A DNA stretch of 64,000 bases from positions 62,001-126,000 of IMG/VR virus record IMGVR_UViG_3300025133_009608. One strand, written 5' to 3'. Positions within the stretch are counted from its first letter, which is position 1. Each line of letters opens with the position of its first letter. The notes below the pieces were generated by a model, which had not been told where the DNA came from, made no database searches, and worked only from the letters and a program-made list of their open reading frames with translations. Shown piece by piece: positions 1 to 64,000 of the stretch. A program made the position numbers and the translations under genes.

Positions 1-382
1 GCGGCTCGGTAGCGCAAATCTTTTTTAATTTCTTTACGATGCCGCCGTATCTCTTTTTATTATTCTTATAATCAATATTACCATGCATTGCCTTGTGAAC
101 CGCAGATTGTGTTATTCCAAGATGCTTTGCAATTTCATTTTGAGTCTTTCCCATTAGCCTCATAAATAATATCTTCTTCTGATGCTCGGTTAGCATGTCT
201 CCGTTAACAATTTCATAAATAATCTCTAGAAGCTCATCTCTTAGCTCCGAAATTCTCCCGTCGAAAGAGTTTCCAGTTAGGACGCTAGATATTCCTCGCT
301 CTTGGGAGAAATTATTTAACTTCCCTTGATCAAAGGATATTTCTACAATTTTATATTGATATGAGCTACTTTTTGAGGCCAT
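1..382 (-). CDS. Sigma-70 region-4-like HTH DNA-binding protein (C-terminus runs off window; absent from ORF track)
   Basis: Manual translation from ATG at 382: MASKSSSYQYKIVEISFDQGK...MLTEHQKKILFMRLMGKTQNEIAKHLGITQSAVHKAMHG. LT..Q..I......T..EIA..LGIT...V is a sigma4/HTH signature. Frame is open to position 1. Confidence 0.7.
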   Translation of the reverse strand, partial: MASKSSSYQYKIVEISFDQGKLNNFSQERGISSVLTGNSFDGRISELRDELLEIIYEIVNGDMLTEHQKKILFMRLMGKTQNEIAKHLGITQSAVHKAMHGNIDYKNNKKRYGGIVKKLKKICATEP

Positions 383-386
383 CTAG

Positions 387-1130
387 TTACCACTCATCCG
401 GCATAATTTGATTGAAGTTTTCGAAAAAATCTTCTTTTCCATTTTTTCTAAAAAATTCATCTACGTCCTTATAGGGCTTTGGAGTCTCAAGAGATCTCAG
501 CTTTATACCGCGATTAATAAATTTCTTATAAATTCTTTTTACAGATTCCTTCCCCGCATCATCTGAGTCAAGCAGGAATGTCATTTTATCAGTATACCTT
601 GCAAGTCTTAAAAAATGCTTTTTAGAAAATGCAGTACCACAAATTGCAACAGAATTATAAATTCCAACTTTAGTCAAACTTATTTGGTCAAAATAACCTT
701 CTACAATATATACGTTTTTTCTTTTTAAAATATGATTTTTTGATTGCCCTAATCCATAAAGTATATTTGCCTTCTTGTAAGACGAGTTTTTATACTTTGG
801 AATTCCGATTCCCCTTCTGGAGTATTCATCCAAAAGAGTCCTTCCACTAATTCCTACGACCTCGCCGTATTCATTCTCAATTGGAAACGTTAAATAAAAG
901 TAATCCGAGAACTGGCTGCGGCCCAGTCCATCTAGGATATTCGCTCGCAATAATGATTCCTCCGAAACAAATTGCTTTAGTTTGGAGGGGTTTTGTGGAA
1001 AAAATCCGATACCATATCTATCTATAATCTCATCCGATAAAAGCCTGTCCTCTCTTAGGTAGGACAGGCACTCTTTTGAGTTTTTAAGATTGGATTTACA
1101 AATATCAGATAAAATTTGCATATCGGTCAT
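387..1130 (-). CDS. DnaG-type DNA primase catalytic (Toprim) core lacking the N-terminal zinc-binding domain
   Basis: LTFPIENEYGEVVGISGR, PKYKNS, LYGL, YIVEGYFD, VAICGTA and LDSDDAG are DnaG RNA-polymerase-domain motifs. Only 247 aa with no CHC2 finger. Confidence 0.85.
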   Translation of the reverse strand: MTDMQILSDICKSNLKNSKECLSYLREDRLLSDEIIDRYGIGFFPQNPSKLKQFVSEESLLRANILDGLGRSQFSDYFYLTFPIENEYGEVVGISGRTLLDEYSRRGIGIPKYKNSSYKKANILYGLGQSKNHILKRKNVYIVEGYFDQISLTKVGIYNSVAICGTAFSKKHFLRLARYTDKMTFLLDSDDAGKESVKRIYKKFINRGIKLRSLETPKPYKDVDEFFRKNGKEDFFENFNQIMPDEW

Positions 1131-1133
1131 AAC

Positions 1134-1487
1134 TTAATTCTGCTCTATCTTTAGTTGACTCGTACTCTCTATTGCGCAAACCATATGCTTTGTAATATTT
1201 ATCTTGCACCCCTTTCCCGAGTTCGGACACTGAGCCCCAACCACCATTCCCGATACAACTGATGCTTCAACATCTTTATGGCAGGTTTCGCATGGAAACA
1301 TAAAGGCTTTTCTATTCTTGGAGCGAAGCACATCCCCATTCTTCTTCATAGAAAGCTTCGAATAGGACGATACGTTCACAACCTCCTCTCCGCACTCGTT
1401 GCACATCGCCTTGTTTTCATCAACATCCAACGACACGTCTGTTGTTCCTCCATTTAACTTACATCCTATATTGCATCTTACAATCAT
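1134..1487 (-). CDS. Small Cys-rich (putative Zn-binding) hypothetical protein
   Basis: Cys pairs CNIGC, CNEC, CETC, C..C in 117 aa; co-oriented between recA and the primase. Confidence 0.55.
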   Translation of the reverse strand: MIVRCNIGCKLNGGTTDVSLDVDENKAMCNECGEEVVNVSSYSKLSMKKNGDVLRSKNRKAFMFPCETCHKDVEASVVSGMVVGAQCPNSGKGCKINITKHMVCAIESTSQLKIEQN

Positions 1488-2654
1488 TTATTGCCCCATA
1501 GCCATAATTAGCGGATTTTCTTCTATCTCAGCATCATCGGGGGTGTTATCAGCCGCTGGCGCCGGGCCTCCTCCGAGGTATATTTCTCTTATTTTCTCTT
1601 GGGTTGAATTCATAAAAGGTTTATTTTTAGAAAACGACTCCAAGGCGGCGTCTCTTCCTCTGATTTTTTCTCCATCTATCATATAGTTTTGCGTATTTGG
1701 CCTTTCAATCAAGTCATACTTTAGGGCCAATCCAAATATCTCCTCCTCTATATTAACCACTCCCTTTAGGTACTCAACGAAATATTCTGCTTTTTGGAAT
1801 GGCTTTCCGACTTTATTTTTCTCAACCTTTGCTCGAACTCTGTGCCCAATTCTTGCATCATTCTTATCTTTAATAAGATTATCGGCACCAAACATTGGAG
1901 CCATATTGATCATAAGACTACAGGCATGCTTGAGCGCCTTGCCTCCCGGGCTAGTTGCCGGGTCTCCAAAGTGCTGTCCGAGATTTACTCTTACCTGGTT
2001 TATGCCAATAAATGCAACATTAGCCTTTGCGACCTGAGGCGTTAATTTCTTTAATTCCGTAGATAAGAATCTTGGAATTGGAGCCATATTCGCCTTACCG
2101 ATATCTGCCGCCAACTCAAGTGGAGTATTTAATACTGCAATTGAATCAAGAACAATTATGCCCAAATCCTTAAATCTTGGGTCAGTGCCCTCTTCTACGT
2201 AATCCAGGATTCCTTTCATTTTCTTAGATATCTTTTTAGTTACTGAGTTTACCTTTACAGTTCCAAGAAGTCCTTCAAAAATCTGCCTTGCATCATTAGT
2301 TTTTATGACCATTACCCTGGAAGTGTCAACGCCCTGACTCGATGCCCACTCTGGATCGTATGTATATTCTGCGTCAATAAATAGAGCTGTATTATTTGGG
2401 TTTTCATCTAGATAGCTCTTAATGCAAGACAGAGAAAGCATAGTCTTTCCGGAGCTTTCCTTTCCTGCAAGCTGCGTAATTCTTCCACGGGGTATTCCCC
2501 CAATGCCTATAGCCTCATCCAAAGATGGGCTCCCGGTGGATATCGCTTCGTACTTTCCAATTGTATCGATATTTCCGTCAAAAAATACCGCGTCTTCACC
2601 GAAGAATTTCTTAATTTCCCTTTCGGCTTCGCTCTCTGAGATTCTCTTGGCCAT
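1488..2654 (-). CDS. recA: RecA recombinase
   Basis: ISTGSPSLDEAIGIGGIPRGRI, Walker A GKESSGKT, FIDAEY, IVLDSIA, FIGINQVR, PGGKALKHA, KVEKNKVGKPF. Confidence 0.95.
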   Translation of the reverse strand: MAKRISESEAEREIKKFFGEDAVFFDGNIDTIGKYEAISTGSPSLDEAIGIGGIPRGRITQLAGKESSGKTMLSLSCIKSYLDENPNNTALFIDAEYTYDPEWASSQGVDTSRVMVIKTNDARQIFEGLLGTVKVNSVTKKISKKMKGILDYVEEGTDPRFKDLGIIVLDSIAVLNTPLELAADIGKANMAPIPRFLSTELKKLTPQVAKANVAFIGINQVRVNLGQHFGDPATSPGGKALKHACSLMINMAPMFGADNLIKDKNDARIGHRVRAKVEKNKVGKPFQKAEYFVEYLKGVVNIEEEIFGLALKYDLIERPNTQNYMIDGEKIRGRDAALESFSKNKPFMNSTQEKIREIYLGGGPAPAADNTPDDAEIEENPLIMAMGQ

Positions 2655-2667
2655 GATATTCTCCGTT

Positions 2668-4314
2668 TTAATATTTGTGATTTAAATTGCCATTTTGTGG
2701 CGGGCGCCATCCGGCCGGAGGCTGCCAGCTCGATGGGTCATCTGGGGCCTCTGATACTATCGATTCTGTATTTAGAAGCAATAACGCTATACTTGATGCA
2801 TTCTCAACCGCAGTTCTGGTAACCTTCTTCGGGTCCAGCACTCCCGCATCAAACATGTCTGCGTATGTATTGGTTGCGGCATTATACCCAAAATTTATAT
2901 TGTCAGACTCAAGAATCTTTGAGATGATAGGCTCTGGGTCTATAAATCCATTCTTTAAAATTTGAGAAATTGGTCTGGCACATGATTTTATCAAAACCTC
3001 TGCGGCAGGCCTAAGCCTCTCGTCTATCTCAGATAAATCAATCATATTTGCAGCACGAAGCATCGCAACTCCACCACCAGGGACCACTCCCTCCTCTATT
3101 GCCGCCAAGGTTGCACTAAGAGCGTCATCCATTCGGTCGCCCTTCTCTCTGAGTTCGAGTTCCGTGCTGTAACCCACTGTTATTACAGCTGCGCGACTAT
3201 TCAAAAATGAAAGCCTCTTTTTCAAATCGATTCTTTCGGAATCCCCCAGTAAGATGTCTTGATCTCGCTTATATTGCTCTATCTTCTTTGAGACTCTATC
3301 TGAATCTTTTTCTCCATCAATTATTTTTGTTGTCGATTTCCCAACAACCACTTGCTTGGCAAGTCCCAAATCCGAAGCCTTCATATCCCTGAGCAAGGCG
3401 CCCGACTTGGGGCTGCAAATATTTGTACCAACCAACATGCTGAGATCATCTAGCCAGTCGGCCTGAGAGGGCCCCATGGTAGGAATCTCTACCGCCACCA
3501 CTTTTAGTCGGCCGAGCTTGTTATTCGCGACCAACGTGGATAGAGCCTCCTGTTTTATTGCCCTAGCAAGAAGCAGCAGCGGCTTATTGTCATTTGACAG
3601 GCTATTAAGCATTGCCATGCAATCCGTTAAGTGCGTTACTTCTCTGTCCACAATGAGAACATTACAATTCTCCATAACAATGCTTCCGCGGTTATTATCC
3701 GCCAAAAATGCAGGAGTAACATATCCAGTTTTAAGCTCTACCCCATCCACAATTCTAACCGTAGTTTCTCCGCCGGGAGACGCCTCTGCCGTTACTGTTC
3801 CGGAGAACCCGACCGAATCGAATGCCTCTGCAATCTTCCCTCCCAAGAGGTGGTCGTTATTTGCAGATATAGTGGCAATGCTTTTTACCATATCATGTCC
3901 GTTAGTTTGAATAGATATGCTATCTAAGTTTTTTGAAATCTGCTCTACAGCCCAAGTAAGCCCATCTCTAAAATCAAGCGGGCTATAGCCCGACTCCATA
4001 AGGACTGCCCCTCTGGAGATAATTTCATGAGCCATTACTGTTGCGGTTGTGGTTCCGTCTCCTGCGATATCTGCGGTTCTTCCTGCAACTTCTTTTACAA
4101 GCTGGCAGGCCAAGTCTTCCACCGGATCTCTTAGCACAACCTCTCTTGCGACAGATACGCCATCCTTTGTAACTACTGGAGCTCCAACAAACTTGCCGAT
4201 GACGACGTTTCTTCCTTGAGGTCCCATCGTAACCGCGACAACGCTTGCTAACTTCTCCACCCCAGACAAAATCTTATCTCTTGCCGCTGTGGAGTGCAAA
4301 ATATCTTTAGCCAT
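2668..4314 (-). CDS. groEL: Chaperonin GroEL/Cpn60-like, copy 1 (divergent)
   Basis: VTMGPQGRNV, VTKDGVSVA, AGDGTTTATV, ISANND, EEGVVPGGG, GVLDPKKVTR. Atypical Pro/Trp C-tail with no GGM repeats. Confidence 0.93.
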   Translation of the reverse strand: MAKDILHSTAARDKILSGVEKLASVVAVTMGPQGRNVVIGKFVGAPVVTKDGVSVAREVVLRDPVEDLACQLVKEVAGRTADIAGDGTTTATVMAHEIISRGAVLMESGYSPLDFRDGLTWAVEQISKNLDSISIQTNGHDMVKSIATISANNDHLLGGKIAEAFDSVGFSGTVTAEASPGGETTVRIVDGVELKTGYVTPAFLADNNRGSIVMENCNVLIVDREVTHLTDCMAMLNSLSNDNKPLLLLARAIKQEALSTLVANNKLGRLKVVAVEIPTMGPSQADWLDDLSMLVGTNICSPKSGALLRDMKASDLGLAKQVVVGKSTTKIIDGEKDSDRVSKKIEQYKRDQDILLGDSERIDLKKRLSFLNSRAAVITVGYSTELELREKGDRMDDALSATLAAIEEGVVPGGGVAMLRAANMIDLSEIDERLRPAAEVLIKSCARPISQILKNGFIDPEPIISKILESDNINFGYNAATNTYADMFDAGVLDPKKVTRTAVENASSIALLLLNTESIVSEAPDDPSSWQPPAGWRPPQNGNLNHKY

Positions 4315-4849
4315 TATTGTTTTCCTTATAAATGTGAGTTAATGCAACTGCTATTGCATCTGCTTCGTCTAAGCATTGCTTTGCAAGGTTGCCCGCTCTA
4401 TTCTCGCGGACTTCAAATCCAGAAACACTTCCAACGATAAAGTCAAACGCTTCTTCTTTTGAAGATACCTTTTTCCCGCCCATCTTTGATAAGCACGATC
4501 TAATTGTCGATACTGCGTATTTATGCGGCTCTATAGATGCCTCGCGAAGACACGCCATGGATATTACCTCATTGAATACAGATAATACTATTATTGTTCT
4601 TGCGGTACTTCTTCCTGCGCTAAACTTTGAAGCATAAGCTTCAATCACAACGGAATCTGGAGTCCTGCTCCCGAGAAGTTCCGCCACCATATCATATGCG
4701 GCACTTGCGCGAAAAGCAATAGAACCCTTTGGCTTTCCGGGAGGTCTAAGGTGTCCATAATCAATTAGCTCCCCCTCTCCGTTATTGTCCCGAAGGAGCG
4801 CCCAGCCTATTACTGACGATGATATATCCAGCCCAAGAATCGTATCCAA
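4307..4849 (-). CDS. RuvC-like Holliday junction resolvase (start revised to TTG at 4849)
   Basis: ILGLDISSSVIGWALL, VVIEAY and DEADAIAVA give the RNase H-fold acidic residues. GGAG lies 7 nt upstream of TTG 4849; the ORF-track ATG at 4888 lies inside a terminator hairpin. Confidence 0.8.
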   Translation of the reverse strand: MDTILGLDISSSVIGWALLRDNNGEGELIDYGHLRPPGKPKGSIAFRASAAYDMVAELLGSRTPDSVVIEAYASKFSAGRSTARTIIVLSVFNEVISMACLREASIEPHKYAVSTIRSCLSKMGGKKVSSKEEAFDFIVGSVSGFEVRENRAGNLAKQCLDEADAIAVALTHIYKENNNG

Positions 4850-4860
4850 TTCGAAACTCC

Positions 4861-4908
4861 AAATAAAAGAGCCGAGGAGCCCAACCATAGCATGTTAAGC
4901 TCCTCGGC
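4861..4908 (-). terminator. Rho-independent terminator after the SSB gene
   Basis: Perfect 10-bp inverted repeat GCCGAGGAGC (4871-4880 / 4899-4908) followed on the minus strand by TCTTTTATTT. Confidence 0.75.
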
Positions 4909-4919
4909 CTGACTGCATC

Positions 4920-5540
4920 TTACGAAAAGTCGAAGTCAAAGTCTTCGTCTTCTGCGGATTCCGTAGCCTTTCCGTTCGTATACTCTGAAACGTCCCATCC
5001 CATAACATCACAGATATCTGCGGCAGTTGCCGGAGATATTAGCTTCTCGACATTTATTCGGTCATTAAACGCGACAAACGCCTCCTTGAGGTCTGCCGGA
5101 AGAGCCTCTTTCGGATTCGGAGTAACTCCATACAACGGCTGAGAGCCCTTTGGTCCCTTCGTTACAGAGATATCATAAGAAGATACCTTGCCCCACCTGC
5201 TGTTGTTGTTTAGGGCCTTAACTCCATTATAGATCTGAGGTCCGATCTCAAGCAGCTGAAACTCGTTAGCGGCGCAATTCAGAACCTTTAAAAACCATCG
5301 AGCTTGGCGGCGGAACCCAACATCTTCTAATCTGCGAACCAACTCTGGGGTCTCGAGCGGGCTATTAACCTTTTTCTTGCTTCCGTCTGGCGCGGTAAGC
5401 CAGTGAACATAAAACTGCACCGGATTACCCATAACACGCACAAGGCTCTCGCCCTCTTCTAGTCGCATAAAATCTGACTTACCACCAGAATCTGCGGCAT
5501 TCCAATCTACTTCTCCAAATACCATTCCTGACATTTTCAT
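4920..5540 (-). CDS. Single-stranded DNA-binding protein, phage gp32-like
   Basis: DFMRLEEGESLVRVM, FYVHW, YDISVTKG..G..P.Y and an acidic tail EDEDFDFDFS; AGGAG RBS; sits among replication genes. Confidence 0.7.
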   Translation of the reverse strand: MKMSGMVFGEVDWNAADSGGKSDFMRLEEGESLVRVMGNPVQFYVHWLTAPDGSKKKVNSPLETPELVRRLEDVGFRRQARWFLKVLNCAANEFQLLEIGPQIYNGVKALNNNSRWGKVSSYDISVTKGPKGSQPLYGVTPNPKEALPADLKEAFVAFNDRINVEKLISPATAADICDVMGWDVSEYTNGKATESAEDEDFDFDFS

Positions 5541-5552
5541 TCTCCTGTTTAT

Positions 5553-5569
5553 TGTGAGATTATCTCACA
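5553..5569. promoter_or_regulatory. 17-bp palindrome TGTGAGAT-T-ATCTCACA just upstream of the SSB RBS
   Basis: Perfect 8-bp inverted repeat around one base, ending 6 nt before the AGGAG. Confidence 0.45.
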
Positions 5570-5627
5570 TTTGTTATTGGCACTATTGTTGCGTTATTAC
5601 AAACTTATGGCCACATTGTTTGAAGGA

Positions 5628-6209
5628 TTACTCCCACTCTGTCTCTCCCCAGTCGTCAACACCATCTTGAGTGTTTGGGGTTTCCGCCGGATACCTTGAA
5701 CCAGATCCGGAAGGACTATTATACGCCGTAACATTCATACTTGTTGCATTTTCTATTGAATAATCACGACGTAAAAATGTTTTAAACGTGTAGTGCCAAC
5801 TTGAAAAATATCCAGCCTTATTTTCAAACCACTTCTTACACGCCTTTCCCAGGGCAAGGGCGTTACATGCATTTATATAGTCATCATCTGACTGGGCATA
5901 CCACTCCTTATCCTTGACCGTCTTGTGTCCGGCGGCCTTCGATTTCGCAAGGGCTGCTGCCGACCATGCTTTATTCTTTTTCGAATCCAAAACCGCCACC
6001 CACCGATCGATTTTTACGATCTTTTCTTGGCACAGGTTTTGCCCCTCCAGAGTGTAGACTAAGCCTTTTTCTGCAATATTAACGTCAACAATCCCATTCT
6101 TTGGGAGCATAGACTCAATATCCTCAATGTCACTAAGCCCAATACCCTCTATCGAGAAGCCATCTATTGATGCAATATCTTTAAACGTTCTTGACATCTT
6201 TTTCCTCAT
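5628..6209 (-). CDS. Hypothetical helical protein, possibly a UvsY-like recombination mediator
   Basis: Helical segment KDKEWYAQSDDDYINACNALALGKACKKWFENK recalls UvsY-type coiled coils; adjacent to SSB. Family call is weak. Confidence 0.35.
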   Translation of the reverse strand: MRKKMSRTFKDIASIDGFSIEGIGLSDIEDIESMLPKNGIVDVNIAEKGLVYTLEGQNLCQEKIVKIDRWVAVLDSKKNKAWSAAALAKSKAAGHKTVKDKEWYAQSDDDYINACNALALGKACKKWFENKAGYFSSWHYTFKTFLRRDYSIENATSMNVTAYNSPSGSGSRYPAETPNTQDGVDDWGETEWE

Positions 6210-6528
6210 TGTTAATTAATGTTTCTATCGCTTTCAATCTTTTCTCTATGGAGCTTATCCTGCCCTCTCCGAGGGAGGATTTAAGCCTGGACGCTTCAGA
6301 GCTCATTATTCTAATTCTTTGATTTAACATTAAGTTTAAAACAAAAAACAAAACAAGCATCGGTATCGATCGGTTTGTAGGCGGAGCTATAGATGTAATT
6401 ATTCCATCTTTATTCGTTGTAAATAATCCACGAAAATCATCCTCGCCGATCTCTTCAACTATCTGCGAGTAGTAATTAAACTCTTCGTCGCTTAAGTCCA
6501 AGCGCTTATTGGCTATCGCTCTAATCAT
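6181..6528 (-). CDS. Hypothetical protein with one hydrophobic segment
   Basis: Coupled ORF; IPMLVLFFVLNLML hydrophobic stretch followed by a coiled coil. Confidence 0.55.
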   Translation of the reverse strand: MIRAIANKRLDLSDEEFNYYSQIVEEIGEDDFRGLFTTNKDGIITSIAPPTNRSIPMLVLFFVLNLMLNQRIRIMSSEASRLKSSLGEGRISSIEKRLKAIETLINNEEKDVKNV

Positions 6529-7013
6529 TAGTCAGAAACTCTCCGAACCGAGGCTCCTGCCTTTCTCATTCCCTTTGACTCATTTGCAAGGCGCTTTAAT
6601 CTAGCCACTCTCAAGTCTTCGCTCTCCTCTTTGGACAGCTCCGGCATAGATTCTATGGCCTCTGCTCTAATTTGCCCTCTAATATCATCTTCGGGAGGCA
6701 GAGCCTCATCTGGGGAGCCCTCCGTTACGCTGGAAGCCGCCTCAGAGTCCTCTGGCGAGGCAGCAGGAGGCTTGGTCGCCTCATCTGTCGGCAAAAAATA
6801 CTCCGAAAGAATAAACAATGACATATCAAATATTATATCCTTCGAAAGGCCGCTTGCAAAGTCTTGATTCTTTATCTTCTCGGATAAAAATGAAAGCCTT
6901 TGCATGTATGCTTCCCCCAAAAGAGCCTGGCCGCAACTTGGGCAGCAATTATTTACCAAAGAATATCGCATTCCATTGGAAACATCAAACCCACACCCTC
7001 TACACTCGATCAT
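6528..7013 (-). CDS. Hypothetical protein with N-terminal Zn ribbon
   Basis: CRGC...CCPSCG; start overlaps the dnaE stop. Confidence 0.6.
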   Translation of the reverse strand: MIECRGCGFDVSNGMRYSLVNNCCPSCGQALLGEAYMQRLSFLSEKIKNQDFASGLSKDIIFDMSLFILSEYFLPTDEATKPPAASPEDSEAASSVTEGSPDEALPPEDDIRGQIRAEAIESMPELSKEESEDLRVARLKRLANESKGMRKAGASVRRVSD

Positions 7014-10000
7014 AGTCTACTCCCATATACTCTCTCGAGATGAGAGAGGGCTAAATCTTTTTTGTCCATATACTCATTCACCTTGCAGACTGCCTTAAGA
7101 GGGGATCCGTCCTTTAAAATATCTCTATATCTAGAGTAGTCATCAGCCCAGACTGTCATGCCACAGGTTTGGCCAGTAACATCTTCTATAAGATATTTTG
7201 CAAACTTCTTCCCCGCATTCTTTCCATTCTTTATCTTAAATTCTTTTACCTTGGCCTTGATAATGGCCTCAACTCTAACGGAATCACCCTTATTCATAAG
7301 GGGGATTCTTACAAACTTTAGAACATTCGGGCCAGAGGAAAAGAAGTCAGAAAAAACCTCATGTAGATTTCCGCTAATAGCACGACCCAATACTGCCTGT
7401 TCACCTAAAAGCACTTCTTTTCTCTCCCATTCGTCGGAATGATAAGCATCAATTTTGATTTCGCCAATACTTTTTCCCTTTTTCAGTTCAGAATTTGTTT
7501 TTGTTCTATATTTTTGATAATTATCATGCATATCCATTCGAGTTTTGCCGAACTCATCCATGGCGCCGGCCCTTGCTAGCGACTGAATTACGATCTTCCC
7601 GACAGTTCTGGAGTTATTCTTCGTGACAAACTCTTCGAACGATGCGAATGGCTGGCTTTCTAAAATTGACTCTATAGCCTTATCTCCAACGCCCTTGAGG
7701 GCTGCGAGTCCAGTAATAATATTTCCGTTAACAATATTATATTTACCCCCACTTTTATTTACATCCGGCGGAAGAATTTTGATCCCAAGAGACCCACAAC
7801 TATCTATATATTCCTGAACTGCGTCACTATTCTGATCTTCTGAGTTTATCAGGGCACACATAAACTCTGCCGGATAATGACACCTTAGCCATGCGGTATA
7901 ATATGAAATATGAGAATAAGAAATTGAATGACTTTTATTAAACGAATACCCCTGCAATACTTCTATATAATCTCTAAAGACTTCACATGCCATCTTGTGA
8001 GTCATTCCGGAATACTTCATGGAGTCTTTTATAAAATCAGACTGTACCTTCATCGCTAAGGCGGGATCTTTGCCTTTTAATTTGCTTAATTTTCTCAATG
8101 AGTCTGCCTGGTTTAGATCCCACCCTGCAACGTCTTGTGCTATAAACATTGCTTGCTCTTCATAGACCAAAATTCCGAAGGTACTCTTTAATGCTCTTTC
8201 TAAATTTGGATGCTCTATTTTAAAGTCTTCTCTTCCAAGTTTTCTTCTGATATATTTCGCCCTAGACTCAGCCTTACATGACGGCCTTCCGATTGCATTG
8301 ATGTCAGATATCTCGGATATGCTTCTTGGCTTAAGCTTTATGCACAATGGAGTTAAAGATGATTCAAGCTGAAAAACACCAGAAGTACCGCCCCTTCCTA
8401 TCATGTTGTACACCTTATCGTCGTCCAGTGGAATGTTCTCGATAGATATCGACTCACCGGTTGTCCCGAAGATCAGAGAAAGAGCTTCATCCATAACGGT
8501 CAAAGTCTTTAATCCCAAGAGATCCATTTTTATTAAACCATTCTCCTCGCACCTGCTCTTCTCCCACTGAGTAACCGTGTTCCCTTTGTCATCTAACCTT
8601 AGAGGTACGAAACTATATAATGGCTCATTTCCAATGACGACCCCAGCGGCATGAACGCTCCAGTTCCTTGTTAGATTTTGTAATTTTGATGTGTACTCGT
8701 ATAACTCTGGATACTCCTGCATATATGCTGCTACATGCTTTGAGTCGCGAACTGCCTCATCAATAGTTTTCGAATCTGGCATATTTTGAGTAATTAAATT
8801 TGCAATCTTAAACGCCGTAGACTTGTCCCCGCCCAACCGAAGGCTTCTGGCGCAATCTTTTATTGCGACCTTCGGAGATAGCTTTCCCCAGTTAGAAATA
8901 GAGGCAACCTTTGAGGGCCCATACTTATCCTTTAGATACTCCTTTACATCTCCGGGGCGAGAGAAGTCGGTATCTATATCTGGAAATGATGTTTTTTGGT
9001 TATTGTGAAATCTCTCAAAGATTAAATCGTACTTAATTGGATCAATCCCAGTAATTCCAGTAAGATATGCAACCATAGAACCGGCAGAGCTTCCTCTCGC
9101 CGTTCCAACGGGCATTCTCTTTTTTGCCCAATTTATATAATCAGCAACAATAAGCATATAAGAAGAAAAATCTTTCTCTTCCAGAACATCTAGCTCCACC
9201 TTTACTCGCTCCCAGTATGCGGCCTTATCTTCTTTTGACAAAGACCCCAACTTGCTCTTAAATCCCTCAATACATTTGTACCTGAGGTATTCCTTATCTT
9301 CTACTCCGATTAGGCTCTTGCTCTCTTTCCATTTTAAAAACTTTTGATAATCTGAGGAGTCACTAACGGGGTAGCTAGGCAGCTGGGGGCCTTTTGCTCT
9401 CAAATAGTTTGGATACTCACAAGCATTCATTATTTTCATGGAGTTTTCCATGCCAACTTTTGATATTTCACTTCCGAAAAAATCCGTTATTTCATCCTCG
9501 GCCTTTAGGTACATATCCTGAACGCCATATTTGAACCTCGTCGGGTCGTCAAGAGCTTTTTTGTCTTTGATTGCCAACATAAAGTCATGATACTTTGCGT
9601 GCTCTGCATCCCTATAGTGCGCATCACAGGTTATTACATATGGTATATCCATATCGTGGGACAAGCGAACTAATGCCTGATTCAGCATTGGCTGGCTGAT
9701 TGGCTTTCCATCCTTTGTAGTAACGTCAAGAGCATGTGGCTGAATTTCTAGAAAAAATCCATCTTGAAATATAGAATTAAATCTATTTAAATATTGGACC
9801 GCAAGCTCTTCGTTCTGCTCCGTAATCAGAGTTCTCGCTATCAGCCCAGAAGGGCAAGCAGTCAGCGCAATTATATCCTTATTATACTTTTCAATATGCT
9901 CCCAGGTTATGCGCGGAGTCTTCTTCCCCATATAGCCAGAAACTTGATTTCTAAAGCCAAGATAATTAAGCCTAAGGATATTTTGATATCCCAGCTGAGT

Positions 10001-10270
10001 CCTTGGCAGCATTATCATATGATAAGATCTGCGCTCGGCTGGATCGTTAGAAAAATAGAACTCACACCCAGGAATGAGTTTTACCCCGGTTTTTTCAGAT
10101 GCCTTAAACGCATCATAATGGGCAGTCAAAGTTCCATGATCTGTTATCGCAAGCCCCGGATGGCCGACCTCTTTCGCTCTCTCAAAGATATCATAAACAC
10201 CGTTCATTCCGTCTAACGGGCTGCCAAGCTCTGTGTGATTATGAAGAGAAACAAATTTTCCATTGGCCAT
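7010..10270 (-). CDS. dnaE: DNA polymerase III alpha subunit (C-family)
   Basis: PHP domain (LHNHTELGSPLDG, ITDHG, GCEFY, TCDAHY), ARGSSAGSMVAY, FERF, PDIDTDF, HAAGV, KMDLLGL, YEEQAM, YSFNKSH and a C-terminal OB fold. Confidence 0.97.
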   Translation of the reverse strand: MANGKFVSLHNHTELGSPLDGMNGVYDIFERAKEVGHPGLAITDHGTLTAHYDAFKASEKTGVKLIPGCEFYFSNDPAERRSYHMIMLPRTQLGYQNILRLNYLGFRNQVSGYMGKKTPRITWEHIEKYNKDIIALTACPSGLIARTLITEQNEELAVQYLNRFNSIFQDGFFLEIQPHALDVTTKDGKPISQPMLNQALVRLSHDMDIPYVITCDAHYRDAEHAKYHDFMLAIKDKKALDDPTRFKYGVQDMYLKAEDEITDFFGSEISKVGMENSMKIMNACEYPNYLRAKGPQLPSYPVSDSSDYQKFLKWKESKSLIGVEDKEYLRYKCIEGFKSKLGSLSKEDKAAYWERVKVELDVLEEKDFSSYMLIVADYINWAKKRMPVGTARGSSAGSMVAYLTGITGIDPIKYDLIFERFHNNQKTSFPDIDTDFSRPGDVKEYLKDKYGPSKVASISNWGKLSPKVAIKDCARSLRLGGDKSTAFKIANLITQNMPDSKTIDEAVRDSKHVAAYMQEYPELYEYTSKLQNLTRNWSVHAAGVVIGNEPLYSFVPLRLDDKGNTVTQWEKSRCEENGLIKMDLLGLKTLTVMDEALSLIFGTTGESISIENIPLDDDKVYNMIGRGGTSGVFQLESSLTPLCIKLKPRSISEISDINAIGRPSCKAESRAKYIRRKLGREDFKIEHPNLERALKSTFGILVYEEQAMFIAQDVAGWDLNQADSLRKLSKLKGKDPALAMKVQSDFIKDSMKYSGMTHKMACEVFRDYIEVLQGYSFNKSHSISYSHISYYTAWLRCHYPAEFMCALINSEDQNSDAVQEYIDSCGSLGIKILPPDVNKSGGKYNIVNGNIITGLAALKGVGDKAIESILESQPFASFEEFVTKNNSRTVGKIVIQSLARAGAMDEFGKTRMDMHDNYQKYRTKTNSELKKGKSIGEIKIDAYHSDEWERKEVLLGEQAVLGRAISGNLHEVFSDFFSSGPNVLKFVRIPLMNKGDSVRVEAIIKAKVKEFKIKNGKNAGKKFAKYLIEDVTGQTCGMTVWADDYSRYRDILKDGSPLKAVCKVNEYMDKKDLALSHLERVYGSRL

Positions 10271-10347
10271 ATTATGATTCCATTATCTTGCTTTTTATTA
10301 AAATATTAGCGCCTGTTTGTCGCTCCGTCTCGGCCTACCGAACTTGC

Positions 10348-10392
10348 AAATAAACAAGGCAACACCAACATAATCGCGATGGTGATGTTGCC
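10348..10392 (-). terminator. Probable Rho-independent terminator after the 10414 gene
   Basis: Minus-strand stem GGCAACAUCACCAU / AUGUUGGUGUUGCC (one G-U pair, one mismatch) followed by UUGUUUAUUU. Confidence 0.6.
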
Positions 10393-10413
10393 CATAGTGT
10401 TTATCAAATATCT

Positions 10414-10695
10414 TTAAATCATATCTGATATACTATCATATATCTCGTGAATTACATCAATATCAAGCTCCGCCTTTGCAGCCCTAAGGGCCTGAGTGAG
10501 CTCTTTCTTCGGAAGAGACTTCGCCTCGATAAAGTCTTTTGACCAGTCTCTACGAGACTCCTGTAAGTCTTTTATCTGCAATTCATAGACCATATATTGC
10601 TTCACATAAGCAACCGCATCATCCATGGACCACGTGGTACCGTCTGATGATTCATCTTCATTAAAAATTCTTACTACGCTTGTTTCGTTACTCAT
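10414..10695 (-). CDS. Small dsDNA-binding protein, T4 DsbA / GapR-like
   Basis: Helical pattern YELQIKDLQESRRDWSKDFIEAKSLPKKELTQALRAAKAELDIDVIHEIYDSI resembles DsbA/GapR-type proteins. Confidence 0.45.
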   Translation of the reverse strand: MSNETSVVRIFNEDESSDGTTWSMDDAVAYVKQYMVYELQIKDLQESRRDWSKDFIEAKSLPKKELTQALRAAKAELDIDVIHEIYDSISDMI

Positions 10696-10725
10696 TTCGA
10701 CTTCTCCAATTTTATTTCAATTACA

Positions 10726-13700
10726 CTACTTTATAAGTTGCCCGAGCAGATCCTCTGCTCTTGCGATCATTATTATACGCTCCAGGCTCAACTTTCGCTT
10801 CGCTATTTTTACCATTTTTTCGGTCGAAGATTTCTTCCTGATCTCTTCTTCTCCAAATAGGGCACCGACCTCGTTCGCATGCCTCTCTAGCATTGAGTTC
10901 ATATCGCCTGTCAGGTTCTCCCAGAGCCTGTTTGTAAAATTAAAGATACCATGGGCGTCGTCTCTCCCGAATGGCTTATCGCTGTCACGCGAATACATTA
11001 TCTTCATAGAGTTTAGCTTTGCTATGTCCAAGATTTCATCAGAATCATACGATCTTATCCCGTCTAGAGCCTCTGGATCGTCTGGCTTTATATCTGCCAT
11101 TATCCGAATATAGGCCCCAGGACTCAAAACAGACGTCTTTATCCCTCCCGACTCCTCGGGGGTAATCATTATGCTTCTATCTGTGGAGCCATTAATTTCA
11201 TAAATTCCACCGGCATATCTTGACCAATTTTCAGCCTTCTTGTAAAAAGTACCCCTCTTTATTGCCCCTATATGACTCTTCATCATTGCTTGTCTATCCT
11301 TTGTCTCAAAAGTAGACGAAGAAACATCTTTACTCGCCTCAAATTTGCTCATATCCGGAGAGTCCCAAAAAAGAGTTGAATTCCCCACTTCTGACGTCCA
11401 CTCTTCTGAATCATACTTTAATACTTTTTTAACCCCATCGTGTCCCAGCTTCCCCACTATGCCTCGGCCATTAAGAATATCTTCTGTGTCAATTGTTATC
11501 CCTTCTATTTTCTTTTTTCTAATGGCCAAATTAATATCACTTGCCATGACCTCTAGGCCATACATATTTACCAGAGCATTTTTAAAGTTTGCCTGAACGC
11601 TGGCACGATAAGCATCGTTATCTCCAGAGCCCCACATTCCGTGGCCTCCGAACCTGGGGCCATACTGCTCGTTCATAATCATATGATTCGCAGTTACCCA
11701 ATCCACCATTGGAATATATTGCATAGAGACTGGATGATACCTATCAACCACTCTTGAGCCTTCACGACTCTCGGAACCCATTAGAGCCTCAGAGATAGTC
11801 TCTCTCATTATTCCATTCTCATCTGGAGTAACTGAGTGCTCTTTTTTTGCAGTCATTGTTAGCGAACTAATTGTTCGAAATGGCAGTGAGCGATACTCGT
11901 CGTGTAGGGATGATATTATGCCTATATAGTGCTTTTTGATCGCAGCTCTTAGCTCCGGATAAAGGGACTCGTCGATCATTTTAGAAAAAGACGACTCGTC
12001 GATGAGTGCGAGGCTCTTGAGCTTCTTGGCGGCCTTGGTAGCGGCATTCTCATCTCCTCTCATGTGGGCTGTGTGCAAGGCGTCTACTCCTTCGATATGC
12101 CTCCTCATCCGGCTATATGATTTGTCTATTTTCGACATTATCAATGACGCTTCCGCCGGAGACCTTTGCATGGCCCAGGACAAGTCTTTTGTCATCTTTC
12201 TTCCTCCAGATGATATTTCAACTGGAAGTCTAATGTCAATGACCGGGACCCTCGTTGGGTATGCTGGCCGAATACTTGTAACTTCTGGCTTTAAAGAGCT
12301 CTGAGGACGAGTAACGGTCCCCGCGTCTGTTATTGACGGAGAGAAGGCCATAGGAACCACCACTCCAACGTGGCCATTATATAGATCCCTTCTTGGAAAA
12401 GGAGTCTTTGCCGAGAAATCAGGATAAGTAATTCTTCCAAATGGAATTCCGCCCGTAGATGAGTACCCGATCATGTCGTTTGAAATTAGGCCCGGAACAT
12501 CTCCATCTTTTTTTAAAATCTTAGTGTAAGGATGATATGCCACACTTATATGCTCCATCGTCTTCTCAAAAGAGTATTTTGGGCTCGTGGTAGTGTCCGG
12601 CACCGCGAATACTGACCAGCCGTTTTCGATTACTTCTTGGGGGAGCTTTTCTGTTAAATCATCTCGAGGATTTCCATATGGAGGATGAAGAACTCTCCCC
12701 TCTTTTATAATCCCTTGGGCCAGTATATATGCAATGCCCTGAGCGTCCGGGCTTGGAATTCCAAACCCGTATGCATCGCCCGGGTCGGCGGCGGTCGATA
12801 ATATGTGCATTATGCCCCGAACATAGTATCCGGCTGACTTTCCGAATTTTGAATCTTTTAATGCAATGTCTTCGCTGAACCTTGCTATTTTGGCCGAATA
12901 TGTGGGGACATACCTCTCGGGATTACTTCCTGTGACTCTAGCATACTTATCTTCTCTGTGAAGAGATATATCAACAACTGATATGTCCCCATATATGTGC
13001 CTAATGATATCCGCCGCGTCATCACCATTGCCTGAAAGCTGAGACTCCAAAAAGCCCCTTGCCCTTTCCAGGTATGAGTGTGACAATGACGCGGCTCGCA
13101 GGCCAGAAATTGTAGCACTAAGCTCGCCAGAGAGGTCTTCCATGGACTCTTTCCATGTTCTTATCCCTCCCGGAGTATCGAGAGACCACGGGGATGACTC
13201 CTCATCGCTACCAGTCGTTGCGAGTGCATCTCTTTCGCTTTTTGTTATTCCGGACAGGTCCTCGAAAGAAAGTTGCATAATAGCATCTGAAGATGATAAG
13301 TCGACTCCAAGATTATAGCCAATATATCTAGCCGGACTAAGATCTTTATTTAAATAAATCTTTGATATTCTAGCTAACAAGTCGGATAACCTCAATGCAG
13401 TCGCCAGCATAACTAGCCGGCCTGTGAGTTCGCTTCTTCTTCTCCCCATTTTCTTCTTATATCCACGCGGCACCTTCTCATTGGGTCGAAGAGTTAAGTC
13501 TTCCGACAGGGTGGACTCCTCCATGGTTAGGGCTGGGATTAAAATTTGATATATAGAAGAAACATAATCAGAGCCGATTAGAATCGTCCCAGCCGCTCCA
13601 TGACCATAAAGCGACAACGCTGAAGACACCCCCTCCTCTATAACTCCTTGAACTTCTTCCTTGCTGTATTGCGACAAGCTTCTTAATAAATCTGGGTCTT

Positions 13701-16700
13701 TTCCCTCAAACTTGCTAATCAGTGGTTCTGCTGCCTTATTTGCCATTTCAACTATTTTATCATCATCCTTTTCGACGCCGTGGTCGGCCAATATGCCCAT
13801 CAACTCTTCTCTTATCCGGCTCATTTGCTCATCGCTGCAACATGGGTCATTTTCACTACGCAAAACCCCTGCAACATCCAATGATGTCCCGACATTTTTC
13901 CATGTTATTATATTCTTTAACTGCGCTGTAATCATGTCCCCCACCTGTCTGATGTATAGACCCGGAAGATCTCTGGATTCAAACGCCCTCTTGTTCTGCT
14001 CCTCCTTGTAATTCTGGTGCTGCATCTTGTCCGATTCCGTTACTCCGGTAGCCTCCCCGCTGCTCGAAACACCATCATCTTGAACCATATTGGTTCCAGA
14101 TGAAGCCTTGGTTGGATCTCCGAGCTTAACTTCGCCTGGATCAAAAGACTCAAAAACCGAACTTGTCGGAGACCATATATACCGAAGCCTTGATCCGATA
14201 TCGGAATTAAAATGATACCTGGCGGGCTGCGAAGCTGCGCCTTTTGATGGCATTATAAAATCATAATCCCTCCGAAGACCGAGAGGGCTCTCCTTCCAGC
14301 TCGAGTAGCTTTTGCGATCGAGGTCATTGCTGTCTTCCACAAGAATTCCGGCCTCGACAAAGCGTGCTGTGCTATTCTTTCCCCTGGAGGTTAGCAGTCT
14401 ATCTTTTTCAATCGACTCCCAGCTCATACTGCCTTTCTTCCCGAGGTCGTACCCGGCGTGCGCAGACCCGAATCCTATAGATTGCCCAATGGTAAATTTA
14501 TGTCCGTTCTTGCATACCAGTCCCAAATCTTTTATCGCACTATACTTGTGAATTCCGGCACCATGAGTGGAGTCTAGCTTGACCCCCATGGCTAATGATA
14601 ATAATTCTGCTATTTTTCTAATCCTGTTATCGTCAAAACCTGCGCTTGCATTTTTTAACTCCAATATAAATGGCTCGAGATCTCCGGCGTCGATCCCGAA
14701 TCTTACTAAAAGATTTAAGACCCCCCTCGTCGCCTCTCCTTTGTCATCACTAACAACCCGACTTAGGAAGCTGGACATTGAATTGCTACTATTCGGGTCC
14801 CTATCGAATGATGAAAGAGATGTGGCAGAACCACAAACTAAATACCCAGCCCTCCCAGGCTCTATAGCAGACACCCGTCCGTCCGCCGTAGTAGGAGCGG
14901 CGTAATCTGTCGACTCTCCTGTCATAGCATCTATTGGGCCGTAGTGAGGAATTGCAAGATATCTATATTTATTTCGAATATCCCTTGGGATATTCGAGGA
15001 TACCACCTGCTCCTCAATCTCTATATGGCATGGGCATGCAAAAAATACCCTAGAGAATTTCCAACCTCCGGATCGGACCTTTTCAAAATATCTCTCAAAA
15101 ACCTCCCTCTCATCCTCGGAGACTGCTCCGGATCTTACCGCTTCATTCAACTCTTCTATAAAGCCCGGGCCGGCTGCAGCCGGCACAGGCTGTAGGTGTT
15201 CTGGGCGGATTCTAACTTCTGGGTCCTTTCTTTTGAGCAGCTCTGAACTCAAAGATAATCCGCACTGTGATACAACATCTGGCTTCCCGTCGCCGGCGCA
15301 ACCGCCCGCCTTGTCGCAGGCGAACGGACACTTAAACCGAACGGTCGAAACCTCTACTCCGGCCGTCTGAATTTTCTTGGAGCCCCTAATCGATCCGAGG
15401 GCCTCTTGCCGCCGAAGCATTCCCTCGACATGATCTTCTTTTTTTCTCGACCTAATTAGCTCCTCTATTTCGTCCCAATTCTTCGGCTCATCTGGCTTCT
15501 TGCTATACTCATAACGAATTACAGATCCCAATCCCTCCGGATCTAACATGAATTCTCGATTTAATATTTTGCCACTAGAACTTATTGGGCTGTAGTTTTG
15601 AATTCTAAAATCAGAAGTCTTCTGAAGATCTACTGCAGATTCTTTTCCAGACATATTTCTTGTGTATTTGCTGAACCGAATCCACTTATTACACATTGGG
15701 CATTCAATTCCATTCCAGCCGGTGTACTCTTTAGTATTAAGCTTGGCTATTGTAATCATTCTAATAAATGATTTACTAATGCTGCGATACATCGAGTGTG
15801 TTAGAAATAACTTTCCATATTTATGGGCGCGATTTCTCATGAAGTGCTCTTTAAACTTTCTTCTGATCTGAACCTCATACACTTCATTGTAAGTGGTTTC
15901 AAAGTTTTCAATCTTTTTGTCTTCCTTGCTTACTCCGCGAAACTTCTGAAGCGCAAAAGATGGAAATACAAGCGAAGTAATCATCACAATAGACGTCTCT
16001 AGCATTTTATTTCCATTTTTAAGCATAGACGGAGACATCAATAGGTCCAAAATATCCTCGGCGGCCTCGGATCCTACCGCCCGATAGGAGCGATGAAGAT
16101 CAAAGACCTCTTCGTCCCAAATTTTTATTGCAGAGTAAAGATCATTTGCATCGCCTATAACTATAGAGCGGTTCTCTTTAAACTCAGTGGTTACAAAGCT
16201 TCCCTTGGCGTTTATGTCTGCGCCATTCAAAGAGTTATTTTTCAATATTTCTATTTTTGTTAGGATGGAGCTCTCGAGCCTGCTCCTAACGGAAAGATCT
16301 ACGGACACCCTCACTATTGCTCCGGAGTCATCCCTGGTTTCTGTAATGGCATCCATTGGCCCAGATACCCCCGATCCCCTGAAGCCATCGTAAAAGCCGC
16401 AAACTCCTTGACTTCCAACCCCTGAGGCCCCCTGGGAGCGAGAAGCTATAAGCCTAACCTTTAGCGCCTGATCTTCCTTTGGCCTTTTTATTGCATCCTC
16501 CCCCTTGAACACCTCTCTGGCTGCCTCTTCCTTTTTTTCTTTTTTCTTATCGGCGGGGGTGGCGGGCTCGCCGGGGGCGTCGTCGCTTATACCTTCGAAA
16601 ACCTCGTCCGAGGATATGGCCTTTCCGGCTATTGATGTTAAAATATTATGAATCACCTCGTGATGAGAATACACATCCTCCAAAATGATTTCCATCTCCG

Positions 16701-17376
16701 ATTTGCCAGAAGCAGCCTCCAGCCCTGATAGGACAGAGTTCATTTCATTTAATGCTGTAGCAAGATCTGCTGCATCAGATGATGGAGACGAAAACGAATC
16801 GTGGGGAACATCAACCATTAGAACCGATCCGACCAGGGCTGCGATGGCCTTTAGTCCGGACTCGGAGTCCGCCTCGAACTCAATGCCAGAAACACTCTCG
16901 GGTTCCAAAAGAGTCTCTGCCCAAAACGACAGTAAATCCTCTGGAGACTGCCCCCTTCCGGGGAGGCCGCGGGACACGCCACGTGCGCCTGACTCCTCTT
17001 CGTCACGATCCTCATCGGGGTCTCTCTCTTCAAAAAGAGATGGAGTAAAATCTTCGCCAACACTCCTCGAGAAAGAGAGCATCTTCTCTATGCTCTCTAT
17101 AGGGAGTTTAAAAAATGTTAAGCCTCCAATAATTCCAATTGCCTCGATGGCTTCGGACTTTGAAGTATTAGGAGACACCATCGAAAGAAGATCCTTCTCT
17201 GTCATCTCTCCGGCCTCAACCATCCCAAGGAGTGTTGCCCCCATCTCGTCGGAGTCGAACTCCTTGCGGGCATCTATGATTGAGTCATAAATTTCTTTAT
17301 ATTCAAAATTATCTGGGATTTGAGTCTTATCAAATAGTTCTTTTAGCTTTCCGGTGATTTCTGGATTTATATTCAT
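10726..17376 (-). CDS. Very large (2216 aa) hypothetical protein with several Cys/His clusters
   Basis: Uninterrupted 6.6-kb ORF with CPMC, CPFACDKAGGC, CPCH and CKNGH; no catalytic motif recognised. Confidence 0.8.
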   Translation of the reverse strand: MNINPEITGKLKELFDKTQIPDNFEYKEIYDSIIDARKEFDSDEMGATLLGMVEAGEMTEKDLLSMVSPNTSKSEAIEAIGIIGGLTFFKLPIESIEKMLSFSRSVGEDFTPSLFEERDPDEDRDEEESGARGVSRGLPGRGQSPEDLLSFWAETLLEPESVSGIEFEADSESGLKAIAALVGSVLMVDVPHDSFSSPSSDAADLATALNEMNSVLSGLEAASGKSEMEIILEDVYSHHEVIHNILTSIAGKAISSDEVFEGISDDAPGEPATPADKKKEKKEEAAREVFKGEDAIKRPKEDQALKVRLIASRSQGASGVGSQGVCGFYDGFRGSGVSGPMDAITETRDDSGAIVRVSVDLSVRSRLESSILTKIEILKNNSLNGADINAKGSFVTTEFKENRSIVIGDANDLYSAIKIWDEEVFDLHRSYRAVGSEAAEDILDLLMSPSMLKNGNKMLETSIVMITSLVFPSFALQKFRGVSKEDKKIENFETTYNEVYEVQIRRKFKEHFMRNRAHKYGKLFLTHSMYRSISKSFIRMITIAKLNTKEYTGWNGIECPMCNKWIRFSKYTRNMSGKESAVDLQKTSDFRIQNYSPISSSGKILNREFMLDPEGLGSVIRYEYSKKPDEPKNWDEIEELIRSRKKEDHVEGMLRRQEALGSIRGSKKIQTAGVEVSTVRFKCPFACDKAGGCAGDGKPDVVSQCGLSLSSELLKRKDPEVRIRPEHLQPVPAAAGPGFIEELNEAVRSGAVSEDEREVFERYFEKVRSGGWKFSRVFFACPCHIEIEEQVVSSNIPRDIRNKYRYLAIPHYGPIDAMTGESTDYAAPTTADGRVSAIEPGRAGYLVCGSATSLSSFDRDPNSSNSMSSFLSRVVSDDKGEATRGVLNLLVRFGIDAGDLEPFILELKNASAGFDDNRIRKIAELLSLAMGVKLDSTHGAGIHKYSAIKDLGLVCKNGHKFTIGQSIGFGSAHAGYDLGKKGSMSWESIEKDRLLTSRGKNSTARFVEAGILVEDSNDLDRKSYSSWKESPLGLRRDYDFIMPSKGAASQPARYHFNSDIGSRLRYIWSPTSSVFESFDPGEVKLGDPTKASSGTNMVQDDGVSSSGEATGVTESDKMQHQNYKEEQNKRAFESRDLPGLYIRQVGDMITAQLKNIITWKNVGTSLDVAGVLRSENDPCCSDEQMSRIREELMGILADHGVEKDDDKIVEMANKAAEPLISKFEGKDPDLLRSLSQYSKEEVQGVIEEGVSSALSLYGHGAAGTILIGSDYVSSIYQILIPALTMEESTLSEDLTLRPNEKVPRGYKKKMGRRRSELTGRLVMLATALRLSDLLARISKIYLNKDLSPARYIGYNLGVDLSSSDAIMQLSFEDLSGITKSERDALATTGSDEESSPWSLDTPGGIRTWKESMEDLSGELSATISGLRAASLSHSYLERARGFLESQLSGNGDDAADIIRHIYGDISVVDISLHREDKYARVTGSNPERYVPTYSAKIARFSEDIALKDSKFGKSAGYYVRGIMHILSTAADPGDAYGFGIPSPDAQGIAYILAQGIIKEGRVLHPPYGNPRDDLTEKLPQEVIENGWSVFAVPDTTTSPKYSFEKTMEHISVAYHPYTKILKKDGDVPGLISNDMIGYSSTGGIPFGRITYPDFSAKTPFPRRDLYNGHVGVVVPMAFSPSITDAGTVTRPQSSLKPEVTSIRPAYPTRVPVIDIRLPVEISSGGRKMTKDLSWAMQRSPAEASLIMSKIDKSYSRMRRHIEGVDALHTAHMRGDENAATKAAKKLKSLALIDESSFSKMIDESLYPELRAAIKKHYIGIISSLHDEYRSLPFRTISSLTMTAKKEHSVTPDENGIMRETISEALMGSESREGSRVVDRYHPVSMQYIPMVDWVTANHMIMNEQYGPRFGGHGMWGSGDNDAYRASVQANFKNALVNMYGLEVMASDINLAIRKKKIEGITIDTEDILNGRGIVGKLGHDGVKKVLKYDSEEWTSEVGNSTLFWDSPDMSKFEASKDVSSSTFETKDRQAMMKSHIGAIKRGTFYKKAENWSRYAGGIYEINGSTDRSIMITPEESGGIKTSVLSPGAYIRIMADIKPDDPEALDGIRSYDSDEILDIAKLNSMKIMYSRDSDKPFGRDDAHGIFNFTNRLWENLTGDMNSMLERHANEVGALFGEEEIRKKSSTEKMVKIAKRKLSLERIIMIARAEDLLGQLIK

Positions 17377-17385
17377 ATTTTCCTC

Positions 17386-18738
17386 TTAATACTTAACGGA
17401 GCTTAAAAGCTCCGTTATGAAGCCCCTTCTGTTATCGAGCCTCTTTGCCCTATCAGTGGTAAGGTTTTTATTAGCATAATTATATTCGTCATTTATTTTT
17501 TGAATAACATTACTCTTCCACGCATCCATCTGGATAAAATGAAGGCTTTCGGACCTCGTTTTTGGAATAAGGATTCTGCTGCTTTTTCTATCTAAATATA
17601 TCCTACACTTTGAGGCAGAATTTGCAATCATCTTTAAACCATGCCCGTCCACCGGGTCGGTAACGTTTAAAATTAATTTTGCATCAGAGATGCTTTCTGA
17701 CAAAACATCCCAAATCGGTCTGCATGCCAATGCCTTATAATATACGCTTCCAGCTTTAATATTAAATAAGGAATTTTCAAAAAGATGAGAGATATCGTTT
17801 CCGCCTTTATCCAAAATTTTCTTTGACATCAAGTTTATATATTCGTTTCCAGATCTTTTTATAGGAGTAATTAGGGCAAACGCACGTGCGTTCGCAAGCT
17901 TCTTATTAGGAAGAAAGCTTCTGGGATCGAAAATCTCCGTACCGGGGGGGTTGATTTTATTTATTGAAAACTCAAAATCTGGAAACTCATCGCATAAATT
18001 TACAAGCGGACTTATGGAGCTTGTCATATTATTCTCGCCCATGGTCCCGACTATGAGTTGCGATAACTCCTTTAGGCCCTCATTGAAGTAAGAATAGCCG
18101 GAGAGCTCAAGACCAGAGATTATAGAATCCAATGCGATTTCTGCAGATTTCGCATTTTCATTCGTTATTTCTCCATACCTTAAATTAAACTCGCGCAACT
18201 TTAAAAAAGAATACCGGCCCATAGAATATATTATAGCCTGAGCTCTTGCCCTGCACTTTGATACATATGCGGTCTCTATCTTCAGCACCTCATCAATCTG
18301 CATTGTCTTTAGATCTATATCCTTTGACTTGCTTTTTGACCGAGCTAGTTCATAAAAATAAGGATCTTGAACCGAATTTACTTCTTGAATTTGAATTTCG
18401 AGCAAATAAAGATATAAATTCTCTACAAATAGGTGTTTTCTTCTTACTACCTCTGGGCTAGAGCCCCCATTCTCACAAGGCTTTGGAGAACTTTTGATGC
18501 AAATGTCTGGATACTTTCTTTCGAACTCTTCCACTGAGCTACGAAAGAGACTCACTCCTTCGCGTAACTCCTGGATCGTCTTCCACTCAATATCTTCAAA
18601 CCTGGTACTAAGAATAAGCTCCTCTATATAAAGCTGCTCCTTATTCTTCTCTGCCCCACTTCGCTTTAGAAATAAGATTTTATACCTTGATATTTCCCTT
18701 TCGGCCTCAATGAACTCGGCGATGTCGCTTCCAGACAT
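17386..18738 (-). CDS. Hypothetical protein (450 aa)
   Basis: Long ORF tightly spaced between the sigma factor and the 2216-aa gene; no motif recognised. Confidence 0.7.
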   Translation of the reverse strand: MSGSDIAEFIEAEREISRYKILFLKRSGAEKNKEQLYIEELILSTRFEDIEWKTIQELREGVSLFRSSVEEFERKYPDICIKSSPKPCENGGSSPEVVRRKHLFVENLYLYLLEIQIQEVNSVQDPYFYELARSKSKSKDIDLKTMQIDEVLKIETAYVSKCRARAQAIIYSMGRYSFLKLREFNLRYGEITNENAKSAEIALDSIISGLELSGYSYFNEGLKELSQLIVGTMGENNMTSSISPLVNLCDEFPDFEFSINKINPPGTEIFDPRSFLPNKKLANARAFALITPIKRSGNEYINLMSKKILDKGGNDISHLFENSLFNIKAGSVYYKALACRPIWDVLSESISDAKLILNVTDPVDGHGLKMIANSASKCRIYLDRKSSRILIPKTRSESLHFIQMDAWKSNVIQKINDEYNYANKNLTTDRAKRLDNRRGFITELLSSVKY

Positions 18739-18740
18739 GG

Positions 18741-19571
18741 TCAGTCCCTATTGAGTATTTCCGCTATTAAGCGCTTGGTTCTTGGCTTCTTTCCAAGCTT
18801 TTTAAGCTTTATACTCGCAGCCCATCCAGTTATTCCGACCTTATCCGCAGCATCCTTTAGGGATAGATCGTATAAGCAGATTAATTCTAAAATCTTCGCG
18901 GTCTTTGGATCAATAGAATCAGTTAATGAACGCAAGGATCTTTGAAACTCCATCATCTGCAGAGAGGTTCTTTTGTCCCCATAAATAGAAGCATCCGCGT
19001 CTATACTGTCTTGAAAGAACTCTCCGTACTCGTCGCCGCTCTTATTCTTTTTTGGATTTATCTGAGAAAATGATATTTCTCCGCGTGATTTTCTAAAAAG
19101 AGCCTTATGCTCCTTTCCGCACGAATCACATATGCCCAAAATATCACTATTTGGATCATTAGACTTTAGAATCTCACCGTCACAATCGCAAAGTATATTT
19201 CCATTTTTTGACTTTAATGAAAATGCATCATTTGAAAGTTTATTTATACTTCTTATTTTTGATACCAACTTGTTTCTAAGATGAATATGCAAGAAGGTAC
19301 TAAGCTTTACTTTCTTTTCGGGGTCAAAGGCCTTGATCCCCTCGATTGCTAATATTACTAGCTCTTGCTTTATGTCTTCAAATCTAAATCCAGGCATATG
19401 TGTTCTAGACGCCATCTTGCACAAAAGCGGATCTATCTTCTTTAAGACCGCTCCATAGCCCTCGCCCGAAATAGTATCTACATATATCTCCTCATTATAC
19501 ATTCTGACTACACCAGAATAACTCTTCATTAACTTCTCCGGCCTTGCTTGTGGCTTAAATAATTGTATCAA
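18741..19571 (-). CDS. Phage sigma-70-family RNA polymerase sigma factor with a Cys4 insertion
   Basis: Region 2: FEDIKQELVILAIEGIKAFDPEKKVKLSTFLHIHLRN. Region 4: ILELICLYDLSLKDAADKVGITGWAASIKLKK. C-x-C-x17-C-x2-C lies between them. Confidence 0.8.
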   Translation of the reverse strand: MIQLFKPQARPEKLMKSYSGVVRMYNEEIYVDTISGEGYGAVLKKIDPLLCKMASRTHMPGFRFEDIKQELVILAIEGIKAFDPEKKVKLSTFLHIHLRNKLVSKIRSINKLSNDAFSLKSKNGNILCDCDGEILKSNDPNSDILGICDSCGKEHKALFRKSRGEISFSQINPKKNKSGDEYGEFFQDSIDADASIYGDKRTSLQMMEFQRSLRSLTDSIDPKTAKILELICLYDLSLKDAADKVGITGWAASIKLKKLGKKPRTKRLIAEILNRD

Positions 19572-19574
19572 TTC

Positions 19575-20417
19575 TTACTCGCCCTCTACCCAGGAGCCCT
19601 GGCATATAGACTCATAATCACACCACTGACACAAAATCGACGGCTTCTTAACCCAATGTGTTTCAGTCTGAATATTTGATGCGGTTTTTACTATCTTGCT
19701 TCTGCATTTTTTTAGATCATTGGCATTAAACGTCCAATCTAAATATTTGCAATTATGTTTTAACATGAGATATGATCCGTGAATCACCGTAGCATCTGGA
19801 TACAATCTCTTAATTGCCTCTGCATAAACCAGCAACTGAAAGCTAGTCATATACTTTAGGCTCTTGCTGGTCTTATAGTCGACAACATGGTATTCGCCTT
19901 CAGATATTCGATCCAGCCTATCGATGTATCCTCTTACCGTAACTCCTTCTTCTATCTCGAATGAGTAGGGAACCTCCACTCCTATCACCTCGGGCATGCC
20001 GTCATCCCTGATATGATCAAGATACGACTGCATTATTTCTCGAAGATATACGATACCATCCTTATCTCCGTCTGGGGACCATGTTTTTGTGTTTAATAGA
20101 TAAAAATCAAACTTTTTAATAGAATCTTTAAAGCACTTTTTCATAAGCGCCGGATAATCCTTCTCGTCTACTGGCCCGTGGCTCATTATGTACTCATGAA
20201 ACATCTCCAGCATTAGGTGGGCGCATGATCCAAACTCAGTAAAATTATGCTTTACCCTTGGCACGTCTGGTTTTTCTATATAGCGATAATGATACTTCTT
20301 TGGGCACTTATCAAATGTGCCCATAGAAGAGACTGATAACTTTAACAAAAGTAGCTCCTTAGAATATTTTAGAAGATGGCCTTTCTTGAATCCATCGATA
20401 GACAAAACGACCAGCAC
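19575..20417 (-). CDS. PD-(D/E)XK exonuclease, Cas4/AddB-like (true start probably downstream of 20417)
   Basis: LSVSS....KCPKKY, RGYIDRLD, VVDYKTSK, QLLVYA and C-terminal CQWCDYESIC, giving four Cys for an Fe-S cluster. Confidence 0.85.
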   Translation of the reverse strand: MLVVLSIDGFKKGHLLKYSKELLLLKLSVSSMGTFDKCPKKYHYRYIEKPDVPRVKHNFTEFGSCAHLMLEMFHEYIMSHGPVDEKDYPALMKKCFKDSIKKFDFYLLNTKTWSPDGDKDGIVYLREIMQSYLDHIRDDGMPEVIGVEVPYSFEIEEGVTVRGYIDRLDRISEGEYHVVDYKTSKSLKYMTSFQLLVYAEAIKRLYPDATVIHGSYLMLKHNCKYLDWTFNANDLKKCRSKIVKTASNIQTETHWVKKPSILCQWCDYESICQGSWVEGE

Positions 20418-21276
20418 CCCGGCGGCCGCCGGATGAATGTTTTAATTTAAACTCTTTTGGATCAACCTTTTGCTTAGAGACAAGCCATCTTGACTCTTTG
20501 CTCTCCCAGTAAAAAAAAGCTATAATCCCTGTTTGCGGATTATAGATGCTCCTTACTAAGTTACCAGTAATAACTTGCTCTTGTTGCTTCCAATTTTCGT
20601 CATAAAACTTTGATACTGTATCTAGATTATTATAAGCACGGTTCACAATTTTGACCACTTGTTCTTCTGCTTTCTCTTTCGAGGTTCCATCAATTACGAT
20701 TACTCCGGCCTTTGGATTGAAGCTTATATCATTTACCGTAGTTCTTTTTCCATAAAAATCTGTTTCCATATCTGAGCTTATGGCTTTTTTTATGAAATCA
20801 ACACTAAGGCCTCCTTCATTTGGAGTTCCGCTTTTGCTTGTTTCCGATGCCGAAATATCTAAAGAAGAAAAATCTATAGAGGTCTCTTGTGCCTTTCCTC
20901 CGTCAATTAAATATGACATATTATCCACCGCATCTTCTCCGAACGGAAGAATGCTTATGCCCTCATCTCCAAGGTGCCTTGGGCCAGACAGATCGGTGCT
21001 ATCTGTAATATACTCCTCCTCTAACACCGAAGAAGATATACCTCCAGATATGGCAATTGCAGCCAGCGCAACAGACGCCCCTGACGTTGGCAAGTATATT
21101 CGCTCGGCGGCCATCAAAGATGATGAGTCCGGCGTGGTGCCATCTAGCGTATAAAATACTGTTGCAGGAACATTTGTATCAAACTCTACGTACTCTGGAA
21201 TTCCAGATACAAGCTCTCTCTCACTCTCTGTTAGCGTTAAGACTATTCCGGACATTGTTACCTCTAAGATAATCAA
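20359..21276 (-). CDS. Hypothetical protein with N-terminal Fn3/chitobiase-C-like domain
   Basis: ATVFYTLDGTTPDSSS motif; AGAGG RBS before the internal MSGIVL, so the start is likely about 24 nt downstream of 21276. Confidence 0.55.
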   Translation of the reverse strand: MIILEVTMSGIVLTLTESERELVSGIPEYVEFDTNVPATVFYTLDGTTPDSSSLMAAERIYLPTSGASVALAAIAISGGISSSVLEEEYITDSTDLSGPRHLGDEGISILPFGEDAVDNMSYLIDGGKAQETSIDFSSLDISASETSKSGTPNEGGLSVDFIKKAISSDMETDFYGKRTTVNDISFNPKAGVIVIDGTSKEKAEEQVVKIVNRAYNNLDTVSKFYDENWKQQEQVITGNLVRSIYNPQTGIIAFFYWESKESRWLVSKQKVDPKEFKLKHSSGGRRGAGRFVYRWIQERPSSKIF

Positions 21277-21288
21277 TAAAATTAGTAA

Positions 21289-24200
21289 CTATCTGGCCAA
21301 AAAGTCGATCGAACTTTTCCCATTCACCTTCGTTACATCAATAACGTGATCAAACTTTTCCTTAAGCGTCTCGTCGTGGGTTATCACCATGATTTTATAT
21401 TGAGCCTCTAGCGCACGAATAACGCTCACAAATAGCGTCTCAACGCCGAAGCGGTCCAAGGGGGAGTTCACCTCGTCCAGCAGCAAAAACTCCAGCGAGG
21501 AGCCCCCGTAGCGGCTGGAAAGATCGCTCAAGGCCACCCGAAGCGACAAGGATATTCGAAACTTTTCTCCACCACTAAGCGACTTGAACCCGTGTAGTAC
21601 TCCATCTTTTTTAACCTTAAGATCCAAAGTCTCCACCGTAGAGACCCCATCTGATCCGGTTCTTTGCGTCTCTAGGGTTATTGTTGATGGCTCATTACAG
21701 ATAGATGATAAAATCTTATTTGACGAAGACTCTAGGTCTTCAATGATTCCGTCCAAAAGAATGGTTTGAATTCCGTTCTTGCCCATCATTTTTGACATAC
21801 TTTTAAATAAAGATATATCTTTAAGCTTAGATGACAAAGATGTCTTCTTTCCTCTCATATCTTTTACCGACTGCTCGAGCTGAGAGACCCTTTCTGTTAG
21901 CCTTCCGACATCTTCGGAGTTACCAGAAATGATAGAGTCAAGGTCTTCGCGTCGATCTTTTAGGTCCTTAACCTTATCTCTAAGAACCTGGAAGTCGGAG
22001 TTTTGAAGGGATTTTAATATATCTTTATTTACAGACAACTTCGAACTAACGTTTCCAAGTACACGCTTCAGCTCTATCAGCTTCTTCTTCTCTCTCTCGA
22101 GCCCTTCGCTCAAAATTGAGTGGCGGAACTCAAAAGATGACAGCTCCTTTTCCAGGGTGTCTATTCTTAAGTTTTCCTTCTTATACCCCTCATAATCTGA
22201 GATGCTCTTTTTTACAATCCTAATCTTTGATGCAGCTCGAGTCATTGACTCGGAATAGCGGTCTGACTTTTCCTTATGATCATCTCTCAGGGACTCGTAC
22301 AGGGACGACTCAATAGCCTGATGGCACACATAGCACTCGCCCGGAGTTATGTGAATCTCACTAAGAGACCCTAGCGCATCCTTTGCAGAGGATCCTGACG
22401 AAGATAAGGATATTAGCTCCTCTCTAAGTTCTGAGAGTTTATCATCACAACTTTCTACTTTTGATAACTGAGATAATGATGCTCTCTTTTCTTCAATTTT
22501 CTTCTGCTCGGCATCTACTTCATCTGTCTTGTCTTCAACCTGCTGGCTAAGCTCATTTGCATCACCAGAAAGATCTGCCTCCCTCTCTTCGAGAGCTGCG
22601 ATTGACTCTAAGATCTTATCGTATTTATCTGTATCAAGAGCTTTTTTCATATTGGAATATTGAGAGACAAGGCCCTCAAGATGCTTGTTGGTTGCTGACA
22701 ACTCCTTCTTTGCATTTGCGACTATTGTCGTCACCTCCTTTAACTCAGCACTCGCATCTCCCAGGTCTTCGACCGTCTCTGCATAGGTGCTAACTGCCGC
22801 CTCTAATATGTCAGTTTCTGATTTTAATAATCGAGCTTTTTTCTTGGCCTCTTTCTCGTAAGAATCCCATCTAGAGATGTCAACTATAGACTTTAGAATA
22901 TCCTTCTTTCTAGACGGATCCGCCTCTGCAAACTCTGATATATCATTTTGACGAAAATATATAGAGCTTGTAAATGTTTTGTGATCAAGCCCAATAAGCT
23001 CCTCTATGCTGCTATTTGTAGCACCAGAAGTAGATCCAGAGAGATCCTTCCAGGCTCCAGTATCATCTTTTTGAGCCAACTCCACGGTTGAAGTAGAGCT
23101 CCCCCTGTTTCTCTCTCTTATAACTCGATACACTCGATTATTATGTTGAAATTCAAACTCCACGCAGCACGAAGTTTCTCCCCACAGGACTATGTCGTCC
23201 ATCATGGCCGACCTTGCCTTATTAAAAAGCACCCAAAGCATGCTTTCGAAAATTGACGAATTATGCGTAATAAATCCATTCAGGGCGTATAGATGAGTAT
23301 CATTTCCAACCTGTATGTCATAAGTCTGAGCCTTGCCGATACTATCGATTCTCTTTATTTTATCCCAGTATATATCAGACTCGCTAAGGCTCCGGAGCCT
23401 ATTGCTTCCCAGGGCGTCGGCATATTTACCCAGTCTTTCCCTGGACATGTTAGATTGGGACAGCTGCCTCTTAGTAAGCCTCAGTTCTGACCGATGCCCT
23501 CGCAGCCCCCCAGACTCAATTCCTTCTATTATCTCCCCGCAGAAGAGGGAAGATGGAATGACATCACGATTAGGATTCGCCTTCCTCTTTCGAGAGGAGG
23601 CGATCAGGGTATCTATCCTCGATCTTTTCGGCCCATAAACATGACCATCGACAAGGTTGTAAAACTTTAAAATATTATTATAATTCGAATGAATCGACAA
23701 GACCCATGAATCGTACTTGTCGGCAACTCGCTTGTACCTTATTGATGCCTTTATTCCAAATCTCAAAAAGAGCTCTTGAAGGTCGTATACAAACCCCTTG
23801 GAGCCGAGACCGATAGAAACCTCCGGAGATGAACTGTCAGAAGAAGAGACGTACCCGTCGCCGGAAAAGAACATTCCAACGAAAGCGCCTACATTCTCTT
23901 CTGATTCCGAAAAGATTGCTCTTGGGACTCTTTTGTTTATAGCGAGGCTCCCCCAAAGAGCATGCTTTGACAAAAACTCACGAGCCGTCCTCGGAGAATT
24001 TGCAACTTTGGCTAGCGATGTAAGATTAGAATCATCATAAGAAATAAGCTTATCGTAGCACAAGGTGCTGGATAGAGATTCAATTCTTTTATGATTTGAT
24101 GGCGATTCCTTCTTTAAAGATAGGCCGATCTGTATCATTCTATCTAAAATTTGCCTTCTTATGTCCTTAATGTTCTTCGTTATTACCAAGGAGTATGTTA

Positions 24201-24816
24201 TTCCCCGCCGGGATAGGTCTGCGCCAAAAATACTCTGTACGTCATTGTGAGCAATGCTTATAATCTCGTCATCCGTGTTCGTAAAGTTGCACGATGTACC
24301 AGTAAGCCCGCCCTCCGCCGCATATAGGCCGAGAAGCCGAGCCTCTTCGATCCTCATTGAAGAACGGGGATTGACTACGGGCAGTGCGCGTGGGGAGGCA
24401 ACAAAGTCCCCGACGATCAAATCTTCGGCAGGTATACATTCCGTATCGGATATCATTACGGGATGGGTACGGGAAACTCTCTCGATACCACCAGAGGTCA
24501 TCTCTACTTCTAAGATGTCCTTTTCTCCGGACAGGTGCGTTGCTTCAACTTCCACTGGGCGCATAAGGAGGTCTTCGTCCAACCCCCATATCCAGAACTC
24601 CTTAAAGTTCTCATGGAGATCTTTGACGGTTATCTTTTCTCCAGAAAACGCCTCGGTCAGAATCGTATCCCCAGAAAGGCACTTCCCGGACCCGTTGGAC
24701 TTTCCATAATCTCCCTCTGTATTTCCAATCAGGAGTACCGACTGGAACTGGGAAAAATCAATCTCACTATCTGCGTGAGAGAAAAAGTTTTTTAACTTCA
24801 AACTAAGTGGAATCAT
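21289..24816 (-). CDS. sbcC: SbcC/Rad50 SMC-like ATPase interrupted by an intein
   Basis: LKNFFSH, Walker A NGSGK|SS split by the intein, coiled coils with Zn hook CYVC, signature LSGGEK, Walker B LLLDE and H-loop ITHD. Confidence 0.9.
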   Translation of the reverse strand: MIPLSLKLKNFFSHADSEIDFSQFQSVLLIGNTEGDYGKSNGSGKCLSGDTILTEAFSGEKITVKDLHENFKEFWIWGLDEDLLMRPVEVEATHLSGEKDILEVEMTSGGIERVSRTHPVMISDTECIPAEDLIVGDFVASPRALPVVNPRSSMRIEEARLLGLYAAEGGLTGTSCNFTNTDDEIISIAHNDVQSIFGADLSRRGITYSLVITKNIKDIRRQILDRMIQIGLSLKKESPSNHKRIESLSSTLCYDKLISYDDSNLTSLAKVANSPRTAREFLSKHALWGSLAINKRVPRAIFSESEENVGAFVGMFFSGDGYVSSSDSSSPEVSIGLGSKGFVYDLQELFLRFGIKASIRYKRVADKYDSWVLSIHSNYNNILKFYNLVDGHVYGPKRSRIDTLIASSRKRKANPNRDVIPSSLFCGEIIEGIESGGLRGHRSELRLTKRQLSQSNMSRERLGKYADALGSNRLRSLSESDIYWDKIKRIDSIGKAQTYDIQVGNDTHLYALNGFITHNSSIFESMLWVLFNKARSAMMDDIVLWGETSCCVEFEFQHNNRVYRVIRERNRGSSTSTVELAQKDDTGAWKDLSGSTSGATNSSIEELIGLDHKTFTSSIYFRQNDISEFAEADPSRKKDILKSIVDISRWDSYEKEAKKKARLLKSETDILEAAVSTYAETVEDLGDASAELKEVTTIVANAKKELSATNKHLEGLVSQYSNMKKALDTDKYDKILESIAALEEREADLSGDANELSQQVEDKTDEVDAEQKKIEEKRASLSQLSKVESCDDKLSELREELISLSSSGSSAKDALGSLSEIHITPGECYVCHQAIESSLYESLRDDHKEKSDRYSESMTRAASKIRIVKKSISDYEGYKKENLRIDTLEKELSSFEFRHSILSEGLEREKKKLIELKRVLGNVSSKLSVNKDILKSLQNSDFQVLRDKVKDLKDRREDLDSIISGNSEDVGRLTERVSQLEQSVKDMRGKKTSLSSKLKDISLFKSMSKMMGKNGIQTILLDGIIEDLESSSNKILSSICNEPSTITLETQRTGSDGVSTVETLDLKVKKDGVLHGFKSLSGGEKFRISLSLRVALSDLSSRYGGSSLEFLLLDEVNSPLDRFGVETLFVSVIRALEAQYKIMVITHDETLKEKFDHVIDVTKVNGKSSIDFLAR
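23260..24681 (-). mobile_element. Intein (474 aa) with LAGLIDADG homing endonuclease in the SbcC P-loop
   Basis: Begins CLSGDT and ends YDIQVGNDTHLYALNGFITHN before Ser+1. LAGLIDADG-like blocks LLGLYAAEG and FVGMFFSGDG. Excision restores GSGKSSIFESMLW. Confidence 0.92.
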
Positions 24817-24819
24817 TAA

Positions 24820-25983
24820 TTATCCTATAATCTTTTTCGCTTCAGATAAAAGCTTCTCTTTCATTTTCGATTCAATGCCCTGGCTAGCGATAAACGCCGA
24901 AAACATTTCATAATCATCTTCATGATCTAAGATATCATTATCTCTTATAATTCTTACTATTACCGGCTCTACCGTTACCCTGGAGACGAAAAACGCACCA
25001 GCATCTCTTGCTAGCTTTTGAACGTAAAGCTTATCCGCAGCTGGAAGCACAGACTCTTTTACTGAAACCTTCAGCCTTACAATCTTGTCTTTCATGTCGA
25101 TTTTTGAGACCTCCTCCTCTATCCTGTCCTTGCAGTTGGCAAAGGTTGCATCAGAAATATCAATAACCGAATCGATCAGGTCTCTCGTGGGAACTTTATG
25201 AAAATTTACCTTTTTATTTACCACGTCATAATCGATAAAGTACTTATCGACGTTGGCGTCTCCAAAGTTCGTACGCTCCATAGAGCCTACGTAAATTGAT
25301 GGTGGATTCTTTTTCTTAAGAATTCTAAATGTATGCAAGTGTCCCATCACCGATAGGTCGCATGTCTCAAAGCAATTTGCGTTAACCAGGATCTCCGATC
25401 CGCCATAGTCGTTATAGCTTCCTTCGTAATAAAAGTTATGCCCGACGGCCATTATCGGAGACTTGTTATCCACAGATCTGCACAATTCTCTTACGTGAGC
25501 CTCGTATCCGGCAGACCGCTCTGCGCAGGACTCTCCCGCATACATTCTTTTGTCTCGGTATGGCATTAACAAGATGTTTACTCCCTCATTTTTTGAATTA
25601 AAAAAGGTTACAACCTCTGGCTCTACAATCAGCCTGACATTGGGGTAGTCTTTCGCTGGGAGCGATGTAATTGAACTCGTAAATGAATCCCCGCTCCTTC
25701 TGTAGTCATGGTTTCCCATAATTACAACAGTAGCAATATTCGCTTTAGACAACCTCTTGAGAGCTCGATTTGCTATATCAATATGCTCTGGAGTTGGGTT
25801 TCTGTGCTCAAACAAGTCTCCGGTTTGAATAAAAACATCTACACTTGTATCTATACAGTGATCTATAATATGATTTAGACTCTTCTCGTAATCATCTATC
25901 CTCGTGTTACCGCCGGCGTCCTTTGTTCTTCCAAGGCCAAAGACCGCCCCTATGTGTGAGTCTCCGCAAATAACTACTCTCAT
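24820..25983 (-). CDS. sbcD: SbcD/Mre11 nuclease
   Basis: GDSHIG, TGDLFE, MGNHD, VGH and MGHLH..R, YVGSMERTNFGD; directly upstream of sbcC. Confidence 0.9.
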   Translation of the reverse strand: MRVVICGDSHIGAVFGLGRTKDAGGNTRIDDYEKSLNHIIDHCIDTSVDVFIQTGDLFEHRNPTPEHIDIANRALKRLSKANIATVVIMGNHDYRRSGDSFTSSITSLPAKDYPNVRLIVEPEVVTFFNSKNEGVNILLMPYRDKRMYAGESCAERSAGYEAHVRELCRSVDNKSPIMAVGHNFYYEGSYNDYGGSEILVNANCFETCDLSVMGHLHTFRILKKKNPPSIYVGSMERTNFGDANVDKYFIDYDVVNKKVNFHKVPTRDLIDSVIDISDATFANCKDRIEEEVSKIDMKDKIVRLKVSVKESVLPAADKLYVQKLARDAGAFFVSRVTVEPVIVRIIRDNDILDHEDDYEMFSAFIASQGIESKMKEKLLSEAKKIIG

Positions 25984-26567
25984 TTATTATACCTCTTTTT
26001 GCACACTCTCTTTACTTCAGAGAGGAGTGCTTTACATTTTTTGGCCTCATTCTGGCCAATGCTTTCAATGTGGTGGTCAGTCCTCTTCATTAGTGTCATT
26101 ATCCACTCTTCGTCATTCGGATACCTCTCCTGGAGACTTCGAAAGAAAACAGATATATCCATCAGCGATGAAAAAGTAGACGGCTTAGTCACTATCACCC
26201 CGGACTTGTCGGTCTTTGAGTGATCAATTAATGGCTCTAGTGCGCGGAGGGCTGCCATAAAGTCACACCCTGTTGCTAATATATAAAAGTCTATTTGATT
26301 GTGGCTACTCGAACAGCCGTAGCAATAAAAATTATTATTAACCGAGTCTATATATAGAGAGCTCGTCCTCTCTCGACCGCCCTTGTGATCTGGAGATGGG
26401 CAGCAACATCTGTGGGTAAAGTTTCCAGAAGATACTCTTTCTGGCCTTATCTTTAACAGATCCAGAATATCTAAAAATCCAACCCCCCTAATTATATCGT
26501 CCTTTCTAACTCCCACTTCTAAAGAGCCCTCCCCAGAATGAAGTCTTTTTCCTTGTATGGGCTTCAA
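25980..26567 (-). CDS. Stand-alone CHC2 zinc-finger protein (primase ZBD-like); likely GTG start near 26516
   Basis: CPSPDH...RTSSLYI.....FYCYGC....NQIDF.....GCDFMAALRAL matches the DnaG zinc-binding domain; no Toprim domain follows. Confidence 0.8.
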   Translation of the reverse strand: MKPIQGKRLHSGEGSLEVGVRKDDIIRGVGFLDILDLLKIRPERVSSGNFTHRCCCPSPDHKGGRERTSSLYIDSVNNNFYCYGCSSSHNQIDFYILATGCDFMAALRALEPLIDHSKTDKSGVIVTKPSTFSSLMDISVFFRSLQERYPNDEEWIMTLMKRTDHHIESIGQNEAKKCKALLSEVKRVCKKRYNK

Positions 26568-27621
26568 GGTTCAGGGATAATTTTTCAATTTCATCTTTTA
26601 CATTTTCTATAAATGGCGCACGAAACATTATCGGACTAGATACTCTTCCATCTAAAAAGAGCCCCATTCCAACGTCCGTCAGATTCTCGGCCCCCTTTGC
26701 ATCTAAAATTACACGACTGTCAACAGCCGAGGCGACCTTTAGCGCAATTCTTCCTGGAAAATTAGCCTTAATCAGCCCAGAGATGACCTTCGACGAAGGC
26801 CTCTGGGTCGCTAGAACTATAGAGATTCCGGCAGCTCGACCTTTTTGCGCAATAGCGCATAAAGGCTTTTGAATATCATTAGATTGCAACACCATATCCG
26901 CCCACTCGTCCACCACCAGGACTATCGGCGCGAGTGCCTTTTTTGCAATAACGCTATCATTATATTCACGAAGATTCCTTGCCGACTTGGACTTGAATCT
27001 TATGAATCTGGAATTCATAATATCATAAATTTCATCTATTATTTCAAGCATTCCCTCTACCGAGTTCTCTATCCTTGAGACTTGGGAAAAGTTTTCATAA
27101 GAATTAAACTCAACCATTTTTGGGTCGACCAAATATATTTCCGACTTAGACTTCAGCAATGATAAAATTATAGAGTGCAGCAGAACACTCTTCCCAGAAC
27201 CAGGAACCCCTCCGATAAGAAGATTTGGTAGAGTATTTAAATCTACGAACAAGGGCTCTCCGTGAGAGTCTGTGCCGATGGCTGCTGGCGAAGCCATTTT
27301 TCCATCGAATAGACTTACTACGTCGATTAGATTTGGTGATCTAATTTCTTCTCTTTGAATGCTTATTCGATAAACGCCCTCCCTCATAACAGGATGGCCT
27401 ATGGGCGTTGAGCACGACTGCATTGCCATACCGATATCCGGCAGGACTCTTCCTACCTTCGAGGCTCTCGTCCCATTGGACAGCTTCACGTCATAGACGT
27501 CAAAGAACGCCCTACTATCAACGGATATAAAATCACACCCAATATTAAACGACTTAAGAAGAGAGTACAGCTTATCTACCCCCTCCCTTTGGAAGATTAC
27601 TTCTTTTTTTGCGGAAATCAT
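26506..27621 (-). CDS. FtsK/SpoIIIE-family DNA translocase motor domain
   Basis: PNLLIGGVPGSGKS, LVDPKMVEF, LVVDEWADM, KGRAAGISIVLATQRPS, GAENL...GMGL; no N-terminal transmembrane domain. Confidence 0.9.
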   Translation of the reverse strand: MISAKKEVIFQREGVDKLYSLLKSFNIGCDFISVDSRAFFDVYDVKLSNGTRASKVGRVLPDIGMAMQSCSTPIGHPVMREGVYRISIQREEIRSPNLIDVVSLFDGKMASPAAIGTDSHGEPLFVDLNTLPNLLIGGVPGSGKSVLLHSIILSLLKSKSEIYLVDPKMVEFNSYENFSQVSRIENSVEGMLEIIDEIYDIMNSRFIRFKSKSARNLREYNDSVIAKKALAPIVLVVDEWADMVLQSNDIQKPLCAIAQKGRAAGISIVLATQRPSSKVISGLIKANFPGRIALKVASAVDSRVILDAKGAENLTDVGMGLFLDGRVSSPIMFRAPFIENVKDEIEKLSLNLEAHTRKKTSFWGGLFRSGS

Positions 27622-27808
27622 TATTATTCCTTATGTTTTCAACGGCATCGACTAAGGCGGCCTTGTACGCCACAACAGCAGTATAAGCACGATCATCGGA
27701 TATGTCTACTGAAAGTTTCCTTCCCAGGTCTTCCTGAGATCTGACCAGGGAGGCTGCCTCGTCGACCATCTCCAAGAGCATCGCCAAAATATTGTCTCTA
27801 TCTGTCAA
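27572..27808 (-). CDS. Hypothetical protein
   Basis: Short helical ORF coupled to the upstream gene. Confidence 0.45.
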   Translation of the reverse strand: MTDRDNILAMLLEMVDEAASLVRSQEDLGRKLSVDISDDRAYTAVVAYKAALVDAVENIRNNNDFRKKRSNLPKGGGR

Positions 27809-28158
27809 TTTCTTTTCTGCTTTTTTAGTCTTCCAATTTCGCGCTTCAAATCTCTCAGCTCGACCTCTAATCTTAAATTATCGTCTCGAAGCTTCAAGGA
27901 AGAGCGAAGGCACAAAATTACTAACCCAAAAATTCCTTCGCCGGGGTTCGCCGAATCCATTTCATCTGCAGCAGAAAGCAAGCGATTTAATGTTGCAACA
28001 ACATTATTTTTATATCCCGGAGTTTGATTGTCCGGGTGAGTCTTGTCATTCATTAGCTCCTTGAAGTCATTGAATGCATTTTCAACCTTTCCCTGTGCTC
28101 GCTTCTTCGAGTCGACATAGCGATTATTGGTTGGTATTTTTAAATCTGACATCTTCAA
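27805..28158 (-). CDS. Hypothetical coiled-coil protein
   Basis: GGAGG RBS; C-terminal heptad LRDDNLRLEVELRDLKREIGRLKK. Confidence 0.6.
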   Translation of the reverse strand: MKMSDLKIPTNNRYVDSKKRAQGKVENAFNDFKELMNDKTHPDNQTPGYKNNVVATLNRLLSAADEMDSANPGEGIFGLVILCLRSSLKLRDDNLRLEVELRDLKREIGRLKKQKRN

Positions 28159-28480
28159 AATCCTCCTTTAAAAGTAACATAAGATAAATGCCACAAATTT
28201 TGTGCATTCTTATAAACGCCTGAATCTTGTGGAGAGATTCGTCTGACAATATTCCAAAATCTCTGTATAGCATATTAATTATATTTACTATCTTGTTCCT
28301 ATCTAAGCACACCCCGTCGAATAGGCCACACGAATTATCCAAAAAATCCATTAGAGCAACATTAGAATGAGCTCCATTTTTTTTAAGGTCAACAACCGGA
28401 TTGAGAACAGAATTGCAATAAGTAAAGTTATCATCTCCAACGTGACCATTGCAGCCTAGCATTATATAGGCATCCAGCAT
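28124..28480 (-). CDS. Hypothetical protein
   Basis: Co-oriented 118-aa ORF filling the gap. Confidence 0.5.
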   Translation of the reverse strand: MLDAYIMLGCNGHVGDDNFTYCNSVLNPVVDLKKNGAHSNVALMDFLDNSCGLFDGVCLDRNKIVNIINMLYRDFGILSDESLHKIQAFIRMHKICGIYLMLLLKEDFEDVRFKNTNQ

Positions 28481-28495
28481 ATAAACTACCTATTT

Positions 28496-31400
28496 TTAAG
28501 TTGCAGTAAAGTCAAGGAAAACAATCGGGCTCCACTCTCCATCGTTATCCATCACTCTTAATGTTATACGATAAACGCCCGGGATATCTGCTATAAACTT
28601 CCTATCTACTCCTCCGTTTATGGAAGAGAATACAGGAGATGACCCCGGAGGTTGCTGAGTTATGCTCCAATCGTACGCCGCCAGCGAACCATCTGGATCA
28701 AACGAGTTGGATCCTAGAAAATATACAAGAGCGCCGGTTTGACCGATGCTTGGCCCCGTTATATCTGCGGTAGGAGCCTGATTTGGAGAGGCAACAACAA
28801 ATGTTCGCACATCAAACGCTGTAGCTCCATCGTCATCAGTGACTGTAAGTCTTACAGTATAAGTTCCTATCGTATCTGTTATGAATGATGTATCCTCTGT
28901 GTTTGGAGAAGTAAACGATGCAGTTGCCCCCTGAGGCTCTGAGTCTATCGTCCATGCGTAAACTGCAATAACTCCATCGACATCAGCCGCTGTAGCTGCA
29001 ATATCTATATTTTGACCAGGTCCAGTTTCAAGAACACCAGAAACTGCATCAACTGTGACGGTAGGAGCCTGATTTGGAGAGGCAACAACAAATGTTCGCA
29101 CATCAAACGCTGTAGCTCCATCGTCATCAGTGACTGTAAGTCTTACAGTATAAGTTCCTATCGTATCTGTTATGAATGATGTATCCTCTGTGTTTGGAGA
29201 AGTAAACGATGCAGTTGCCCCCTGAGGCTCTGAGTCTATCGTCCATGCGTAAACTGCAATAACTCCATCGACATCAGCCGCTGTAGCTGCAATATCTATA
29301 TTTTGACCAGGTCCAGTTTCAAGAACACCAGAAACTGCATCAACTGTGACGGTAGGAGCCTGATTAAGAGCTATGACTCCGAAAGTGGCAATTGACTCCA
29401 AGCTATTCAGGGTGCCGTCAGAAACCGTAAGCCCAACCTCTACATTGGATCCTCCGATGGCGGCAGTGTTTACTACAAACGAAGAAACATTTCCTGGATC
29501 TGGCTGGGCAACTCCGTCGATGCTAAGCGTCCATATATACGTTATATCATCTCCATCTGGATCCGATGATCCTGACCCGTTTATGCTTACATTCGTATCA
29601 TCATTTACCACCCCTCCGCTGTCTAATTGCGTCTGCTCTCCTTCGTGTGTCATGTGAAGCTTGGAAGATGGTGGGCTATTTTCTTGCTGCTGATTCTGCT
29701 GGCCCTCTTCCGCCGGCGTATCCCAAATCCAGAGAAGCCTCGCCCCAATCAATGCAATGGCATCTGCCACCGGATTCTCATCCACGCCCTGCGCTGTGCC
29801 AAAGTATCCGCCCGCTGCCGCTCCGGTAACAACGGTTGTAAAAGTGCATAATCCACCATTAATTTTTGACAAGTCTATCTTGAGCGGAGAAAAATCACTA
29901 ACAACAAGGGTTCCATTGACAACTCCTGGATACGAATGAATGTTTCGCATGATTGTCGTAGAACTATGTTGGCCACTATTTAGACCGCTCCAAATGAGCT
30001 CTCCATCCTGATACTCAAGCATTGGCGCATTAAGCGGTCCCACAGGCCTCATACACAAAAGATCTACATTAAAATTCGCAGAAGTACCCTGAACGCCCTC
30101 TGCTAGCAAAAAGTATAGCGTCACTCGGCACGATGACGGTGGATCATCTGGAAATCCAGATACTGCGTCTAGATAGCCGGGCAAGGAGGCCTGATGAGAC
30201 CCCACTATTGATGCGCCAACTCCAGCGCTCAAGTCGCCATTCAGAGGAATGGCAGTAGTTAAATTAAACATGGGTATGGGCCAAACCCCGCCCATGCCGA
30301 AGCTTACCTGTGAACTATCCCTCAGTATCCTAATGGTATTCCCGACCAGGCCTGGGTTATTATTATTTGCAAAGTCTGGAACATAAAACACATATGGAGC
30401 AAACCTGTGCCTGTACGCCATTTGATCATAAGTGGCGACATCCGCAGGGTCCCAGTCTTGCGCATCTTTAAAGTCTGGATCTCCAAACTTCTGAACCCAA
30501 TCAGCCGTACTAGTCCACTGAGAAAAAAACTTAACCTCAGACTCGCCGCCGCCCGCCGCATCTCCCGGCCCCCATACATACCCATCCCAAATCAGGACAT
30601 CTCCGCTACCTGCAAGTCCTGGCGGGTCATTAACGTTATTTAGATCATCAAGATCTGCATTTAACAATATAGAAACAGTATCAGTTGCCGCATTTCCGGC
30701 TATTTCAATTCCAGTTCCAGCGTCTAATGTTAATGTATCTGACGATGCATCAGCGATAATCGGCCCTCCAGAGGCCACTCCAAAGCTGTCATCCACAATA
30801 TTTATATTGCTAAATAAGTTCTGGACCCCAAGCGTTGGATCTGTATATATATTTCCAGAACCATCCACAACGATTGCGGCGCCGGCTCCGAGTTGAATAT
30901 TTTCAATTTTAACTGGAGAGTCGATGCCATCGCCGACGATATGCAGCCTTCTGTTCGGGCTGCTTGTTCCAATTCCAACTAGCCCTTCTGAGTTTATCTT
31001 TATTCCAGACTGCCCTCCTCCGGTTATCGTTCCGTGAACATCTATGTTTCCGCCGAGCATCTCTGTTAGTGTAATATCGTCTAGAACAAACCCCTCCGAG
31101 AGATCTCCGGACGAAACTCTTATTTTGAATATAGATGGTATTTCATTAGACTTAAACTCAACCGAATGGCTCCCGTTTTCCAAAGAAAGAGTGATATTGT
31201 CACTCGCGATATCATTGGTAAGCTCTGCAGAAATGGTTCCATAATTTACAAAATTGGAAACACTATAGTTTAAAATGTACCATCTATTGGGAGTCACAGA
31301 GGAAGATATGTCCTGCGACAGCTCGCCTCCTGCGGCATCGTGTGAATATATTGCATATTCCGATCCCACATCAACCATGAACCCATTCGTGCCGAGCCAA

Positions 31401-31999
31401 TCGGGAGCCCCTCCTGCAAAGTCTCCATCACTAACTATAGATGAGCCCGAGAGCGAGTCGCTATATGCCTGAATGTCACCACGAACAGATAATGCATAAT
31501 CATCATTTTGGTCCATATTTTGAACCCTTATGCCAACACTCTTCGCGGAATATCTGTATACAAATCCACTATTCGCACCAAAACTTCCCATTTCATTAAA
31601 CTGAACCTGGGTGTCCTCTCCCGCTGCCGATGCTTCAAATCCAGAAAGATCCAGATAATAACACCTTTCTCCTTCTACTATTTCATAAATCGGAATAGCC
31701 TTATCTATCTCGGACTCGGGATAGCATTGGATATTTCTAGCATGAACTGCACCATCGCCTAGATTTATATTCTTCAACTGAGAAGTAACATGACTTTCTA
31801 GGTTAATCTTTTGGGCGTGGCCATCCATATGTTGGCCATCATGGATGTGGCCGGATACTTGCGGGTCATCTGGCTCCAGTAAATCTCCGGCAATAGTCGA
31901 GTGTAATCCCCCAAACAATGAGTTTGCGAACTCGCTCGTTACAATAACCCTACCAGAATCATAAAATGAGGTTAATTTATCGTTACTATCTATTGCCAC
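28496..31999 (-). CDS. Tail fibre / adhesin-like protein with C-terminal PKD/Ig-like repeats
   Basis: GLVGIGTSSPNRRLHIVG fibre motif; four Ig/PKD-like modules (SINGSGSSDPDGDDITYIWT, NQAPT...GTYTVRLTVTDDDGA); N-terminus paralogous to the 32009 gene. Confidence 0.7.
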   Translation of the reverse strand: MAIDSNDKLTSFYDSGRVIVTSEFANSLFGGLHSTIAGDLLEPDDPQVSGHIHDGQHMDGHAQKINLESHVTSQLKNINLGDGAVHARNIQCYPESEIDKAIPIYEIVEGERCYYLDLSGFEASAAGEDTQVQFNEMGSFGANSGFVYRYSAKSVGIRVQNMDQNDDYALSVRGDIQAYSDSLSGSSIVSDGDFAGGAPDWLGTNGFMVDVGSEYAIYSHDAAGGELSQDISSSVTPNRWYILNYSVSNFVNYGTISAELTNDIASDNITLSLENGSHSVEFKSNEIPSIFKIRVSSGDLSEGFVLDDITLTEMLGGNIDVHGTITGGGQSGIKINSEGLVGIGTSSPNRRLHIVGDGIDSPVKIENIQLGAGAAIVVDGSGNIYTDPTLGVQNLFSNINIVDDSFGVASGGPIIADASSDTLTLDAGTGIEIAGNAATDTVSILLNADLDDLNNVNDPPGLAGSGDVLIWDGYVWGPGDAAGGGESEVKFFSQWTSTADWVQKFGDPDFKDAQDWDPADVATYDQMAYRHRFAPYVFYVPDFANNNNPGLVGNTIRILRDSSQVSFGMGGVWPIPMFNLTTAIPLNGDLSAGVGASIVGSHQASLPGYLDAVSGFPDDPPSSCRVTLYFLLAEGVQGTSANFNVDLLCMRPVGPLNAPMLEYQDGELIWSGLNSGQHSSTTIMRNIHSYPGVVNGTLVVSDFSPLKIDLSKINGGLCTFTTVVTGAAAGGYFGTAQGVDENPVADAIALIGARLLWIWDTPAEEGQQNQQQENSPPSSKLHMTHEGEQTQLDSGGVVNDDTNVSINGSGSSDPDGDDITYIWTLSIDGVAQPDPGNVSSFVVNTAAIGGSNVEVGLTVSDGTLNSLESIATFGVIALNQAPTVTVDAVSGVLETGPGQNIDIAATAADVDGVIAVYAWTIDSEPQGATASFTSPNTEDTSFITDTIGTYTVRLTVTDDDGATAFDVRTFVVASPNQAPTVTVDAVSGVLETGPGQNIDIAATAADVDGVIAVYAWTIDSEPQGATASFTSPNTEDTSFITDTIGTYTVRLTVTDDDGATAFDVRTFVVASPNQAPTADITGPSIGQTGALVYFLGSNSFDPDGSLAAYDWSITQQPPGSSPVFSSINGGVDRKFIADIPGVYRITLRVMDNDGEWSPIVFLDFTAT
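28768..29365. repeat. Perfect 291-bp tandem duplication (97-aa Ig/PKD module x2, plus the start of a third)
   Basis: Units 28768-29058 and 29059-29349 read identical base for base; CGGTAGGAGCCTGATT recurs at 29350. Confidence 0.95.
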
Positions 32000-32008
32000 T
32001 TTTTCATC

Positions 32009-34342
32009 CTAAGGAGTGCCGTCCCAGTAGAACCTGTTCTCAACCAGCTCAATCTCAACCACCGTAGAGGTCCACTGAAAATTGGTAGTTTGGTTTTCTG
32101 TGATATCAAATCTAATTTTATTGTCTAGTGGATTCAATGGTCCAATTCCCAAAACAGCACTACTTGAAGTTATGCCTATCTTTACGTCTCCAATCACAGC
32201 GATGGTTGGATCCGCAGATGTATCCATTGACAACCCGGGACGTGATGCGATTGATGCAACCTGTCCAAACATGGCCGCCAAGTTCCCCGGACCCCCCCCT
32301 GGAGAAACTCTCTTTAAAAATACTCCAGCTACTTCAAACGAAACAGACTCCTGTCCCCCGACAGACCAGTCGTATCCTGTCATGATGCCTCTGAGCTTAA
32401 ATGACATTGACGTTCCGAGTCCCACAAAAATGGTGTTTGCCCCGCCAAAGCCGTCCAGGGCAAGCGCATAATACTGGTGAGACCCGAGCAGACCAGGAGT
32501 ACTTGACCCATAACCCCACCTTCCAGATAAAATAACAGAAGATGCTTGCGCGGATCCGCGGCCACCCTCTGTATCTATATACTGACTTCCTCCGGGGAAC
32601 GGAGAAAATGGCGCTGAAGATCTTGACGACTGGCCGTGCATAAACGAATGAGCGCCATCTCCAGATGCGGAGGCAAAGTTGGCAGATATTACTTCAGAGT
32701 TAAATCCGCCACTTATATGCGCCCCGCTCGAAAAGGCTATTTTATTTCCCTTTCCGCCGGATATAGTAGAGTATTCAGACTGATCGTTTGCCCAGTTATC
32801 TTCCCCGCCCCCTATAGTTGAGCCATGAGAAAACTCTACAATAGTATTGTTCTTTCCTCCACCTATGGTTGCAATGTTCGAATCTTTTATTTCAGATATA
32901 TATCCACCAGATATCACCGAGTATTCGGAGTTATCAAATATTTTATTTTGAAACCCACCGGATATAGCGCCATATCGATCTTTTATCAGGTTCCCTTCTC
33001 CGCCGAGAATCGCCGAAAAACTTCCATCTATATCTATTTTATTCTCACACCCACCGGAAATAACTGCCATATCAGACAGCTCTATGTGATTTCCATATCC
33101 AGCGCCAATAAATGAACTTTGAGGAGGAGATCCGATAGTCCCGCTGGTTGGAATGACCGGAACCGCAGAGTAGGATCCGACGACAATGTTCGATACACCC
33201 CCGACTATCGCCGAATTGTTTATATCTAATACTTGATTTGAGATGCCACCTCCAATAATAGAGGTATGGGCGGGCCTCCCGGAGACTCCCATGATATTTG
33301 AAGTCCCACCAAAAATGGATGATGCTGAGCTGTCTGTAATTGAATTTGCAATTCCACCAGATAATGCTGATACTGGACTTTTAAATATAGAGTTGTTTGT
33401 ACCCGCCCCCAGGAACGAGCCTTGGGACGAAGATCCTATTGCATTTTGAGCCCCGCCGCATATAGATGACGCGACCGAGCTTATAATGCTCTGATTTTCT
33501 CCTGATAAAATTCCAGAATCCGAAGAGGCTCCATCTATGGAGTTTTTATGTCCGCCGCAGACCGAGGATTGATCGGCAAGTGACTCGTTCTGGACTCCGG
33601 ATGAAAACGACCCAGCTCCAGTGGAAACATTATCTTGACCAAAAGATACCGAATAAGCACCCCTATTTGGCTCATCCCAGTGAGTGCCCGATGCAGACCC
33701 GGCGCGGAATGCCGCCTGACTTCTATCGAATAAAAATCGATTATCTCCATCTCCATCGGCGGTTGAGTGGCCCATTCCATGCATGTCATCCAATGATGAT
33801 GACCCAAATACAAAGTCGAGCCCAGAAGATGTATGGTTTTCGTTTCCATGCTGAATCAGCGGAACGGCAGAAACTCCAAGCGCTGGGTCGGGGTTTAGGC
33901 TCAAATCATCGGCCGTAGAATAGCCAACCGGCATATCTGTATCCCCGGGTAAATATCCAGTTTCTTTAAATGTAAAATCATCCCTAATGACAGATAAATC
34001 TAGGTAATACCATGGACGCCCATCGTCTCCGATTATGTACTCTGGAATTGCATCTGCAACATCCAGTGATGTCCAAACATTCTGAACATGAACCGCCTCA
34101 TCTTCTAGGTTTTGATGCTCTAGCTTTGAAGTTACATGATCTTTTAAGTTTACTTTTTGGGCATGTCCGTCGGCAGCAAGTCCGTCATGGGCGTGGCCTA
34201 TATTCTTTGCGTCGTCCTCCGGTAAAAGGTCGCCCTCTATGCTTCCGGATAGGCCGCCATAAATAGAATTAGCAAAATCACTAGTAACAACTGTACTAGC
34301 AGATTCAAATTTTGTTAATTTGCTGTCGCTTTTTATGGCCAT
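32009..34342 (-). CDS. Tail fibre-like protein with many GG..N..I.....S.I Gly-rich beta-helix repeats
   Basis: Repeated ISGG..N.I / ICGG..N units, LDFVFGSSSLDD, FLFDRSQAAFRAG; shares its N-terminal domain with the 28496 gene. Confidence 0.7.
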   Translation of the reverse strand: MAIKSDSKLTKFESASTVVTSDFANSIYGGLSGSIEGDLLPEDDAKNIGHAHDGLAADGHAQKVNLKDHVTSKLEHQNLEDEAVHVQNVWTSLDVADAIPEYIIGDDGRPWYYLDLSVIRDDFTFKETGYLPGDTDMPVGYSTADDLSLNPDPALGVSAVPLIQHGNENHTSSGLDFVFGSSSLDDMHGMGHSTADGDGDNRFLFDRSQAAFRAGSASGTHWDEPNRGAYSVSFGQDNVSTGAGSFSSGVQNESLADQSSVCGGHKNSIDGASSDSGILSGENQSIISSVASSICGGAQNAIGSSSQGSFLGAGTNNSIFKSPVSALSGGIANSITDSSASSIFGGTSNIMGVSGRPAHTSIIGGGISNQVLDINNSAIVGGVSNIVVGSYSAVPVIPTSGTIGSPPQSSFIGAGYGNHIELSDMAVISGGCENKIDIDGSFSAILGGEGNLIKDRYGAISGGFQNKIFDNSEYSVISGGYISEIKDSNIATIGGGKNNTIVEFSHGSTIGGGEDNWANDQSEYSTISGGKGNKIAFSSGAHISGGFNSEVISANFASASGDGAHSFMHGQSSRSSAPFSPFPGGSQYIDTEGGRGSAQASSVILSGRWGYGSSTPGLLGSHQYYALALDGFGGANTIFVGLGTSMSFKLRGIMTGYDWSVGGQESVSFEVAGVFLKRVSPGGGPGNLAAMFGQVASIASRPGLSMDTSADPTIAVIGDVKIGITSSSAVLGIGPLNPLDNKIRFDITENQTTNFQWTSTVVEIELVENRFYWDGTP

Positions 34343-34356
34343 AATACAAACCCAAT

Positions 34357-34641
34357 CTAAGTTATTTCTTTAAAGTGCTTCTTTAATTTATTGCTAACCT
34401 TAAACTTAACGGATTTATACGGATCTAAAATCATTTCCTCTTGAGTCTTGGGATTTCTTACGGGCCGTGGTGCGTGCTCATATAAATAGAACTTTCCAAA
34501 GCCTACTATTGAGACCTCTCCGTCACTCTCGAGGGAGTCGACTATGGAATCAAATAAAATTTCAACAACTTGTGCGGCTTCCCTTTGAGAGAGAAGCGTG
34601 CTTTTCGCGACCTTCTTAATTAATTCTTTTTTATTAATCAT
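34357..34641 (-). CDS. hup: HU/IHF-family DNA-binding protein
   Basis: NKKELIKKVA, VSIVGFGKF, RPVRNPKTQEEM, VKFK.S.KLK. Confidence 0.92.
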   Translation of the reverse strand: MINKKELIKKVAKSTLLSQREAAQVVEILFDSIVDSLESDGEVSIVGFGKFYLYEHAPRPVRNPKTQEEMILDPYKSVKFKVSNKLKKHFKEIT

Positions 34642-34663
34642 TAAATAATCCTAACTTAGCCTA

Positions 34664-34685
34664 AGCGCATGCGTACGTGTGCGCT
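34664..34685. promoter_or_regulatory. 22-bp imperfect palindrome upstream of the HU gene
   Basis: AGCGCATGCGT|ACGTGTGCGCT, GC-rich within an AT-rich intergenic gap. Confidence 0.35.
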
Positions 34686-34714
34686 ATAGCAAAAAATATT
34701 AATAGTATTGACTA

Positions 34715-34921
34715 TCAATAAAGTATGTCATCTGAACCTATATCATTCACCTTTGATTTGGCCAAATCTTCTTTCATCTTTTCCGGATTGGAAATATAAT
34801 GCCGAACAATCCTGCCCAGCTCTTCCTCGAACATGTTCTCGGTATCTATTCCAAAATTCTTATAGAGAGTTTCTACCTTTTTCTTAACCCTCTCTACCTC
34901 TTTCTCCGAAAGCTTTGACAT
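34715..34921 (-). CDS. Hypothetical protein
   Basis: 68-aa co-oriented ORF. Confidence 0.5.
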   Translation of the reverse strand: MSKLSEKEVERVKKKVETLYKNFGIDTENMFEEELGRIVRHYISNPEKMKEDLAKSKVNDIGSDDILY

Positions 34922-34924
34922 TTT

Positions 34925-35311
34925 TTAACTACTCAATACCTCGCTGGATCTTGTGCAAATTGACTCGCAAACAGTTACCATTTTTTCAAATGGCATTTTT
35001 TGTTTCATTACATTTACGCAATATATACACCACACAATATTACCAGGAATATATCCAAGACTAGAGTCCTTACGATCTAGAGTCATCTTAAATGGATCAT
35101 GAGTAACACTTTCATCTTCTTTTACAATATTCATTTTAATTCCAGAATAAAAACACTTTCCATCTTGGGCTTCAAATAACTCTCTTATTTCTTTTAATGT
35201 TATTTCAAACCTCATATTTGACCTCTTAGCTCTCTTTTTTGCACTCCTTAGTGAGTTGCCAAAATTAAACCCAGGGCGAGCCAAACATCTTTCTCTCCAA
35301 GTTCTGGTCAT
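34925..35311 (-). CDS. HNH-like (His-Me finger) endonuclease-family protein
   Basis: QDGKCFYSG...MTLDRKDSSLGYIPGNIVWC...VNVMK, a common phage pattern. Confidence 0.6.
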   Translation of the reverse strand: MTRTWRERCLARPGFNFGNSLRSAKKRAKRSNMRFEITLKEIRELFEAQDGKCFYSGIKMNIVKEDESVTHDPFKMTLDRKDSSLGYIPGNIVWCIYCVNVMKQKMPFEKMVTVCESICTRSSEVLSS

Positions 35312-35321
35312 TAGAACCTCT

Positions 35322-35570
35322 CTATTGTTTGTTATTTAGGACGTTAACCATTACTTTCTTTCCACGCTTCGCTCCGGCTGCCTTTGCCACCGTTCTAATT
35401 GCAGTTGCAATCCTTCCCTGCTTTCCGATAACCTTTCCTACGTCGTCTGCGTGAACTTTTATTTCAAACGTGGGACCCTTATCTGTATCCTCTAGTGATA
35501 CTTGAACATCATCTTCTGCGTCAACGATTCCCTTAACCATTGTTTCAATTAATACCTGTAAAGACTCCAT
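35322..35570 (-). CDS. khpA: KH-domain RNA-binding protein KhpA (UPF0109/YlqC family)
   Basis: LIETMVKGIVDAEDDVQV...IKVHADDVGKVIGKQGRIATAIRTV with an intact GxxG loop; 82 aa. Confidence 0.88.
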   Translation of the reverse strand: MESLQVLIETMVKGIVDAEDDVQVSLEDTDKGPTFEIKVHADDVGKVIGKQGRIATAIRTVAKAAGAKRGKKVMVNVLNNKQ

Positions 35571-35571
35571 T

Positions 35572-36108
35572 TTATTTCTCCGTAATCTTTATGTTTGTTG
35601 TATGAGCCGGCTCCGAATGTGGAACTATCAACTCTAGTAATCCATTTTTCATTACCGCCCTTGCCTTGGCGGGGTCAAATGCTGGACTCATAAAAAACTT
35701 TGCCTTAAAACTTCTTCTGGCAATCCCTCTTACGATCATCCCCTGCTGTATTTGTAGGTTTGGATTTTTCGCAGGGTAATCATCCGAAGTCTCGTCGAGA
35801 TCGGCTTCTTCGGCCAAAACTTCGGGCTCCTTCAGTTCAGACCTTACTCCACTACCTGATACAAACAGCTCTCTTCCAGAGGCCTCTATTCGTATATCCT
35901 CTGGGGAATATCCGGCAAGTGCGAAGGCCATATGAAAGCCGTCGGCATCACACCACTGATCTGATTTCGGAAACCTTCCCGAAGTTGACGCCTTCTTAAG
36001 AGAAGAAACCTCTCTATAAAAGGAATCATCGGACCACAATAAGTCCATTATTCTTCCTGGAATGGAAACTCTATTTAACAAGTCCTTCATATTATTGGCT
36101 CCGCTCAT
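35572..36108 (-). CDS. Small heat-shock protein (Hsp20/alpha-crystallin family)
   Basis: FALAGYSPEDIRIE...LFVSG, RGIARRSFK..F, A.MKNGLLELIVP. Confidence 0.85.
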   Translation of the reverse strand: MSGANNMKDLLNRVSIPGRIMDLLWSDDSFYREVSSLKKASTSGRFPKSDQWCDADGFHMAFALAGYSPEDIRIEASGRELFVSGSGVRSELKEPEVLAEEADLDETSDDYPAKNPNLQIQQGMIVRGIARRSFKAKFFMSPAFDPAKARAVMKNGLLELIVPHSEPAHTTNIKITEK

Positions 36109-36403
36109 CTTCAGTCATTAATTCCACGTACTCACTCACGGACATGAGTGCAAATACTACATTTGATATGATCCAACTAAGAAGACTTGTAGAAAATGCA
36201 GCCTCAAAAATTGGAACGCCCACTATGAATGCCGCTATTGCGCCCACCCATACTCCGGAACACATAGGGCATTGAATTAGGTATCCTATCCTTTCTGATT
36301 TTGATCCAATATACTCCCTAACCGGAAGTATTAAGTCACTAATCGTAAGAACGATTGTGAACCCAACTGTCGACAGAAAAAATATTACCCAATCGCTACC
36401 CAT
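36092..36403 (-). CDS. Small membrane protein (DUF1360-like)
   Basis: Hydrophobic helices flanking LIQCPMCSGVWVG. Confidence 0.5.
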   Translation of the reverse strand: MGSDWVIFFLSTVGFTIVLTISDLILPVREYIGSKSERIGYLIQCPMCSGVWVGAIAAFIVGVPIFEAAFSTSLLSWIISNVVFALMSVSEYVELMTEDERSQ

Positions 36404-36423
36404 GTATTGCTCCTTGCATAACT

Positions 36424-36452
36424 GTTATACTCGAATAACATATAAATATCAA
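36424..36452 (-). promoter_or_regulatory. Sigma-70-type promoter TTGATA-N17-TATAAC
   Basis: Minus strand TTGATA TTTATATGTTATTCGAG TATAAC, about 20 nt upstream of the 36403 start. Confidence 0.55.
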
Positions 36453-37456
36453 TCTATTTTAATATTATGCTCTTCTCCTATGGCCCCTCTCATCTGTTGG
36501 GCGATCCACTGATGTTCTATCTGTGCGTGCGTAGAATCTTTCAAATTAAGATATCCCTTAAAATCATCTATATAAAAGGAAATATATAACTCGGTTATTC
36601 GCCCTTCTGGTAAAATGTATCGAGCAACCTCTCTTAATCTTTTATGTTCATCATTTGATATTATCCCATCTTTTTTTGCAATCCTCGATGACTTCATTAA
36701 TCTAAGGTATTCTTCGAAAACAGCCGCTACTGATGATCGGTATATATCAAGCATTATAGAACTACATGCAGAATCTCCAATAGTATGTCCCATTACCTTT
36801 CCGAATATTTCTGATGTATCATCAAATTTGCTAATAAAATCCTGCGGGACTATTCCGATCCTCTCGCTCGTCATATTTGCAGAACAAGTGCTATGTCCTA
36901 GGATCTGAATGGCTATTGAAAGTGGACACTTTATTCTCCAAGTTGCCCTACTTTGAGATTCAGAGCCAGCATCATGATATGAAACAAGCTCCACTTCCAT
37001 ATTGTGTTCTCCGAGCCTCTCACTTGCGTCAATTTGATTGTCAACTTTTTGCCCAAAAAGATCAAACTTTTCGACCTTTGCAGCAAGGGCTGGCGAATCT
37101 TCGACGAAAAGTTGCCACGCCGAAAGGCTACTATGCCCACCCTTTCTTTCGGATAATAGCGAGGTCTTTGCGAAGTTCCATAGATCCATTGTCATGGTAT
37201 AGACTCCTCCGGTCAGCTCTACTCTTGAAAACTTATTATGCAAGTAGCTATCCATGCCCACCACGGCTTCGTCTCGGCCCCATGAAAACGTCATGGTTAC
37301 GGACTCAAAGGGAGATGTATGAAGATTTTCAATAAGAAAATCAATTACTTCGTCAACCTCGTCGTCTGTTCTTTCTCCCGCCCTTGTCTCACCTGGGACT
37401 GATATCCATGCAGAGTTGGCAACATCTGTCAGATTTCCAGTTATTTTCAAATTCAC
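36449..37456 (-). CDS. ThyX (flavin-dependent thymidylate synthase)-like protein with degenerate active-site motif
   Basis: LHTSPFES, IKCPLSIAIQILGHSTCSANMTSERI (canonical ARQxxRHRxxSxNxxSxRY), EVARYILP and LNLKDSTHAQIE. Confidence 0.75.
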   Translation of the reverse strand: MNLKITGNLTDVANSAWISVPGETRAGERTDDEVDEVIDFLIENLHTSPFESVTMTFSWGRDEAVVGMDSYLHNKFSRVELTGGVYTMTMDLWNFAKTSLLSERKGGHSSLSAWQLFVEDSPALAAKVEKFDLFGQKVDNQIDASERLGEHNMEVELVSYHDAGSESQSRATWRIKCPLSIAIQILGHSTCSANMTSERIGIVPQDFISKFDDTSEIFGKVMGHTIGDSACSSIMLDIYRSSVAAVFEEYLRLMKSSRIAKKDGIISNDEHKRLREVARYILPEGRITELYISFYIDDFKGYLNLKDSTHAQIEHQWIAQQMRGAIGEEHNIKID

Positions 37457-38655
37457 TATTCGCTCTTTGACTTGCAGATCATTGTCAACTTTTTATCGTT
37501 ATCGAATACTATGTTTGCAGCCTCCATTATCGACTCTGGCGTAACCAAAGAAAGAGATGCCATATAGCTCTCGATCGATGGTAGTCCGATCAGCTTCTCT
37601 CTCATTCTGTACTGAGCCATGCCAGAAGCGCTCTCAATCAATCCGTAAGAAGATGCTCTCATTTTATTCTTTGCTCTTTGCAACTCTTCATCAGATATTC
37701 TCGTTGTCTTGATCTTCTCTACCTCGTCTGATATAACTGATAGCATTTCATCTACATTCTCCCCCCGAGTAGACCCGCTAATCAAGGAGAGGGAGCCTCG
37801 CTCCCATTCGTTTAGAGATGAAGATATTCCATAAACAAGTCCTCTTTTTTCTCTTACCTCTGTAAAGAGTCGGCTATCCATCCCTCCTCCGAGAACTGAC
37901 ATTAAAAGCCTAGTCGCCGGAATGTGGTCAGACCCTCGGTTTACTCCGGGGGTTCCTATCCAAACATAGGTATGCTCTAGTCCCGGCCTATTAATCTCGG
38001 CCACTTCGGAGCTAGAATACGAAGAGTCGGCATAATTAAAGCGCCGGGAAACCTTTCCGTTCTCTTTTCCAAAGTGCTTCTCCATAAGAAGATTTGCCTT
38101 TTCCTCGGAAAGATTAGAGCAAAGAGAAACAACCGCATCTCTTTTCTTGCAATATTCCTTGTGAAAGGCATCAACCTCATCTCTAGTAAACTTGCTAATT
38201 GTTTCCTGCGTTCCAATGACTGGCGTGCCGATATAATTGTCAAAAAACTTGTCGGAAAACTTATTCCAGATGTATGAATAATGATTATCTAATCTTGAGA
38301 TTTCCTCTTCCTTCACAACCTCTCTTTCTTTCAAAAACTCATCCTCTGGAAATACCGAATCAAATACTATGTTTGACATTATTTCCATTGCAACATCTAG
38401 ATTTTCGTATGGAACCGTTACGTGATATGCCACAATTTCATGAGAAGTGAAGGCATTTACAGACCCCCCTAAAAAGCCAATTTCCCTTTGAATTTCAAAT
38501 GCAGTTCTTTTGTTCGTACCCTTGAATATGCAATGCTCCAGCATATGTGCTATGCCGGGATTAAAATCCATAGATGACTCCGTTCTAGAGCCAGCATCAA
38601 AGGCTATTACAACCGTTGATAATTTGCTTTCTGTCTTGCTATATGCGTGAATCAT
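37456..38655 (-). CDS. M16 (insulinase/pitrilysin-family) zinc peptidase
   Basis: Inverted Zn motif GIAHMLEHCIFKGT, NAFTS, EREVVKEE, LGGGMDSRLFTEVREKRGLVY. Confidence 0.92.
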   Translation of the reverse strand: MIHAYSKTESKLSTVVIAFDAGSRTESSMDFNPGIAHMLEHCIFKGTNKRTAFEIQREIGFLGGSVNAFTSHEIVAYHVTVPYENLDVAMEIMSNIVFDSVFPEDEFLKEREVVKEEEISRLDNHYSYIWNKFSDKFFDNYIGTPVIGTQETISKFTRDEVDAFHKEYCKKRDAVVSLCSNLSEEKANLLMEKHFGKENGKVSRRFNYADSSYSSSEVAEINRPGLEHTYVWIGTPGVNRGSDHIPATRLLMSVLGGGMDSRLFTEVREKRGLVYGISSSLNEWERGSLSLISGSTRGENVDEMLSVISDEVEKIKTTRISDEELQRAKNKMRASSYGLIESASGMAQYRMREKLIGLPSIESYMASLSLVTPESIMEAANIVFDNDKKLTMICKSKSE

Positions 38656-38702
38656 TTGGTTCCTAAAAAAATGGCGACCAATTAACTGATCGCCATCATA
38701 TC

Positions 38703-39911
38703 TTACTTCTTTTTCTGTTCGATTACTACTTTCTTTCCGTATGGAAACTCAACTCCTCGGTCTTGATCGCAAACCGCCCACAACATTCTATACTTGGGCT
38801 TCTCTGGAAATGCGGCATACCCATCCGTAAAGATGACTAGTCCATCATAGTTCTTTTCCTCTGCAAGCTCCATTACCGGATGAAAACAAGTTCCGCCCCG
38901 ACCTACGATGTCAATCTTAGAAGCCTTTTTGGAGTACTCCTTTGGCTCTCCATAGATCTTGGTATCGAACTGAATGAAGTCGGCCTTTACGTGATCGATC
39001 ATCCCATTCAATTCTGTGGCGAAATATGAAAGTTGCTCGTCTGAAACTGATCCTGATGTATCAAATGCAATCAGAAGTCTACTAGTATAGTTTCTCTTAC
39101 TTCCCGGAGAAGTAACTCCATATCGCCTATTGGGGCGCATTCTTGTGTTCCTTCTCCCCATCATTACAAGCTTGTTGATAAAGTATCTAACTTCCTTCTT
39201 CCAATTGACAACCGGCTTGTTGGCCGCGATAATTTGAGCCGCAAGGTTACCAGAGATATTTCCCCAGCCCTTCTTCTCCTGCTCTTTAATCGCCTTCTCT
39301 GCGATATTTCGAACCTTTTCCTCTACAATGTCGTCTTCAAAATCTTCCCACATAGAGTGGTCATCGACAGTATCCCCCTTGCCTTCGATTACCTTTTCGA
39401 AGTCATTGTCCTCGCCTGCTTCTTTCTTCAGGCTTTCGTAATAAAACTCAGCAGACTCGTTGTTATTAAGATCGAACTGCTTTGGATAAAGCGCCCCGTC
39501 AGGAAGCCCTTCGATGTGACAGTTAATCGCCAAGTCTGCCGCAATATTATATCCACGAAAGTTATATGCAAAATGCTTTGCGCGAGTAAGGTGGTGAAGT
39601 AATACATGCAATGCCTCATGCTTCAATACTCCCCTAAGCTCAGTGGACGAAAGACCTTCGATAAACTCTGGATTATAATATAGCGCCAAGTCTACTCGCC
39701 GAATCACTCCGACCGCCATCGTAGGGATCTTTTTTGATTCGCGCTTATTAAGATGGAGGAATACCTCTCCATATAGTGGCTGAAAACATACAAGTTTTGA
39801 GATTGCAGATTCTAGCTTTGCTTTAATTTGTGAGTTTGCCATGATAATATCCTTTTCGACCTGGTTGGAAGTGTGAGGCATCTGTAACCCATGCCTCCCT
39901 GCGGTTTGCAA
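38703..39911 (-). CDS. Metallopeptidase-like (HExxH) plus VWA domain protein (DUF2201-like); likely start at MANSQIK
   Basis: LKHEALHVLL.H, NIAADLAIN, MIDAS DTSGSVS, GRGGTCF, LVIFTDGY. Confidence 0.8.
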   Translation of the reverse strand: MQTAGRHGLQMPHTSNQVEKDIIMANSQIKAKLESAISKLVCFQPLYGEVFLHLNKRESKKIPTMAVGVIRRVDLALYYNPEFIEGLSSTELRGVLKHEALHVLLHHLTRAKHFAYNFRGYNIAADLAINCHIEGLPDGALYPKQFDLNNNESAEFYYESLKKEAGEDNDFEKVIEGKGDTVDDHSMWEDFEDDIVEEKVRNIAEKAIKEQEKKGWGNISGNLAAQIIAANKPVVNWKKEVRYFINKLVMMGRRNTRMRPNRRYGVTSPGSKRNYTSRLLIAFDTSGSVSDEQLSYFATELNGMIDHVKADFIQFDTKIYGEPKEYSKKASKIDIVGRGGTCFHPVMELAEEKNYDGLVIFTDGYAAFPEKPKYRMLWAVCDQDRGVEFPYGKKVVIEQKKK

Positions 39912-39915
39912 CTAA

Positions 39916-40992
39916 CTAGTTAGTAAGATAGATTTGCTTCAAGTGCTCGCGGAAATCTTCATCTCCCTGCCACTCCATCACAATCTTCTTTGTCTTTGCG
40001 CCGCTAAGTAGCGCAACCCAAGACTGTGATGCAACATCGTTTGGAAGCATCATAAAGAACTCCCGAAGAGCCTCACGTTGCTTTGTCTTGGTCTTAGTAA
40101 GCGAACGACCGTTAACCTCTGCAACTACTGACCTTGCAAGCGCCGCGATAACCTCAATGTCATTGCAAGCACTCTCGATCTTTGGCTTGGTCTTTTCGAA
40201 GTTATCGAGAACATCTTCTGGCCGCAACTGAGAGAATTCATTCTCTACAAACTTCTGGAACATTACGGCGATCTCTCGGCCAAGCCATCCTTTTGCAACT
40301 TGTGTTAGCATTCCATCGTCTTTAGATTCAATGAGGCTCATCCCCATGATCGAATCGCTAAAAGCAACCCAGCTTCGACGCGAAGGATAAATACGGCCCG
40401 CTTCAAGGTTCCCGACTGGTGGGTCTAGAAGGTTTTGGTTTCGATTAATGAACTCAATACAAGTTGCATGAACCCCTTCTTCTCGCGCCCAGTCAAGCCA
40501 CTCTGTTGCAGATGGATCAAAGTCAACGTGAAACCATCGATCATGAAGTGCGGGATCTAGCTCGACCACATCATATTCATCGTCAGAGTTTACAGCCGCG
40601 ACTACTCGCCAGCCATCGGGAAGCTTTTGTCCATCCAATCGTCTGTCCAAGCAAATCTCAAAGACGGCTTGCAAGACATCTTTGGATGCCCGATTAAGCT
40701 CATCAAAAAACAGGATTCCGTGACTATCGGGATCTGTTGGCCACCACTCTTGCTTTAGAAAGCGAGTAACTCCATTTTCCGCGTCAAGGTGTGGCATACC
40801 TTTAATGTCACCAACCTCGCACTGAGAGAGGCGAACGTCCCAAAAGCCATAATCATTTCCACTCTCAGCGGAAAGCTCGTCGGCAGTTTGACGTACAACG
40901 CTGGACTTTCCAACCCCATGTTTTGCATGGAGCATAATGGACTTATCCGATGGCATTGTCTTTAGAACAGACTTTGTTTGTGCAATATTCAT
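39916..40992 (-). CDS. MoxR-like AAA+ ATPase
   Basis: HGVGKS, LFFDELNRA, VVAAVN, LDPALHDRW, PSRRSW; adjacent to the VWA gene. Confidence 0.85.
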   Translation of the reverse strand: MNIAQTKSVLKTMPSDKSIMLHAKHGVGKSSVVRQTADELSAESGNDYGFWDVRLSQCEVGDIKGMPHLDAENGVTRFLKQEWWPTDPDSHGILFFDELNRASKDVLQAVFEICLDRRLDGQKLPDGWRVVAAVNSDDEYDVVELDPALHDRWFHVDFDPSATEWLDWAREEGVHATCIEFINRNQNLLDPPVGNLEAGRIYPSRRSWVAFSDSIMGMSLIESKDDGMLTQVAKGWLGREIAVMFQKFVENEFSQLRPEDVLDNFEKTKPKIESACNDIEVIAALARSVVAEVNGRSLTKTKTKQREALREFFMMLPNDVASQSWVALLSGAKTKKIVMEWQGDEDFREHLKQIYLTN

Positions 40993-41028
40993 TTTAATTA
41001 TTCCTTGTTCAAATTATTTAGCAGTTGC

Positions 41029-41050
41029 CTGAGCAGGGCGACCCGCTCAG
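41029..41050 (-). other. 9-bp stem-loop at the predicted 5' end of the MoxR transcript
   Basis: CUGAGCGGG-UCGC-CCUGCUCAG, starting 7 nt after the conserved element at 41057. Confidence 0.45.
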
Positions 41051-41056
41051 ATAGGT

Positions 41057-41085
41057 ATAATAAATCGATATTATTTATATCAAAA
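41057..41085 (-). promoter_or_regulatory. Conserved 29-bp element, copy 1
   Basis: Plus strand ATAATAAATCGATATTATTTATATCAAAA; 28/29 to consensus; upstream of the MoxR gene. Confidence 0.8.
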
Positions 41086-41089
41086 TTTT

Positions 41090-41440
41090 CTATTTCTTCT
41101 CATTACTCGGTGGTAACGGGTTTTCATTTAGCCTTGTGTTTATATCTTGCAATCTTTCTCTAAGACCCTTAAAGGAGTCAATCATAGATCCAAGATCCTG
41201 ATCTCCACCAATAGTGGCTCCGGCCCCAATAGCGCCACCAAAGCTTCCTATAATATCCTTTACTTGATCCATCTTTTCTGGAGTAAGCATTTCATCTACA
41301 CTTGAAAACTCCTTTGTTATATCGGATAGCTTATCTATCTTTTCTCCCATGTCATCGATCTTAGATTCCATTCGATCTAGTCGCTCTAAAATATCCGAAT
41401 ATGATACACAGTCGTCGTTATTTTTCATTTGTTTTTCCAT
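41090..41440 (-). CDS. Hypothetical protein
   Basis: 116-aa helical ORF coupled to the upstream gene. Confidence 0.55.
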   Translation of the reverse strand: MEKQMKNNDDCVSYSDILERLDRMESKIDDMGEKIDKLSDITKEFSSVDEMLTPEKMDQVKDIIGSFGGAIGAGATIGGDQDLGSMIDSFKGLRERLQDINTRLNENPLPPSNEKK

Positions 41441-42511
41441 TTACTTTCTAGTTCCGTAGGCATGAGACTCTGCGAGCCCCGCGTTTGTTATCTTCATAAA
41501 AGAAGCGTTTTCTCTCAGCTCGCTAATAGTCACTGCATTCGCATAACTCATTCCAGATCGAAGCCCTCCCATGAATTCGTCAAGAATATATTTAGCCTTG
41601 CCTTTCACCGGGATATGTGTCGACACTCCCTCGGCGCAAGTCCCCGGCTTCAGCCCTCCTCTTTTATCTTCTTGAATCTCTCTACTTGCAGCGCCACGAT
41701 AGACCTTCATTTTTCTTCCGTCTATATTCACAATGTCACCGGGAGACTCTATCGTTCCAGCAAAAAGCCCTCCAGCCATGATTGCATCGGCTCCAGCTAC
41801 TATGCTCTTAATCATATCTGACGGATACCTTATCCCTCCATCTGCAATTATAGATACATCTTTATAAGATGTATTTTCGGCCCTTGCTCTTTGGCAATCA
41901 ACAATTGTTGATAGCAATGGAACTCCAAACCCCGTCATTATCCGCGTTGAGCAAATCGCTCCAGACCCGATTGACGCCCTAACCGCATTGGCCCCCGCAT
42001 CTGCCAAGTAAGCAAACCCATCGCCGGTTGCTACATTCCCGGCCATTATTTGGTAATTAGAATTATCTTTAATAAACTCAATCATTTCCTTCATCAGTAT
42101 TGAGTGACCATTTGCAATATCAATAGCAACCCAATCAATTATCGAGCCTATTTCATTTTTTAGCGACAAGAACCTTTCTCGACCCTCTCTTCCCACTCCA
42201 ACTGCCGCTACAACTGGGGCTTCATCGGAATGCTCTGATACTTGCCTCAGTGAGGCAATCTGCTCCCCCGTAGAACTAAACCTATGAACAACCCCCATTG
42301 CCCCATGAGAGCCAAGCTCAGAGGCCATTAACGGCCCCGTAACAGTATCCATAGGAGAGGATATCATTGGAACCTCCAACTTGGTGTTTCCAATGAAAGT
42401 TGCAGTGTCAGGAGAGAGTCTGGATCTCACTTCTGAATATGTCGGAACAAGCAAAACATCATCAAATGATAGTCCAGCATTCCAGATAAAGGAGTTCTTT
42501 GAGTTACTCAT
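41441..42511 (-). CDS. IMPDH/GMP-reductase family enzyme without CBS domains, leaning GMP reductase
   Basis: [31 protein letters not shown], catalytic [40 protein letters not shown]; no Arg-Tyr flap dyad seen. Confidence 0.85.
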
Positions 42512-43150
42512 CTAATTCCTATTTGAATAAAAGTTTTGGAATTCTCTAGCGAATTCTTCAGATTTGCCATAAAATCGAAGATTGAGGCAAAACTTATCGA
42601 ACAGGTAGTGTGAAGCCTCATGTGCGATTAGCAGCTCATTATTTCTAGAGCCCCTGTCCGTTAGGAATATCGCCGACTGATTTGGATCAGATGGAATCCC
42701 ATCGTAAAGTCCAAAAAGATTGAACGCCGCCAAATTTCCAACCCCAGCAGAAGATCCCCACTGGTTAAACCTATTGTGATCGTTCAACACATTAGATGAT
42801 ACATGGTATATATCAAGGCTCAAATTCGGCCTACACTCAACTATTCTTACGCCTCTCCTCTCAAGGAATACCACATATTCTGCTATAGTTCTTTGTAAAA
42901 CATTATTCAACAATGTTGATGAGAACGCCCCAGAAGATGCGTAACTCTGACTCTGATGATATAAAGAGTACCTGACTGAGTGGCTTCTGGTCGCCACAGA
43001 GTGATTTCCAGATGAAACAAAGTTTATATCAGAGGTTCCTCGATATGGAAACGCCTCAGAGCCTCCGGGGGCCAGCAATATTAGGGAGATTAATAATCCT
43101 TTAAGTATTTTGCTCATCCGTTTCTCTCCTGTTGTCGCGACGTTTTCCAC
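42512..43150 (-). CDS. Exported protein with HExxH metalloprotease-like motif (likely start MSKILKG)
   Basis: Signal-peptide-like MSKILKGLLISLILLAPGGSEA; LIAHEASHY. Confidence 0.55.
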   Translation of the reverse strand: MENVATTGEKRMSKILKGLLISLILLAPGGSEAFPYRGTSDINFVSSGNHSVATRSHSVRYSLYHQSQSYASSGAFSSTLLNNVLQRTIAEYVVFLERRGVRIVECRPNLSLDIYHVSSNVLNDHNRFNQWGSSAGVGNLAAFNLFGLYDGIPSDPNQSAIFLTDRGSRNNELLIAHEASHYLFDKFCLNLRFYGKSEEFAREFQNFYSNRN

Positions 43151-43301
43151 GGAGAATTTGAACCTCTAAGTCTGGGTTCAAGTCAATCATTCCAACATGA
43201 TTTCTTGGAACCCCGCGATGTTCCCAGTGTGTTTTTGTCACCTTGTTGTATACTTTAATGTTTAAAGTATTTCTTTCATTTCTGCGTCGGTTATCTACCA
43301 T
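43101..43301 (-). CDS. Small hypothetical protein
   Basis: 66-aa co-oriented ORF. Confidence 0.4.
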   Translation of the reverse strand: MVDNRRRNERNTLNIKVYNKVTKTHWEHRGVPRNHVGMIDLNPDLEVQILRGKRRDNRRETDEQNT

Positions 43302-43308
43302 GATCTTC

Positions 43309-44283
43309 CTATTCTAGTTCTTCGATTATTTTATTTAGCCGTCGTGAAAGATTGGGATGCTGAGAAGCCGCAGGGATCAGCCATGGAAGGTTGTTTTTTG
43401 AAAAAACTCCCATTAGACCCTCTACTACTTCGTAGTCTCCCGTATCCACAAAAAGCATAAGCCGCTGCTCAATTTTGGCAATCTCTTTCTTGTTATCATT
43501 TAAGATAATAAGCTGGGCAGGATTTAGGTCGCGCTCCTTTGTCCAATATCCAAATGGATATCTAAGCTGATTCACTCTGGCTACAAAGTTATTAATGAGG
43601 GTTCTTTTCATTGTCTTTGTTCCCCTCTTTGCAACATGAGCCAGTATGTCGGGCGAAACAGCGTTTCTGTCAGACGCTTTTCTGATAATAGAATTCCTTT
43701 CCGAAACGGCGCCTTTCTTTCTGCTTATCCTGTTCCATAGATAATTATAGAAACTAGGATCTTCAGAAGTACTGCTCCCAACGGACTCCCACATGCGATA
43801 TGTTCGAACACTCTGATCTGTCAGGCCATGCCTTGAGATCTCTGAAAGATAATCAAAATCAGTTATTGACCTTGAAATCTCCGCTCTAAGCCGATTTGAT
43901 TCGATCTCAAGATCGACTGAGATGGAGTTATAAATTTTATTGATAATGAATGCTTTTACACTTGGAGTTAACCCTGGAATGTCATCTGAGTTACATCTCA
44001 ATACCTGAGACAAGAGTGCGTCCCTTGCTTCAGGGAGCTGCTCCCACAGGTAGGTGAAGTTTTCTCCGGTCAAAATCTTGAACTCCCCGGAGTTATAATA
44101 ATAACTCCGAGAACAGTCCGCCGTTACTGCCGACTTAACTGCCAACTCATAAAAGGCCTCATCTGGAGTCCAGTTTGAGTGTAGCGAAATTAAATTTAAA
44201 ATATCAACTCTTGAATTTTCTTTTGCCTCTTCCATCTTTACTCTCCCGAGTCCAATCGTGCTTGAAGTCTTTTTGCTATCCAC
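43309..44283 (-). CDS. Helical-repeat (HEAT-like) family protein A
   Basis: C-terminal EQRLMLFVDTGDYEVVEGL...LPWLI similar to the 53606 gene. Confidence 0.55.
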   Translation of the reverse strand: MDSKKTSSTIGLGRVKMEEAKENSRVDILNLISLHSNWTPDEAFYELAVKSAVTADCSRSYYYNSGEFKILTGENFTYLWEQLPEARDALLSQVLRCNSDDIPGLTPSVKAFIINKIYNSISVDLEIESNRLRAEISRSITDFDYLSEISRHGLTDQSVRTYRMWESVGSSTSEDPSFYNYLWNRISRKKGAVSERNSIIRKASDRNAVSPDILAHVAKRGTKTMKRTLINNFVARVNQLRYPFGYWTKERDLNPAQLIILNDNKKEIAKIEQRLMLFVDTGDYEVVEGLMGVFSKNNLPWLIPAASQHPNLSRRLNKIIEELE

Positions 44284-45008
44284 TTGTTTTTCATATTCCT
44301 ATTGCCAAGAAGCATAGGGATGCTGGAAATATTTATCTTGTCTATAAGAACCGAGAATACCGCTCCAGATATTTCTTTTGTCATTTTTGACAACCTTGAG
44401 TATCCCATTGGAGCCAAGTGAACCGCCTGTACTCTAATGTCTTTTGTTTTATCATCTAGCATTTCATCCAGACACTCTACCGTTCCAAGCCTTGAGAACA
44501 CAACCTCTCTTATCTTTGCATCCTTACTTCTCCTTAGCTGCCTCAAGGTATCAATAGTGCAGTATTGAGCCGCAAATAACTGCGCTGGGCCATTAAGATT
44601 TAGGGCGACATCATTTAGGATCGATATATCTTCATATGAAGATGAACGCAGAAGAGATTCAATCATAGTGCCGTAGTTAAAGCTATATCTGCCGGATGAT
44701 GTTTCTGCCTCATTCTCTATTGCCATCTTGATGACTCTGGAGCCAAGTCTCGGATTTGATTTGGCGATAGCCGCGAAAGCCATCTTCGAATACCAATCAT
44801 TTTGTCCCGAAAGAAATGCCCTAGAAAACAACTCTTCGCTTGAAAGAATCTGAAGAAGCGCCTCCTCTTCTGTTTCTGAAAAGATAAAATTTGTCTTCGA
44901 ATAACTTCCAGACCTATAGTTGGCCTCTATGAGCTTTATTCCATTATTTATCTTATCGATTGTGTCGTTTATTTGTTCCGTCATCATATTCAACTCCAAT
45001 AAATTCAT
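44238..45008 (-). CDS. Helical-repeat (HEAT-like) family protein B
   Basis: RSKDAKIR...SRLGTVECLDEMLDDKTKDIR, similar to the 59446 gene. Confidence 0.6.
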   Translation of the reverse strand: MNLLELNMMTEQINDTIDKINNGIKLIEANYRSGSYSKTNFIFSETEEEALLQILSSEELFSRAFLSGQNDWYSKMAFAAIAKSNPRLGSRVIKMAIENEAETSSGRYSFNYGTMIESLLRSSSYEDISILNDVALNLNGPAQLFAAQYCTIDTLRQLRRSKDAKIREVVFSRLGTVECLDEMLDDKTKDIRVQAVHLAPMGYSRLSKMTKEISGAVFSVLIDKINISSIPMLLGNRNMKNKWIAKRLQARLDSGE

Positions 45009-45822
45009 CTATATTATCAACTCTAAATCCTGCGGCCGACCGATGCCCCCCGCCTCCAAAGCTTGAGGCAATCTCTGAAACATCAATTCCATTCTCTCTC
45101 GATCTCAAAGAAACCCTAAACCCGCTTCCATCGAAATAATAAGCCGCCGCAAATGGGCTCCCCTCTGAAAGTTGACCTGCTATTTCCGACTGGAAAAAAG
45201 ATATATTTATAGCCGGAACTTCATAGCCAGCAATATTCATCTTAAAAGAATTCTTAATTAGGCTAGCTATTAGGACATCTTTATACCTTAGAATTCCCCT
45301 TCCGGTACTCACCACCTTTGAATGAGCAGGAGAGTCGCTATCCAATAGAGAGATATGCAGGTCATCCCATGCCTCAAATGTCTTTGGATAAGAATCAATT
45401 GTGGAAAGTATTTCTCTTGAGAAGTCCAACTTCCAATTCCACAAGTCTCTATCTTCAACATGCAGAACGATCGGAGGGACGTTATCTTCTCCGAAAAGAT
45501 ACTTCCAAGAAAGATATGCTCCGGAGTGACTCATGTCAAACTCACAGAAATCCAAATCCCCCAGCTCTTTCTCCGCCGTAATATGATGGTCTATAACGAC
45601 CAATGATTTTGCGGCATCCTTCATCTTCAACAATGTAAGCCGATTATAGGAAAAATCCACAATATATACGGTCTTGCCCTCTATCGGTGGAGGTGGCTCT
45701 CCGTGCTTTGCCGGAATGTACTTGGCTTTATCCCCATACTTTTTCCAAAATGCGAAGGCAGAGCAAAACCCGTCTGGACAATTTGCATGATATAATACAA
45801 CTATATTTTTTTCTTCTTCCAC
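44953..45822 (-). CDS. DHH/DHHA1-family phosphoesterase
   Basis: YHANCPDG, YIVDFS, VIDHH, VEDRDLW, SLRS, GGGGHRSAAGF. Confidence 0.88.
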   Translation of the reverse strand: MEEEKNIVVLYHANCPDGFCSAFAFWKKYGDKAKYIPAKHGEPPPPIEGKTVYIVDFSYNRLTLLKMKDAAKSLVVIDHHITAEKELGDLDFCEFDMSHSGAYLSWKYLFGEDNVPPIVLHVEDRDLWNWKLDFSREILSTIDSYPKTFEAWDDLHISLLDSDSPAHSKVVSTGRGILRYKDVLIASLIKNSFKMNIAGYEVPAINISFFQSEIAGQLSEGSPFAAAYYFDGSGFRVSLRSRENGIDVSEIASSFGGGGHRSAAGFRVDNIDEFIGVEYDDGTNKRHNR

Positions 45823-46842
45823 TTAAATAACCTCTGGAGAGTATGAAAACAATACTTCCTTTACATTAGAGGTATTTTCCTCCAGCTTCCTTTCTATAAA
45901 TACTTTCATCTTAGCCAAGTTTAAAAACTCAATAATAGAATCATTATGGAACAACTTAAACACATTGAATTCTTCAAGTATATCGCACTTGCTTATTACA
46001 AGATGAGTCGTTCCGGTAACTTCTGCGGCATAAATTAGATTATCTAAATTCATCCAATTTACTTTCCTTCTTCTCCCGGTTGTAACTCCATATTCTTTCC
46101 CCAACTCCCCAAGCTCTGATAGCTCCGGATCATCAAGAAGGGACGCCGGGAATCTTGGATCTTCTCCTGAGCGGGTATCGTAAATTTTCGAACACCCCCA
46201 TATCTCATTAATCTTTTGAGGGGCGAATCCCAAACTGCAAGCTGCATAAGGAAGCGTTTCGCTGGAAGTTACATATGGATATAACCCATGATTTACATCA
46301 AGATAAAATCCCTGAGCACCTTCGCATAAAATGTTTCCGGAAAGTCTGCCATTCCAAATTATAGATGAATCCAAAGTTCCGTCTGCAAGTATCCCCGTTC
46401 TTGCATACTTAGAGGCATAAGCCGGAGCAATTCCTTTTGATGTTGTTCCCAACTTTGCCGCAAGGTTCTTTTTATCAAAAGCAATATGTTCGTCTGTAAC
46501 GATATGACAATTTGGATGAACCTTTACCAGAGAGGTATCAAATCCATTTTGATTTAAATAATCGATCTCTTTATAAAAAGACTCCGGATGCAGAACGCAC
46601 CCCGGCCCGATAAGGGATGTTATTCCATGGAAAACTCCGGACGGGATGAGGTGGGTTTGATACTTTTTCCCATCAAGAAATACAGTGTGTCCTGCGTTGT
46701 TTCCTCCGGCCCATCTTGCAACCATATTATAATAACTTGATCCATCAGGGCTCTTCTTTTTTGAAAGGGCAGAGGAGATTTTCCCTTTACCCTCGTCCCC
46801 CCAGCAAAGCCCAACTGCTATATCAACCGAATTAACTGTCAT
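45823..46842 (-). CDS. purA: Adenylosuccinate synthetase (short form)
   Basis: WGDEGKGK, GGNNAGHT, HLIPSG, GTTSKGIAPAY, EGAQG, YPYVTSS, GVTTGRRR. Confidence 0.93.
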   Translation of the reverse strand: MTVNSVDIAVGLCWGDEGKGKISSALSKKKSPDGSSYYNMVARWAGGNNAGHTVFLDGKKYQTHLIPSGVFHGITSLIGPGCVLHPESFYKEIDYLNQNGFDTSLVKVHPNCHIVTDEHIAFDKKNLAAKLGTTSKGIAPAYASKYARTGILADGTLDSSIIWNGRLSGNILCEGAQGFYLDVNHGLYPYVTSSETLPYAACSLGFAPQKINEIWGCSKIYDTRSGEDPRFPASLLDDPELSELGELGKEYGVTTGRRRKVNWMNLDNLIYAAEVTGTTHLVISKCDILEEFNVFKLFHNDSIIEFLNLAKMKVFIERKLEENTSNVKEVLFSYSPEVI

Positions 46843-47398
46843 CAGTTTCTCCTAAAGATTCTTGTGATTCAATCTTCTTTATTTTACTTGGGCGGCGCAG
46901 AAAAGTAATGCCCTCTTTGTGAGAAGATACTGTTGCGGTAAAAGTTATCGTATCGCCGGGACCGAAAGAATAAGCCTTTGTGGTTTTAAAGAAATACTTC
47001 CAACCATTTTGATCTGCCGCCAAAATCGCTGGCATCGGATACTGAGAGTTTCCTTTCGGGTCGCAAATCTTAACAATATTGAATGGGCCAAGATCATATC
47101 TAGTTCCCTCAAGATAGCTCGGGGTATCTAATGATATTGATGTAATTAAAGATTCTGTCCACTTGTTTATTGAGGCAATCCATTTCTCGGACAGCTTGTG
47201 CGGAGACTCTGTAATTATAGATATTGTTTTCTCGATCCAATCATTAGTCTTTCTTCCCCTCTCTCTTGCCAAAAGGGGTACGGCCATCGGATGAATCGCA
47301 TTTAGATTCTTTTCTGACAGCCGACTAATCTCTTCTTTTGATAAACGCTTTTTTCTGCGCCTCTTCTTCGGAGCATTATTGTTGAATATATTAATCAT
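46832..47398 (-). CDS. Hypothetical protein with possible C-terminal OB fold (start revised to MINIF)
   Basis: YFFKTTK..SFGPGDTITFTATVSSH...TFLRRP; ATG at 47398 lies 34 nt downstream of the conserved element. Confidence 0.55.
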   Translation of the reverse strand: MINIFNNNAPKKRRRKKRLSKEEISRLSEKNLNAIHPMAVPLLARERGRKTNDWIEKTISIITESPHKLSEKWIASINKWTESLITSISLDTPSYLEGTRYDLGPFNIVKICDPKGNSQYPMPAILAADQNGWKYFFKTTKAYSFGPGDTITFTATVSSHKEGITFLRRPSKIKKIESQESLGETDDS

Positions 47399-47431
47399 CT
47401 TAAAACAATCTCGGTTGCGGTTCAACTACCA

Positions 47432-47460
47432 ATAATGAATCGAGATTATTTATATCAAAA
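47432..47460 (-). promoter_or_regulatory. Conserved 29-bp element, copy 2
   Basis: ATAATGAATCGAGATTATTTATATCAAAA; 28/29 to consensus. Confidence 0.8.
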
Positions 47461-47481
47461 TTTAATGACGATGATTATATT

Positions 47482-50400
47482 CTATCGGAGACGTCTGGCG
47501 AGATTAGTCTCTCCCAAGCCGTTTAATATGGCCGCGATGATACATGTGTTTGCTATCTTACCAAGAGTCTCTGTCCGGTCCGGGATGGGCGAATATTCGC
47601 CATTAGTTGTGGAAAAAAAATAGACCCCAAACCTTCCAAGGAGATAGTTTCCAAGCAGATCCCTGGCCGCTTGGACATATTCTGTAGGCTCGGGCGAGTT
47701 GTCTAATAAAACCTTTTTTAATCCTCCCCCGTCATTCCGAAACGCTCTTCCAGATAGATCGACGGAAGTGTTCGGGCTACTTATAGAATAAATATCACCG
47801 GGACCATTTCCTGTTTGATTGGAAATTAGATTACTGATGGTCCTGGTAGTAATCAACTCATTTACTTTGGCCTGAATTTCGGCCCCTTGATTCTGGCTAG
47901 CACGCGCAGCCGCTTGCTGCTGAGTCGGGGCGTTCGTGGGGGTTCTGCCGCTGAGTCCTGAAATGGATGTGCCAGCACCATTAGCAGCAGCAGCAGTATC
48001 CATATCCATAATCATTTTCTTTATATCGTTTTTAATTGCAGTATTCTCCATCCAAAGATCGACGAACCTTACGGTGCCTCCCGCGCTTCTCTTATATCTT
48101 CCAAATACATACATTCCATAAGGTTCTTCTCCATGCTTACTCCATAGGGAATCAAGATGGGAGCTGAGATTCGCGCTTCCAATTGCGTCCTTTGCCGACT
48201 CCCAAGCGTTATTTAATGCCGAATAACTGGGCAAGTTATCCGGCCACTCTTGGTCGCGGCTCCCAAAGAAGTTTCTAATAATATCGTCAGTTACACTCGC
48301 TTCCCTTTGGGTGTTCTCGACGGATGCATAAGGATCAAGTCGCACCCCACTAGCCTGCTGTGATTCGCTCATTTGATCAATGGTACTTTTCAGGCGAGAA
48401 AGAGCTGCTTCCGGACCGGATGAGGATTCCCAAGACTCAGCGTAACTTGCATCATTCCTCATTCTTGTAAAAAAAGGATCATGGGAAGCTGGAACGTATC
48501 CAGGATTGTTTTTAAAAGAATCATGAGCCGCTACCCAAAAATTATACCAAGCCGTCTGTGTATTTGAACCCCAATCATCGTCGATATTACCGGTGTAGTA
48601 TCGACCGGTTTGTAGTTCTGTTTGTATCTTTCCAATATTGCCGTTTGCGGCGGTTTGCCGTGGCTGCGGCGAATAATTAGGAAAGGGATTTACATTTCCG
48701 TTTGCTGAGGCGCCACCTGAGCCGCCTCTGGGGCCACCTCCTCTGGAGGCTCCAGCGGGTGGGGATTGACCGATGGGTTGCGCCGTCTTATCTAATGAAT
48801 CCTTTTTTTTTGATCTGCTCGATATTGCCCTTAGGGCCACATGATCATCTGCAAACGACTCCAGCATCCATGTAGCAGCGGACCCTGCTTTTGATAGCCA
48901 CCTTCCATTCATCTTAATCCAGAGTTTTCCTTCGTCGCTGGCATCGTCAATCGGCCCCGTTTGATCAGCATCAATATCGTCCTTCCAGGTATAATCTCTC
49001 AAAGGAATAACTATGCCCCTGCTTTGACGAGCTTGGGCTATGGTGTTGAGCGAGCGGAAAAAAAGCACTCTAGTATTTTCCGAATCAAATACGTGGTGGG
49101 CTCCACTATCATAGACTATGTGCGACACCATTTCTGGGTTTAGAATAAAGGGAGATTCGTCAAGATTTCCTTCGACTATTTCAAAATTGGTATCGCCCAC
49201 GGTTTTTGTATTATTTGCCCGGCTGGTGACTGCGACTGGAGCATAACCTCTATCATAAGCAGACTTGAGAGCTTCCAGGGTGTCCTTAGCACCTGCGTAG
49301 TAAGGAGCAGACTGACTCCCCGGATTAGTGCCGGTCCCGAATAAAAAATCGTTTAATTCAGTAACATCGTCATCCGAGCCCCCATGAGCAAGGTCTTGTG
49401 TTTGTTGCTCGAAGCTCTGTCTAAATAATGGAAAGGTGGATAAACTGCCGCGATTGTAGGCTCTTTTTATGCTCCTTATTATTACATCAAAAGTTGTTGC
49501 GTCCGTACTCTGAAATAGGTTGTCGTCGTCCTCTTTGATTGCAAGTCTCGCCGCGTCAAGAAAGCTGCCCATGGCACTGAAAATAGGATCACCTGTTGCC
49601 ATCTTTCTAATCATATTTGATCGAAGTAATGAAAGTCTCTCCAGCCGAGCATTATGGATATCATAAGCATGGCGCAACCCTTCGGCCGCAGCACGCGCAT
49701 CGTTGTAGAAAGGAGCAGATTGACGCCCCGGATTATTGCCGGTCCTGAATAAAAAATCGTTTAATTCAGTAACATCGTCATCCGAGCCCCCTTGAGCAAG
49801 GCCTTGTGTTTGTTGCTCGAAGCTCTGTTTAAATAATGGAAAGGTGGATAAATTGCCGCGATTGTACCGATCTAATAATACACGCTCAATTGATTCAAAG
49901 GCCGTGAAGTCACGGCCCTGAAATAGGTTGTCGTCGTCCTCGTTAATTGCTCTTTTTGTTGCCGCCAAAAAAGCCCGCATGGCAGGCCGAATAGTGTCAG
50001 GAGTATTCTTCTCCGGTTTGGCGGCCAAGTCATCAGGGGTATTCTGCGGAGCCTGCACAGGACCATGGAGGTCGCCCGTATAGGCCATCTTTCTAATCAT
50101 ATTTGATTGAGCGGCATACCCGGAGTTATTTAAAGCCAAAGCTAATTTCTTTAATTCATTATTCATTTTACTTTCCCTTGATGTAACAACCCTTGATTCA
50201 TCGCCGAAGCCCAGCCACGAAAAGAAGTCTTTCTCAGATTTATCTTTATTATTAGTAGGATTTCCAAGAACATTATACTCGGAAGTTCCGGAATCTTTTC
50301 TTTGAATATTAACGGGAGGTTGATCCTCCGGCAAATCCATTGGCGATGACTTTCCGAAGCCCGAAGAATCCGAAGCCTCTTGATCGCCATCTCCATAATT

Positions 50401-50640
50401 TATAACTTGCTTTTCAATTGCGCCGGGAACAGATCCAATCGGCATACTGGTAAGTCCTATTGCCTCTTTTACGTTTCTGGCCTTAATTCTTTCTGTCAAA
50501 GTTTTGCCCGATTGCTCCGCATCGAATTCGTGCTCGTCGGGATCTGACATGGGATAATTAACCTCTTCATTTCTTCTATTTAATGTTGGCATGTTTTCGG
50601 AGATTGGTGCCAAGTCCAATATAGAAATTTCTTTATCCAT
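47482..50640 (-). CDS. 1052-aa mosaic protein with an internal duplicated domain and a peptidoglycan-binding-like motif; possibly virion-associated
   Basis: Two copies of DDDNLFQ...YNRG.LSTFPLF.QSFEQQTQ.LA.GGSDDDVTELNDFLF; IQTELQTGRYYTGNIDDDWGSNTQTAW resembles PG_binding_1; ELKKLALALNNSG and SNMIRKMA motifs. Confidence 0.65.
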   Translation of the reverse strand: MDKEISILDLAPISENMPTLNRRNEEVNYPMSDPDEHEFDAEQSGKTLTERIKARNVKEAIGLTSMPIGSVPGAIEKQVINYGDGDQEASDSSGFGKSSPMDLPEDQPPVNIQRKDSGTSEYNVLGNPTNNKDKSEKDFFSWLGFGDESRVVTSRESKMNNELKKLALALNNSGYAAQSNMIRKMAYTGDLHGPVQAPQNTPDDLAAKPEKNTPDTIRPAMRAFLAATKRAINEDDDNLFQGRDFTAFESIERVLLDRYNRGNLSTFPLFKQSFEQQTQGLAQGGSDDDVTELNDFLFRTGNNPGRQSAPFYNDARAAAEGLRHAYDIHNARLERLSLLRSNMIRKMATGDPIFSAMGSFLDAARLAIKEDDDNLFQSTDATTFDVIIRSIKRAYNRGSLSTFPLFRQSFEQQTQDLAHGGSDDDVTELNDFLFGTGTNPGSQSAPYYAGAKDTLEALKSAYDRGYAPVAVTSRANNTKTVGDTNFEIVEGNLDESPFILNPEMVSHIVYDSGAHHVFDSENTRVLFFRSLNTIAQARQSRGIVIPLRDYTWKDDIDADQTGPIDDASDEGKLWIKMNGRWLSKAGSAATWMLESFADDHVALRAISSRSKKKDSLDKTAQPIGQSPPAGASRGGGPRGGSGGASANGNVNPFPNYSPQPRQTAANGNIGKIQTELQTGRYYTGNIDDDWGSNTQTAWYNFWVAAHDSFKNNPGYVPASHDPFFTRMRNDASYAESWESSSGPEAALSRLKSTIDQMSESQQASGVRLDPYASVENTQREASVTDDIIRNFFGSRDQEWPDNLPSYSALNNAWESAKDAIGSANLSSHLDSLWSKHGEEPYGMYVFGRYKRSAGGTVRFVDLWMENTAIKNDIKKMIMDMDTAAAANGAGTSISGLSGRTPTNAPTQQQAAARASQNQGAEIQAKVNELITTRTISNLISNQTGNGPGDIYSISSPNTSVDLSGRAFRNDGGGLKKVLLDNSPEPTEYVQAARDLLGNYLLGRFGVYFFSTTNGEYSPIPDRTETLGKIANTCIIAAILNGLGETNLARRLR
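49300..49990. repeat. Intragenic duplication with 408-bp period, plus a 23-bp exact repeat
   Basis: AATAAAAAATCGTTTAATTCAGTAACATCGTCATCCGAGCCCCC at 49340 and 49748; GCCATCTTTCTAATCATATTTGA at 49598 and 50084. Confidence 0.85.
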
Positions 50641-50643
50641 ATT

Positions 50644-51450
50644 TTAATCGTCGTAAACTTCTTCTTCTAAATCTTCTGCCGGAACTTCTTCCGGGGCTTC
50701 CGCTTCTTGTCTTTCCGCTTCTTCTCGGGCGAGTATTAATGATTCTTCGAGAGACTTCTTTCCGTCAATTAAAAGATTGAAAGCATTTACAAAGTACATC
50801 TCATCATCGAGGCCCCAAGTATTCCAATCCCAAAGATCTTCTCCGGAATATTGTTCCACCCAGTTTTCTAATTGTGATTCTGTTACCTTTTGCCCATTCT
50901 CGAATAAAACATCGAACTCTCCGAAGAATTGATCGACATTTCGATCTTGCTTTCCGCCCACGTTATTATCTGTGGTTGTCTCTGGGAAGCTTCCCCTTCC
51001 GTTAATTAGATCAAAGTCTCTAAAATAATCTTTCCATTTCTGATAAAGCGTTTCGATGGAATCGTCTTTTGTTCCTCCGAGTCTATCAATTAAGCCCGTT
51101 GAGTTTCCCCACCAATCAACGAACGGATAAGCCACCGCGCCTATGGTGGCGGCGATTGCTACTGCGGGCCAAGAAAAGATACCGGCGATGCCCGTTCCAA
51201 TGGCTCCAATTGCAGTGCCAAAAGTAAGACCTCCCGCTCCGGCGAAGGTTCCTGCCACTGATGCTGCTGCAAGCTCCATAGCCACAGACCCCGCGACGGC
51301 CCCGCCAACTCCAACAGCAGCTGCTCCGGCAAGATCAGACGGGTCATCAACTTCATTATATAACTCTTCTACTTCGCTTGCATAAGAGCTAAGACCGCGC
51401 TCATTTAGAGCTACGGATAATACCTTTAATTTATCAGAAACGCTTTGCAC
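50644..51450 (-). CDS. Hypothetical protein with long Gly/Ala hydrophobic (glycine-zipper-like) segment
   Basis: LAGAAAVGVGGAVAGSVAMELAAASVAGTFAGAGGLTFGTAIGAIGTGIAGIFSWPAVAIAATIGAVAY; N-terminal DKLKVLSVALNERG motif. Confidence 0.65.
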   Translation of the reverse strand: MQSVSDKLKVLSVALNERGLSSYASEVEELYNEVDDPSDLAGAAAVGVGGAVAGSVAMELAAASVAGTFAGAGGLTFGTAIGAIGTGIAGIFSWPAVAIAATIGAVAYPFVDWWGNSTGLIDRLGGTKDDSIETLYQKWKDYFRDFDLINGRGSFPETTTDNNVGGKQDRNVDQFFGEFDVLFENGQKVTESQLENWVEQYSGEDLWDWNTWGLDDEMYFVNAFNLLIDGKKSLEESLILAREEAERQEAEAPEEVPAEDLEEEVYDD

Positions 51451-51451
51451 C

Positions 51452-51814
51452 TCAACTCCCGTAAAAAGAACTCTCGCTTACAAACAATGCGGAGAGATCC
51501 AAAGATGACGACGCCTCTTTCTTGATGGCGGGCTTATCTGCGGCAAAGCTAGACTCGAAAAGCTCTTCCTCTCTTGAGTCTTCATCAGCGCTTTCATTAA
51601 GCGCAAATATAGGCTCTTCCATCATATTCTCTTCGGTGGTTGTGGCTGACGGTTCTTCTATGGTTAGCGGATCTTCCGGAAGTTGTTCCATAATATCGTT
51701 AAAGTCATCGCCCCAATCTGCGGTCTTATTTAGTACCGCGTCTAACTTGTCGGCCAAATCTTTATGGCCAAGCTGATCAAGGTGATTAGCGAGCTTTATT
51801 AATTCTTCCAACAT
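51452..51814 (-). CDS. Acidic hypothetical protein with KLANHLD motif
   Basis: MLEELIKLANHLDQLGHKDLADKLDAVLNKTAD. Confidence 0.7.
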   Translation of the reverse strand: MLEELIKLANHLDQLGHKDLADKLDAVLNKTADWGDDFNDIMEQLPEDPLTIEEPSATTTEENMMEEPIFALNESADEDSREEELFESSFAADKPAIKKEASSSLDLSALFVSESSFYGS

Positions 51815-51815
51815 T

Positions 51816-52775
51816 TTAACGGCTCACTTTTCCAACGGGATTTACAGAGAATATTCCATCTAACTTGCTCGATGCAGTTACGGCGTTATCATCGGCAAGG
51901 CTCCTTTGGGAGCCTGATGCTTGCTGACCTCCGCCCTCAGTGTAGTTAAATACGGTTGGCTCATCAAGGGTCACGGTTCCACTGGGGTAAGCTCCCGAAG
52001 CAACTCCTGCCATTTGATCGACATATTCGAATTGCTCACTTGTCGGCAATGCAGCCCAGTCTTCGTCCGAATATCCATACTCTTTCTTCGCGGCAGCTGC
52101 CTCTTCATCCGTGATGATAAACTGGGCTGTCTTATTTATTTTCACAACAATAGAGTCCAGCTTATCCGCCAAGTCTCTGTGTCCGATTTTGTCCAAGTGA
52201 TTGGCTAACTTTACTAGATCTTTTTGCATTTTAAATTCTCCCTTTAAATCAAAGCATTTTGCTATATTAGAATAACTATTAGTAGTAGAAGCAAATTTGC
52301 CTCTCCATTTGTTTATAAAAGTGCTTGAGGCATTTCCACCGGCACTATCCGCAGAGCTCTCAGAACTAAACTCATCTGTTATATTACCAGAAGAATCCTC
52401 TGTACTTTTAAATCCACTAAGATGATCTTGCTCATGATGGAGGACTTCAAGTACCGCGCCCATAATGTTCATAACATTAAAAGCCTTTTGAGAATCAATA
52501 TTTGGAAATGCCATAATATCAGCAGTAGTTACGCCGTCCAAGTGTTGTCGAAGATCTATATCCATTTTGGGATATACAATATTTATTCTATCCGGAATTC
52601 CATCCTGATTTTTATCCTCGTTAGAAACGTAGGCTCTAGCCTCTCCGCTCTGAAGTCCCTTCATGATGTTTGCCAAGGGAACTACATTATTAATTTCGCC
52701 AAGCGTTTGAAGCTTATTATAGACCGTTGGCATGATCTGTTCGAGGCTTCCTACTTGTGATTCTTTTATAATCAT
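51816..52775 (-). CDS. Hypothetical protein with HExxH and KLANHLD motifs
   Basis: EVLHHEQDHL; MQKDLVKLANHLDKIGHRDLADKLDSIVVKINKTAQ. Confidence 0.7.
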   Translation of the reverse strand: MIIKESQVGSLEQIMPTVYNKLQTLGEINNVVPLANIMKGLQSGEARAYVSNEDKNQDGIPDRINIVYPKMDIDLRQHLDGVTTADIMAFPNIDSQKAFNVMNIMGAVLEVLHHEQDHLSGFKSTEDSSGNITDEFSSESSADSAGGNASSTFINKWRGKFASTTNSYSNIAKCFDLKGEFKMQKDLVKLANHLDKIGHRDLADKLDSIVVKINKTAQFIITDEEAAAAKKEYGYSDEDWAALPTSEQFEYVDQMAGVASGAYPSGTVTLDEPTVFNYTEGGGQQASGSQRSLADDNAVTASSKLDGIFSVNPVGKVSR

Positions 52776-52777
52776 AT

Positions 52778-53254
52778 CTATCTTGTAACCGCCCTTTTTC
52801 CATCGACGTCGAACATCCTGGGCTTCTGTGGTTTATTATACCGAGTATTGACTGTAATTATATCAATACTATCCCCTCTCACCGCCGAGAAGAATACATT
52901 AAACGGACGGGATGGACTCACTACTCTTATCTCAATCCACTCTCTTTTTTTTGTAGAAGTATTTGATGAATTTGATAGAAACATATGAACAGCTCCAGAT
53001 GCAGAAGACGCAAAGTCCTGAGCAATCATTTCATTTAATTCTCTATTCGATAGAGTTTCCCAGTCCTCTCGGGAAACCCCTTGAGATCTCCTTCCTTCAT
53101 CACTCTTGCACGGCTTTCCGCCATAAAACAAACGATAACGGCACCTAACTGTTGTAGATATATTAATCTCCAGCCCAGTTCTTGGATCCGTTAGCCCTCC
53201 GGACTCCATTCCGGCTTCTTTTTTTATTACACCCTGACTCATTAAAGCATCCAA
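52778..53254 (-). CDS. Hypothetical protein
   Basis: 158-aa ORF beginning VIKKEAG; C-terminal beta-rich WIEIRVV...FFSAV..DSIDIITV. Confidence 0.5.
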   Translation of the reverse strand: MDALMSQGVIKKEAGMESGGLTDPRTGLEINISTTVRCRYRLFYGGKPCKSDEGRRSQGVSREDWETLSNRELNEMIAQDFASSASGAVHMFLSNSSNTSTKKREWIEIRVVSPSRPFNVFFSAVRGDSIDIITVNTRYNKPQKPRMFDVDGKRAVTR

Positions 53255-53291
53255 AATTAATTCATTTCACAATTCAGCGATGAATATTAGC

Positions 53292-53325
53292 AGAAAACCC
53301 CGACAGACATGAGCCTATCGGGGTT
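53292..53325 (-). terminator. Rho-independent terminator
   Basis: Minus-strand 11-bp stem AACCCCGAUAG / CUGUCGGGGUU (one G-U pair) ending in a U run. Confidence 0.7.
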
Positions 53326-53343
53326 GCTTAAAATTGCTTAACT

Positions 53344-53655
53344 TTATTCTTCATCTAGATCAACATGGAGTGCCAAAAACTTATACAAAGAGTCAGAATC
53401 TGTAACCTTCAAGTCCTTTGGAACCTTTTTATATCCCAAGATCATCATTTTTACATCTTGCTCTTCGTAGTCCTTCTCAATGCTGCCTCGTTTTACCGCC
53501 ATTATAGAGCCATCGAAGCTAAGCTTTAAGTTCTCCATTACTGATTCATCCAAGATTTCTTCCTTAAACATATTTTTATGCAAAGGGGTTACTAACCAAG
53601 CGTATTCACTCATCGTCCGGTCCTCCATCTTCGTGCTCTTCCATTCTTCTCTCAA
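53344..53655 (-). CDS. Hypothetical protein (likely start MSEYAW)
   Basis: Co-oriented ORF; the internal ATG overlaps the stop of the 53606 gene. Confidence 0.5.
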   Translation of the reverse strand: MREEWKSTKMEDRTMSEYAWLVTPLHKNMFKEEILDESVMENLKLSFDGSIMAVKRGSIEKDYEEQDVKMMILGYKKVPKDLKVTDSDSLYKFLALHVDLDEE

Positions 53656-54466
53656 TAATTACTTTTGCAGAATAATATTCCGTTCCCATAATTGATGTCA
53701 AAAGGTGTATCGGAAGGCTCTTTGCCAATGTCGTCTGAACCCATTCATGCTTGGAGTCTGAAAACTTTAAAAGAAGATTCTCATACCTTCCTTTATACAA
53801 ATCCCTATGCTTAATAAGAGTCTCAAGTCCAGCATTTGATGCCTCTTCTGAGGCTTCGGACCGAATCTTTCTGGCCTCCTTTTCTGACAAAACCCCGGCG
53901 CTTATATAATGCCTATAAAGAAACCCGCGAACTCTATATCCAAACGAAACCTTGGTCGCCTTATCAAATAAGGCCGAGCGAACAAATAACGGAATAGTGC
54001 TCTCATCCTGCTTTGCCACCCCAGAGGCTATGCTTTCTAATATTCTAGATACATACGAAGTCCTTTCTGCTCTTTTCATTTCCTGAAAAAACAGCGGCTT
54101 CCAATCAAACTTTGGATTCAATCGGGCTGCCGACAAATAAATTGAATCGGAATTCCTAGCGATATGAGTTAGCTTTGTTTCCCCATATTCACATAATTCT
54201 TTAAAATTCGATAGATCGTCGATTATACTTGCCCAAAAAGGTGACTCGTTATATATGTCAACCCCGCCATTAACGAGGCTGGTCATTATTGCCTGTCTCG
54301 CACTTTCTGACAAGTCACTATAATACGGCTCCATTAGATGGAGATTGTTGGAGATAGTTCTCCGCGCAGCCTTGGCCACTTCAGATCTATCATAGGTATA
54401 ATGATTTGGCCGAAACAAACTATCCGTACCATACTTAATGAAAAAGTCTTTTATTTCCTTATTCAT
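53606..54466 (-). CDS. Helical-repeat (HEAT-like) family protein C
   Basis: ENLLLKFSDSKHEWVQTTLAKSLPIHLLTSIMG, similar to the 43309 gene. Confidence 0.55.
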   Translation of the reverse strand: MNKEIKDFFIKYGTDSLFRPNHYTYDRSEVAKAARRTISNNLHLMEPYYSDLSESARQAIMTSLVNGGVDIYNESPFWASIIDDLSNFKELCEYGETKLTHIARNSDSIYLSAARLNPKFDWKPLFFQEMKRAERTSYVSRILESIASGVAKQDESTIPLFVRSALFDKATKVSFGYRVRGFLYRHYISAGVLSEKEARKIRSEASEEASNAGLETLIKHRDLYKGRYENLLLKFSDSKHEWVQTTLAKSLPIHLLTSIMGTEYYSAKVIIERRMEEHEDGGPDDE

Positions 54467-54740
54467 TACAAAGACTCCCCATCAATCTTGTGAATTCTTC
54501 GAGATTCTCATTCAGAATGGAAATCTTAACCGCATCATTCAGAAGCCCCCAGAGCGGCGCGATGTCTTTGAGCGGAAGCCTGGCGAAGCGCACAACATAC
54601 TCTTTTTCATCCCCGCTATAGGAATTAGAGCAAGAGTTGATTCCCTTTGCTATTAGATAATTATATACTTGCTCTACTTCGATCTCAGGAGATTGCTCGT
54701 CCTCTCCCTCAATAAGCCTAATTGATTCTATATTGCTCAT
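54459..54740 (-). CDS. Hypothetical protein
   Basis: AAGGA RBS; first gene after conserved element copy 3. Confidence 0.55.
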   Translation of the reverse strand: MSNIESIRLIEGEDEQSPEIEVEQVYNYLIAKGINSCSNSYSGDEKEYVVRFARLPLKDIAPLWGLLNDAVKISILNENLEEFTRLMGSLCNE

Positions 54741-54774
54741 TCTATATTCCTTTTTTCGATAGGTTCACTGAGGT

Positions 54775-54803
54775 ATAATAAATCGAGATTATTTATATCA
54801 AAA
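54775..54803 (-). promoter_or_regulatory. Conserved 29-bp element, copy 3
   Basis: ATAATAAATCGAGATTATTTATATCAAAA (consensus). Confidence 0.8.
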
Positions 54804-54807
54804 CTTT

Positions 54808-56409
54808 CTATTCCTTGATATCTTCATCATAAATAGCGACTTCAGTAGTTAGAAGTGTTCCGCTGGCAGATGCGGCATGTTCCACTGCCGACCTTACAAC
54901 TTTCACCGGATCAATAACTCCGGACTTTATCATATCTGACTGAAAAGAATTCGTCAGAGCATTATATCCGCAAGTTGTATTTTTTGAGTTTATAATTTTC
55001 TGCATAAACTCATAAGGCTCTACTCCGGCATTGGTCAAGATCTGCTTAAACGGAGCACAAATTGCACGAGATACTATTCCAACTCCAACCGCCTCCTCTG
55101 CAGATAAAGAAGAATCTTTTAATAATTTTTTCAACTCCGGGACGCAATGCAACAGAGCAGCTCCCCCTCCTGGGACGATCCCCTCTTGAATCGCCGCCTG
55201 AACAGCATTTATCGAATCCTCCACTCGATCCTTTCTTTCTCTCATCTCCGCCTCTGACATTCCGCCAACCCTAAGTACCGCAACTGCCCCAGACAGCGTT
55301 GAGAGCCTATGCCGAAGAGATGCAGCCTGATGAGGGAACAGGTCAGAGCTTTCAAGCTGAGACTTTATACCTAGAATCCTAGTCTCCACATCAGCGGAGT
55401 CTCCGCCGCCATCTATTATGGTTGTCTTGTTTCTTGAAATAATTACTTTTCTTGCCGTTCCAAGATCCGAAAGCGATACGCTCCTAAGAGCATTTCCCCC
55501 CTCATTTGTCAGCATTCTCCCGCCACAAATTGTGGCAATATCACCTAACATTTCTGCTCGAATATCTCCAAAGCCAGGAGCCTTCACGGGACAGGAGTCA
55601 AGAGTTCCTCGGGCCTTATTTAAAACAAGAGTCTGCAAGGCCTCTGAGTTTACATCTTTTGCTATAATTACTACTGGCTTCGACGCTTCAGACGCGGCCT
55701 GTAATACAGACAAAAACTCCTGACTAGAAGTAAGGGCATCATCGTATGTAATAATAAATGGATTATCAAACTCAACTGTGAGCTTCTCTTGATTCGTAGA
55801 GAATGCAGGAGAAATATATCCCCTGTCGAATGATAGACCTTCAGTATAAGAGGTCGTTGTTTCTGAGCCAGCCGCCTCTTCTACGGAGATAATTCCATCA
55901 TCCCCAACCGTTGTCACTACCTCTGCGATTAGAGAGCCCAATTCGATATCATTATTCGCAGATATAATTGCAACATCTCTGACCGTATCCGTTCCAGAAA
56001 CCTCTGATGAAATATCTTTCAAAAAAGAGACGACAGTGCTTACTGCTATGTCTATTCCTCTTTTTATCAAAACTGGATTATGCCCAGCGGCAACCATCTT
56101 AGCTCCCTCGGTATAAATCGACTGAGCTAATATGGTTGCCGTTGTTGTTCCGTCACCGGCAACAGAGTTTGTTGATGAGGCAACTGATTTTATGAGCTGA
56201 GCACCCATGTTTTCTATCTTATCCGAAAGACTTATAGAACGAGCAACAGTCACCCCGTCCTTTGTAACCAAAGGGGGGCCGTAAGACCTGTCAATGGCGG
56301 CGTGCCTACCTTTTGGACCTAGAGTTACCTTGACAGCGTTTGCCAAAATATCTAATCCGATTTGCATTCCGCTTCTTGCATCAAGGCCTATCTTTACTTC
56401 TTTGCTCAT
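54808..56409 (-). CDS. groEL: Chaperonin GroEL/Cpn60-like, copy 2 (divergent)
   Basis: KVTLGPKGR, VTKDGVTVA, AGDGTTTATIL, ISANND, FDRGYISP, VKAPGFGD, EGIVPGGG, GVIDPVKV; no GGM tail. Confidence 0.93.
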   Translation of the reverse strand: MSKEVKIGLDARSGMQIGLDILANAVKVTLGPKGRHAAIDRSYGPPLVTKDGVTVARSISLSDKIENMGAQLIKSVASSTNSVAGDGTTTATILAQSIYTEGAKMVAAGHNPVLIKRGIDIAVSTVVSFLKDISSEVSGTDTVRDVAIISANNDIELGSLIAEVVTTVGDDGIISVEEAAGSETTTSYTEGLSFDRGYISPAFSTNQEKLTVEFDNPFIITYDDALTSSQEFLSVLQAASEASKPVVIIAKDVNSEALQTLVLNKARGTLDSCPVKAPGFGDIRAEMLGDIATICGGRMLTNEGGNALRSVSLSDLGTARKVIISRNKTTIIDGGGDSADVETRILGIKSQLESSDLFPHQAASLRHRLSTLSGAVAVLRVGGMSEAEMRERKDRVEDSINAVQAAIQEGIVPGGGAALLHCVPELKKLLKDSSLSAEEAVGVGIVSRAICAPFKQILTNAGVEPYEFMQKIINSKNTTCGYNALTNSFQSDMIKSGVIDPVKVVRSAVEHAASASGTLLTTEVAIYDEDIKE

Positions 56410-56432
56410 TCTATTAGATCTCCTTTTAGTTT

Positions 56433-56687
56433 TTACTCTACCGTTGTGGTGCTAGACTCAGTTGTACCAGTTGTGGTGCTAGACTCAGTTGTACCAGTTG
56501 TGGTGCTAGACTCAGTTGTACCAGTTGTGGTGCTAGACTCAGTTGCCTCTGATGCCTCAGGAGCATCTACCGAAGATGCTGGCTCAAATGAACACGTTCC
56601 AAACACGGAGCCGACAACTAACACGCCGCCAACAATGGCAGCCTTAACTTGCCACTTGGCAACCCATTCTTTTACTTTTGCAAACAT
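56433..56687 (-). CDS. Small membrane-anchored Ser/Thr-rich repeat protein
   Basis: Hydrophobic AAIVGGVLVVGSVFGTC followed by repeated TESSTTTGT. Confidence 0.7.
   Translation of the reverse strand: MFAKVKEWVAKWQVKAAIVGGVLVVGSVFGTCSFEPASSVDAPEASEATESSTTTGTTESSTTTGTTESSTTTGTTESSTTTVE
56443..56545. repeat. 27-bp tandem repeat x3.8 (in frame, encodes TTESSTTTG)
   Basis: GTTGTGGTGCTAGACTCAGTTGTACCA at 56443, 56470 and 56497, partial at 56524. Confidence 0.95.
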
Positions 56688-56784
56688 AACTTGATCCTTT
56701 ATAATATTAAAGTAATTTTACCATTTTAACGACTTAATTGCAATTAAAATGATAGGTCATTCTACTTAATTTTTCGAAAAATAA

Positions 56785-57444
56785 TCAACTATTTTCCGAC
56801 CGCAACCTAACCACGCCGTCGGAAATGTCAACCCAACTTGTATGAGCCACCCAATCGCCCGAATTACAGAATGTCTTTATCTCTCCCTTTTCGTCAACCC
56901 AAATTATACATTCTGGGATATGAGAGTGACCTACAATGAGTACATCGACATCGTCATTCCTGTGCAGGATGTCCCATACTCTTCTTAGTTTTCTTTTTTT
57001 AAGCTTACGATTAACATACCATGTAGTTAGATCCCATCCAAATTTTCGCTCCATCCAGTCATGAAAAATCGACAGTATCCTTATCCAAAAGTCCATGTGA
57101 ACAATTCCGGAGTCATACTGATCCCCGTGCTCTATTCTGAATCTTCTCCCACCTTCTTCAAACTCAAATTTATCCACAAAAGAAATCCCCTTTACGGCTT
57201 TGCCGATAAGGGGCTTGAACGAAAAGTCATGATTGCCAACGATATATATTATATCTTTTGAGTAATCTATCGCCTCCAGTATATCTATCGCTCTCTCTGT
57301 AAATAATGGAATCTTAATAAAATCAATTATATCTCCGGCCAAGATTAATTGGTCGTACTCTTCTTTTTTTAAGAAAGAAGCCAAAGCCTTTCCGTTATAA
57401 TGAAGGCTTCCTATGTGAGTGTCAGATATAACTATTCTTTTCAT
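56785..57444 (-). CDS. Calcineurin-like metallophosphoesterase, LpxH/YbbF-like
   Basis: ISDTHIG, AGDIID, VGNHD, EHGDQYD, VGHSHIP, NSGDW. Confidence 0.85.
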   Translation of the reverse strand: MKRIVISDTHIGSLHYNGKALASFLKKEEYDQLILAGDIIDFIKIPLFTERAIDILEAIDYSKDIIYIVGNHDFSFKPLIGKAVKGISFVDKFEFEEGGRRFRIEHGDQYDSGIVHMDFWIRILSIFHDWMERKFGWDLTTWYVNRKLKKRKLRRVWDILHRNDDVDVLIVGHSHIPECIIWVDEKGEIKTFCNSGDWVAHTSWVDISDGVVRLRSENS

Positions 57445-57449
57445 TCTAT

Positions 57450-57809
57450 TTATTCTACTTCATCTGAAGATTCTTCGCTCAAAGAATCCCCCTCTACATC
57501 GGCTGGCGGGTTTTTAATAGCTTCTTCTTTTGCTATTTTCATCTCCTTCTTTTTCTCGGCCCGCTCAATTCTTGATAGCTTTCCGGTTATTCTTTCTGCT
57601 GCAAATGTCAGCTCATCTTCGTCCAACCCTGCGGCAAAAAAGTAAAGAGCAGCCTTTCCGCCCTCAGTTAGTCCCCGCTCCAACTCCTCCAGCCTTGCGG
57701 TTAAAGAGTTAATCTCCATCATTTCTCGAAGAAGCTCCTGGCCGGAGGATAAAAGCTTTTTATCATCTGAGTTATCGATCATGGATCTGAAGTCATCAAG
57801 TCTGGACAT
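57450..57809 (-). CDS. Hypothetical helical protein
   Basis: GAGG RBS; 119 aa. Confidence 0.55.
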   Translation of the reverse strand: MSRLDDFRSMIDNSDDKKLLSSGQELLREMMEINSLTARLEELERGLTEGGKAALYFFAAGLDEDELTFAAERITGKLSRIERAEKKKEMKIAKEEAIKNPPADVEGDSLSEESSDEVE

Positions 57810-57878
57810 ATTTGCCTCTATTAATAATTTGGTCTGAATGGGATTATAGTATTATAATGATAAGGTTTTAGATTTACA

Positions 57879-59363
57879 ATGAAAATTAGCGCAAACTACA
57901 AGAAAGATATACGCAACTTAGGTGAAGCATTTCAGTCTTTAAATATGACGTCTGCCTCTGTAAAGCTTGCTGGAATGCTAAAAACATCTTCCTACGAAAC
58001 GCTCTCCGGGGAACATAACGAGTACCAACTATGGACTTCCGTAATTGACGAGTGTATGAAGCCACCACCCTCGGCAATTCAAACTGCCGCCGAAACATAC
58101 CTAAGGCCCGGCTCAGATGCTATGACAAACACGCCGCCGCCGGAATCTCTGGATCAAGATGAAATAAGAGAGTCTATAGCTATAGTAGAGGAAAACGATA
58201 TAGATCTTGAGAATATATCCACTGCGTGTATAAACTACATGAAAATAGAAAAGAACTTATATAAAACGGCTAGTTTAAATCAAGCCATGTCTTGGCGCAG
58301 AACTATGGAGCTAGCAGCAAGGGCGGCTCTAGAAGAAGCAGAAAGAGTAATGCCAAACTCTATTTCAAAAGAAGAGATAAAGCTAGCATCTGTTCAGGCG
58401 GGGCTTCTCTTTACAAAAGAGCGGCTCGAAAAAAGAGGCTCATGGACCTCTCCAATAAGATGGATTGGAAACAAAGTAAAAGGAGCACTTGGATTAGTAA
58501 AAAGAGCCCTTGGAAGGCTGCTTCCTGTTATTGGAGTGGTCGCCTCTATTTACTTTGCATATGACTCCTGGAAAAAGTGGAGAAAAGAAATAAACTTTAT
58601 ATTTACAGACCTAGACGCTGGAAGCTACGGAATAACTCAGATGGATACATGGTTCGTGTCGGGGCTATCTGAAAAAATAAATTCTGGCTTATCTGACAAA
58701 ATGAACATAACTCTTTCTCCGAGTGAAACTCCAAGCTGCGAAGGGACTTCAGAGTGTGGATGGAAATACGTTGAAGAGCCACCCGAAGAGGTTTCGTTTA
58801 GTGAAATGGTAGAAGATATGGGAGAAATATTTACCGGAGGAGGCGAGATTGTTAGGCCGGAGTTTATCGAAGGTGGATCGCGACCCTTTAGGTCTAATAC
58901 TGGAAACCCATCTGATTTTATATCACTTGCGGCACTAAACACATCATGTGAAGCCATAATGGTTCATGCTTATTATTTGCTAGAAAATATAATTATGGGA
59001 ATTGTAAGCCTCTGGGCGCTGATTGTCGAAATAATTGCAGTTCTTGGAGCAGTAACCGCTCCGATTGCAGGTATAGCCGCAGCAATTGACTTGGTTGTAT
59101 CAACCGCCGCAATGCAACAAGGATGGGCGAGAAGAAAGAAGCTAAGAGCCGGATTTACAAACAATAGAAACTTTATATTTGGCGTTGCAGGAGAGAATCA
59201 GCAAAGGATTAATAGCCTCACTTATGGGTTCAGTATAGAAGAGGCCAGGAATGAAGCTATAAACCAAACTGAACCGGCGAATAATACTCCGGACATTAAC
59301 CTGATGCCAACGGCGATAAGAGGCGGAGTCGCCGCCCTCAGAGCAGCTGCAAGCCTAAGCTAA
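57879..59363 (+). CDS. Only plus-strand gene: 494-aa protein with two hydrophobic regions and K-x-A/S motifs
   Basis: Long ORF divergent from 57809; RLLPVIGVVASIYFAY and IIMGIVSLWALIVEIIAVLGAVTAPIAGIAAAIDLVV; KTSS, KTAS, KLAS. Confidence 0.75.
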   Translation: MKISANYKKDIRNLGEAFQSLNMTSASVKLAGMLKTSSYETLSGEHNEYQLWTSVIDECMKPPPSAIQTAAETYLRPGSDAMTNTPPPESLDQDEIRESIAIVEENDIDLENISTACINYMKIEKNLYKTASLNQAMSWRRTMELAARAALEEAERVMPNSISKEEIKLASVQAGLLFTKERLEKRGSWTSPIRWIGNKVKGALGLVKRALGRLLPVIGVVASIYFAYDSWKKWRKEINFIFTDLDAGSYGITQMDTWFVSGLSEKINSGLSDKMNITLSPSETPSCEGTSECGWKYVEEPPEEVSFSEMVEDMGEIFTGGGEIVRPEFIEGGSRPFRSNTGNPSDFISLAALNTSCEAIMVHAYYLLENIIMGIVSLWALIVEIIAVLGAVTAPIAGIAAAIDLVVSTAAMQQGWARRKKLRAGFTNNRNFIFGVAGENQQRINSLTYGFSIEEARNEAINQTEPANNTPDINLMPTAIRGGVAALRAAASLS

Positions 59364-59474
59364 GTACCAATCAAGCCAGCTCTTTTCCCATTCCTCTTTC
59401 GAGACTTGAAACTTTCTCTTACCTCGAAATATAAAATACAAAACCTTAGCCGCCCGACTCTCCTTGCTTAACAT
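59355..59474 (-). CDS. Unannotated 39-aa ORF MLSKESRAAKVLYFIFRGKRKFQVSKEEWEKSWLDWYLA
   Basis: Strong GGAGGAG RBS 6 nt before the ATG; overlaps the end of the 59446 gene and converges on the plus-strand gene. Confidence 0.45.
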   Translation of the reverse strand: MLSKESRAAKVLYFIFRGKRKFQVSKEEWEKSWLDWYLA

Positions 59475-60267
59475 TAAGTTCTCCTCCATGATGCTGCATC
59501 TTTAGTCGCAGTATCCTGTCCAATTCGCCAGAAATAGTAGAAAGATCCAAATGATACGGAATCTCATCTGCTGGAAGTCTCGCCACAAGTTCCTGAAGAA
59601 TGTGACTATAGCTCCAACCGCCTAGCAGTCCATTATCGTTTGAATTGGTCATTTCATTTCTTATTCTTTCTATGCCGTCTATCGGGGATAAAGTAGAGTT
59701 TATAAGAGCCTCTCTTTTTATCCAGTAGTTAGAATCAGTCACAAGATCATCAGCACAGTTAGCGATTCCAATTCTCTTAATCACAGCACACCTGACAGCG
59801 TAGCTACTATCGCCCATCATCTTTTTCAAAACAGAAACAGGCACAATCTTAGATGCCCTCAGTCTAGCCCTCTGGTCTTTAGACCTAACTCCTCGCTTTG
59901 CAGCACGAAGCATATCTTTTCCACAAGTATTATCCAGAGTTGCCGAAAGAAATAATCCAACAGATTTGTCTATTAGAATGTTCTTGGCCTCAAGAGACAC
60001 ATTACATAAGTCTTTTGTGAGAAAGAATATCAAATAACCATACGGGCGGGGTGAGGAGCGGCTACACACATAGGAGGGGTATTTTATCCAATACTTATTT
60101 GAAACCAGTGCCTTAAGCCTCTTGAGATCACATAGAGCCCATTCCAATATCTTATCGTTGTCAAATGAGCTCCGGTAGGCATAAGACATCACCGCGTCCT
60201 TTCTCGCTCCTTGTACTACTTTTATAAAATCCGTGATAACCCTAGACTGCTTAATCTTTTTTGACAT
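59446..60267 (-). CDS. Helical-repeat (HEAT-like) family protein D
   Basis: RSKDQRAR...KRIGIANCADDLVTDSNYWIK; GGAGGGG RBS; similar to the 44238 gene. Confidence 0.6.
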   Translation of the reverse strand: MSKKIKQSRVITDFIKVVQGARKDAVMSYAYRSSFDNDKILEWALCDLKRLKALVSNKYWIKYPSYVCSRSSPRPYGYLIFFLTKDLCNVSLEAKNILIDKSVGLFLSATLDNTCGKDMLRAAKRGVRSKDQRARLRASKIVPVSVLKKMMGDSSYAVRCAVIKRIGIANCADDLVTDSNYWIKREALINSTLSPIDGIERIRNEMTNSNDNGLLGGWSYSHILQELVARLPADEIPYHLDLSTISGELDRILRLKMQHHGGELNVKQGESGG

Positions 60268-60391
60268 CCCTAAATCCCCTCCTATTGCTCAAGAACAAAC
60301 AATAAACAAGAACACAAACAGTAGACCAATAAGCCGCCGAAGATGCCTTTGAAAATGTTGCCTCTGCTTTTTTAAAAATTCGAGTTCTCAT
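60251..60391 (-). CDS. Possible 46-aa membrane peptide immediately after element copy 4
   Basis: MRTRIFKKAEATFSKASSAAYWSTVCVLVYCLFLSNRRGFRDVKKD; no Shine-Dalgarno sequence. Confidence 0.3.
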   Translation of the reverse strand: MRTRIFKKAEATFSKASSAAYWSTVCVLVYCLFLSNRRGFRDVKKD

Positions 60392-60402
60392 CTTATACAC
60401 CA

Positions 60403-60431
60403 ATAATAAATCGAGATTATTTATATCAAAA
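60403..60431 (-). promoter_or_regulatory. Conserved 29-bp element, copy 4
   Basis: ATAATAAATCGAGATTATTTATATCAAAA, identical to copy 3. Confidence 0.8.
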
Positions 60432-60460
60432 TTTATTGACTACCGAATAGATGCAAGAAA

Positions 60461-60907
60461 TCAAGTGGAGCTATCAATTATTTTAAATATCCTTCCGAAC
60501 TTAGTAAACTTCTTTCCATTTACTGCAAGGCTTGCGAGCATCAATAAAAACTCCCCCTCTCCATCTCTTGAGTTAGGGAACCTATCGGACCAGTACGCTT
60601 CTAGTACTTCTAATCTTCCATCCCACTTTAACAAAAAGTCCGCTGTGGTCATTCCGGTTAATGCAAAAAAATAACTCTCATAATCAACAAGTGTTATTAG
60701 ATTTTTTCCCTCTCTCTTCGACCATTCTTTGTCTGAGTTCTCGATCTTTTTAGAAGTGGAGCCATAAGAAATAACAAACTTTCCGTCAATGTTTTTTAGC
60801 TCCGACTCTACCCAGCCAAACTCTACTTTGTTCTTATCCACCCGCGATTCGAAATAAGAATAAACCTTATTAATCCTATGCTTCTTTAGGAGCTGTTCCG
60901 GCGTCAT
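60461..60907 (-). CDS. Hypothetical protein
   Basis: 148-aa ORF with GGAGG RBS. Confidence 0.55.
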   Translation of the reverse strand: MTPEQLLKKHRINKVYSYFESRVDKNKVEFGWVESELKNIDGKFVISYGSTSKKIENSDKEWSKREGKNLITLVDYESYFFALTGMTTADFLLKWDGRLEVLEAYWSDRFPNSRDGEGEFLLMLASLAVNGKKFTKFGRIFKIIDSST

Positions 60908-61991
60908 TACTGTCCTCCGTATTTTCGGCCTCTGCCTCTGGCTTAAATGCAGAGCAAATAGAAGATACCATGTACTCTGCTACAATGTATGGATCTGCAT
61001 TACTTCCGGGGCGACGATCCTCCAGATACCCTCGGCCACTCTTCTCTACGTGCCACGGTATTCGAACCGAAGCCCCGCGATCAGAAACTCCATAAGAATA
61101 ACTATCAATTGCCGAAGTTTCATGCAAACCAGTTAAGCGATCTGAAAGGCCAGAGCCATACACTTCTGAAATACGATCCACGTTAGACTGAAGGCCAAGA
61201 GCCTTACACCCCGCCTCAACGTAACGTAATCCTCCATCACTTCTCATCTCAGAAGTTGAGAAATTAGCGTGCATACCACTTCCGTTCCAATCCCCGCTCA
61301 CCGGCTTTTGCGCAAGCTCGATAGAGACTCCTTCCTTTTCTCCAAGCCTTTCCATTAAATATCTTGCTACAATCAGATGATCGCAAGCAACGAGGGCATT
61401 AACTGATGGGCCTCCAACTTGATACTCCCATTGTCCCAGTGCCACCTCTGCGTTTACCCCGGTTATAGATAGACCGGCGCCCAAACAGGATGTCAAATGA
61501 CTCTCAACGATATCTCTTGCCACAACATTACTGGCTCCGACGGCGCAATAATATGGACCTTGAGGTCGAGGCTCAGTTCCATCCTCTGGCCAGCCAAGGA
61601 TTCGTCCGTCTTTCATAAAGAAATATTCCTGCTCAAATCCGATGACAGGCGCTCTTTCAATATGCTGATTAATAGCAGCCACAAGCGGCGCTCTAGTATT
61701 CGAAGAGTGCGGGCTAAAATCTACGTTTAAAACATCACATAAAACAATCACAGCATTTGCCCTGTTAGGATCAGCACAAACAAACACGGGGCGCAAAACC
61801 CGGTCCGAAGAACCAGTAACCGCCTGTTGGGTGCTTGAGCCGTCAAACCCCCATACTGGAAAATCAGAAAGAGTAATTGCATCTCCCTCTTCTTTTCTAA
61901 TGGAGTTTACCATCGTCTTTGATCTCAAGGATGGTTCCGGCCTTGATCCGTCAAGCCAAACGTATTCGCATCGAAAAATTGTATTAGACAT
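60876..61991 (-). CDS. glnII: Glutamine synthetase type II
   Basis: EYVWLDG, LRSKT, WGFDGSST, FEQEY, GPYYC, NAEV..GQWEYQVG, GDWNGSGMHANFST, RLTGLHET, RGASVRIP, GYLEDRRP; 371-aa GSII length. Confidence 0.93.
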   Translation of the reverse strand: MSNTIFRCEYVWLDGSRPEPSLRSKTMVNSIRKEEGDAITLSDFPVWGFDGSSTQQAVTGSSDRVLRPVFVCADPNRANAVIVLCDVLNVDFSPHSSNTRAPLVAAINQHIERAPVIGFEQEYFFMKDGRILGWPEDGTEPRPQGPYYCAVGASNVVARDIVESHLTSCLGAGLSITGVNAEVALGQWEYQVGGPSVNALVACDHLIVARYLMERLGEKEGVSIELAQKPVSGDWNGSGMHANFSTSEMRSDGGLRYVEAGCKALGLQSNVDRISEVYGSGLSDRLTGLHETSAIDSYSYGVSDRGASVRIPWHVEKSGRGYLEDRRPGSNADPYIVAEYMVSSICSAFKPEAEAENTEDSNDAGTAPKEA

Positions 61992-62036
61992 TATTTGCCT
62001 CTCCTGTTTTCTCTATTGGGGGATATTTTACCAAAA

Positions 62037-62873
62037 CTATCTAAGTAGATCTTCAAAAACTTTAAAAAATTCTTCGCCATAGGGCTCATCGAGAATTGAG
62101 GAAAACCCCATTCTCTCAAAAGATTCTATAATTTTTTCCCTATTAAAACTTGAATCCGAGAAAACAATCTCAGATGAAACCGAAGAAAGATCAGCAAGCT
62201 TTATTAGGGAATAGCTTAATTCATAAGCTTTTCGAAATGATTCATCCAGCAGTCTAGACTCCAACTCGCTTGGCTGATTTAGAATCTTTGAGGCAGTCTT
62301 CTTCCCAATCCTACTAACCCCTGGAATATTATCTGCACGATCCCCTACCATTGCCTTCCACGAAACATAATCATAATCCGTGTTCTCTCTATACTTTTTG
62401 GCAATTGGATTCCATAACCTAACATTGTTTGGAAACTCATTTAGTATTTGAATAAAATCAGTATCAGAAGATACAACAACGACATCATCATCAAAGTGCA
62501 TATTTTTTACTACGAAATAAATAACATCATCAGCCTCATTGTCCGGATGCCCAACTACGGTCAGGGGAAAATCCTTCCTAAGAAGAGAATAAATAATATC
62601 TTTCTGTCGTGAGAAGGATGCCCAGTAATCAGCCGACTCCGGATCATCCCTCCTTCTGTTCGCCTTGTACTCTGGAAACATCCTTAGCCTAGAAACCGGA
62701 CTGCCATCAAAAGTAAAGTATACTTTATCTGGAGAGAAGTGCAGTAGAAGGGGCTTTATAATTCTAAAAAAATTATAAACAATTTGGAACTCACCCTCTG
62801 CATCTCCGCCGCCCCACTGGAATCGACAACGGTGTATCATATTGTAACCATCTATAACAAGTATTCTATTCAA
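62037..62873 (-). CDS. 5'-3' exonuclease / flap endonuclease (PolA N-terminal or phage RNase H type)
   Basis: LVIDGYN, YKANR, EADDVI, SSDTDFIQ, GDRADNIPGVSRIGKKTA. Confidence 0.92.
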   Translation of the reverse strand: MNRILVIDGYNMIHRCRFQWGGGDAEGEFQIVYNFFRIIKPLLLHFSPDKVYFTFDGSPVSRLRMFPEYKANRRRDDPESADYWASFSRQKDIIYSLLRKDFPLTVVGHPDNEADDVIYFVVKNMHFDDDVVVVSSDTDFIQILNEFPNNVRLWNPIAKKYRENTDYDYVSWKAMVGDRADNIPGVSRIGKKTASKILNQPSELESRLLDESFRKAYELSYSLIKLADLSSVSSEIVFSDSSFNREKIIESFERMGFSSILDEPYGEEFFKVFEDLLR

Positions 62874-63025
62874 AACAATCTCCTAGGTGGGGCGCAAGTA
62901 GCGTAAGCAGCATAAGGCATAATGCCCATGAATATATTCGAATATAGTATATTTCTTTAGCTGCTTTCGATAAGTAAAATATACCGAGCGTTCTTGTTTT
63001 TTCAAGTGCTCTTTTGGATTTAGTT

Positions 63026-63064
63026 AAAAAAATAGCCACGATGGACTTAATCCGTCGCGGCTAT
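63026..63064 (-). terminator. Rho-independent terminator
   Basis: Minus-strand stem AUAGCCGCGACGGA / UCCAUCGUGGCUAU followed by a U run. Confidence 0.75.
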
Positions 63065-63089
63065 TCTGCCGAACACCTCTTACGAGGGT

Positions 63090-63293
63090 CTATTCTTCCA
63101 GATTAGAGTTTAGAAAGCTCTGAAGAGTTTTTGCCTCACGGATAGTCATGCTGACCCGCTGATTTGGAATTCTCCAATCTTCCGAATTGACAGTGATATC
63201 AAGACGGTTGCTTCCGGCCTTCTTTCTGGTATCGTTATCTCGAAGAGACAAGCTAAGCCCCTTCGTTTGATGGGCGCTCTTTTTTGCGGGCAT
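63090..63293 (-). CDS. Small hypothetical protein
   Basis: AAGGAG RBS; 67 aa; followed by a terminator. Confidence 0.6.
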   Translation of the reverse strand: MPAKKSAHQTKGLSLSLRDNDTRKKAGSNRLDITVNSEDWRIPNQRVSMTIREAKTLQSFLNSNLEE

Positions 63294-63431
63294 GTTAGTT
63301 CTCCTTTTTTGTATTGAAAATCATTATCTTTTTTGGTGCCGACGAACTCTGCGTAGGCTTTTTCGAGACAACTTCGTTGTTTTTTGTTTGATTATTGTTT
63401 TTTCGAGTATTATTCAATCTCAACCTCTTCG

Positions 63432-63812
63432 TTAGTTTTCTTCATCTAAAAGTGCAGAGTCTATTCCCCAGCCCCTTCCGGCTCCAACCATATTATGAGG
63501 AATAATTCCTCCCATGGTCTTTGCCTCAAAGGACACAGCTCCAGTTTGAGCAAGATCATTTGGCTCGCACTTTTCTCTTAAATAAGATAAAGACATTATA
63601 TACAGACTCTCTGTAATTAACGCTCCATCTTCTATAGAAACCTTGTGAGAATCGAGGACTCCCAGTAGTTCTTCTATAATCGTTTCAAAGTATGCAAGAT
63701 TTTCTTTATTTATCATCTGTAAGCCAGCCTGGGTTGTAGCGACTGAGTGACGCAATTTCATTTGTGAACGCCCTATTTCCAGAGGCGTCTGCTGTTTTAT
63801 AAATAACTTCAA
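63432..63812 (-). CDS. Hypothetical protein (likely true start MINKENL near 63716)
   Basis: The internal ATG removes most of the overlap with the 63706 gene. Confidence 0.5.
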   Translation of the reverse strand: MKLFIKQQTPLEIGRSQMKLRHSVATTQAGLQMINKENLAYFETIIEELLGVLDSHKVSIEDGALITESLYIMSLSYLREKCEPNDLAQTGAVSFEAKTMGGIIPHNMVGAGRGWGIDSALLDEEN

Positions 63813-63978
63813 GAGAATTCATATCAACCTTTTCTACAATCCCTCTTTCGAGGGTGTTGTTATTTTTTCTTATAGTTATGGAGTCTCCTGGATTAAAATC
63901 CTTAATAAAGAAGCACCGATGCTTGTCGAAGGGATACCCCTTCATTTTTGTGAGATTTGAATTCTTTTTATCTTTCAT
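63706..63978 (-). CDS. Hypothetical protein (SH3-like beta pattern)
   Basis: FNPGDSITIR.....ERGIVEKVD. Confidence 0.5.
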   Translation of the reverse strand: MKDKKNSNLTKMKGYPFDKHRCFFIKDFNPGDSITIRKNNNTLERGIVEKVDMNSLEVIYKTADASGNRAFTNEIASLSRYNPGWLTDDK

Positions 63979-64000
63979 ATTATTTTCTTTCTTCTCCGCT

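What the first reader, a model, noticed from the sequence alone, without database searches (positions are those of the whole stretch)
41057..60431. A 29-bp intergenic element in four near-identical copies heads four operons: candidate phage-specific promoter or regulon
Seen: ATAATAAATCGAGATTATTTATATCAAAA occurs at 41057, 47432, 54775 and 60403. Two copies are identical and two differ by one base. All are intergenic and in the same orientation, 4-30 nt after an upstream stop codon and 12-65 nt before the next minus-strand ATG. On the minus strand it reads TTTTGATA-TAAATAATCTCGATT-TATTAT, i.e. a TTGATA -35-like box and a TATTAT -10-like box. The spacer between them is fully conserved, which ordinary sigma-70 promoters do not need; compare the plain TTGATA-N17-TATAAC promoter at 36424. 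Downstream lie MoxR/VWA/M16, the purA-DHH operon and HEAT-like genes. Inference: this is the recognition site of a phage sigma factor or activator, such as the 18741 or 1-382 products, defining one temporal gene class.
Basis: partly seen in the sequence, partly recalled or inferred. Interest (0 to 1): 0.82.

Follow-up and report, generated by a model that had tools for sequence, protein, structure and literature searches.

The report
Phage promoter family with invariant spacer
The four 29-bp repeats are real and belong to a family of at least 41 near-identical promoter-like elements in an uncultured 317-kb marine jumbo phage, most likely start signals that a phage-specified factor uses to switch on one large class of genes.

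Summary
Four copies (0-1 mismatch) lie at 41057, 47432, 54775 and 60403, all intergenic and all reading on the minus strand; none is expected by chance.

The window is bases 62001-126000 of IMGVR_UViG_3300025133_009608 (316,664 bp). The four copies are "class A" members of a much larger family. The shared element is ATAAATAA[G/T][A/C]TCGATT[C/T]ATTAT, with 41 copies in the 138.6 kb searched:
- 9 are class A, preceded by TTTTGAT.
- 32 are class B, preceded by cTTCC or CTCG and lying before small ORFs at contig 160-192 kb.
- 40 of 41 sit 2-128 nt (median 25) upstream of a co-oriented start codon.

A relative keeps the 23-nt box 99% identical at orthologous sites, while flanks are 76% identical and the "-10" hexamer 71%. 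More distant relatives carry other lineage-specific boxes, or canonical sigma70-type promoters, at the same sites.

Best reading: promoters of the sigma70-family type whose invariant "spacer" is the docking site of a phage-specified factor, comparable to T4 middle promoters. However, TTGATA is not the shared element, it lies 15 nt (not 17) from TATTAT, and no trans factor is identified. No RNA data were available.

The parts
41057..41087 (-). Class A promoter-like element, copy 1 (AATTTTGATATAAATAATATCGATTTATTAT). It lies 4 nt after the stop of the 116-aa ORF and 64 nt before the ATG of the MoxR-like AAA gene.
41029..41050 (-). Stem-loop CTGAGCGGGTCGCCCTGCTCAG. It begins at the 7th nt after TATTAT of copy 1. 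It is a predicted 5'-proximal leader hairpin (-16 kcal/mol in a 50-nt fold) with no T-run after it.
47432..47462 (-). Class A element, copy 2 (…GATTCATTAT). It lies 21 nt after the stop of the 1052-aa ORF and 33 nt before the ATG at 47398 of a 188-aa ORF, followed by purA-like and DHH genes.
54775..54805 (-). Class A element, copy 3. It lies 4 nt after the GroEL stop and 34 nt before a 93-aa ORF.
60403..60433 (-). Class A element, copy 4. It lies 29 nt after the stop of the 148-aa ORF and 11 nt before a conserved 46-aa ORF.
60251..60391 (-). Small 46-aa ORF with a hydrophobic segment, directly downstream of copy 4. It overlaps the start of the 273-aa gene, is conserved in relatives, and is called as a gene there.
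   Evidence: L028 4140-4280, L029 4630-4770
38703..40992 (-). Unit downstream of copy 1: MoxR-like AAA_5 ATPase (39916-40992) and a DUF2201 metallopeptidase/VWA-like protein (38703-39911). A terminator-like hairpin plus T-run follows at 38656-38702.
41090..47398 (-). Unit downstream of copy 2: a 188-aa ORF, adenylosuccinate synthetase-like (45823-46842), DHH/DHHA1 (44953-45822) and further ORFs down to the 116-aa ORF that ends 4 nt before copy 1.
53255..54740 (-). Unit downstream of copy 3: ORFs of 93, 286 and 103 aa. It ends at a terminator-like hairpin with a T-run in the 53255-53343 intergenic region.
18741..19571 (-). Candidate trans factor, not shown to act on the element. A 276-aa ECF-like sigma-70-family protein (TIGR02937, regions 2 and 4) with a Cys-rich insert.
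1..382 (-). Candidate trans factor, not shown to act on the element. A protein with only a sigma region-4-type HTH. It starts at the ATG at 382, runs off the window, and is 144 aa in the full contig.
36424..36452 (-). Comparator: an ordinary-looking sigma70-type site, TTGATA-N17-TATAAC, before the 103-aa ORF. It lacks the conserved box.

Best explanation
The four elements are promoters. They are the class A members of a genome-wide family of at least 41 near-identical promoters in a marine jumbo phage.

Proposed mechanism:
- Host core RNA polymerase carrying a sigma-70-family sigma contacts the yATTAT hexamer as a -10 element. The sigma may be the host primary sigma or a phage sigma.
- Transcription starts about 7-9 nt downstream, at a conserved T-G-(A/T).
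- The invariant 16-bp box ATAAATAA[G/T][A/C]TCGATT occupies about -28 to -13. It is recognised by a phage-lineage-specific protein: an activator, a sigma-appropriation-type partner, or the region-4 module of a phage sigma.
- In class B this protein replaces the missing -35 contact. In class A it supplements a mis-spaced TTGATA.
- The box thereby ties about 40 transcription units into one temporal class. These include small early-type ORFs, tRNAs, nucleotide-metabolism genes, chaperone genes and probably sigma genes.

Shown: existence, copy number, placement, orientation, the two classes, and purifying selection on the box.
Inferred: promoter activity, the start-site position, the polymerase, and the existence and identity of the factor.
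For: 1. Family size and discreteness. The pattern ATAAATAANNTCGATTNNTTAT has 32 exact copies. There are 41 copies with 3 or fewer mismatches in the 138.6 kb searched, with few and dissimilar matches at 4-5 mismatches. None lies in contig 52-103 kb or 192-205 kb.
2. Behaviour as a transcription signal. 39 copies are on the minus strand. The 2 on the plus strand precede plus-strand genes in divergent regions. 40 of 41 have a co-oriented start codon 2-128 nt downstream, median 25, usually with a Shine-Dalgarno sequence. In a relative, one copy sits 15 nt before a tRNA gene.
3. Selection. At four orthologous sites in a relative (proteins 44-86% identical), the 23-nt box is 91/92 identical and the flanks 76%. 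The same relative has 18 class B copies with an identical 22-nt core in 12 kb.
4. Sigma70-type ancestry.
   - At the orthologous post-GroEL site, relatives have TGC-TACTAT (L057, same spacing to the conserved TGAACC leader), TACTAT (L056) and TTGAAT-N16-TATTTT (L055).
   - The pre-MoxR site in L055 is TTGATA-N16-TACTAT with TGn.
   - The L050 phage has 16 promoters built as box ACATTTCTAATCTTTA, then N8-9, then (TGC/TAC)TATTAT.
5. Need for a factor. Class B has no -35-like hexamer and no TGn. Class A has a 15-nt spacing.
6. Gene content.
   - The phage encodes an ECF-like sigma, an RpoH-like sigma and a region-4-only protein.
   - No single-subunit polymerase was found by Pfam or PHROGs in the long ORFs, or by tblastn with T7 RNAP.
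   - Jumbo phages that encode sigma factors generally lack their own polymerase (PMC7824862).
7. Known precedent. About 60 T4 middle promoters combine a sigma70 -10 with a phage-specific box that replaces -35. They drive tRNAs, nucleotide metabolism and transcription factors (PMC2988021).
Against: - No transcript data. No RNA run was listed for this phage, so the start site and promoter activity are inferred.
- The two hexamer positions that would be -12 and -11 are the least conserved of the core. All class A copies of the close relative read CGTTAT or CCTTAT. One class B copy in each phage reads CGTTAT or CCTTAT. Loss of A(-11) is hard to reconcile with ordinary sigma70-type -10 recognition.
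- Conservation is continuous over 22-30 nt rather than bipartite.
- If transcription starts 7-9 nt after TTAT, the Shine-Dalgarno sequence begins only 2-5 nt from the 5' end in many class B units.
- No factor gene has been identified. MotA or AsiA homologues were not searched for systematically.
- Only about 47% of the genome could be read.
Confidence: 0.55

Rival explanations
1. The element is the promoter of a phage-encoded non-host RNA polymerase, either T7-like single-subunit or another kind. That polymerase would recognise one contiguous sequence of about 23-30 bp and start at the purines directly after TATTATA.
For: - Conservation is continuous rather than bipartite, and the positions that would be -12/-11 of a sigma70 hexamer are variable.
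- The class B core CGATTCATTATAGG matches the T7 promoter core CGACTCACTATAGG at 12 of 14 positions in the register that puts GG at +1. The T7 promoters were read from NC_001604.
- A start at that point would give more ordinary 5' leaders ahead of the Shine-Dalgarno sequence.
Against: - Scored with a matrix built from the 17 T7 promoters, the class B consensus reaches only 0.9 bits, and 2.2% of shuffles do as well.
- No RNA polymerase domain was found in any long ORF examined.
- tblastn with T7 RNAP gives no hit better than E=1 in about 148 kb of this genome and about 170 kb from relatives.
- The phage carries two sigma genes and a region-4 protein.
- Orthologous sites in relatives are bipartite with TGn plus TAyTAT.
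- Class A copies have C, G or T at the would-be +1 position.
Confidence: 0.13
2. These are strong early promoters read by the host sigma70 holoenzyme alone. The extra conservation reflects optimisation for the unknown host's polymerase and recent spread of promoter cassettes, as with T4 'über' early promoters and PeSL cassettes.
For: - The elements lie before many small early-type ORFs, including ArdC-like and CCA-adding enzyme genes and tRNAs, at about 0.5-1 kb intervals.
- Several copies share identical 25-45-nt leaders, which points to cassette duplication.
- The phage sigma genes appear to lie downstream of these promoters rather than upstream.
- T4 early promoters show consensus beyond -35 and -10 (PMC2988021). 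PeSL cassettes spread by recombination (PMC4122927).
Against: - Class B has no -35, no TGn and C at -12. Class A has a 15-nt spacing.
- The box stays 99% identical at orthologous sites whose flanks are 76% identical, which duplication alone does not explain.
- Relatives with different boxes have the same kind of -10, so the box is lineage-specific rather than a general host optimum.
Confidence: 0.12
3. The invariant box is an operator. A phage repressor binds between the -35 and -10 positions of about 40 promoters and shuts the class off together, for example early-gene shut-off.
For: - The box sits where repressors typically occlude polymerase.
- One asymmetric sequence is dispersed over many promoters.
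- It is strongly conserved between relatives.
Against: - Without the box, class B promoters have almost no recognisable polymerase contacts upstream of -10, so positive control is the simpler reading.
- No repressor candidate has been identified.
- The two roles are not mutually exclusive.
Confidence: 0.1
4. This is a -10-only promoter of the T4-late type. The embedded (T)ATAAATA would be read by a minimal phage sigma, the start would fall inside TCGATT, and the rest would be a conserved 5' leader.
For: - Class A contains TATAAATA exactly and class B contains ATAAATA. That TATAAATA is the T4 late promoter is from my own knowledge, not from a tool result.
- The window sigma is divergent.
Against: - Orthologous or analogous promoters in relatives (L057, L050, L052, L055) have no TATAAATA at that position but do keep TAyTAT or TAATAT further downstream.
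- The structural-gene region (contig 192-205 kb) lacks the element.
Confidence: 0.05

Closest known systems
Bacteriophage T4 middle promoters (MotA box plus sigma70 -10; sigma appropriation by AsiA/MotA)
   Same: - Dozens of promoters per genome combine a sigma70-type -10 with a phage-specific upstream box that takes the place of -35.
- They drive tRNAs, nucleotide metabolism, replication genes and the factors for the next temporal class (PMC2988021; PMC6755090).
   Different: - The box sequence is unrelated to (a/t)(a/t)(a/t)TGCTTtA.
- It is 16 bp long and abuts the hexamer, rather than 9 bp centred at -30 and 12±1 bp from -10.
- It is essentially invariant, whereas MotA tolerates many changes.
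- T4 middle promoters need an excellent -10, while here the first two hexamer positions vary.
- No MotA or AsiA homologue has been identified, and the phage is not T4-like (it has a DnaE-type polymerase).
T4-type early promoters and PeSL (promoter-early stem-loop) cassettes
   Same: - Highly similar promoter cassettes are repeated before many small ORFs in plastic genome regions.
- Identical promoter-plus-leader modules sit in front of unrelated genes (PMC2839356, PMC4122927).
   Different: - PeSLs are composite terminator/promoter units with canonical UP/-35/TGn/-10 signals.
- Here no terminator hairpin precedes the window copies, and class B lacks -35 and TGn.
- Recombination at these elements has not been tested.
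T7-group single-subunit RNA polymerase promoters (class II/III)
   Same: - A contiguous, nearly invariant element of about 23 bp, present in two classes and placed directly before genes.
- 12 of 14 identity in the core, and purines at the would-be +1 position.
   Different: - No cognate polymerase gene was found.
- The similarity is only marginally above chance (2.2% of shuffles).
- Relatives show bipartite sigma70-type architecture at the same sites.
Promoters of phage-encoded sigma factors (for example SPO1 gp28 and gp33/34, phiEco32 gp36; cited from my own knowledge)
   Same: - The phage encodes its own sigma-family proteins.
- A phage-specific promoter consensus defines a temporal class.
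   Different: - Those promoters are bipartite or -10-only, with non-conserved spacers.
- Here the spacer is the most conserved part.
- Which sigma, if any, reads the element is unknown.

Membership tests
Canonical sigma70-type (-35/-10) promoter | -35 hexamer resembling TTGACA | tested here: inconclusive
   Class A has TTGATA (5 of 6). The 32 class B copies have cTTCC or CTCG and no -35-like hexamer in any register of 15-18 nt.
Canonical sigma70-type (-35/-10) promoter | Spacer of 17±1 bp with no sequence requirement | tested here: not met
   The spacer is 15 nt and essentially invariant. The consensus scan with spacers of 16-18 does not call the sites.
Canonical sigma70-type (-35/-10) promoter | -10 hexamer TAnnnT with conserved A(-11) and T(-7) | tested here: inconclusive
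   TATTAT or CATTAT occurs in most copies, and TACTAT or TATTTT at orthologous sites of relatives. However, all class A copies of the close relative read CGTTAT or CCTTAT, and so does one class B copy per genome.
Canonical sigma70-type (-35/-10) promoter | Transcription start 5-9 nt downstream of the -10 hexamer | not testable with these tools
   No RNA run was listed. Conserved TG(A/T) at 8-10 nt and leader hairpins starting at 6-13 nt are compatible but not decisive.
T4 middle promoter / sigma appropriation | MotA box (a/t)(a/t)(a/t)TGCTTtA centred at -30, 12±1 bp from -10 | tested here: not met
   The box here is ATAAATAA[G/T][A/C]TCGATT and lies directly adjacent to the hexamer. The T4 consensus is taken from PMC2988021.
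T4 middle promoter / sigma appropriation | MotA and AsiA homologues encoded by the phage | not tested
   Only about 45 ORFs were scanned against Pfam or PHROGs, and none hit these families. Small ORFs and 53% of the genome were not examined.
T7-like single-subunit RNAP promoter | Contiguous conserved element of about 23 bp running through +1, resembling the family consensus | tested here: inconclusive
   Conservation is contiguous, and the core matches T7 at 12 of 14 positions. The T7 matrix score is 0.9 bits, reached by 2.2% of shuffles.
T7-like single-subunit RNAP promoter | Cognate single-subunit RNA polymerase gene in the genome | tested here: inconclusive
   None was found in about 148 kb of 317 kb, nor in about 170 kb from relatives (Pfam and PHROGs; tblastn with T7 RNAP). 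The remaining 53% of the genome could not be read.
PeSL cassette (T4-type phages) | Composite unit: a stem-loop terminator immediately followed by an early promoter | tested here: not met
   For the four window copies, no terminator-like hairpin lies between the upstream stop codon and the element. Class B copies were not examined systematically.
PeSL cassette (T4-type phages) | Copies mark the boundaries of insertions, deletions or replacements between close relatives | not tested
   Gene order around class B differs between the phage and its relative, but breakpoints were not mapped.
T4 late promoter (gp55) | TATAAATA at -10 as the only conserved element, before late genes | tested here: not met
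   TATAAATA is embedded in class A, but conservation extends 14 or more nt further. Relatives lack it at orthologous sites, and the tail-fibre/structural-like region lacks the element.

The most novel reading that the evidence does not exclude
The invariant 16-bp box is the recognition site of a previously undescribed phage transcription specificity factor. This would be a sigma-appropriation-like activator or an unusual sigma module that reads the promoter "spacer". It would belong to a large, uncultured clade of marine jumbo phages. Each lineage carries its own box (ATAAATAAGATCGATT; ACATTTCTAATCTTTA; TTTTMCCAAAAAAAATCTCA). Box and factor would therefore co-evolve as a private promoter code that insulates about 40-60 transcription units from the host and from co-infecting relatives.
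Probability: 0.3. Interest if true: 0.7.

Novelty: new variant of a known kind. Interest (0 to 1): 0.5.

Why it matters
- **Annotation.** Conserved, phage-specific promoter classes are known from a handful of model phages. Here one can be read directly from the sequence of an uncultured 317-kb marine phage. Its clade is represented by hundreds of metagenomic contigs, many of 200-350 kb. The element gives a map of transcription units and a likely temporal class without cultivation.
- **Mechanism.** The part ordinary promoters leave free, the spacer, is the part under the strongest selection, and it changes as a block between lineages. This points to a trans factor with an unusual mode of promoter recognition.
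- **Testability and use.** The prediction can be tested in a heterologous host: a reporter plus candidate phage proteins. If confirmed, it would add an orthogonal promoter/factor pair of practical interest.

Tried and rejected
- **RNA evidence.** Two searches for sequencing runs gave no RNA run, only marine DNA metagenomes.
- **Known RNAs.** Rfam at gathering thresholds and tRNA scans of the window found nothing. The motif has no predicted RNA structure: 0.0 kcal/mol for class A and -1.3 for class B.
- **Cultured relatives.** blastn against INPHARED phages found no match. DnaE tblastn hits were at most 34% identical.
- **Long unannotated ORFs.** The ORFs of 2216, 1052, 929, 777, 499 and 450 aa had no Pfam or PHROG hit. 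The four longest also gave no PDB sequence hit. The ESM Atlas gave nothing for the 2216-aa protein.
- **Catalytic-motif search.** A regular-expression search for polymerase catalytic motifs was uninformative.
- **Metagenome scan.** The exact 22-nt box returned only this phage plus single chance hits inside genes.
- **Leader hairpins.** Start positions range from 1 to 13 nt after TTAT. They do not discriminate between start-site models.
- **Alternative registers.** Reading TTTG…TAnnTTTG as a Bacteroidota-type promoter was rejected because class B lacks TTTG and the genes use strong Shine-Dalgarno sequences. A sigma32-type reading was considered but gave only partial matches.
- **A third repeat.** TTGGGCAAAAA(G/C)TT was examined as a possible sigma70 early promoter. 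It has no consistent -10 partner.

Full report
**1. The observation**

The 29-mer occurs four times in the window, at 41057, 47432, 54775 and 60403. Two copies are exact and two have one mismatch. No match appears in 100 dinucleotide-preserving shuffles, even with three mismatches allowed.

All genes around the copies are on the minus strand. Read on that strand, the element is (A)AATTTTGATATAAATAAT[C/A]TCGATT[T/C]ATTAT. The copies lie 4, 21, 4 and 29 nt after a stop codon. They lie 64, 33, 34 and 11 nt before the next ATG.

The family is discrete. Copies have 0-2 mismatches to a 31-mer consensus, and the next-best matches have 9-10. A standard sigma70 scan with spacers of 16-18 therefore does not report these sites.

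**2. Source and true size of the family**

An exact-pattern scan of IMG/VR placed the window at bases 62001-126000 of IMGVR_UViG_3300025133_009608. This is a 316,664-bp contig from a marine metagenome. The scan found three more copies outside the window, all on the minus strand.

Requiring only the 3' two-thirds of the element (ATAAATAANNTCGATTNNTTAT) raised the count to 32 exact copies. A mismatch-tolerant scan covered the 138.6 kb then held (contig 62001-162094 and 166590-205054). It found 41 copies with three or fewer mismatches. Another 9.6 kb (52-62 kb) has none.

| Class | Copies | Sequence | Location |
|---|---|---|---|
| B | 32 | (a)aCTTCC or CTCG-ATAAATAAGATCGATT[C/T]ATTAT-AG..A.GTG.A.GGAG | contig 160-192 kb, every 0.3-1.5 kb, before small ORFs |

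The TTGATA "-35" therefore marks only a minority of the family.

**3. Evidence that it is a transcription signal**

- Thirty-nine copies are on the minus strand, like their downstream genes.
- The two plus-strand copies (contig 160337 and 171463) precede plus-strand genes in divergent intergenic regions.
- Forty of 41 copies have a co-oriented start codon 2-128 nt downstream of TTAT, median 25 nt. Most have a GGAG-type Shine-Dalgarno sequence.
- In a relative, one copy lies 15 nt before a tRNA gene.
- The element has no predicted RNA structure and no Rfam match.

In the window, the four copies head these units:
- copy 1: MoxR-like AAA and DUF2201/VWA-like genes, followed by a terminator-like hairpin at 38656-38702;
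- copy 2: a 188-aa ORF, purA-like, DHH and further ORFs;
- copy 3: three small ORFs, ending at a terminator-like hairpin at 53255-53343;
- copy 4: a conserved 46-aa ORF and a 273-aa gene.

**4. Comparative evidence**

The 1052-aa protein upstream of copy 2 has only three homologues in the protein collection. Their contigs are syntenic with the window.

The closest relative is called relative B here. Its proteins are 44-86% identical to the window's. At four orthologous sites it keeps TTTTGA[T/G]ATAAATAATCTCGATT. Conservation at those sites is uneven:

| Segment | Identity |
|---|---|
| 23-nt box | 91/92 (99%) |
| 60-nt flanks | 76% |
| "-10" hexamer | 17/24 (71%) |

The hexamer changes in concert, from TATTAT to CGTTAT or CCTTAT. 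The same relative has 18 class B copies with an identical 22-nt core in one 12-kb contig.

Searches with the CCA-adding enzyme and GroEL revealed a large clade of related metagenomic phages. Many contigs are 200-350 kb, with G+C of 36-64% in the loci read. More distant members do not have this box. They have their own:
- The L050/L055 phage has 16 promoters in 21 kb built as TTTGGG(TGT/GAG)AAAA…ACATTTCTAATCTTTA, then N8-9, then (TGC/TAC)TATTAT…TGTAACC.
- L052 has GGCATAATATAGGTAGAG four times.

The orthologous class A positions in these phages look like ordinary or extended -10 sigma70 promoters:
- L057 has TTTTCCCAAAAAAAATCTCA-TGC-TACTAT. The distance from AATCTC to the conserved leader TGAACC is exactly that of the window copy.
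- L056 has TACTAT.
- L055 has TTGAAT-N16-TATTTT after GroEL, and TTGATA-N16 (including TGC)-TACTAT before the MoxR-like gene.

The family thus descends from sigma70-type promoters. In the lineage of the window phage, the region from about -28 to -13 has become fixed to one sequence in every member.

**5. Mechanism**

The best-supported reading is a promoter read by a multi-subunit polymerase with a sigma70-family sigma contacting yATTAT. The invariant box would serve as the docking site of a phage-specified protein.

Arguments for this reading:
- Class B lacks any -35 or TGn. Class A has a mis-spaced -35, so both should be weak on their own.
- The box is under stronger constraint than the coding flanks, and it changes as a block between lineages.
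- The phage encodes sigma-family proteins: an ECF-like 276-aa sigma with a Cys-rich insert (window 18741-19571), an RpoH-like 306-aa sigma (contig 137067-137987), and a 144-aa protein with only a region-4 HTH (window 1-382 and beyond).
- No polymerase gene turned up.
- Jumbo phages with sigma factors generally lack their own polymerase (PMC7824862).

The closest functional precedent is the T4 middle promoter. There a MotA box replaces -35 and the sigma70 -10 is retained. About 60 such promoters drive tRNAs, nucleotide-metabolism genes and the regulators of the next class (PMC2988021). The gene content downstream of class A and B is similar: tRNAs, CCA-adding enzyme, purA-like, a PP-loop ATPase, chaperone-related genes and probably the RpoH-like sigma.

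The predicted start is at the conserved T-G-(A/T), 8-10 nt after TTAT. Strong leader hairpins begin 6-13 nt after TTAT, including the one right after copy 1. These hairpins are compatible with that start but not decisive.

**6. What does not fit**

- The two bases that would be -12 and -11 are the most variable of the core. A(-11) is absent from every class A copy of relative B, and from one otherwise perfect class B copy in each phage. This is unexpected for sigma70-type -10 recognition.
- Conservation is continuous rather than bipartite.
- A start 7-9 nt after TTAT leaves only 2-5 nt ahead of the Shine-Dalgarno sequence in many class B units.

These points keep alive a rival: a promoter for an unrecognised phage polymerase. 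The class B core matches the T7 promoter core at 12 of 14 positions, in the register that puts GG at +1. Scored against the 17 annotated T7 promoters, however, the resemblance is reached by 2.2% of shuffles. There is also no polymerase gene in the 47% of the genome that could be read.

Other rivals:
- host sigma70 alone, with cassette spread in the manner of PeSL elements (PMC4122927);
- an operator for a global shut-off repressor;
- a T4-late-type TATAAATA promoter, which is contradicted by relatives that lack TATAAATA at the orthologous sites.

**7.

It is partly supported. The element is very probably a promoter that defines a co-regulated class, and the conserved spacer is the feature that calls for a phage factor. 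However:
- the regulon is ten times larger than described and comes in two classes;
- TTGATA is not the common denominator;
- the spacing is 15 nt;
- TATTAT is the least conserved part;
- nothing links the element specifically to the 18741 sigma or the 1-382 HTH protein.

By gene order, these sigma genes lie downstream of promoters of this or other classes. That makes them more likely to be regulators of later classes.

**8. Novelty and score**

Phage-specific promoter classes, activator boxes that replace -35, and repeated promoter cassettes are all known kinds. This is a new variant for three reasons: the spacer is the invariant part, the box is lineage-specific, and it occurs in an uncultured and apparently widespread marine jumbo-phage clade.

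Interest is moderate (0.5). It is a clean regulon that can be tested directly, with an unresolved recognition mechanism, but it is not a categorically new kind of element.

Noticed in passing
window 21289-24816 (-): The 1175-aa SbcC/SMC-like ATPase carries an intein with a LAGLIDADG homing-endonuclease domain (Pfam Intein_splicing and LAGLIDADG_3). The SbcD-like phosphoesterase gene lies next to it at 24820-25983.
   Followed up: no
window 54808-56409 (-) and 2668-4314 (-): The phage encodes two Cpn60/GroEL-family chaperonins, of 533 aa and 548 aa. The first has homologues at 57-86% identity on many metagenomic contigs of 200-350 kb. This marks a large uncultured marine jumbo-phage clade.
   Followed up: partly
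L003:10001-10921 (contig 137067-137987, outside the window): A 306-aa sigma factor whose best match is RpoH/sigma-32 (TIGR02392, E=2e-48, below the equivalog cut-off). A heat-shock-type sigma sitting in a phage that also carries chaperonins is notable.
   Followed up: partly
window 37046-37063 (-), inside the ThyX-like ORF; also contig 160095, 160286, 171354, 171422, 175033, 178167, 186026 (-) and 182775 (+): A third repeated motif, TTGGGCAAAAA(G/C)TT(G/T/A)AC. It mostly lies at variable distance upstream of class A or B promoters, or in divergent intergenic regions. In the L050 relative, a similar TTTGGG(TGT/GAG)AAAA box precedes every promoter at a fixed distance. Its function is unknown.
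   Followed up: partly
contig 188880 and 188813 (L046); L053:135/206 and 4632/4716: Tandem class B promoters 67-84 nt apart. In the main phage, the first is followed after about 20 nt by a GCAG-CAA-CTGC hairpin plus T-run. It could therefore produce a very short transcript, or be a decayed unit.
   Followed up: no
L053:4499-4560: In the close relative, a class B promoter sits 15 nt upstream of a tRNA gene (GGGTTGCTAGCTCAGTTGGTAGAGC…). It keeps the conserved AGAGATATGAGAG sequence even though no Shine-Dalgarno sequence is needed. Part of the downstream conservation is therefore promoter- or leader-related rather than translational.
   Followed up: no
contig 126671-126854, 135463-135790 and 142467-142595 (L010, L003, L011): These intergenic stretches contain tRNA-like sequences. 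One has an end resembling a tRNA or tmRNA acceptor arm. Seen only by eye; no tRNA scan was run on these loci.
   Followed up: no
window 10726-17376 (-): A 2216-aa ORF with no Pfam, PHROG or PDB match and no informative ESM Atlas neighbour. It lies between the DnaE gene and the sigma gene.
   Followed up: partly
contig about 192-205 kb (L047:1-12100): The region upstream of the class B cluster lacks the element. It encodes proteins with weak PHROG matches to tail-fibre, baseplate and endolysin families, plus an Ig-like domain protein. Its intergenic regions contain AT-rich TATAAT-like motifs (for example tagTATAATagc and tatTATAATaac). These may be a different, possibly late, promoter class.
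   Followed up: partly
relatives L050/L055 (G+C 50% and 39% in two loci of one 345,675-bp scaffold), L052 (64%), L056 (36%): G+C content differs widely between related phages, and even between two regions of one scaffold.
   Followed up: no

What the first reader, a model, noticed from the sequence alone, without database searches (positions are those of the whole stretch)
41441..46842. Possible G-to-A purine rebalancing pathway: GMP-reductase-like enzyme, PurA and a DHH nuclease in one operon
Seen: the IMPDH/GMPR gene lacks CBS domains and the IMPDH flap Arg-Tyr dyad. Its flap is [16 protein letters not shown]...AEG, and IDIANGHS resembles GMPR IDVANGYS/IDIAHGHS. PurA and a DHH phosphoesterase lie in the same co-oriented run downstream of element copy 2. 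Established: GMPR converts GMP to IMP plus NH3, PurA commits IMP towards AMP, and DHH/NrnA enzymes release mononucleotides. Inference: an AT-richer phage converts scavenged host guanine nucleotides to adenine nucleotides, which would help most in a high-GC host.
Basis: partly seen in the sequence, partly recalled or inferred. Interest (0 to 1): 0.66.

Follow-up and report, generated by a model that had tools for sequence, protein, structure and literature searches.

The report
Phage purine-interconversion gene pair
A 317-kb marine jumbo phage carries a complete but minimal adenylosuccinate synthetase next to a CBS-less enzyme of the IMP-dehydrogenase/GMP-reductase family whose active-site flap is built like a GMP reductase's, so it probably turns guanine nucleotides into adenine nucleotides; the enzyme's activity and the phage's host are both unproven.

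Summary
On the minus strand of a 316,664-bp marine virus record (43.3% GC) lie a short-form PurA (45823-46842), a DHH/DHHA1 phosphoesterase (44953-45822), four ORFs with no nucleotide function, and a 356-aa CBS-less IMPDH/GMPR-family gene (41441-42511). Two copies of a promoter-like repeat bracket them.

PurA keeps every E. coli catalytic and ligand residue I checked and is not PurZ.

The IMPDH/GMPR-like protein is a mosaic:
- GMPR-like: the flap has exactly the E. coli GuaC length, no Arg-Tyr dyad and no CBS domain. It carries the IDxANG motif, and Cys/Thr/Glu are invariant.
- IMPDH-like: the SSPMDT motif and the C-terminal ESH segment.

It forms its own virus-only clade. AU tests reject neither a GuaC nor a GuaB affinity, and no NCBIfam cut-off is reached.

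The pairing with a short PurA recurs in every related jumbo-phage locus with enough flank. It also recurs in nine loci of a second viral group whose intervening genes differ, which supports a functional link. The phage has no PurB or GuaA.

The DHH link rests only on synteny within one lineage. The host and its GC content could not be determined.

Verdict: a plausible G-to-A purine route built from known enzyme kinds. GMPR activity is probable (about 0.5) but unproven. Interest is moderate.

The parts
47428..47473 (-). Promoter-like repeat element, the copy directly upstream of the unit. On the gene strand the core reads TTGATA, 15 nt, TATTAT.
   Evidence: Family D3 of the repeat finder. The genome holds 9 copies, all on the minus strand and all between genes. 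The generic sigma-70 scan found no more sites than chance in this region, so promoter function is inferred, not shown.
46832..47425 (-). ORF of 197 aa, first gene after the element, function unknown
   Evidence: No Pfam or PHROG match. An ORF of similar size sits in the same position in related phages.
45823..46842 (-). Short-form adenylosuccinate synthetase (PurA), 339 aa
   Evidence: PF00709 2.2e-78. PDB PurA 8e-57 against PurZ 3.5e-15. D13, K16, N38, H41, T129, R143, Q224, T239, T300, T301, R303, R305, K331, D333 and S414 of E. coli PurA are all conserved. It lacks a roughly 50-aa middle insertion and about 30 aa near the C-terminus.
44953..45822 (-). Stand-alone DHH/DHHA1 phosphoesterase, 289 aa
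   Evidence: DHHA1 3.9e-7, DHH 3.2e-5. phrog_4771 'DHH phosphoesterase' 3.5e-81. The closest solved structures are NrnA-type enzymes, matched only through the GGGH region (E about 1e-5). The DHH and GGGH motifs are visible in the translation.
44238..45008 (-). ORF of 256 aa, function unknown
   Evidence: No significant family match. A roughly 245-aa ORF occupies this position in L002, L004, L095 and L096 but not in L097; homology between them was not tested.
43309..44283 (-). ORF of 324 aa, function unknown
   Evidence: No family match. A similar-sized ORF is present in L002 and L095 and absent in L004, L096 and L097.
43101..43301 (-). Small ORF of 66 aa
   Evidence: A roughly 60-aa ORF is kept at this position in all five related loci. 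No family match.
42512..43150 (-). ORF of 212 aa with a hydrophobic N-terminus and an invariant HExxH; its stop abuts the IMPDH-like start
   Evidence: In an alignment of six orthologues H177, E178, H181, C106, C188, D150 and E198 are invariant. No Pfam or PHROG match. The protein atlas gave only weak leads.
41441..42511 (-). CBS-less IMPDH/GMPR-family enzyme, 356 aa, with a GMPR-type truncated flap: a probable GMP reductase
   Evidence: PF00478 2e-93. NCBIfam: IMPDH 238 bits (cut-off 481.5) and GMPR 199.7 bits (cut-off 397). The best PDB match is 3r2g, a CBS-less Legionella protein. C187, T189 and E294 are invariant in the 14-sequence family alignment. Flap alignment. Trees and AU tests. Motif table.
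41090..41440 (-). ORF of 116 aa, last gene before the next element copy
   Evidence: Only weak sub-threshold matches (XhlA, DUF16). A roughly 100-120-aa ORF follows the IMPDH-like gene in all related loci.
41053..41098 (-). Second copy of the promoter-like element, upstream of the AAA_5 gene; it marks the end of the PurA-to-IMPDH-like unit
36449..40992 (-). Conserved downstream context: MoxR-like AAA_5 ATPase (39916-40992), DUF2201 VWA/metallopeptidase (38703-39911), terminator-like hairpin (38670-38697), M16 peptidase (37456-38655), ThyX-like thymidylate synthase (36449-37456)
   Evidence: Pfam. PHROG thymidylate synthase. A 12-bp stem followed by a T run. The same gene order is kept in related phages.

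Best explanation
The phage encodes two consecutive steps of the textbook guanine-to-adenine nucleotide interconversion. A virus-specific, CBS-less member of the IMPDH/GMPR family acts as a GMP reductase (GMP + NADPH gives IMP + NH3). A minimal but complete adenylosuccinate synthetase then commits that IMP towards AMP (IMP + Asp + GTP gives adenylosuccinate). The last step, adenylosuccinate lyase (PurB), is left to the host. Shown: both genes are present and intact; the PurA active site is complete; the IMPDH/GMPR-like protein has a GuaC-type flap, no CBS domain and a conserved Cys/Thr/Glu triad; the two genes are persistent neighbours in two viral groups; they lie between two copies of a promoter-like repeat. 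Inferred: the direction of the first reaction (reductive deamination, not IMP oxidation), co-transcription, and the physiological purpose of shifting scavenged purines from G to A for an AT-richer genome. The adjacent DHH phosphoesterase may supply mononucleotides, but nothing ties it to the pair beyond synteny in one lineage.
For: Flap: the window protein and 120 relatives conserve a flap with the same spacing as E. coli GuaC (Ser, 8 residues, GG, 7 residues, EG) and have no RY. GMPR is described as lacking the Arg418-Tyr419 dyad and having a truncated flap, because hydrolysis of E-XMP* must be avoided (PMC2525682). No CBS domain is present; IMPDHs are reported to carry one (PMC7160140). The IDxANG motif is shared with E. 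coli GuaC and the XacN1 and Cr30 GMP reductases, whereas GuaB rows have (S/A)HGHS. C187, T189 and E294 are invariant; these correspond to the Cys186/Thr188/Glu289 needed for E. coli GMPR function. PurA: all 15 E. coli catalytic and ligand residues checked are conserved, including the guanine-specific (S/N)KxD, and it is far nearer PurA than PurZ. Pairing: PurA lies 3-4.4 kb upstream of the IMPDH-like gene in all 5 distinct metagenomic loci fetched and in 13 of 13 IMG/VR group-1 loci with enough flank. It also lies near it in 9 loci of a more distant group whose intervening genes differ (Dam methylases, dUTPase/dCTP-deaminase-like, ClpP, thioredoxin). The genome has no GuaA and no purine phosphoribosyltransferase, so an IMPDH would feed only host enzymes, while PurA needs a source of IMP. 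RNR, a dUTPase-family gene, a weak dCMP-deaminase-like ORF and ThyX are present, giving a parallel pyrimidine route.
Against: The protein reaches no NCBIfam GMPR cut-off (199.7 against 397; 192.5 against 344; 181 against 492) and scores higher against IMPDH models and IMPDH structures than against canonical GMPRs. In trees it is not inside the GuaC clade and sits on the GuaB side of a 97% SH-aLRT split. The three columns that cleanly separate GuaB from GuaC references all read GuaB-like. The C-terminal AGLxESH segment is IMPDH-like. A conserved Arg in the flap (D-[KR]-R-G-G) aligns with the IMPDH catalytic Arg in one pairwise alignment. Five other phage genomes with GMPR-like genes have no PurA, and five group-2 contigs have none either, so the pairing is not obligatory. 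No PurB is encoded. There is no expression data and no biochemical data for any member of this clade.
Confidence: 0.5

Rival explanations
1. The enzyme is an IMP dehydrogenase, possibly a slow or unusual one. The phage would then encode the two committing enzymes at the IMP branch point (IMPDH towards GMP, PurA towards AMP) and boost purine nucleotide output in both directions from host-made IMP, rather than converting G to A.
For: Bit scores are higher against IMPDH than against canonical GMPR models and structures. The SSPMDT motif, Ala103 and the C-terminal ESH segment are GuaB-like. The AU test does not reject a family-plus-GuaB clade (p 0.50). A conserved flap Arg could act as a base.
Against: There is no Tyr of the dyad, and the flap is at least 7 residues shorter than in the GuaB rows and equal in length to GuaC's. 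Loss of Arg418 or Tyr419 cuts the hydrolysis step about 1000-fold and 20-fold respectively. No CBS domain is present. The family lies outside the GuaB clade, which has 90-97% support. The phage has no GuaA to use XMP. To my knowledge no short-flap, dyad-less IMPDH is known.
Confidence: 0.2
2. The pair acts on non-standard substrates. One possibility is deoxynucleotides (dGMP to dIMP to succinyl-dAMP to dAMP), converting host-DNA breakdown products directly. Another is a modified purine for the phage DNA. The precedent is PurZ, a PurA homologue that uses dGMP.
For: The IMPDH/GMPR-like clade is found only in viral or virus-like contigs; the nearest cellular genomes reach 44% identity. PurA is a trimmed form with Val273 replaced by Ser, a position near the ribose in E. 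coli PurA by my recollection. Adenine methyltransferases and dUTPase/dCTP-deaminase-like genes sit between or beside the pair in group 2. PHROG groups this PurA with PurZ-type enzymes under one family label.
Against: All canonical PurA residues, including Asp13 and the GTP-specific KxD, are kept. The PurZ model scores 105 bits against a cut-off of 300. The ribose-binding Asp of the ADGG motif is kept in the IMPDH-like protein. No DatZ/MazZ-type partner was sought or seen. No direct evidence exists for any modified base.
Confidence: 0.1
3. The genes are neighbours only because this phage lineage has a frozen gene order. PurA, DHH and the IMPDH-like enzyme act independently; for example, DHH may be a phosphodiesterase that destroys host cyclic-nucleotide defence signals.
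For: The whole block from PurA to HU is syntenic across group 1, including genes with no nucleotide role such as the M16 peptidase, MoxR/VWA pair, Hsp20 and KH. Four unrelated ORFs separate DHH from the IMPDH-like gene. The DHH family occurs in many large phages where no PurA or GMPR is annotated at the hit. DHH phosphodiesterases of jumbo phages have been proposed as counter-defence enzymes (PMC7824862).
Against: PurA and the IMPDH-like gene also lie near each other in group-2 viruses where the rest of the neighbourhood differs. The two enzymes share IMP as product and substrate.
Confidence: 0.2

Closest known systems
GMP reductase GuaC, type 1 (E. coli GuaC, human GMPR1/2; annotated copies in Xanthomonas phage XacN1 and Caulobacter phage Cr30)
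   Same: No CBS domain. Same flap length and the GG pair, with no Arg-Tyr dyad. IDxANG motif. Catalytic Cys/Thr/Glu. About 350 aa.
   Different: About 30-34% identity to the phage GuaC-type proteins. Not in their clade. The N-terminal SSPMDT motif and the C-terminal ESH segment are IMPDH-like. Arg286 of human GMPR2 is replaced by Thr. NCBIfam cut-offs are missed.
PDB 3r2g, a CBS-less 'IMP dehydrogenase' of Legionella pneumophila (a structural-genomics entry; I found no paper that tests its activity)
   Same: Best solved-structure match (E 1.5e-69). It aligns end to end with no gap in the flap and has no CBS domain.
   Different: The cellular relatives whose flap motif matches that of 3r2g group with GuaC in the tree, apart from the window family; 3r2g itself was not in the tree. 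Their flap motif differs (MASREAQEDFxG...EWKTAEG).
IMP dehydrogenase GuaB
   Same: Highest overall similarity of the barrel core (221-231 bits to CBS-deleted or whole IMPDHs). SSPMDT motif, Cys loop and C-terminal ESH segment.
   Different: No Bateman domain, no RY dyad, a flap at least 7 residues shorter, and a position outside the GuaB clade.
GMP reductases with IMPDH-like cores (Trypanosoma brucei GMPR, mycobacterial GuaB1)
   Same: They show that GMPR activity exists in proteins that look like IMPDH overall (PMC7160140, PMC9790621). TbGMPR scores 210 bits to the window protein.
   Different: Both carry CBS domains; the window protein has none.
Adenylosuccinate synthetase PurA, short archaeal-type form (e.g. 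Pyrococcus horikoshii, PDB 2d7u/5k7x, 339-340 aa)
   Same: Same length and collinear alignment over residues 8-290. Full catalytic residue set.
   Different: The sequence is closer to bacterial PurA in the conserved blocks (8e-57 against 2e-40). It is virus-encoded.
PurZ (2-aminoadenine pathway of phages S-2L and phiVC8)
   Same: A phage-encoded short PurA homologue; the same PHROG family label.
   Different: Weak similarity (3.5e-15 and 1.4e-8). The NF038379 model scores 105 bits against a cut-off of 300. PurA residues and the GTP motif are retained.
NrnA-type stand-alone DHH/DHHA1 phosphoesterases
   Same: Two-domain architecture of about 290-340 aa, with DHH and GGGH motifs.
   Different: Only the DHHA1 end aligns significantly. 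The NrnA equivalog scores 25 bits against a cut-off of 350. The substrate is unknown.

Membership tests
GMP reductase (EC 1.7.1.7) | IMPDH/GMPR (beta/alpha)8 domain with catalytic Cys, Thr and Glu (E. coli Cys186/Thr188/Glu289) | tested here: met
   PF00478 2e-93. C187, T189 and E294 are invariant in the family alignment. Their requirement in E. coli GMPR: PMC2525682.
GMP reductase (EC 1.7.1.7) | Truncated flap without the Arg-Tyr dyad | tested here: met
   Same flap length as E. coli GuaC and the XacN1 and Cr30 GMPRs, with no RY. Conserved in 120 relatives. Criterion from PMC2525682.
GMP reductase (EC 1.7.1.7) | Score above a curated GMPR equivalog cut-off (NF003470, NF003966, TIGR01305, TIGR01306, NF052358) | tested here: not met
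   199.7/397, 192.5/344, 181.2/492, 167/466 and 176/675 bits.
GMP reductase (EC 1.7.1.7) | Placement within a clade of characterised GMPRs | tested here: inconclusive
   The family forms its own clade (99-100% support) outside GuaC types 1 and 2. The AU test does not reject union with GuaC (p 0.56) or with GuaB (p 0.50).
GMP reductase (EC 1.7.1.7) | NADPH-dependent reductive deamination of GMP to IMP | not testable with these tools
   Needs an enzyme assay or genetic complementation.
IMP dehydrogenase (EC 1.1.1.205) | Arg-Tyr dyad on a long mobile flap | tested here: not met
   The flap is at least 7 residues shorter than in the GuaB rows and has no Tyr.
IMP dehydrogenase (EC 1.1.1.205) | CBS/Bateman subdomain inserted in the barrel | tested here: not met
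   A single unbroken PF00478 match and no CBS hit.
IMP dehydrogenase (EC 1.1.1.205) | Score above the TIGR01302 or other IMPDH equivalog cut-off | tested here: not met
   238/481.5, 196/779 and 140/585 bits.
Adenylosuccinate synthetase PurA (EC 6.3.4.4) | P-loop GDEGKGK with Asp13, plus His41, the IMP ligands (N38, T129, R143, Q224, T239) and the aspartate ligands (T300, T301, R303, R305) | tested here: met
   All are conserved in the window protein and in five orthologues when aligned to E. coli PurA.
Adenylosuccinate synthetase PurA (EC 6.3.4.4) | Guanine-specific (N/T/S)KxD motif and Ser414 | tested here: met
   SKCD aligns with E. coli TKLD, and Ser aligns with S414.
Adenylosuccinate synthetase PurA (EC 6.3.4.4) | Score above curated cut-offs | tested here: inconclusive
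   Pfam 264 bits against a cut-off of 27: met. NCBIfam equivalogs 259.7/402 and 248/396: not met, probably because of the two deletions.
PurZ (succino-amino-deoxyadenylate synthase) | Score above the NF038379 cut-off and closer similarity to PurZ than to PurA | tested here: not met
   105 bits against a cut-off of 300. PDB PurZ 3.5e-15 and 1.4e-8 against PurA 8e-57.
NrnA-type DHH/DHHA1 phosphoesterase | DHH and DHHA1 domains with DHH and GGGH motifs | tested here: met
   Pfam DHHA1 30.9 bits (cut-off 25.9) and DHH 24.6 bits (cut-off 28.1). phrog_4771 3.5e-81. Both motifs are visible in the translation.
NrnA-type DHH/DHHA1 phosphoesterase | NrnA equivalog score; nanoRNA or pAp hydrolysis | tested here: not met
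   NF053633 scores 25 bits against a cut-off of 350. The activity cannot be tested here.

The most novel reading that the evidence does not exclude
This virus-only clade of the IMPDH/GMPR family and its trimmed PurA form a dedicated viral purine-conversion pair with a substrate range that cellular enzymes lack. One example would be working directly on deoxynucleotides released from host DNA (dGMP to dIMP to dAMP). That would be a purine counterpart of the dCMP-deaminase/thymidylate-synthase route. Another example would be making a non-canonical purine.
Probability: 0.08. Interest if true: 0.8.

Novelty: new variant of a known kind. Interest (0 to 1): 0.42.

Why it matters
If the enzyme is a GMP reductase, a widespread group of uncultured marine large phages carries its own G-to-A purine shunt. 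The shunt would be an auxiliary metabolic function not described in the papers I could search. It would add a purine counterpart to the well-known phage C-to-T route (dCMP or dCTP deaminase plus thymidylate synthase), and it would help explain how AT-richer phages balance nucleotide pools scavenged from host RNA and DNA. The protein also defines a distinct, virus-specific branch of the IMPDH/GMPR family that mixes IMPDH-like and GMPR-like determinants. That makes it a natural test case for what sets reaction specificity in this family. If it turns out to be an ordinary IMPDH or GMPR, the finding is a routine auxiliary-gene annotation.

Tried and rejected
- Nucleotide search of the 5.4-kb region against 50,697 phage records: no match, so there is no cultured relative.
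- PurZ or Z-base reading of the PurA-like gene: rejected on model scores and residue inventory.
- Phylogeny to decide GuaB against GuaC: two quick maximum-likelihood trees (LG+G4, and C20 PMSF) plus AU tests left it unresolved. The 'careful' IQ-TREE run did not finish in 300 s, so the quick tree printed in its place was used. Rows were thinned by removing near-duplicate Ignavibacteriota, Patescibacteria and other rows; they are listed in the scripts.
- Specificity-determining columns: only three clean ones, all GuaB-like. This is too few to decide.
- Phage-encoded completion of either branch: no PurB, no GuaA and no phosphoribosyltransferase.
- PurA in other phages with GMPR-like genes (XacN1, Mel-JY01, Cr30, G, LR756508): none.
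- Host assignment through the phage tmRNA: one 77% match over 156 nt, on a single contig of a Halobacteriovorax MAG. There was none in 120 other genomes of that order, one weak hit among 300 other genomes of the phylum, and none in 401 Pseudomonadota. I judged this uninformative, because the contig may be mis-binned or itself viral.
- A Pelagibacteraceae single-cell contig with a homologue has 44% GC and DnaJ plus PP-loop genes. It looks foreign to SAR11 and gives no host call.
- Sequencing runs: marine and hydrothermal-vent metagenomes only, with no RNA run.
- Literature: no paper was found that links phage GMP reductase with PurA or with GC mismatch. The Hedstrom 2012 review is not held.
- The large representative-protein search, structure prediction and complex prediction were not run, because none would separate GMPR from IMPDH.

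Full report
**Where the window lies.** The window is bases 62001-126000 of a 316,664-bp linear IMG/VR virus record that CheckV rates 94% complete. The genome has 43.3% GC, seven tRNA genes and a tmRNA gene. Of the 206 non-overlapping ORFs of 150 aa or more, 197 lie on the minus strand. The DNA occurs in marine metagenomes, with partial matches in hydrothermal-vent metagenomes. No RNA run holds it. No record in the phage collection matches the region at the nucleotide level.

**The observation.** On the minus strand, in transcription order, the genes are:
- a 197-aa ORF (46832-47425)
- a PurA-like gene (45823-46842; PF00709, 2.2e-78)
- a DHH/DHHA1 phosphoesterase (44953-45822; phrog_4771, 3.5e-81)
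- ORFs of 256, 324, 66 and 212 aa with no nucleotide-metabolism signature
- an IMPDH/GMPR-family gene (41441-42511; PF00478, 2e-93, in one unbroken stretch, so there is no CBS insert)
- a 116-aa ORF (41090-41440)

The genes abut or overlap. A 46-nt repeat sits just upstream of the first ORF (47428-47473) and again just after the last (41053-41098). Its core occurs nine times in the genome, always on the gene strand and between genes. The generic sigma-70 scan found no more sites than chance, so promoter function is an inference.

**PurA.** Aligned with E. coli PurA and five orthologues from related phages, the protein keeps Asp13, Lys16, Asn38, His41, Thr129, Arg143, Gln224, Thr239, Thr300, Thr301, Arg303, Arg305, Lys331, Asp333 and Ser414. 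Only Val273 is changed, to Ser. It lacks a helical insertion of about 50 residues and about 30 residues near the C-terminus. That gives it the length and collinearity of the archaeal short form (PDB 2d7u/5k7x). It matches solved PurA structures at 8e-57 and PurZ at only 3.5e-15 and 1.4e-8. The PurZ model scores 105 bits against a cut-off of 300. I read it as a genuine GTP-dependent adenylosuccinate synthetase. The assignment of functions to the E. coli residues is from my own knowledge of the Honzatko-laboratory structures, not from a tool.

**The IMPDH/GMPR-like enzyme: similarity and relatives.** It is the only PF00478 gene in the genome. No NCBIfam equivalog cut-off is reached: IMPDH TIGR01302 scores 238 of 481.5 bits and GMP reductase NF003470 scores 199.7 of 397. 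The best solved structure is 3r2g, a CBS-less Legionella protein deposited as 'IMP dehydrogenase' (1.5e-69). IMPDH catalytic domains follow at 200-231 bits, T. brucei GMPR at 210, and human GMPR1/2 at 164-171. A word search finds thousands of relatives. The top 120 are 50-88% identical, 312-374 aa long and mostly from marine metagenomes. In cellular genomes the best identity is 44%.

**The IMPDH/GMPR-like enzyme: GMPR-like features.**
- The flap has the same spacing as E. coli GuaC and the annotated GMP reductases of phages XacN1 and Cr30 (Ser, eight residues, Gly-Gly, seven residues, Glu-Gly). The GuaB rows have at least seven more residues, including the Arg-Tyr dyad.
- The flap is strongly conserved across the 120 relatives.
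- Cys187, Thr189 and Glu294 are invariant in the 14-sequence family alignment.
- Min et al. state that GMPR lacks the Arg418-Tyr419 dyad and has a truncated flap because hydrolysis of E-XMP* must be avoided. They also show that Cys186, Thr188 and Glu289 are needed for E. coli GMPR function (PMC2525682).
- The IDxANG motif is shared with type-1 GuaC and not with GuaB.

**The IMPDH/GMPR-like enzyme: IMPDH-like features and phylogeny.**
- The SSPMDT motif, Ala103 and the C-terminal AGLxESH segment are GuaB-like.
- Both trees put the family in its own clade (99-100% SH-aLRT). It lies outside the GuaC clade (which includes the cellular relatives with a 3r2g-type flap) and outside the GuaB clade.
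- AU tests reject neither family-plus-GuaC (p 0.56) nor family-plus-GuaB (p 0.50).
- T. brucei GMPR and mycobacterial GuaB1 show that GMP reductases can have IMPDH-like cores.

The protein is therefore a mosaic. The one feature with a mechanistic rationale, the flap, points to GMP reductase. I put that at about one half, IMPDH at about one fifth, and the rest on other or independent functions.

**Linkage of the two genes.** In group 1, the order is PurA, DHH, two to four small ORFs, an HExxH ORF, the IMPDH-like gene, an AAA_5 ATPase, a DUF2201 protein, usually an M16 peptidase, ThyX, Hsp20, a KH protein and HU. All five distinct metagenomic loci fetched keep this order; they come from contigs of up to 405 kb. 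So do 13 of 13 IMG/VR loci with enough upstream flank. That alone could be frozen synteny.

A second group gives independent support. Its members are 41-47% identical, have an even shorter flap, and come from genomes of about 180 kb by CheckV's completeness estimates. They have none of DHH, AAA_5, DUF2201 or M16 nearby. Yet nine loci carry a short PurA (full-length copies 331-355 aa, with the P-loop and NKxD intact) on the same strand, either 2-6 kb upstream or about 10.7 kb downstream. The genes in between are different: adenine methyltransferases, a dUTPase/dCTP-deaminase-like protein, ClpP and thioredoxin.

The pairing is not universal. Five group-2 contigs of 36-60 kb have no PurA. Neither do XacN1, Cr30, phage G, Mel-JY01 or LR756508, which carry GMPR-like genes.

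**The rest of the pathway.** The phage has no PurB, no GuaA and no purine phosphoribosyltransferase. It does have a ribonucleotide reductase, a dUTPase-family gene, a weak dCMP-deaminase-like ORF and ThyX. PurA needs a source of IMP. In a cell whose nucleic acids are being recycled, GMP reductase is the obvious source. An IMPDH would instead compete with PurA for IMP and hand XMP to a host enzyme. This is an argument from pathway logic, not a measurement.

**DHH.** The protein has the DHH and GGGH motifs and the NrnA-like two-domain size, but only its DHHA1 end aligns with solved NrnA enzymes (E about 1e-5). Its family is common in large phages of Caulobacter, Vibrio, Xanthomonas, Pseudomonas and Serratia, with no PurA or GMPR annotated at the hit. 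It is absent next to the pair in group 2. A role in releasing mononucleotides is possible. So is a role in degrading cyclic-nucleotide defence signals, as proposed for jumbo-phage DHH enzymes (PMC7824862).

**Host and GC content.** No host could be assigned (details are under Tried and rejected). Group-1 relatives have 36-44% GC in the fetched loci. The phage's tRNAs read AGA, UUA, UCA, AAA and AAY, plus a CAU anticodon. The genome uses AGA for 39% of Arg codons and AUA for 42% of Ile codons. Phage tRNAs tend to cover codons that are common in the phage and rare in the host; this is my own knowledge. So the tRNA set is weak, indirect support for a GC-richer host.

The cultured phages with GuaC-type genes show 50% (XacN1), 38% (Cr30) and 30% (G) GC in the fetched loci. 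Their hosts are at roughly 65%, 67% and 38% by my recollection. But most phages are AT-richer than their hosts, so this is not discriminating. Bacterial rRNA, the largest nucleotide store in a cell, is G-rich whatever the genome's GC content (my own knowledge).

**Comparison and novelty.** GMP reductase followed by PurA and PurB is the textbook route from guanine to adenine nucleotides. GMP reductase and PurA-like genes are each already annotated in phages. Two things are new here. The first is a virus-specific branch of the IMPDH/GMPR family with mixed determinants. The second is its recurrent pairing with a trimmed PurA in abundant uncultured marine large phages. I found neither described in the searchable literature. 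I class it as a new variant of a known kind, of moderate interest. Its value depends on an enzyme assay.

Noticed in passing
window 41053-41098, 47428-47473, 54771-54816, 60399-60444; also genome positions 127567, 142942, 160029, 170916, 171289: A conserved intergenic element of about 46 nt. On the gene strand its core reads TTGATA, 15 nt, TATTAT. It occurs nine times, always on the minus strand and only between genome positions 103 and 171 kb. It is probably a phage-specific promoter or operator that defines a temporal gene class.
   Followed up: partly
window 42512-43150 (-): A 212-aa ORF with a hydrophobic N-terminus and invariant HExxH, two Cys, Asp and Glu. It is conserved immediately upstream of the IMPDH-like gene in all six group-1 phages aligned. 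It is a possible secreted or membrane zinc peptidase with no family assignment.
   Followed up: partly
genome G000:C1:135597-135999 (locus L098), outside the window: A phage-encoded tmRNA with tag ANNNNHFYAAALAA. It resembles (77% over 156 nt, with a similar tag) a tmRNA on one contig of a Halobacteriovorax MAG. No other of the 120 genomes searched in that order has a match. That contig may be viral or mis-binned.
   Followed up: partly
whole genome; tRNA genes at 126117-126761, 140501-142578 and 184496-184684: Codon usage is unusual: AGA plus AGG make up 63% of Arg codons and ATA 42% of Ile codons. The tRNA with anticodon CAT could be a lysidine-type tRNA-Ile that reads ATA rather than a tRNA-Met. 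A related virus-like contig (L015) encodes a PP-loop (TilS-like) ATPase.
   Followed up: no
L125:9444-9986, L133:9495-10025; L125:8103-9092, L130:8870-9388, L133:8461-9498, L171:8623-9102: In group-2 viruses a dUTPase/dCTP-deaminase-like gene sits directly upstream of the IMPDH-like gene, and DNA methyltransferases (three N6-adenine-specific, one N6_N4 type) lie between it and PurA. If the first is a dCTP deaminase, a C-to-U deaminating enzyme lies next to a putative G-to-I one.
   Followed up: partly
window 36449-40992 (-): A conserved block of a MoxR-like AAA_5 ATPase, a DUF2201 VWA/metallopeptidase, an M16 (insulinase-type) peptidase and ThyX. A strong terminator-like hairpin (12-bp stem plus a T run) at 38670-38697 lies between the DUF2201 and M16 genes.
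   Followed up: no
window 47482-50640 (-) and 56443-56572: The 1052-aa ORF upstream of the unit contains two internal 162-nt repeats (49297-49458 and 49705-49866, 94% identical). A separate 27-nt tandem repeat (four copies) lies at 56443-56572.
   Followed up: no
L015 (Pelagibacteraceae single-cell assembly, 7.1-kb contig): The contig has 44% GC, all genes on one strand, and DnaJ, a PP-loop ATPase and a group-2 IMPDH-like gene. It is unlike SAR11 DNA, which is about 30% GC by my knowledge. It is probably viral DNA captured with the cell, or contamination.
   Followed up: partly
L096, L097, L130: Relatives in both viral groups encode a Cpn60/GroEL-type chaperonin near the block. Hsp20, a KH-domain protein and HU follow ThyX in group 1.
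   Followed up: no

What the first reader, a model, noticed from the sequence alone, without database searches (positions are those of the whole stretch)
47482..53254. Cluster of otherwise unrelated orphans sharing a KLA..LD..G..AD.LD helix and K-x-A/S motifs: possible capsid-targeting and maturation-cleavage system
Seen: MLEELIKLANHLDQLGHKDLADKLDAVLNKTAD (51452), MQKDLVKLANHLDKIGHRDLADKLDSIVVKINKTAQ (internal in 51816), ELKKLALALNNSGYAAQSNMIRKMAY (47482) and DKLKVLSVALNERGLSSYASEVEELY (50644). A weaker version KDIRNLGEAFQSLNMTSASVKLAGMLKTSS occurs in the plus-strand gene. Short K-x-A/S words (KTAQ, KTAD, KMAT, KEAG, KEAS, KFAS, KTAS, KLAS) sit at apparent domain borders, and SNMIRKMA is repeated before each duplicated domain in 47482. 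The cargo regions include a PG-binding-like motif, a glycine zipper and an HExxH. Established: T4 internal proteins carry a capsid-targeting sequence, and phiKZ-like head proteins are cut by the prohead protease at a short consensus. Inference: a shared packaging tag plus protease site for a set of internal, ejected proteins.
Basis: partly seen in the sequence, partly recalled or inferred. Interest (0 to 1): 0.8.

Follow-up and report, generated by a model that had tools for sequence, protein, structure and literature searches.

The report
Shared helical-hairpin tag in marine phage proteins
Four neighbouring orphan genes of an uncultured 316-kb marine phage share a real, previously undescribed 32-residue helix-turn-helix module that also heads hundreds of otherwise unrelated proteins in related large phages, most likely as a common docking or address tag, but its proposed role in capsid loading and cleavage is untested.

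Summary
C120 (residues 1-33) and D319 (183-218) carry a canonical 32-residue module (M.KEL[IV]KLANHLD..G....AD.LD..[IV][IL]K.A). A1052 (159-187) has a divergent variant, well supported. B268 (5-34) probably has one too. The plus-strand gene does not.

A profile search of 1.84 billion proteins found 378 cluster representatives. None has a Pfam, NCBIfam or PDB relative. The module was not found in GenBank phage records or in 185,579 prokaryotic species genomes. It occurs only on metagenomic viral contigs of 14-316 kb.

Most copies start at Met1. Many are internal, C-terminal or tandem, and up to about 14 genes per genome carry one, often in arrays. Recognisable cargo includes an HExxH peptidase-like domain, PG-binding-like and LysM/cell-wall-hydrolase domains, a Dps-like domain, a methyltransferase and a glycine zipper.

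The module is a helical hairpin, and two hairpins are predicted to pack as a four-helix unit. It usually ends in K-x-A. D-family genes keep an in-frame Shine-Dalgarno-like site plus ATG in front of the module, which suggests a nested short product.

The best reading is a portable docking/address tag. Capsid loading with K-x-A cleavage is plausible but unproven.

The parts
51816..52775 (-). D319: HExxH (zincin-like) N-domain, internal canonical module, variable linker and conserved C-terminal tail
   Evidence: 20 homologs found; H114, E115 and H118 are invariant in the 14 aligned. The AF2 model is poor (pLDDT 50) but places helices at 182-196 and 200-217.
52422..52436 (-). HExxH motif of D319 (residues 114-118, HEQDH)
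   Evidence: kept as HE..H in more distant D-like genes.
52122..52229 (-). Canonical hairpin module of D319 (residues 183-218), ending KTAQ
52227..52242 (-). In-frame Shine-Dalgarno-like GGGAG (52238-52242), 8-nt spacer and ATG (52227-52229) in front of the internal module: candidate nested start for a short product (module + linker + tail)
   Evidence: An SD-like motif precedes the ATG in all 13 distinct D-family loci, while the encoded residues vary. GGA makes up only 43% of Gly codons.
51819..51896 (-). C-terminal tail of D319 (residues 294-319)
   Evidence: A tail profile finds D-family members, C120 and several proteins with an N-terminal module.
51452..51814 (-). C120: module (1-33), acidic linker, C-terminal tail (89-120)
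51716..51814 (-). Canonical hairpin module of C120 (residues 1-33), ending KTAD
50644..51450 (-). B268: probable degenerate module (residues 5-34; 51349-51438), glycine-rich zipper or membrane-like segment (41-110; 51121-51330), acidic C-terminal part
   Evidence: module; zipper; weak PHROG matches to internal virion and tape-measure families over the Gly/Ala-rich part.
47482..50640 (-). A1052: clade-conserved N-domain (1-158), A-type module (159-187; 50080-50166), duplicated domain (178-327 and 340-463), KTAQ junction (614-621; 48778-48801), PG_binding_1-like segment (669-705; 48526-48636), variable C-terminal part
52778..53254 (-). E158: conserved neighbour immediately upstream of the D gene in most sampled D-family loci; no module
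   Evidence: homologs next to the D-family gene in about 15 distinct contigs; no family match.

Best explanation
The four genes carry a portable helix-turn-helix docking module of about 32 residues, which has not been described before. Helix 1 runs M1-L5-x-x-L8-A9-N10-H11-L12-D13, the turn is at G16, and helix 2 runs A21-D22-x-L24-D25-x-[IV]-[IL]-K-x-A.

The module is the constant part of a large, fast-diversifying multigene family in a clade of uncultured marine large phages. It is joined by a flexible, often acidic linker to unrelated cargo. By binding one common partner, another hairpin, or both, it would bring these proteins to one place.

The leading context is co-assembly or loading of accessory and ejected proteins, possibly into the prohead. 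The HExxH protein D319 is tethered by the same module and is a candidate processing enzyme for the conserved K-x-A junction.

Shown: the module's existence, spread, selection, positions, hairpin prediction and clustering. Inferred: docking, the partner, virion location and cleavage.
For: - Spread: 378 cluster representatives at E<=1e-3 among 1.84e9 proteins, 40-970 aa long and alike only in the module.
- Conservation: D13 is kept in 100%, D25 in 99%, G16 in 98% and L12 in 97% of 178 copies.
- Selection: the C and D copies share 19 of 32 residues but only 7 of 18 degenerate third positions, so selection acts on the protein and this is not a recent copy or a DNA element.
- In distant D homologs with about 30% identity in the N-domain, the module is nearly identical.
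- Clustering: module genes sit in arrays. A D-like gene is followed by 1-3 tagged genes in 7 contigs; 8 tagged genes lie within 9 kb in L019; at least 14 lie on one 223-kb contig; at least 5 lie in the window's own genome.
- Structure: a natural tandem double module is modelled with pLDDT 86 and pTM 0.70 as four helices (two hairpins), so hairpin-hairpin packing is plausible.
- Junction: the module end is K.A in 72% of copies against 5% of controls.
- Cargo is enzymatic or envelope-directed: zincin-like, 2xLysM plus Hydrolase_2 and a SAM methyltransferase, Dps-like, PG-binding-like.
- In two contigs tagged genes lie 1-2 genes upstream of the large terminase and portal genes.
Against: - No partner has been identified, and there are no virion, expression or cleavage data (no RNA run was listed).
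- The window cluster lies among replication, recombination and nucleotide-metabolism genes. Other copies in the same genome are next to ligase, glycosyltransferase, SLT and CCA-enzyme genes.
- Multiple, internal and C-terminal copies fit a general interaction domain as well as an address tag.
- The four-helix model is intramolecular and rests on 4 sequences.
- The overall K-x-A/S excess is modest.
Confidence: 0.55

Rival explanations
1. One reading: the module is a capsid-targeting sequence for internal, ejected proteins, and K-x-A is the maturation cleavage site of a phage protease.
For: - The module is mostly at Met1 (107 of 188 copies) and has a conserved K-x-A boundary.
- A1052 keeps three such junctions, each before a new domain.
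- The cargo types (PG-binding-like, LysM-hydrolase, glycine zipper, methyltransferase) resemble known packaged proteins.
- An HExxH protein carries the tag and has a nested in-frame start, as in protease/scaffold gene pairs.
- Some tagged genes lie next to the large terminase and portal genes.
- Precedents are the T4 CTS and the 30 N-terminal residues of P1 DarB (PMC9024508).
Against: - There is no virion or N-terminome evidence.
- The cluster is not in a recognisable head module in the window.
- 68 of 188 copies are internal or C-terminal, and tandem copies exist.
- Known large-phage prohead proteases cut after Glu (PMC5694885), not at K-x-A.
- Away from the module end, K-x-A sites are poorly conserved.
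Confidence: 0.25
2. The module is a self-association domain. Single hairpins pair into four-helix bundles, so tagged proteins form homo- or hetero-oligomers with each other, with no dedicated hub and no role in the virion.
For: - A two-helix hairpin has too small a core to be stable alone.
- The tandem double module is modelled as a compact four-helix unit (pTM 0.70).
- 34 of 150 proteins have two or more copies.
- The nearest folds are generic helical-repeat proteins.
Against: - The strictly conserved polar residues (N10, H11, D13, D22, D25) suggest a specific binding surface rather than only a hydrophobic zipper.
- Two sequence flavours coexist in one genome.
- The model is intramolecular only.
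Confidence: 0.2
3. The module binds a host factor, and the family is a set of host-takeover or anti-defence proteins delivered to one host target from within the infected cell.
For: - The cluster lies in an early/middle-type region, with a sigma-70-like promoter match upstream and among replication and metabolic genes.
- Cargo turnover is rapid, as in conflict genes.
Against: - The host is unknown, and no relative was found in 185,579 prokaryotic genomes.
- PG-binding and LysM-hydrolase cargo act outside the cytoplasm.
- The promoter match is only a consensus hit.
Confidence: 0.12
4. The similarity is chance, compositional bias, or a recent local duplication or DNA-level recombination linker with no function of its own.
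For: The motif is short and helical, and the B268 and plus-strand copies are weak.
Against: - E=1e-11 between C and D.
- 378 independent cluster representatives.
- Synonymous sites are saturated while the residues are kept.
- Shuffle controls are far below the observed profile scores.
Confidence: 0.02

Closest known systems
T4 capsid targeting sequence (CTS) of internal proteins IPI-III and Alt, and the N-terminal 30-residue packaging signal of P1 DarB
   Same: A short N-terminal element shared by otherwise unrelated proteins. In T4 and P1 it is sufficient to direct cargo into the prohead (PMC9024508; PMC5694885). [quoted passage not shown]
   Different: The T4 CTS is 10-20 residues long and is removed by cleavage after Glu (PMC5694885). 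The module here is a folded 32-residue hairpin. It also occurs internally, C-terminally and in tandem, ends in K-x-A, and shows no sequence similarity to the T4 or P1 signals. Encapsidation is untested.
phiKZ/SPN3US-type head protein propeptides cut by the prohead protease
   Same: Paralogous head or ejection proteins with shared N-terminal stretches and a short three-residue cleavage consensus (PMC5694885).
   Different: That consensus is A/S/G-x-E, with cleavage after Glu by a T4 gp21-like serine protease. Here the candidate junction is K-x-A, and the only tagged peptidase-like protein is an HExxH type.
P22 scaffolding protein C-terminal helix-turn-helix coat-binding domain (own knowledge; PDB 2GP8)
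   Same: A small helical hairpin that docks a protein to the inside of a procapsid. It is portable and has been used to load foreign cargo.
   Different: No sequence relation was found (the PDB profile search gave nothing). The P22 domain is basic and C-terminal. This module is about neutral (mean net charge -0.2) and mostly N-terminal.
Lambda C/Nu3 and similar nested protease/scaffold genes (own knowledge)
   Same: A peptidase gene with an in-frame internal start that would yield the C-terminal part as a separate protein. D319 has a conserved SD-like site plus ATG before its module, and C120 has the same module-linker-tail layout as the putative short product.
   Different: The D N-domain is a small HExxH domain, not an S49/ClpP- or herpesvirus-type prohead protease. 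Use of the internal start is inferred from sequence only.
Constant N-terminal trafficking domains of polymorphic effectors (LXG, MIX, PAAR/Rhs) and docking domains of PKS/NRPS (own knowledge)
   Same: A conserved terminal module plus a demarcation motif, followed by hypervariable cargo, with arrays of paralogs.
   Different: Those belong to cellular secretion or assembly-line systems. No homology was found, and the family here occurs only on viral contigs.

Membership tests
T4-type capsid targeting sequence | 10-20 residue N-terminal propeptide at the very start of the protein | tested here: not met
   The module is 32-36 residues long and is predicted as a folded hairpin. 107 of 188 copies start at residues 1-3, but 68 are internal or C-terminal.
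T4-type capsid targeting sequence | Removed by the prohead protease at an [LI]-x-E / A-x-E type site | tested here: not met
   The module boundary is K-x-A followed by Q/E/D/G, with no x-E consensus. Whether cleavage happens could not be tested.
T4-type capsid targeting sequence | Protein present in prohead/virion; tag sufficient for encapsidation | not testable with these tools
   The phage is uncultured. There is no proteome, and no RNA run was listed.
P22-type scaffolding coat-binding helix-turn-helix | Helix-turn-helix hairpin fold | tested here: met
   AF2 gives H182-196/H200-217 in D319 at low confidence and H2-14/H18-33 plus H39-51/H55-70 in a double module (pLDDT 86).
P22-type scaffolding coat-binding helix-turn-helix | Sequence or structural homology; basic binding face; C-terminal position | tested here: not met
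   No PDB sequence match and no significant Foldseek match. Mean net charge is -0.2, and most copies are N-terminal.
Zincin metallopeptidase (D319 N-domain) | HExxH motif conserved across homologs | tested here: met
   H114, E115 and H118 are invariant in 14 sequences, and HE..H is kept in distant D-like genes.
Zincin metallopeptidase (D319 N-domain) | Match to a peptidase family profile or fold; third zinc ligand | tested here: inconclusive
   No match in Pfam, PHROG, NCBIfam or PDB. The model has pLDDT 50. The Atlas gave only leads to Peptidase_M78 and a phage metallopeptidase family.
PG_binding_1 (A1052 residues 669-705) | Significant match to the peptidoglycan-binding domain profile | tested here: inconclusive
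   Pfam gave no hit at E<=0.1. The top two hits of the ortholog profile against PDB are PG-binding domains, at E=0.22 and 0.59. The Atlas leads are PG_binding_1/3 with a score of 0.81.
Nested protease/scaffold gene pair (lambda C/Nu3 type) | In-frame internal ribosome-binding site and start codon conserved among homologs | tested here: met
   An SD-like GGAG/AGGA lies 8-12 nt before the ATG in all 13 distinct D-family loci, while the encoded residues vary.
Nested protease/scaffold gene pair (lambda C/Nu3 type) | Two protein products made; the short one acts in head assembly | not testable with these tools
   There are no expression or protein data.

The most novel reading that the evidence does not exclude
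The module is the address label of a self-contained cargo sorting and processing system in marine large phages. Under this reading, dozens of polymorphic effector proteins per genome are recruited by hairpin-hairpin pairing with the same module on a dedicated HExxH peptidase. That peptidase is made in long and nested short forms. The recruited proteins are loaded into the prohead and released by cleavage at the K-x-A junction. This would be a new kind of protein-packaging code, unrelated to the T4 and phiKZ codes.
Probability: 0.15. Interest if true: 0.85.

Novelty: new variant of a known kind. Interest (0 to 1): 0.62.

Why it matters
The module gives a first handle on a large block of viral dark matter: hundreds of orphan protein families in abundant, uncultured marine large phages that share one constant element. 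If it is an address or docking tag, three things follow.
- It identifies which orphans act together.
- It predicts a common partner that can be searched for.
- It could serve as a portable tag for loading cargo into large capsids, as the T4 and P1 signals do.

The conserved in-frame start inside the peptidase gene, and the second shared C-terminal tail, add testable detail about how such phages organise accessory proteins.

Tried and rejected
**Family and similarity searches**
- Pfam, PHROGs and NCBIfam on the five cluster genes and their neighbours gave nothing usable. The only matches were low-complexity hits of the B268 Gly/Ala stretch.
- megablast of the region and tblastn of two module proteins and one cargo family against GenBank phages gave no match, even at E<=10.
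- The PDB profile search with the module gave only a chance 12-residue match to T4 RNA ligase 2.
- A scan of 185,579 species genomes found no relative.
- A literature search for the motif strings found no relevant paper.
- The 'moraphage' paper does not mention the markers of this genome, so no membership is claimed.

**Structure**
- The AF2 model of D319 was too poor for a fold search.
- Foldseek with the double-module model found only generic TPR-like and designed repeat proteins.

**Sequence-level tests**
- The canonical HMM alone does not detect the A1052 or B268 copies. Profile-profile comparison was needed.
- The plus-strand gene copy and a look-alike at the A1052 C-terminus were rejected.
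- The idea of a DNA-level repeat or recombination linker was rejected because third codon positions are saturated.

**Other**
- The promoter and terminator scan was uninformative apart from one sigma-70-like match.
- No RNA run was listed.
Full report
**Setting**

The window is part of a 316,664-bp metagenomic viral contig (IMG/VR UViG 3300025133_009608). Three marine metagenome runs hold it almost completely. Nearly all genes lie on the minus strand.

Recognisable genes are for replication, recombination and metabolism:
- DNA replication and repair: primase, UvsX-like recombinase, RuvC, SSB, DnaE, exonucleases, SbcD, and an SbcC/Rad50-like ATPase carrying an intein.
- Other: a sigma factor, an FtsK-like protein, an M16 peptidase, a MoxR/VWA set, IMPDH, PurA, GlnA and two Cpn60 paralogs.

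No tRNA gene was found, and there is no DNA-level relative among GenBank phages. The finding covers five tightly packed minus-strand genes, here called E158, D319, C120, B268 and A1052. None matches a curated family.

- C120 and D319. C120 residues 1-33 and D319 residues 183-218 match at E=1e-11. A profile of them picks out only these two in all six frames of the window. A syntenic ortholog cluster on another contig (L001) keeps the helix in all four genes, while the linkers and cargo diverge.
- A1052. The canonical profile does not see the A1052 or B268 copies. However, the first roughly 190 residues of A1052 are the only part conserved across the clade. In 11 relatives that part ends in a helix of the form EL.KLA.AL..SG[HY]..[QE]A..I..L. 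This A-type profile aligns in register with the canonical one (hhalign probability 94.9%, P=4e-8). Its score is 35.2, against at most 13.3 in 200 column shuffles.
- B268. Residues 5-34 align to the A-type profile at P=2.7e-4, and none of 200 shuffles reaches that score. In L008 a single 1311-residue protein joins the A-family N-domain and module directly to B-type cargo. B268 therefore probably carries a degenerate copy.
- Rejected copies. The copy proposed in the plus-strand gene, and a look-alike at the A1052 C-terminus, are not supported.

**How widespread is it?**

A profile search of 1.84 billion representative proteins found 378 clusters at E<=1e-3, and 30 at E<=1e-10. The proteins are 40 to 970 residues long and are alike only in this stretch.

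Across 178 copies the conservation is D13 100%, D25 99%, G16 98%, L12 97%, A9/A21/L5 about 90%, N10 83% and H11 78%. There are two flavours..IGHRDLADRLD.. and ..SKGLRKEADYLD... Both occur in the window's own genome, which holds at least three more module genes outside the window.

The module has no match in Pfam, NCBIfam or PDB. PHROGs gives only scattered single matches. There is no hit in 50,697 GenBank phage records, none in 185,579 prokaryotic species genomes, and no trace in the searchable literature. In IMG/VR it lies on viral contigs of 14 to 316 kb.

**Anatomy**

- Position. Of 188 copies in 150 representative proteins, 107 start at residues 1-3, 13 lie near the N-terminus, 54 are internal and 14 are C-terminal. 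Thirty-four proteins have two or more copies, and some are direct tandems.
- Fold. AF2 models a natural tandem as four helices, that is two hairpins of 13 and 16 residues with a 3-residue turn (pLDDT 86, pTM 0.70). Foldseek finds only generic helical-repeat proteins.
- Junction. The module closes with K-x-A in 72% of copies, against 5% of control windows. The following 30 residues are enriched in acidic residues.
- Selection. The C and D copies share 19 of 32 residues but only 7 of 18 degenerate third codon positions. The constraint is therefore on the protein. This is not a recent duplication or a DNA element.
- Gene order. Module genes are clustered. The clade shares the order H286-G103-E158-D, then 0-3 tagged genes, then an A-family protein, F197 and PurA. 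Other contigs carry arrays of up to 8 tagged genes in 9 kb, and at least 14 on one 223-kb contig.

**Two further shared features**

First, D-family proteins, C120 and several N-tagged proteins end in a common C-terminal tail. In relatives it reads RINKLAELMAGEF..PGSF.R. In the window it has the form SS.LD.[IL]F.S...G...

Second, in all 13 distinct D-family loci the internal module begins with ATG and is preceded at 8-12 nt by GGAG/AGGA. The encoded residues at that position vary (GE, GD, GS, GR, KD), and GGA accounts for only 43% of glycine codons. In the window the sequence is GGGAG at 52238-52242 and ATG at 52227-52229. This points to a nested in-frame start whose product (module-linker-tail) would have the same layout as C120.

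**Cargo**

- D319 has an invariant HExxH, but no peptidase family or fold could be assigned.
- A1052 has a duplicated domain, each copy preceded by SNMIRKMA. It also has a third junction, DSLDKTAQ, and a weakly supported PG_binding_1-like segment.
- B268 has a 70-residue Gly/Ala-rich zipper.
- Elsewhere the tag is joined to 2xLysM plus a cell-wall hydrolase and to a SAM methyltransferase. It is also joined to a Dps/ferritin-like domain and to PG-binding-like segments.
- Most cargo is unannotated.

**K-x-A/S**

Beyond the module end, the five genes hold 27 such words against 16.9 expected (1.6x). The rest of the window is at 0.92x. In A1052 only some sites are kept in orthologs, notably 184, 346 and 618. 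The junction motif is therefore real as the end of the module. Its use as a cleavage site is an inference.

**Interpretation**

The best-supported reading is a portable docking or address module that brings a changing set of proteins to a common partner or to each other. The HExxH protein is tethered in the same way.

The capsid-loading and maturation-cleavage model is a plausible special case. Evidence in its favour:
- the envelope-directed cargo;
- the tagged peptidase with a nested start, which recalls protease/scaffold gene pairs;
- the position of tagged genes just upstream of the large terminase and portal genes in two contigs;
- the T4 and P1 precedents (PMC9024508, PMC5694885).

Evidence against it:
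- the replication and metabolic setting of the window cluster;
- the setting of the other copies in this genome;
- the many non-N-terminal and tandem copies;
- a junction unlike the after-Glu sites of known large-phage prohead proteases (PMC5694885);
- the complete lack of protein-level data.

Self-association and host-factor binding remain open rivals. Chance and recent duplication are excluded for C, D and A.

**Verdict**

This is a genuine, undescribed and widespread protein module. I rate it a new variant of a known kind (shared targeting or docking tags on polymorphic cargo), with interest 0.62.

Noticed in passing
window 52227-52242 (-): A conserved in-frame Shine-Dalgarno-like site plus ATG lies inside D319, just before its module. 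It is kept in all 13 distinct D-family loci while the encoded residues vary, which suggests a nested short product.
   Followed up: partly
window 51819-51896 and 51455-51550 (-): A second shared element: a C-terminal tail common to D-family proteins, C120 and several N-tagged proteins from other contigs.
   Followed up: partly
window 21289-24816 (-): The SbcC/Rad50-like ATPase is interrupted by an intein with a LAGLIDADG homing-endonuclease domain.
   Followed up: no
window 2668-4314 and 54808-56409 (-): There are two Cpn60/GroEL paralogs in one phage genome. The second lies a few genes upstream of the cluster in the relatives whose upstream flank was read (L008, L009).
   Followed up: no
window 37456-40992 (-): An M16 (insulinase-type) peptidase, a DUF2201 metallopeptidase with a VWA domain, and a MoxR-like AAA ATPase lie in a row. 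No link to the module was tested.
   Followed up: no
window 10726-17376 and 28496-31999 (-): A 2216-residue orphan has no family match. A 1167-residue protein has PKD/Ig-like repeats only in its C-terminal part.
   Followed up: no
window 53672-53701 (-): A sigma-70-like promoter match (11 of 12) lies upstream of the G103-E158-D-C-B-A gene string. It is a consensus match only.
   Followed up: no
L041 6678-7574; L037 7494-8150; L030 2715-3470: Module proteins with recognisable cargo: 2xLysM plus Hydrolase_2, a SAM methyltransferase, and a Dps/ferritin-like domain with a C-terminal double module.
   Followed up: partly
L045 5956-11567; L041 5986-11833: In these contigs the module genes lie one or two genes upstream of the large terminase and portal genes.
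   Followed up: partly
L008 11326-15258: A 1311-residue protein fuses the A-family N-domain and module with B268-type cargo. This shows that cargo is shuffled at the module boundary.
   Followed up: partly
L040 5962-6375 and 10487-10984; L044 5917-6642: Three further module genes of the window's own genome lie outside the window. Their neighbours include DNA ligase, a hexapeptide transferase, a GT2 glycosyltransferase, an SLT transglycosylase and a CCA-adding enzyme.
   Followed up: partly
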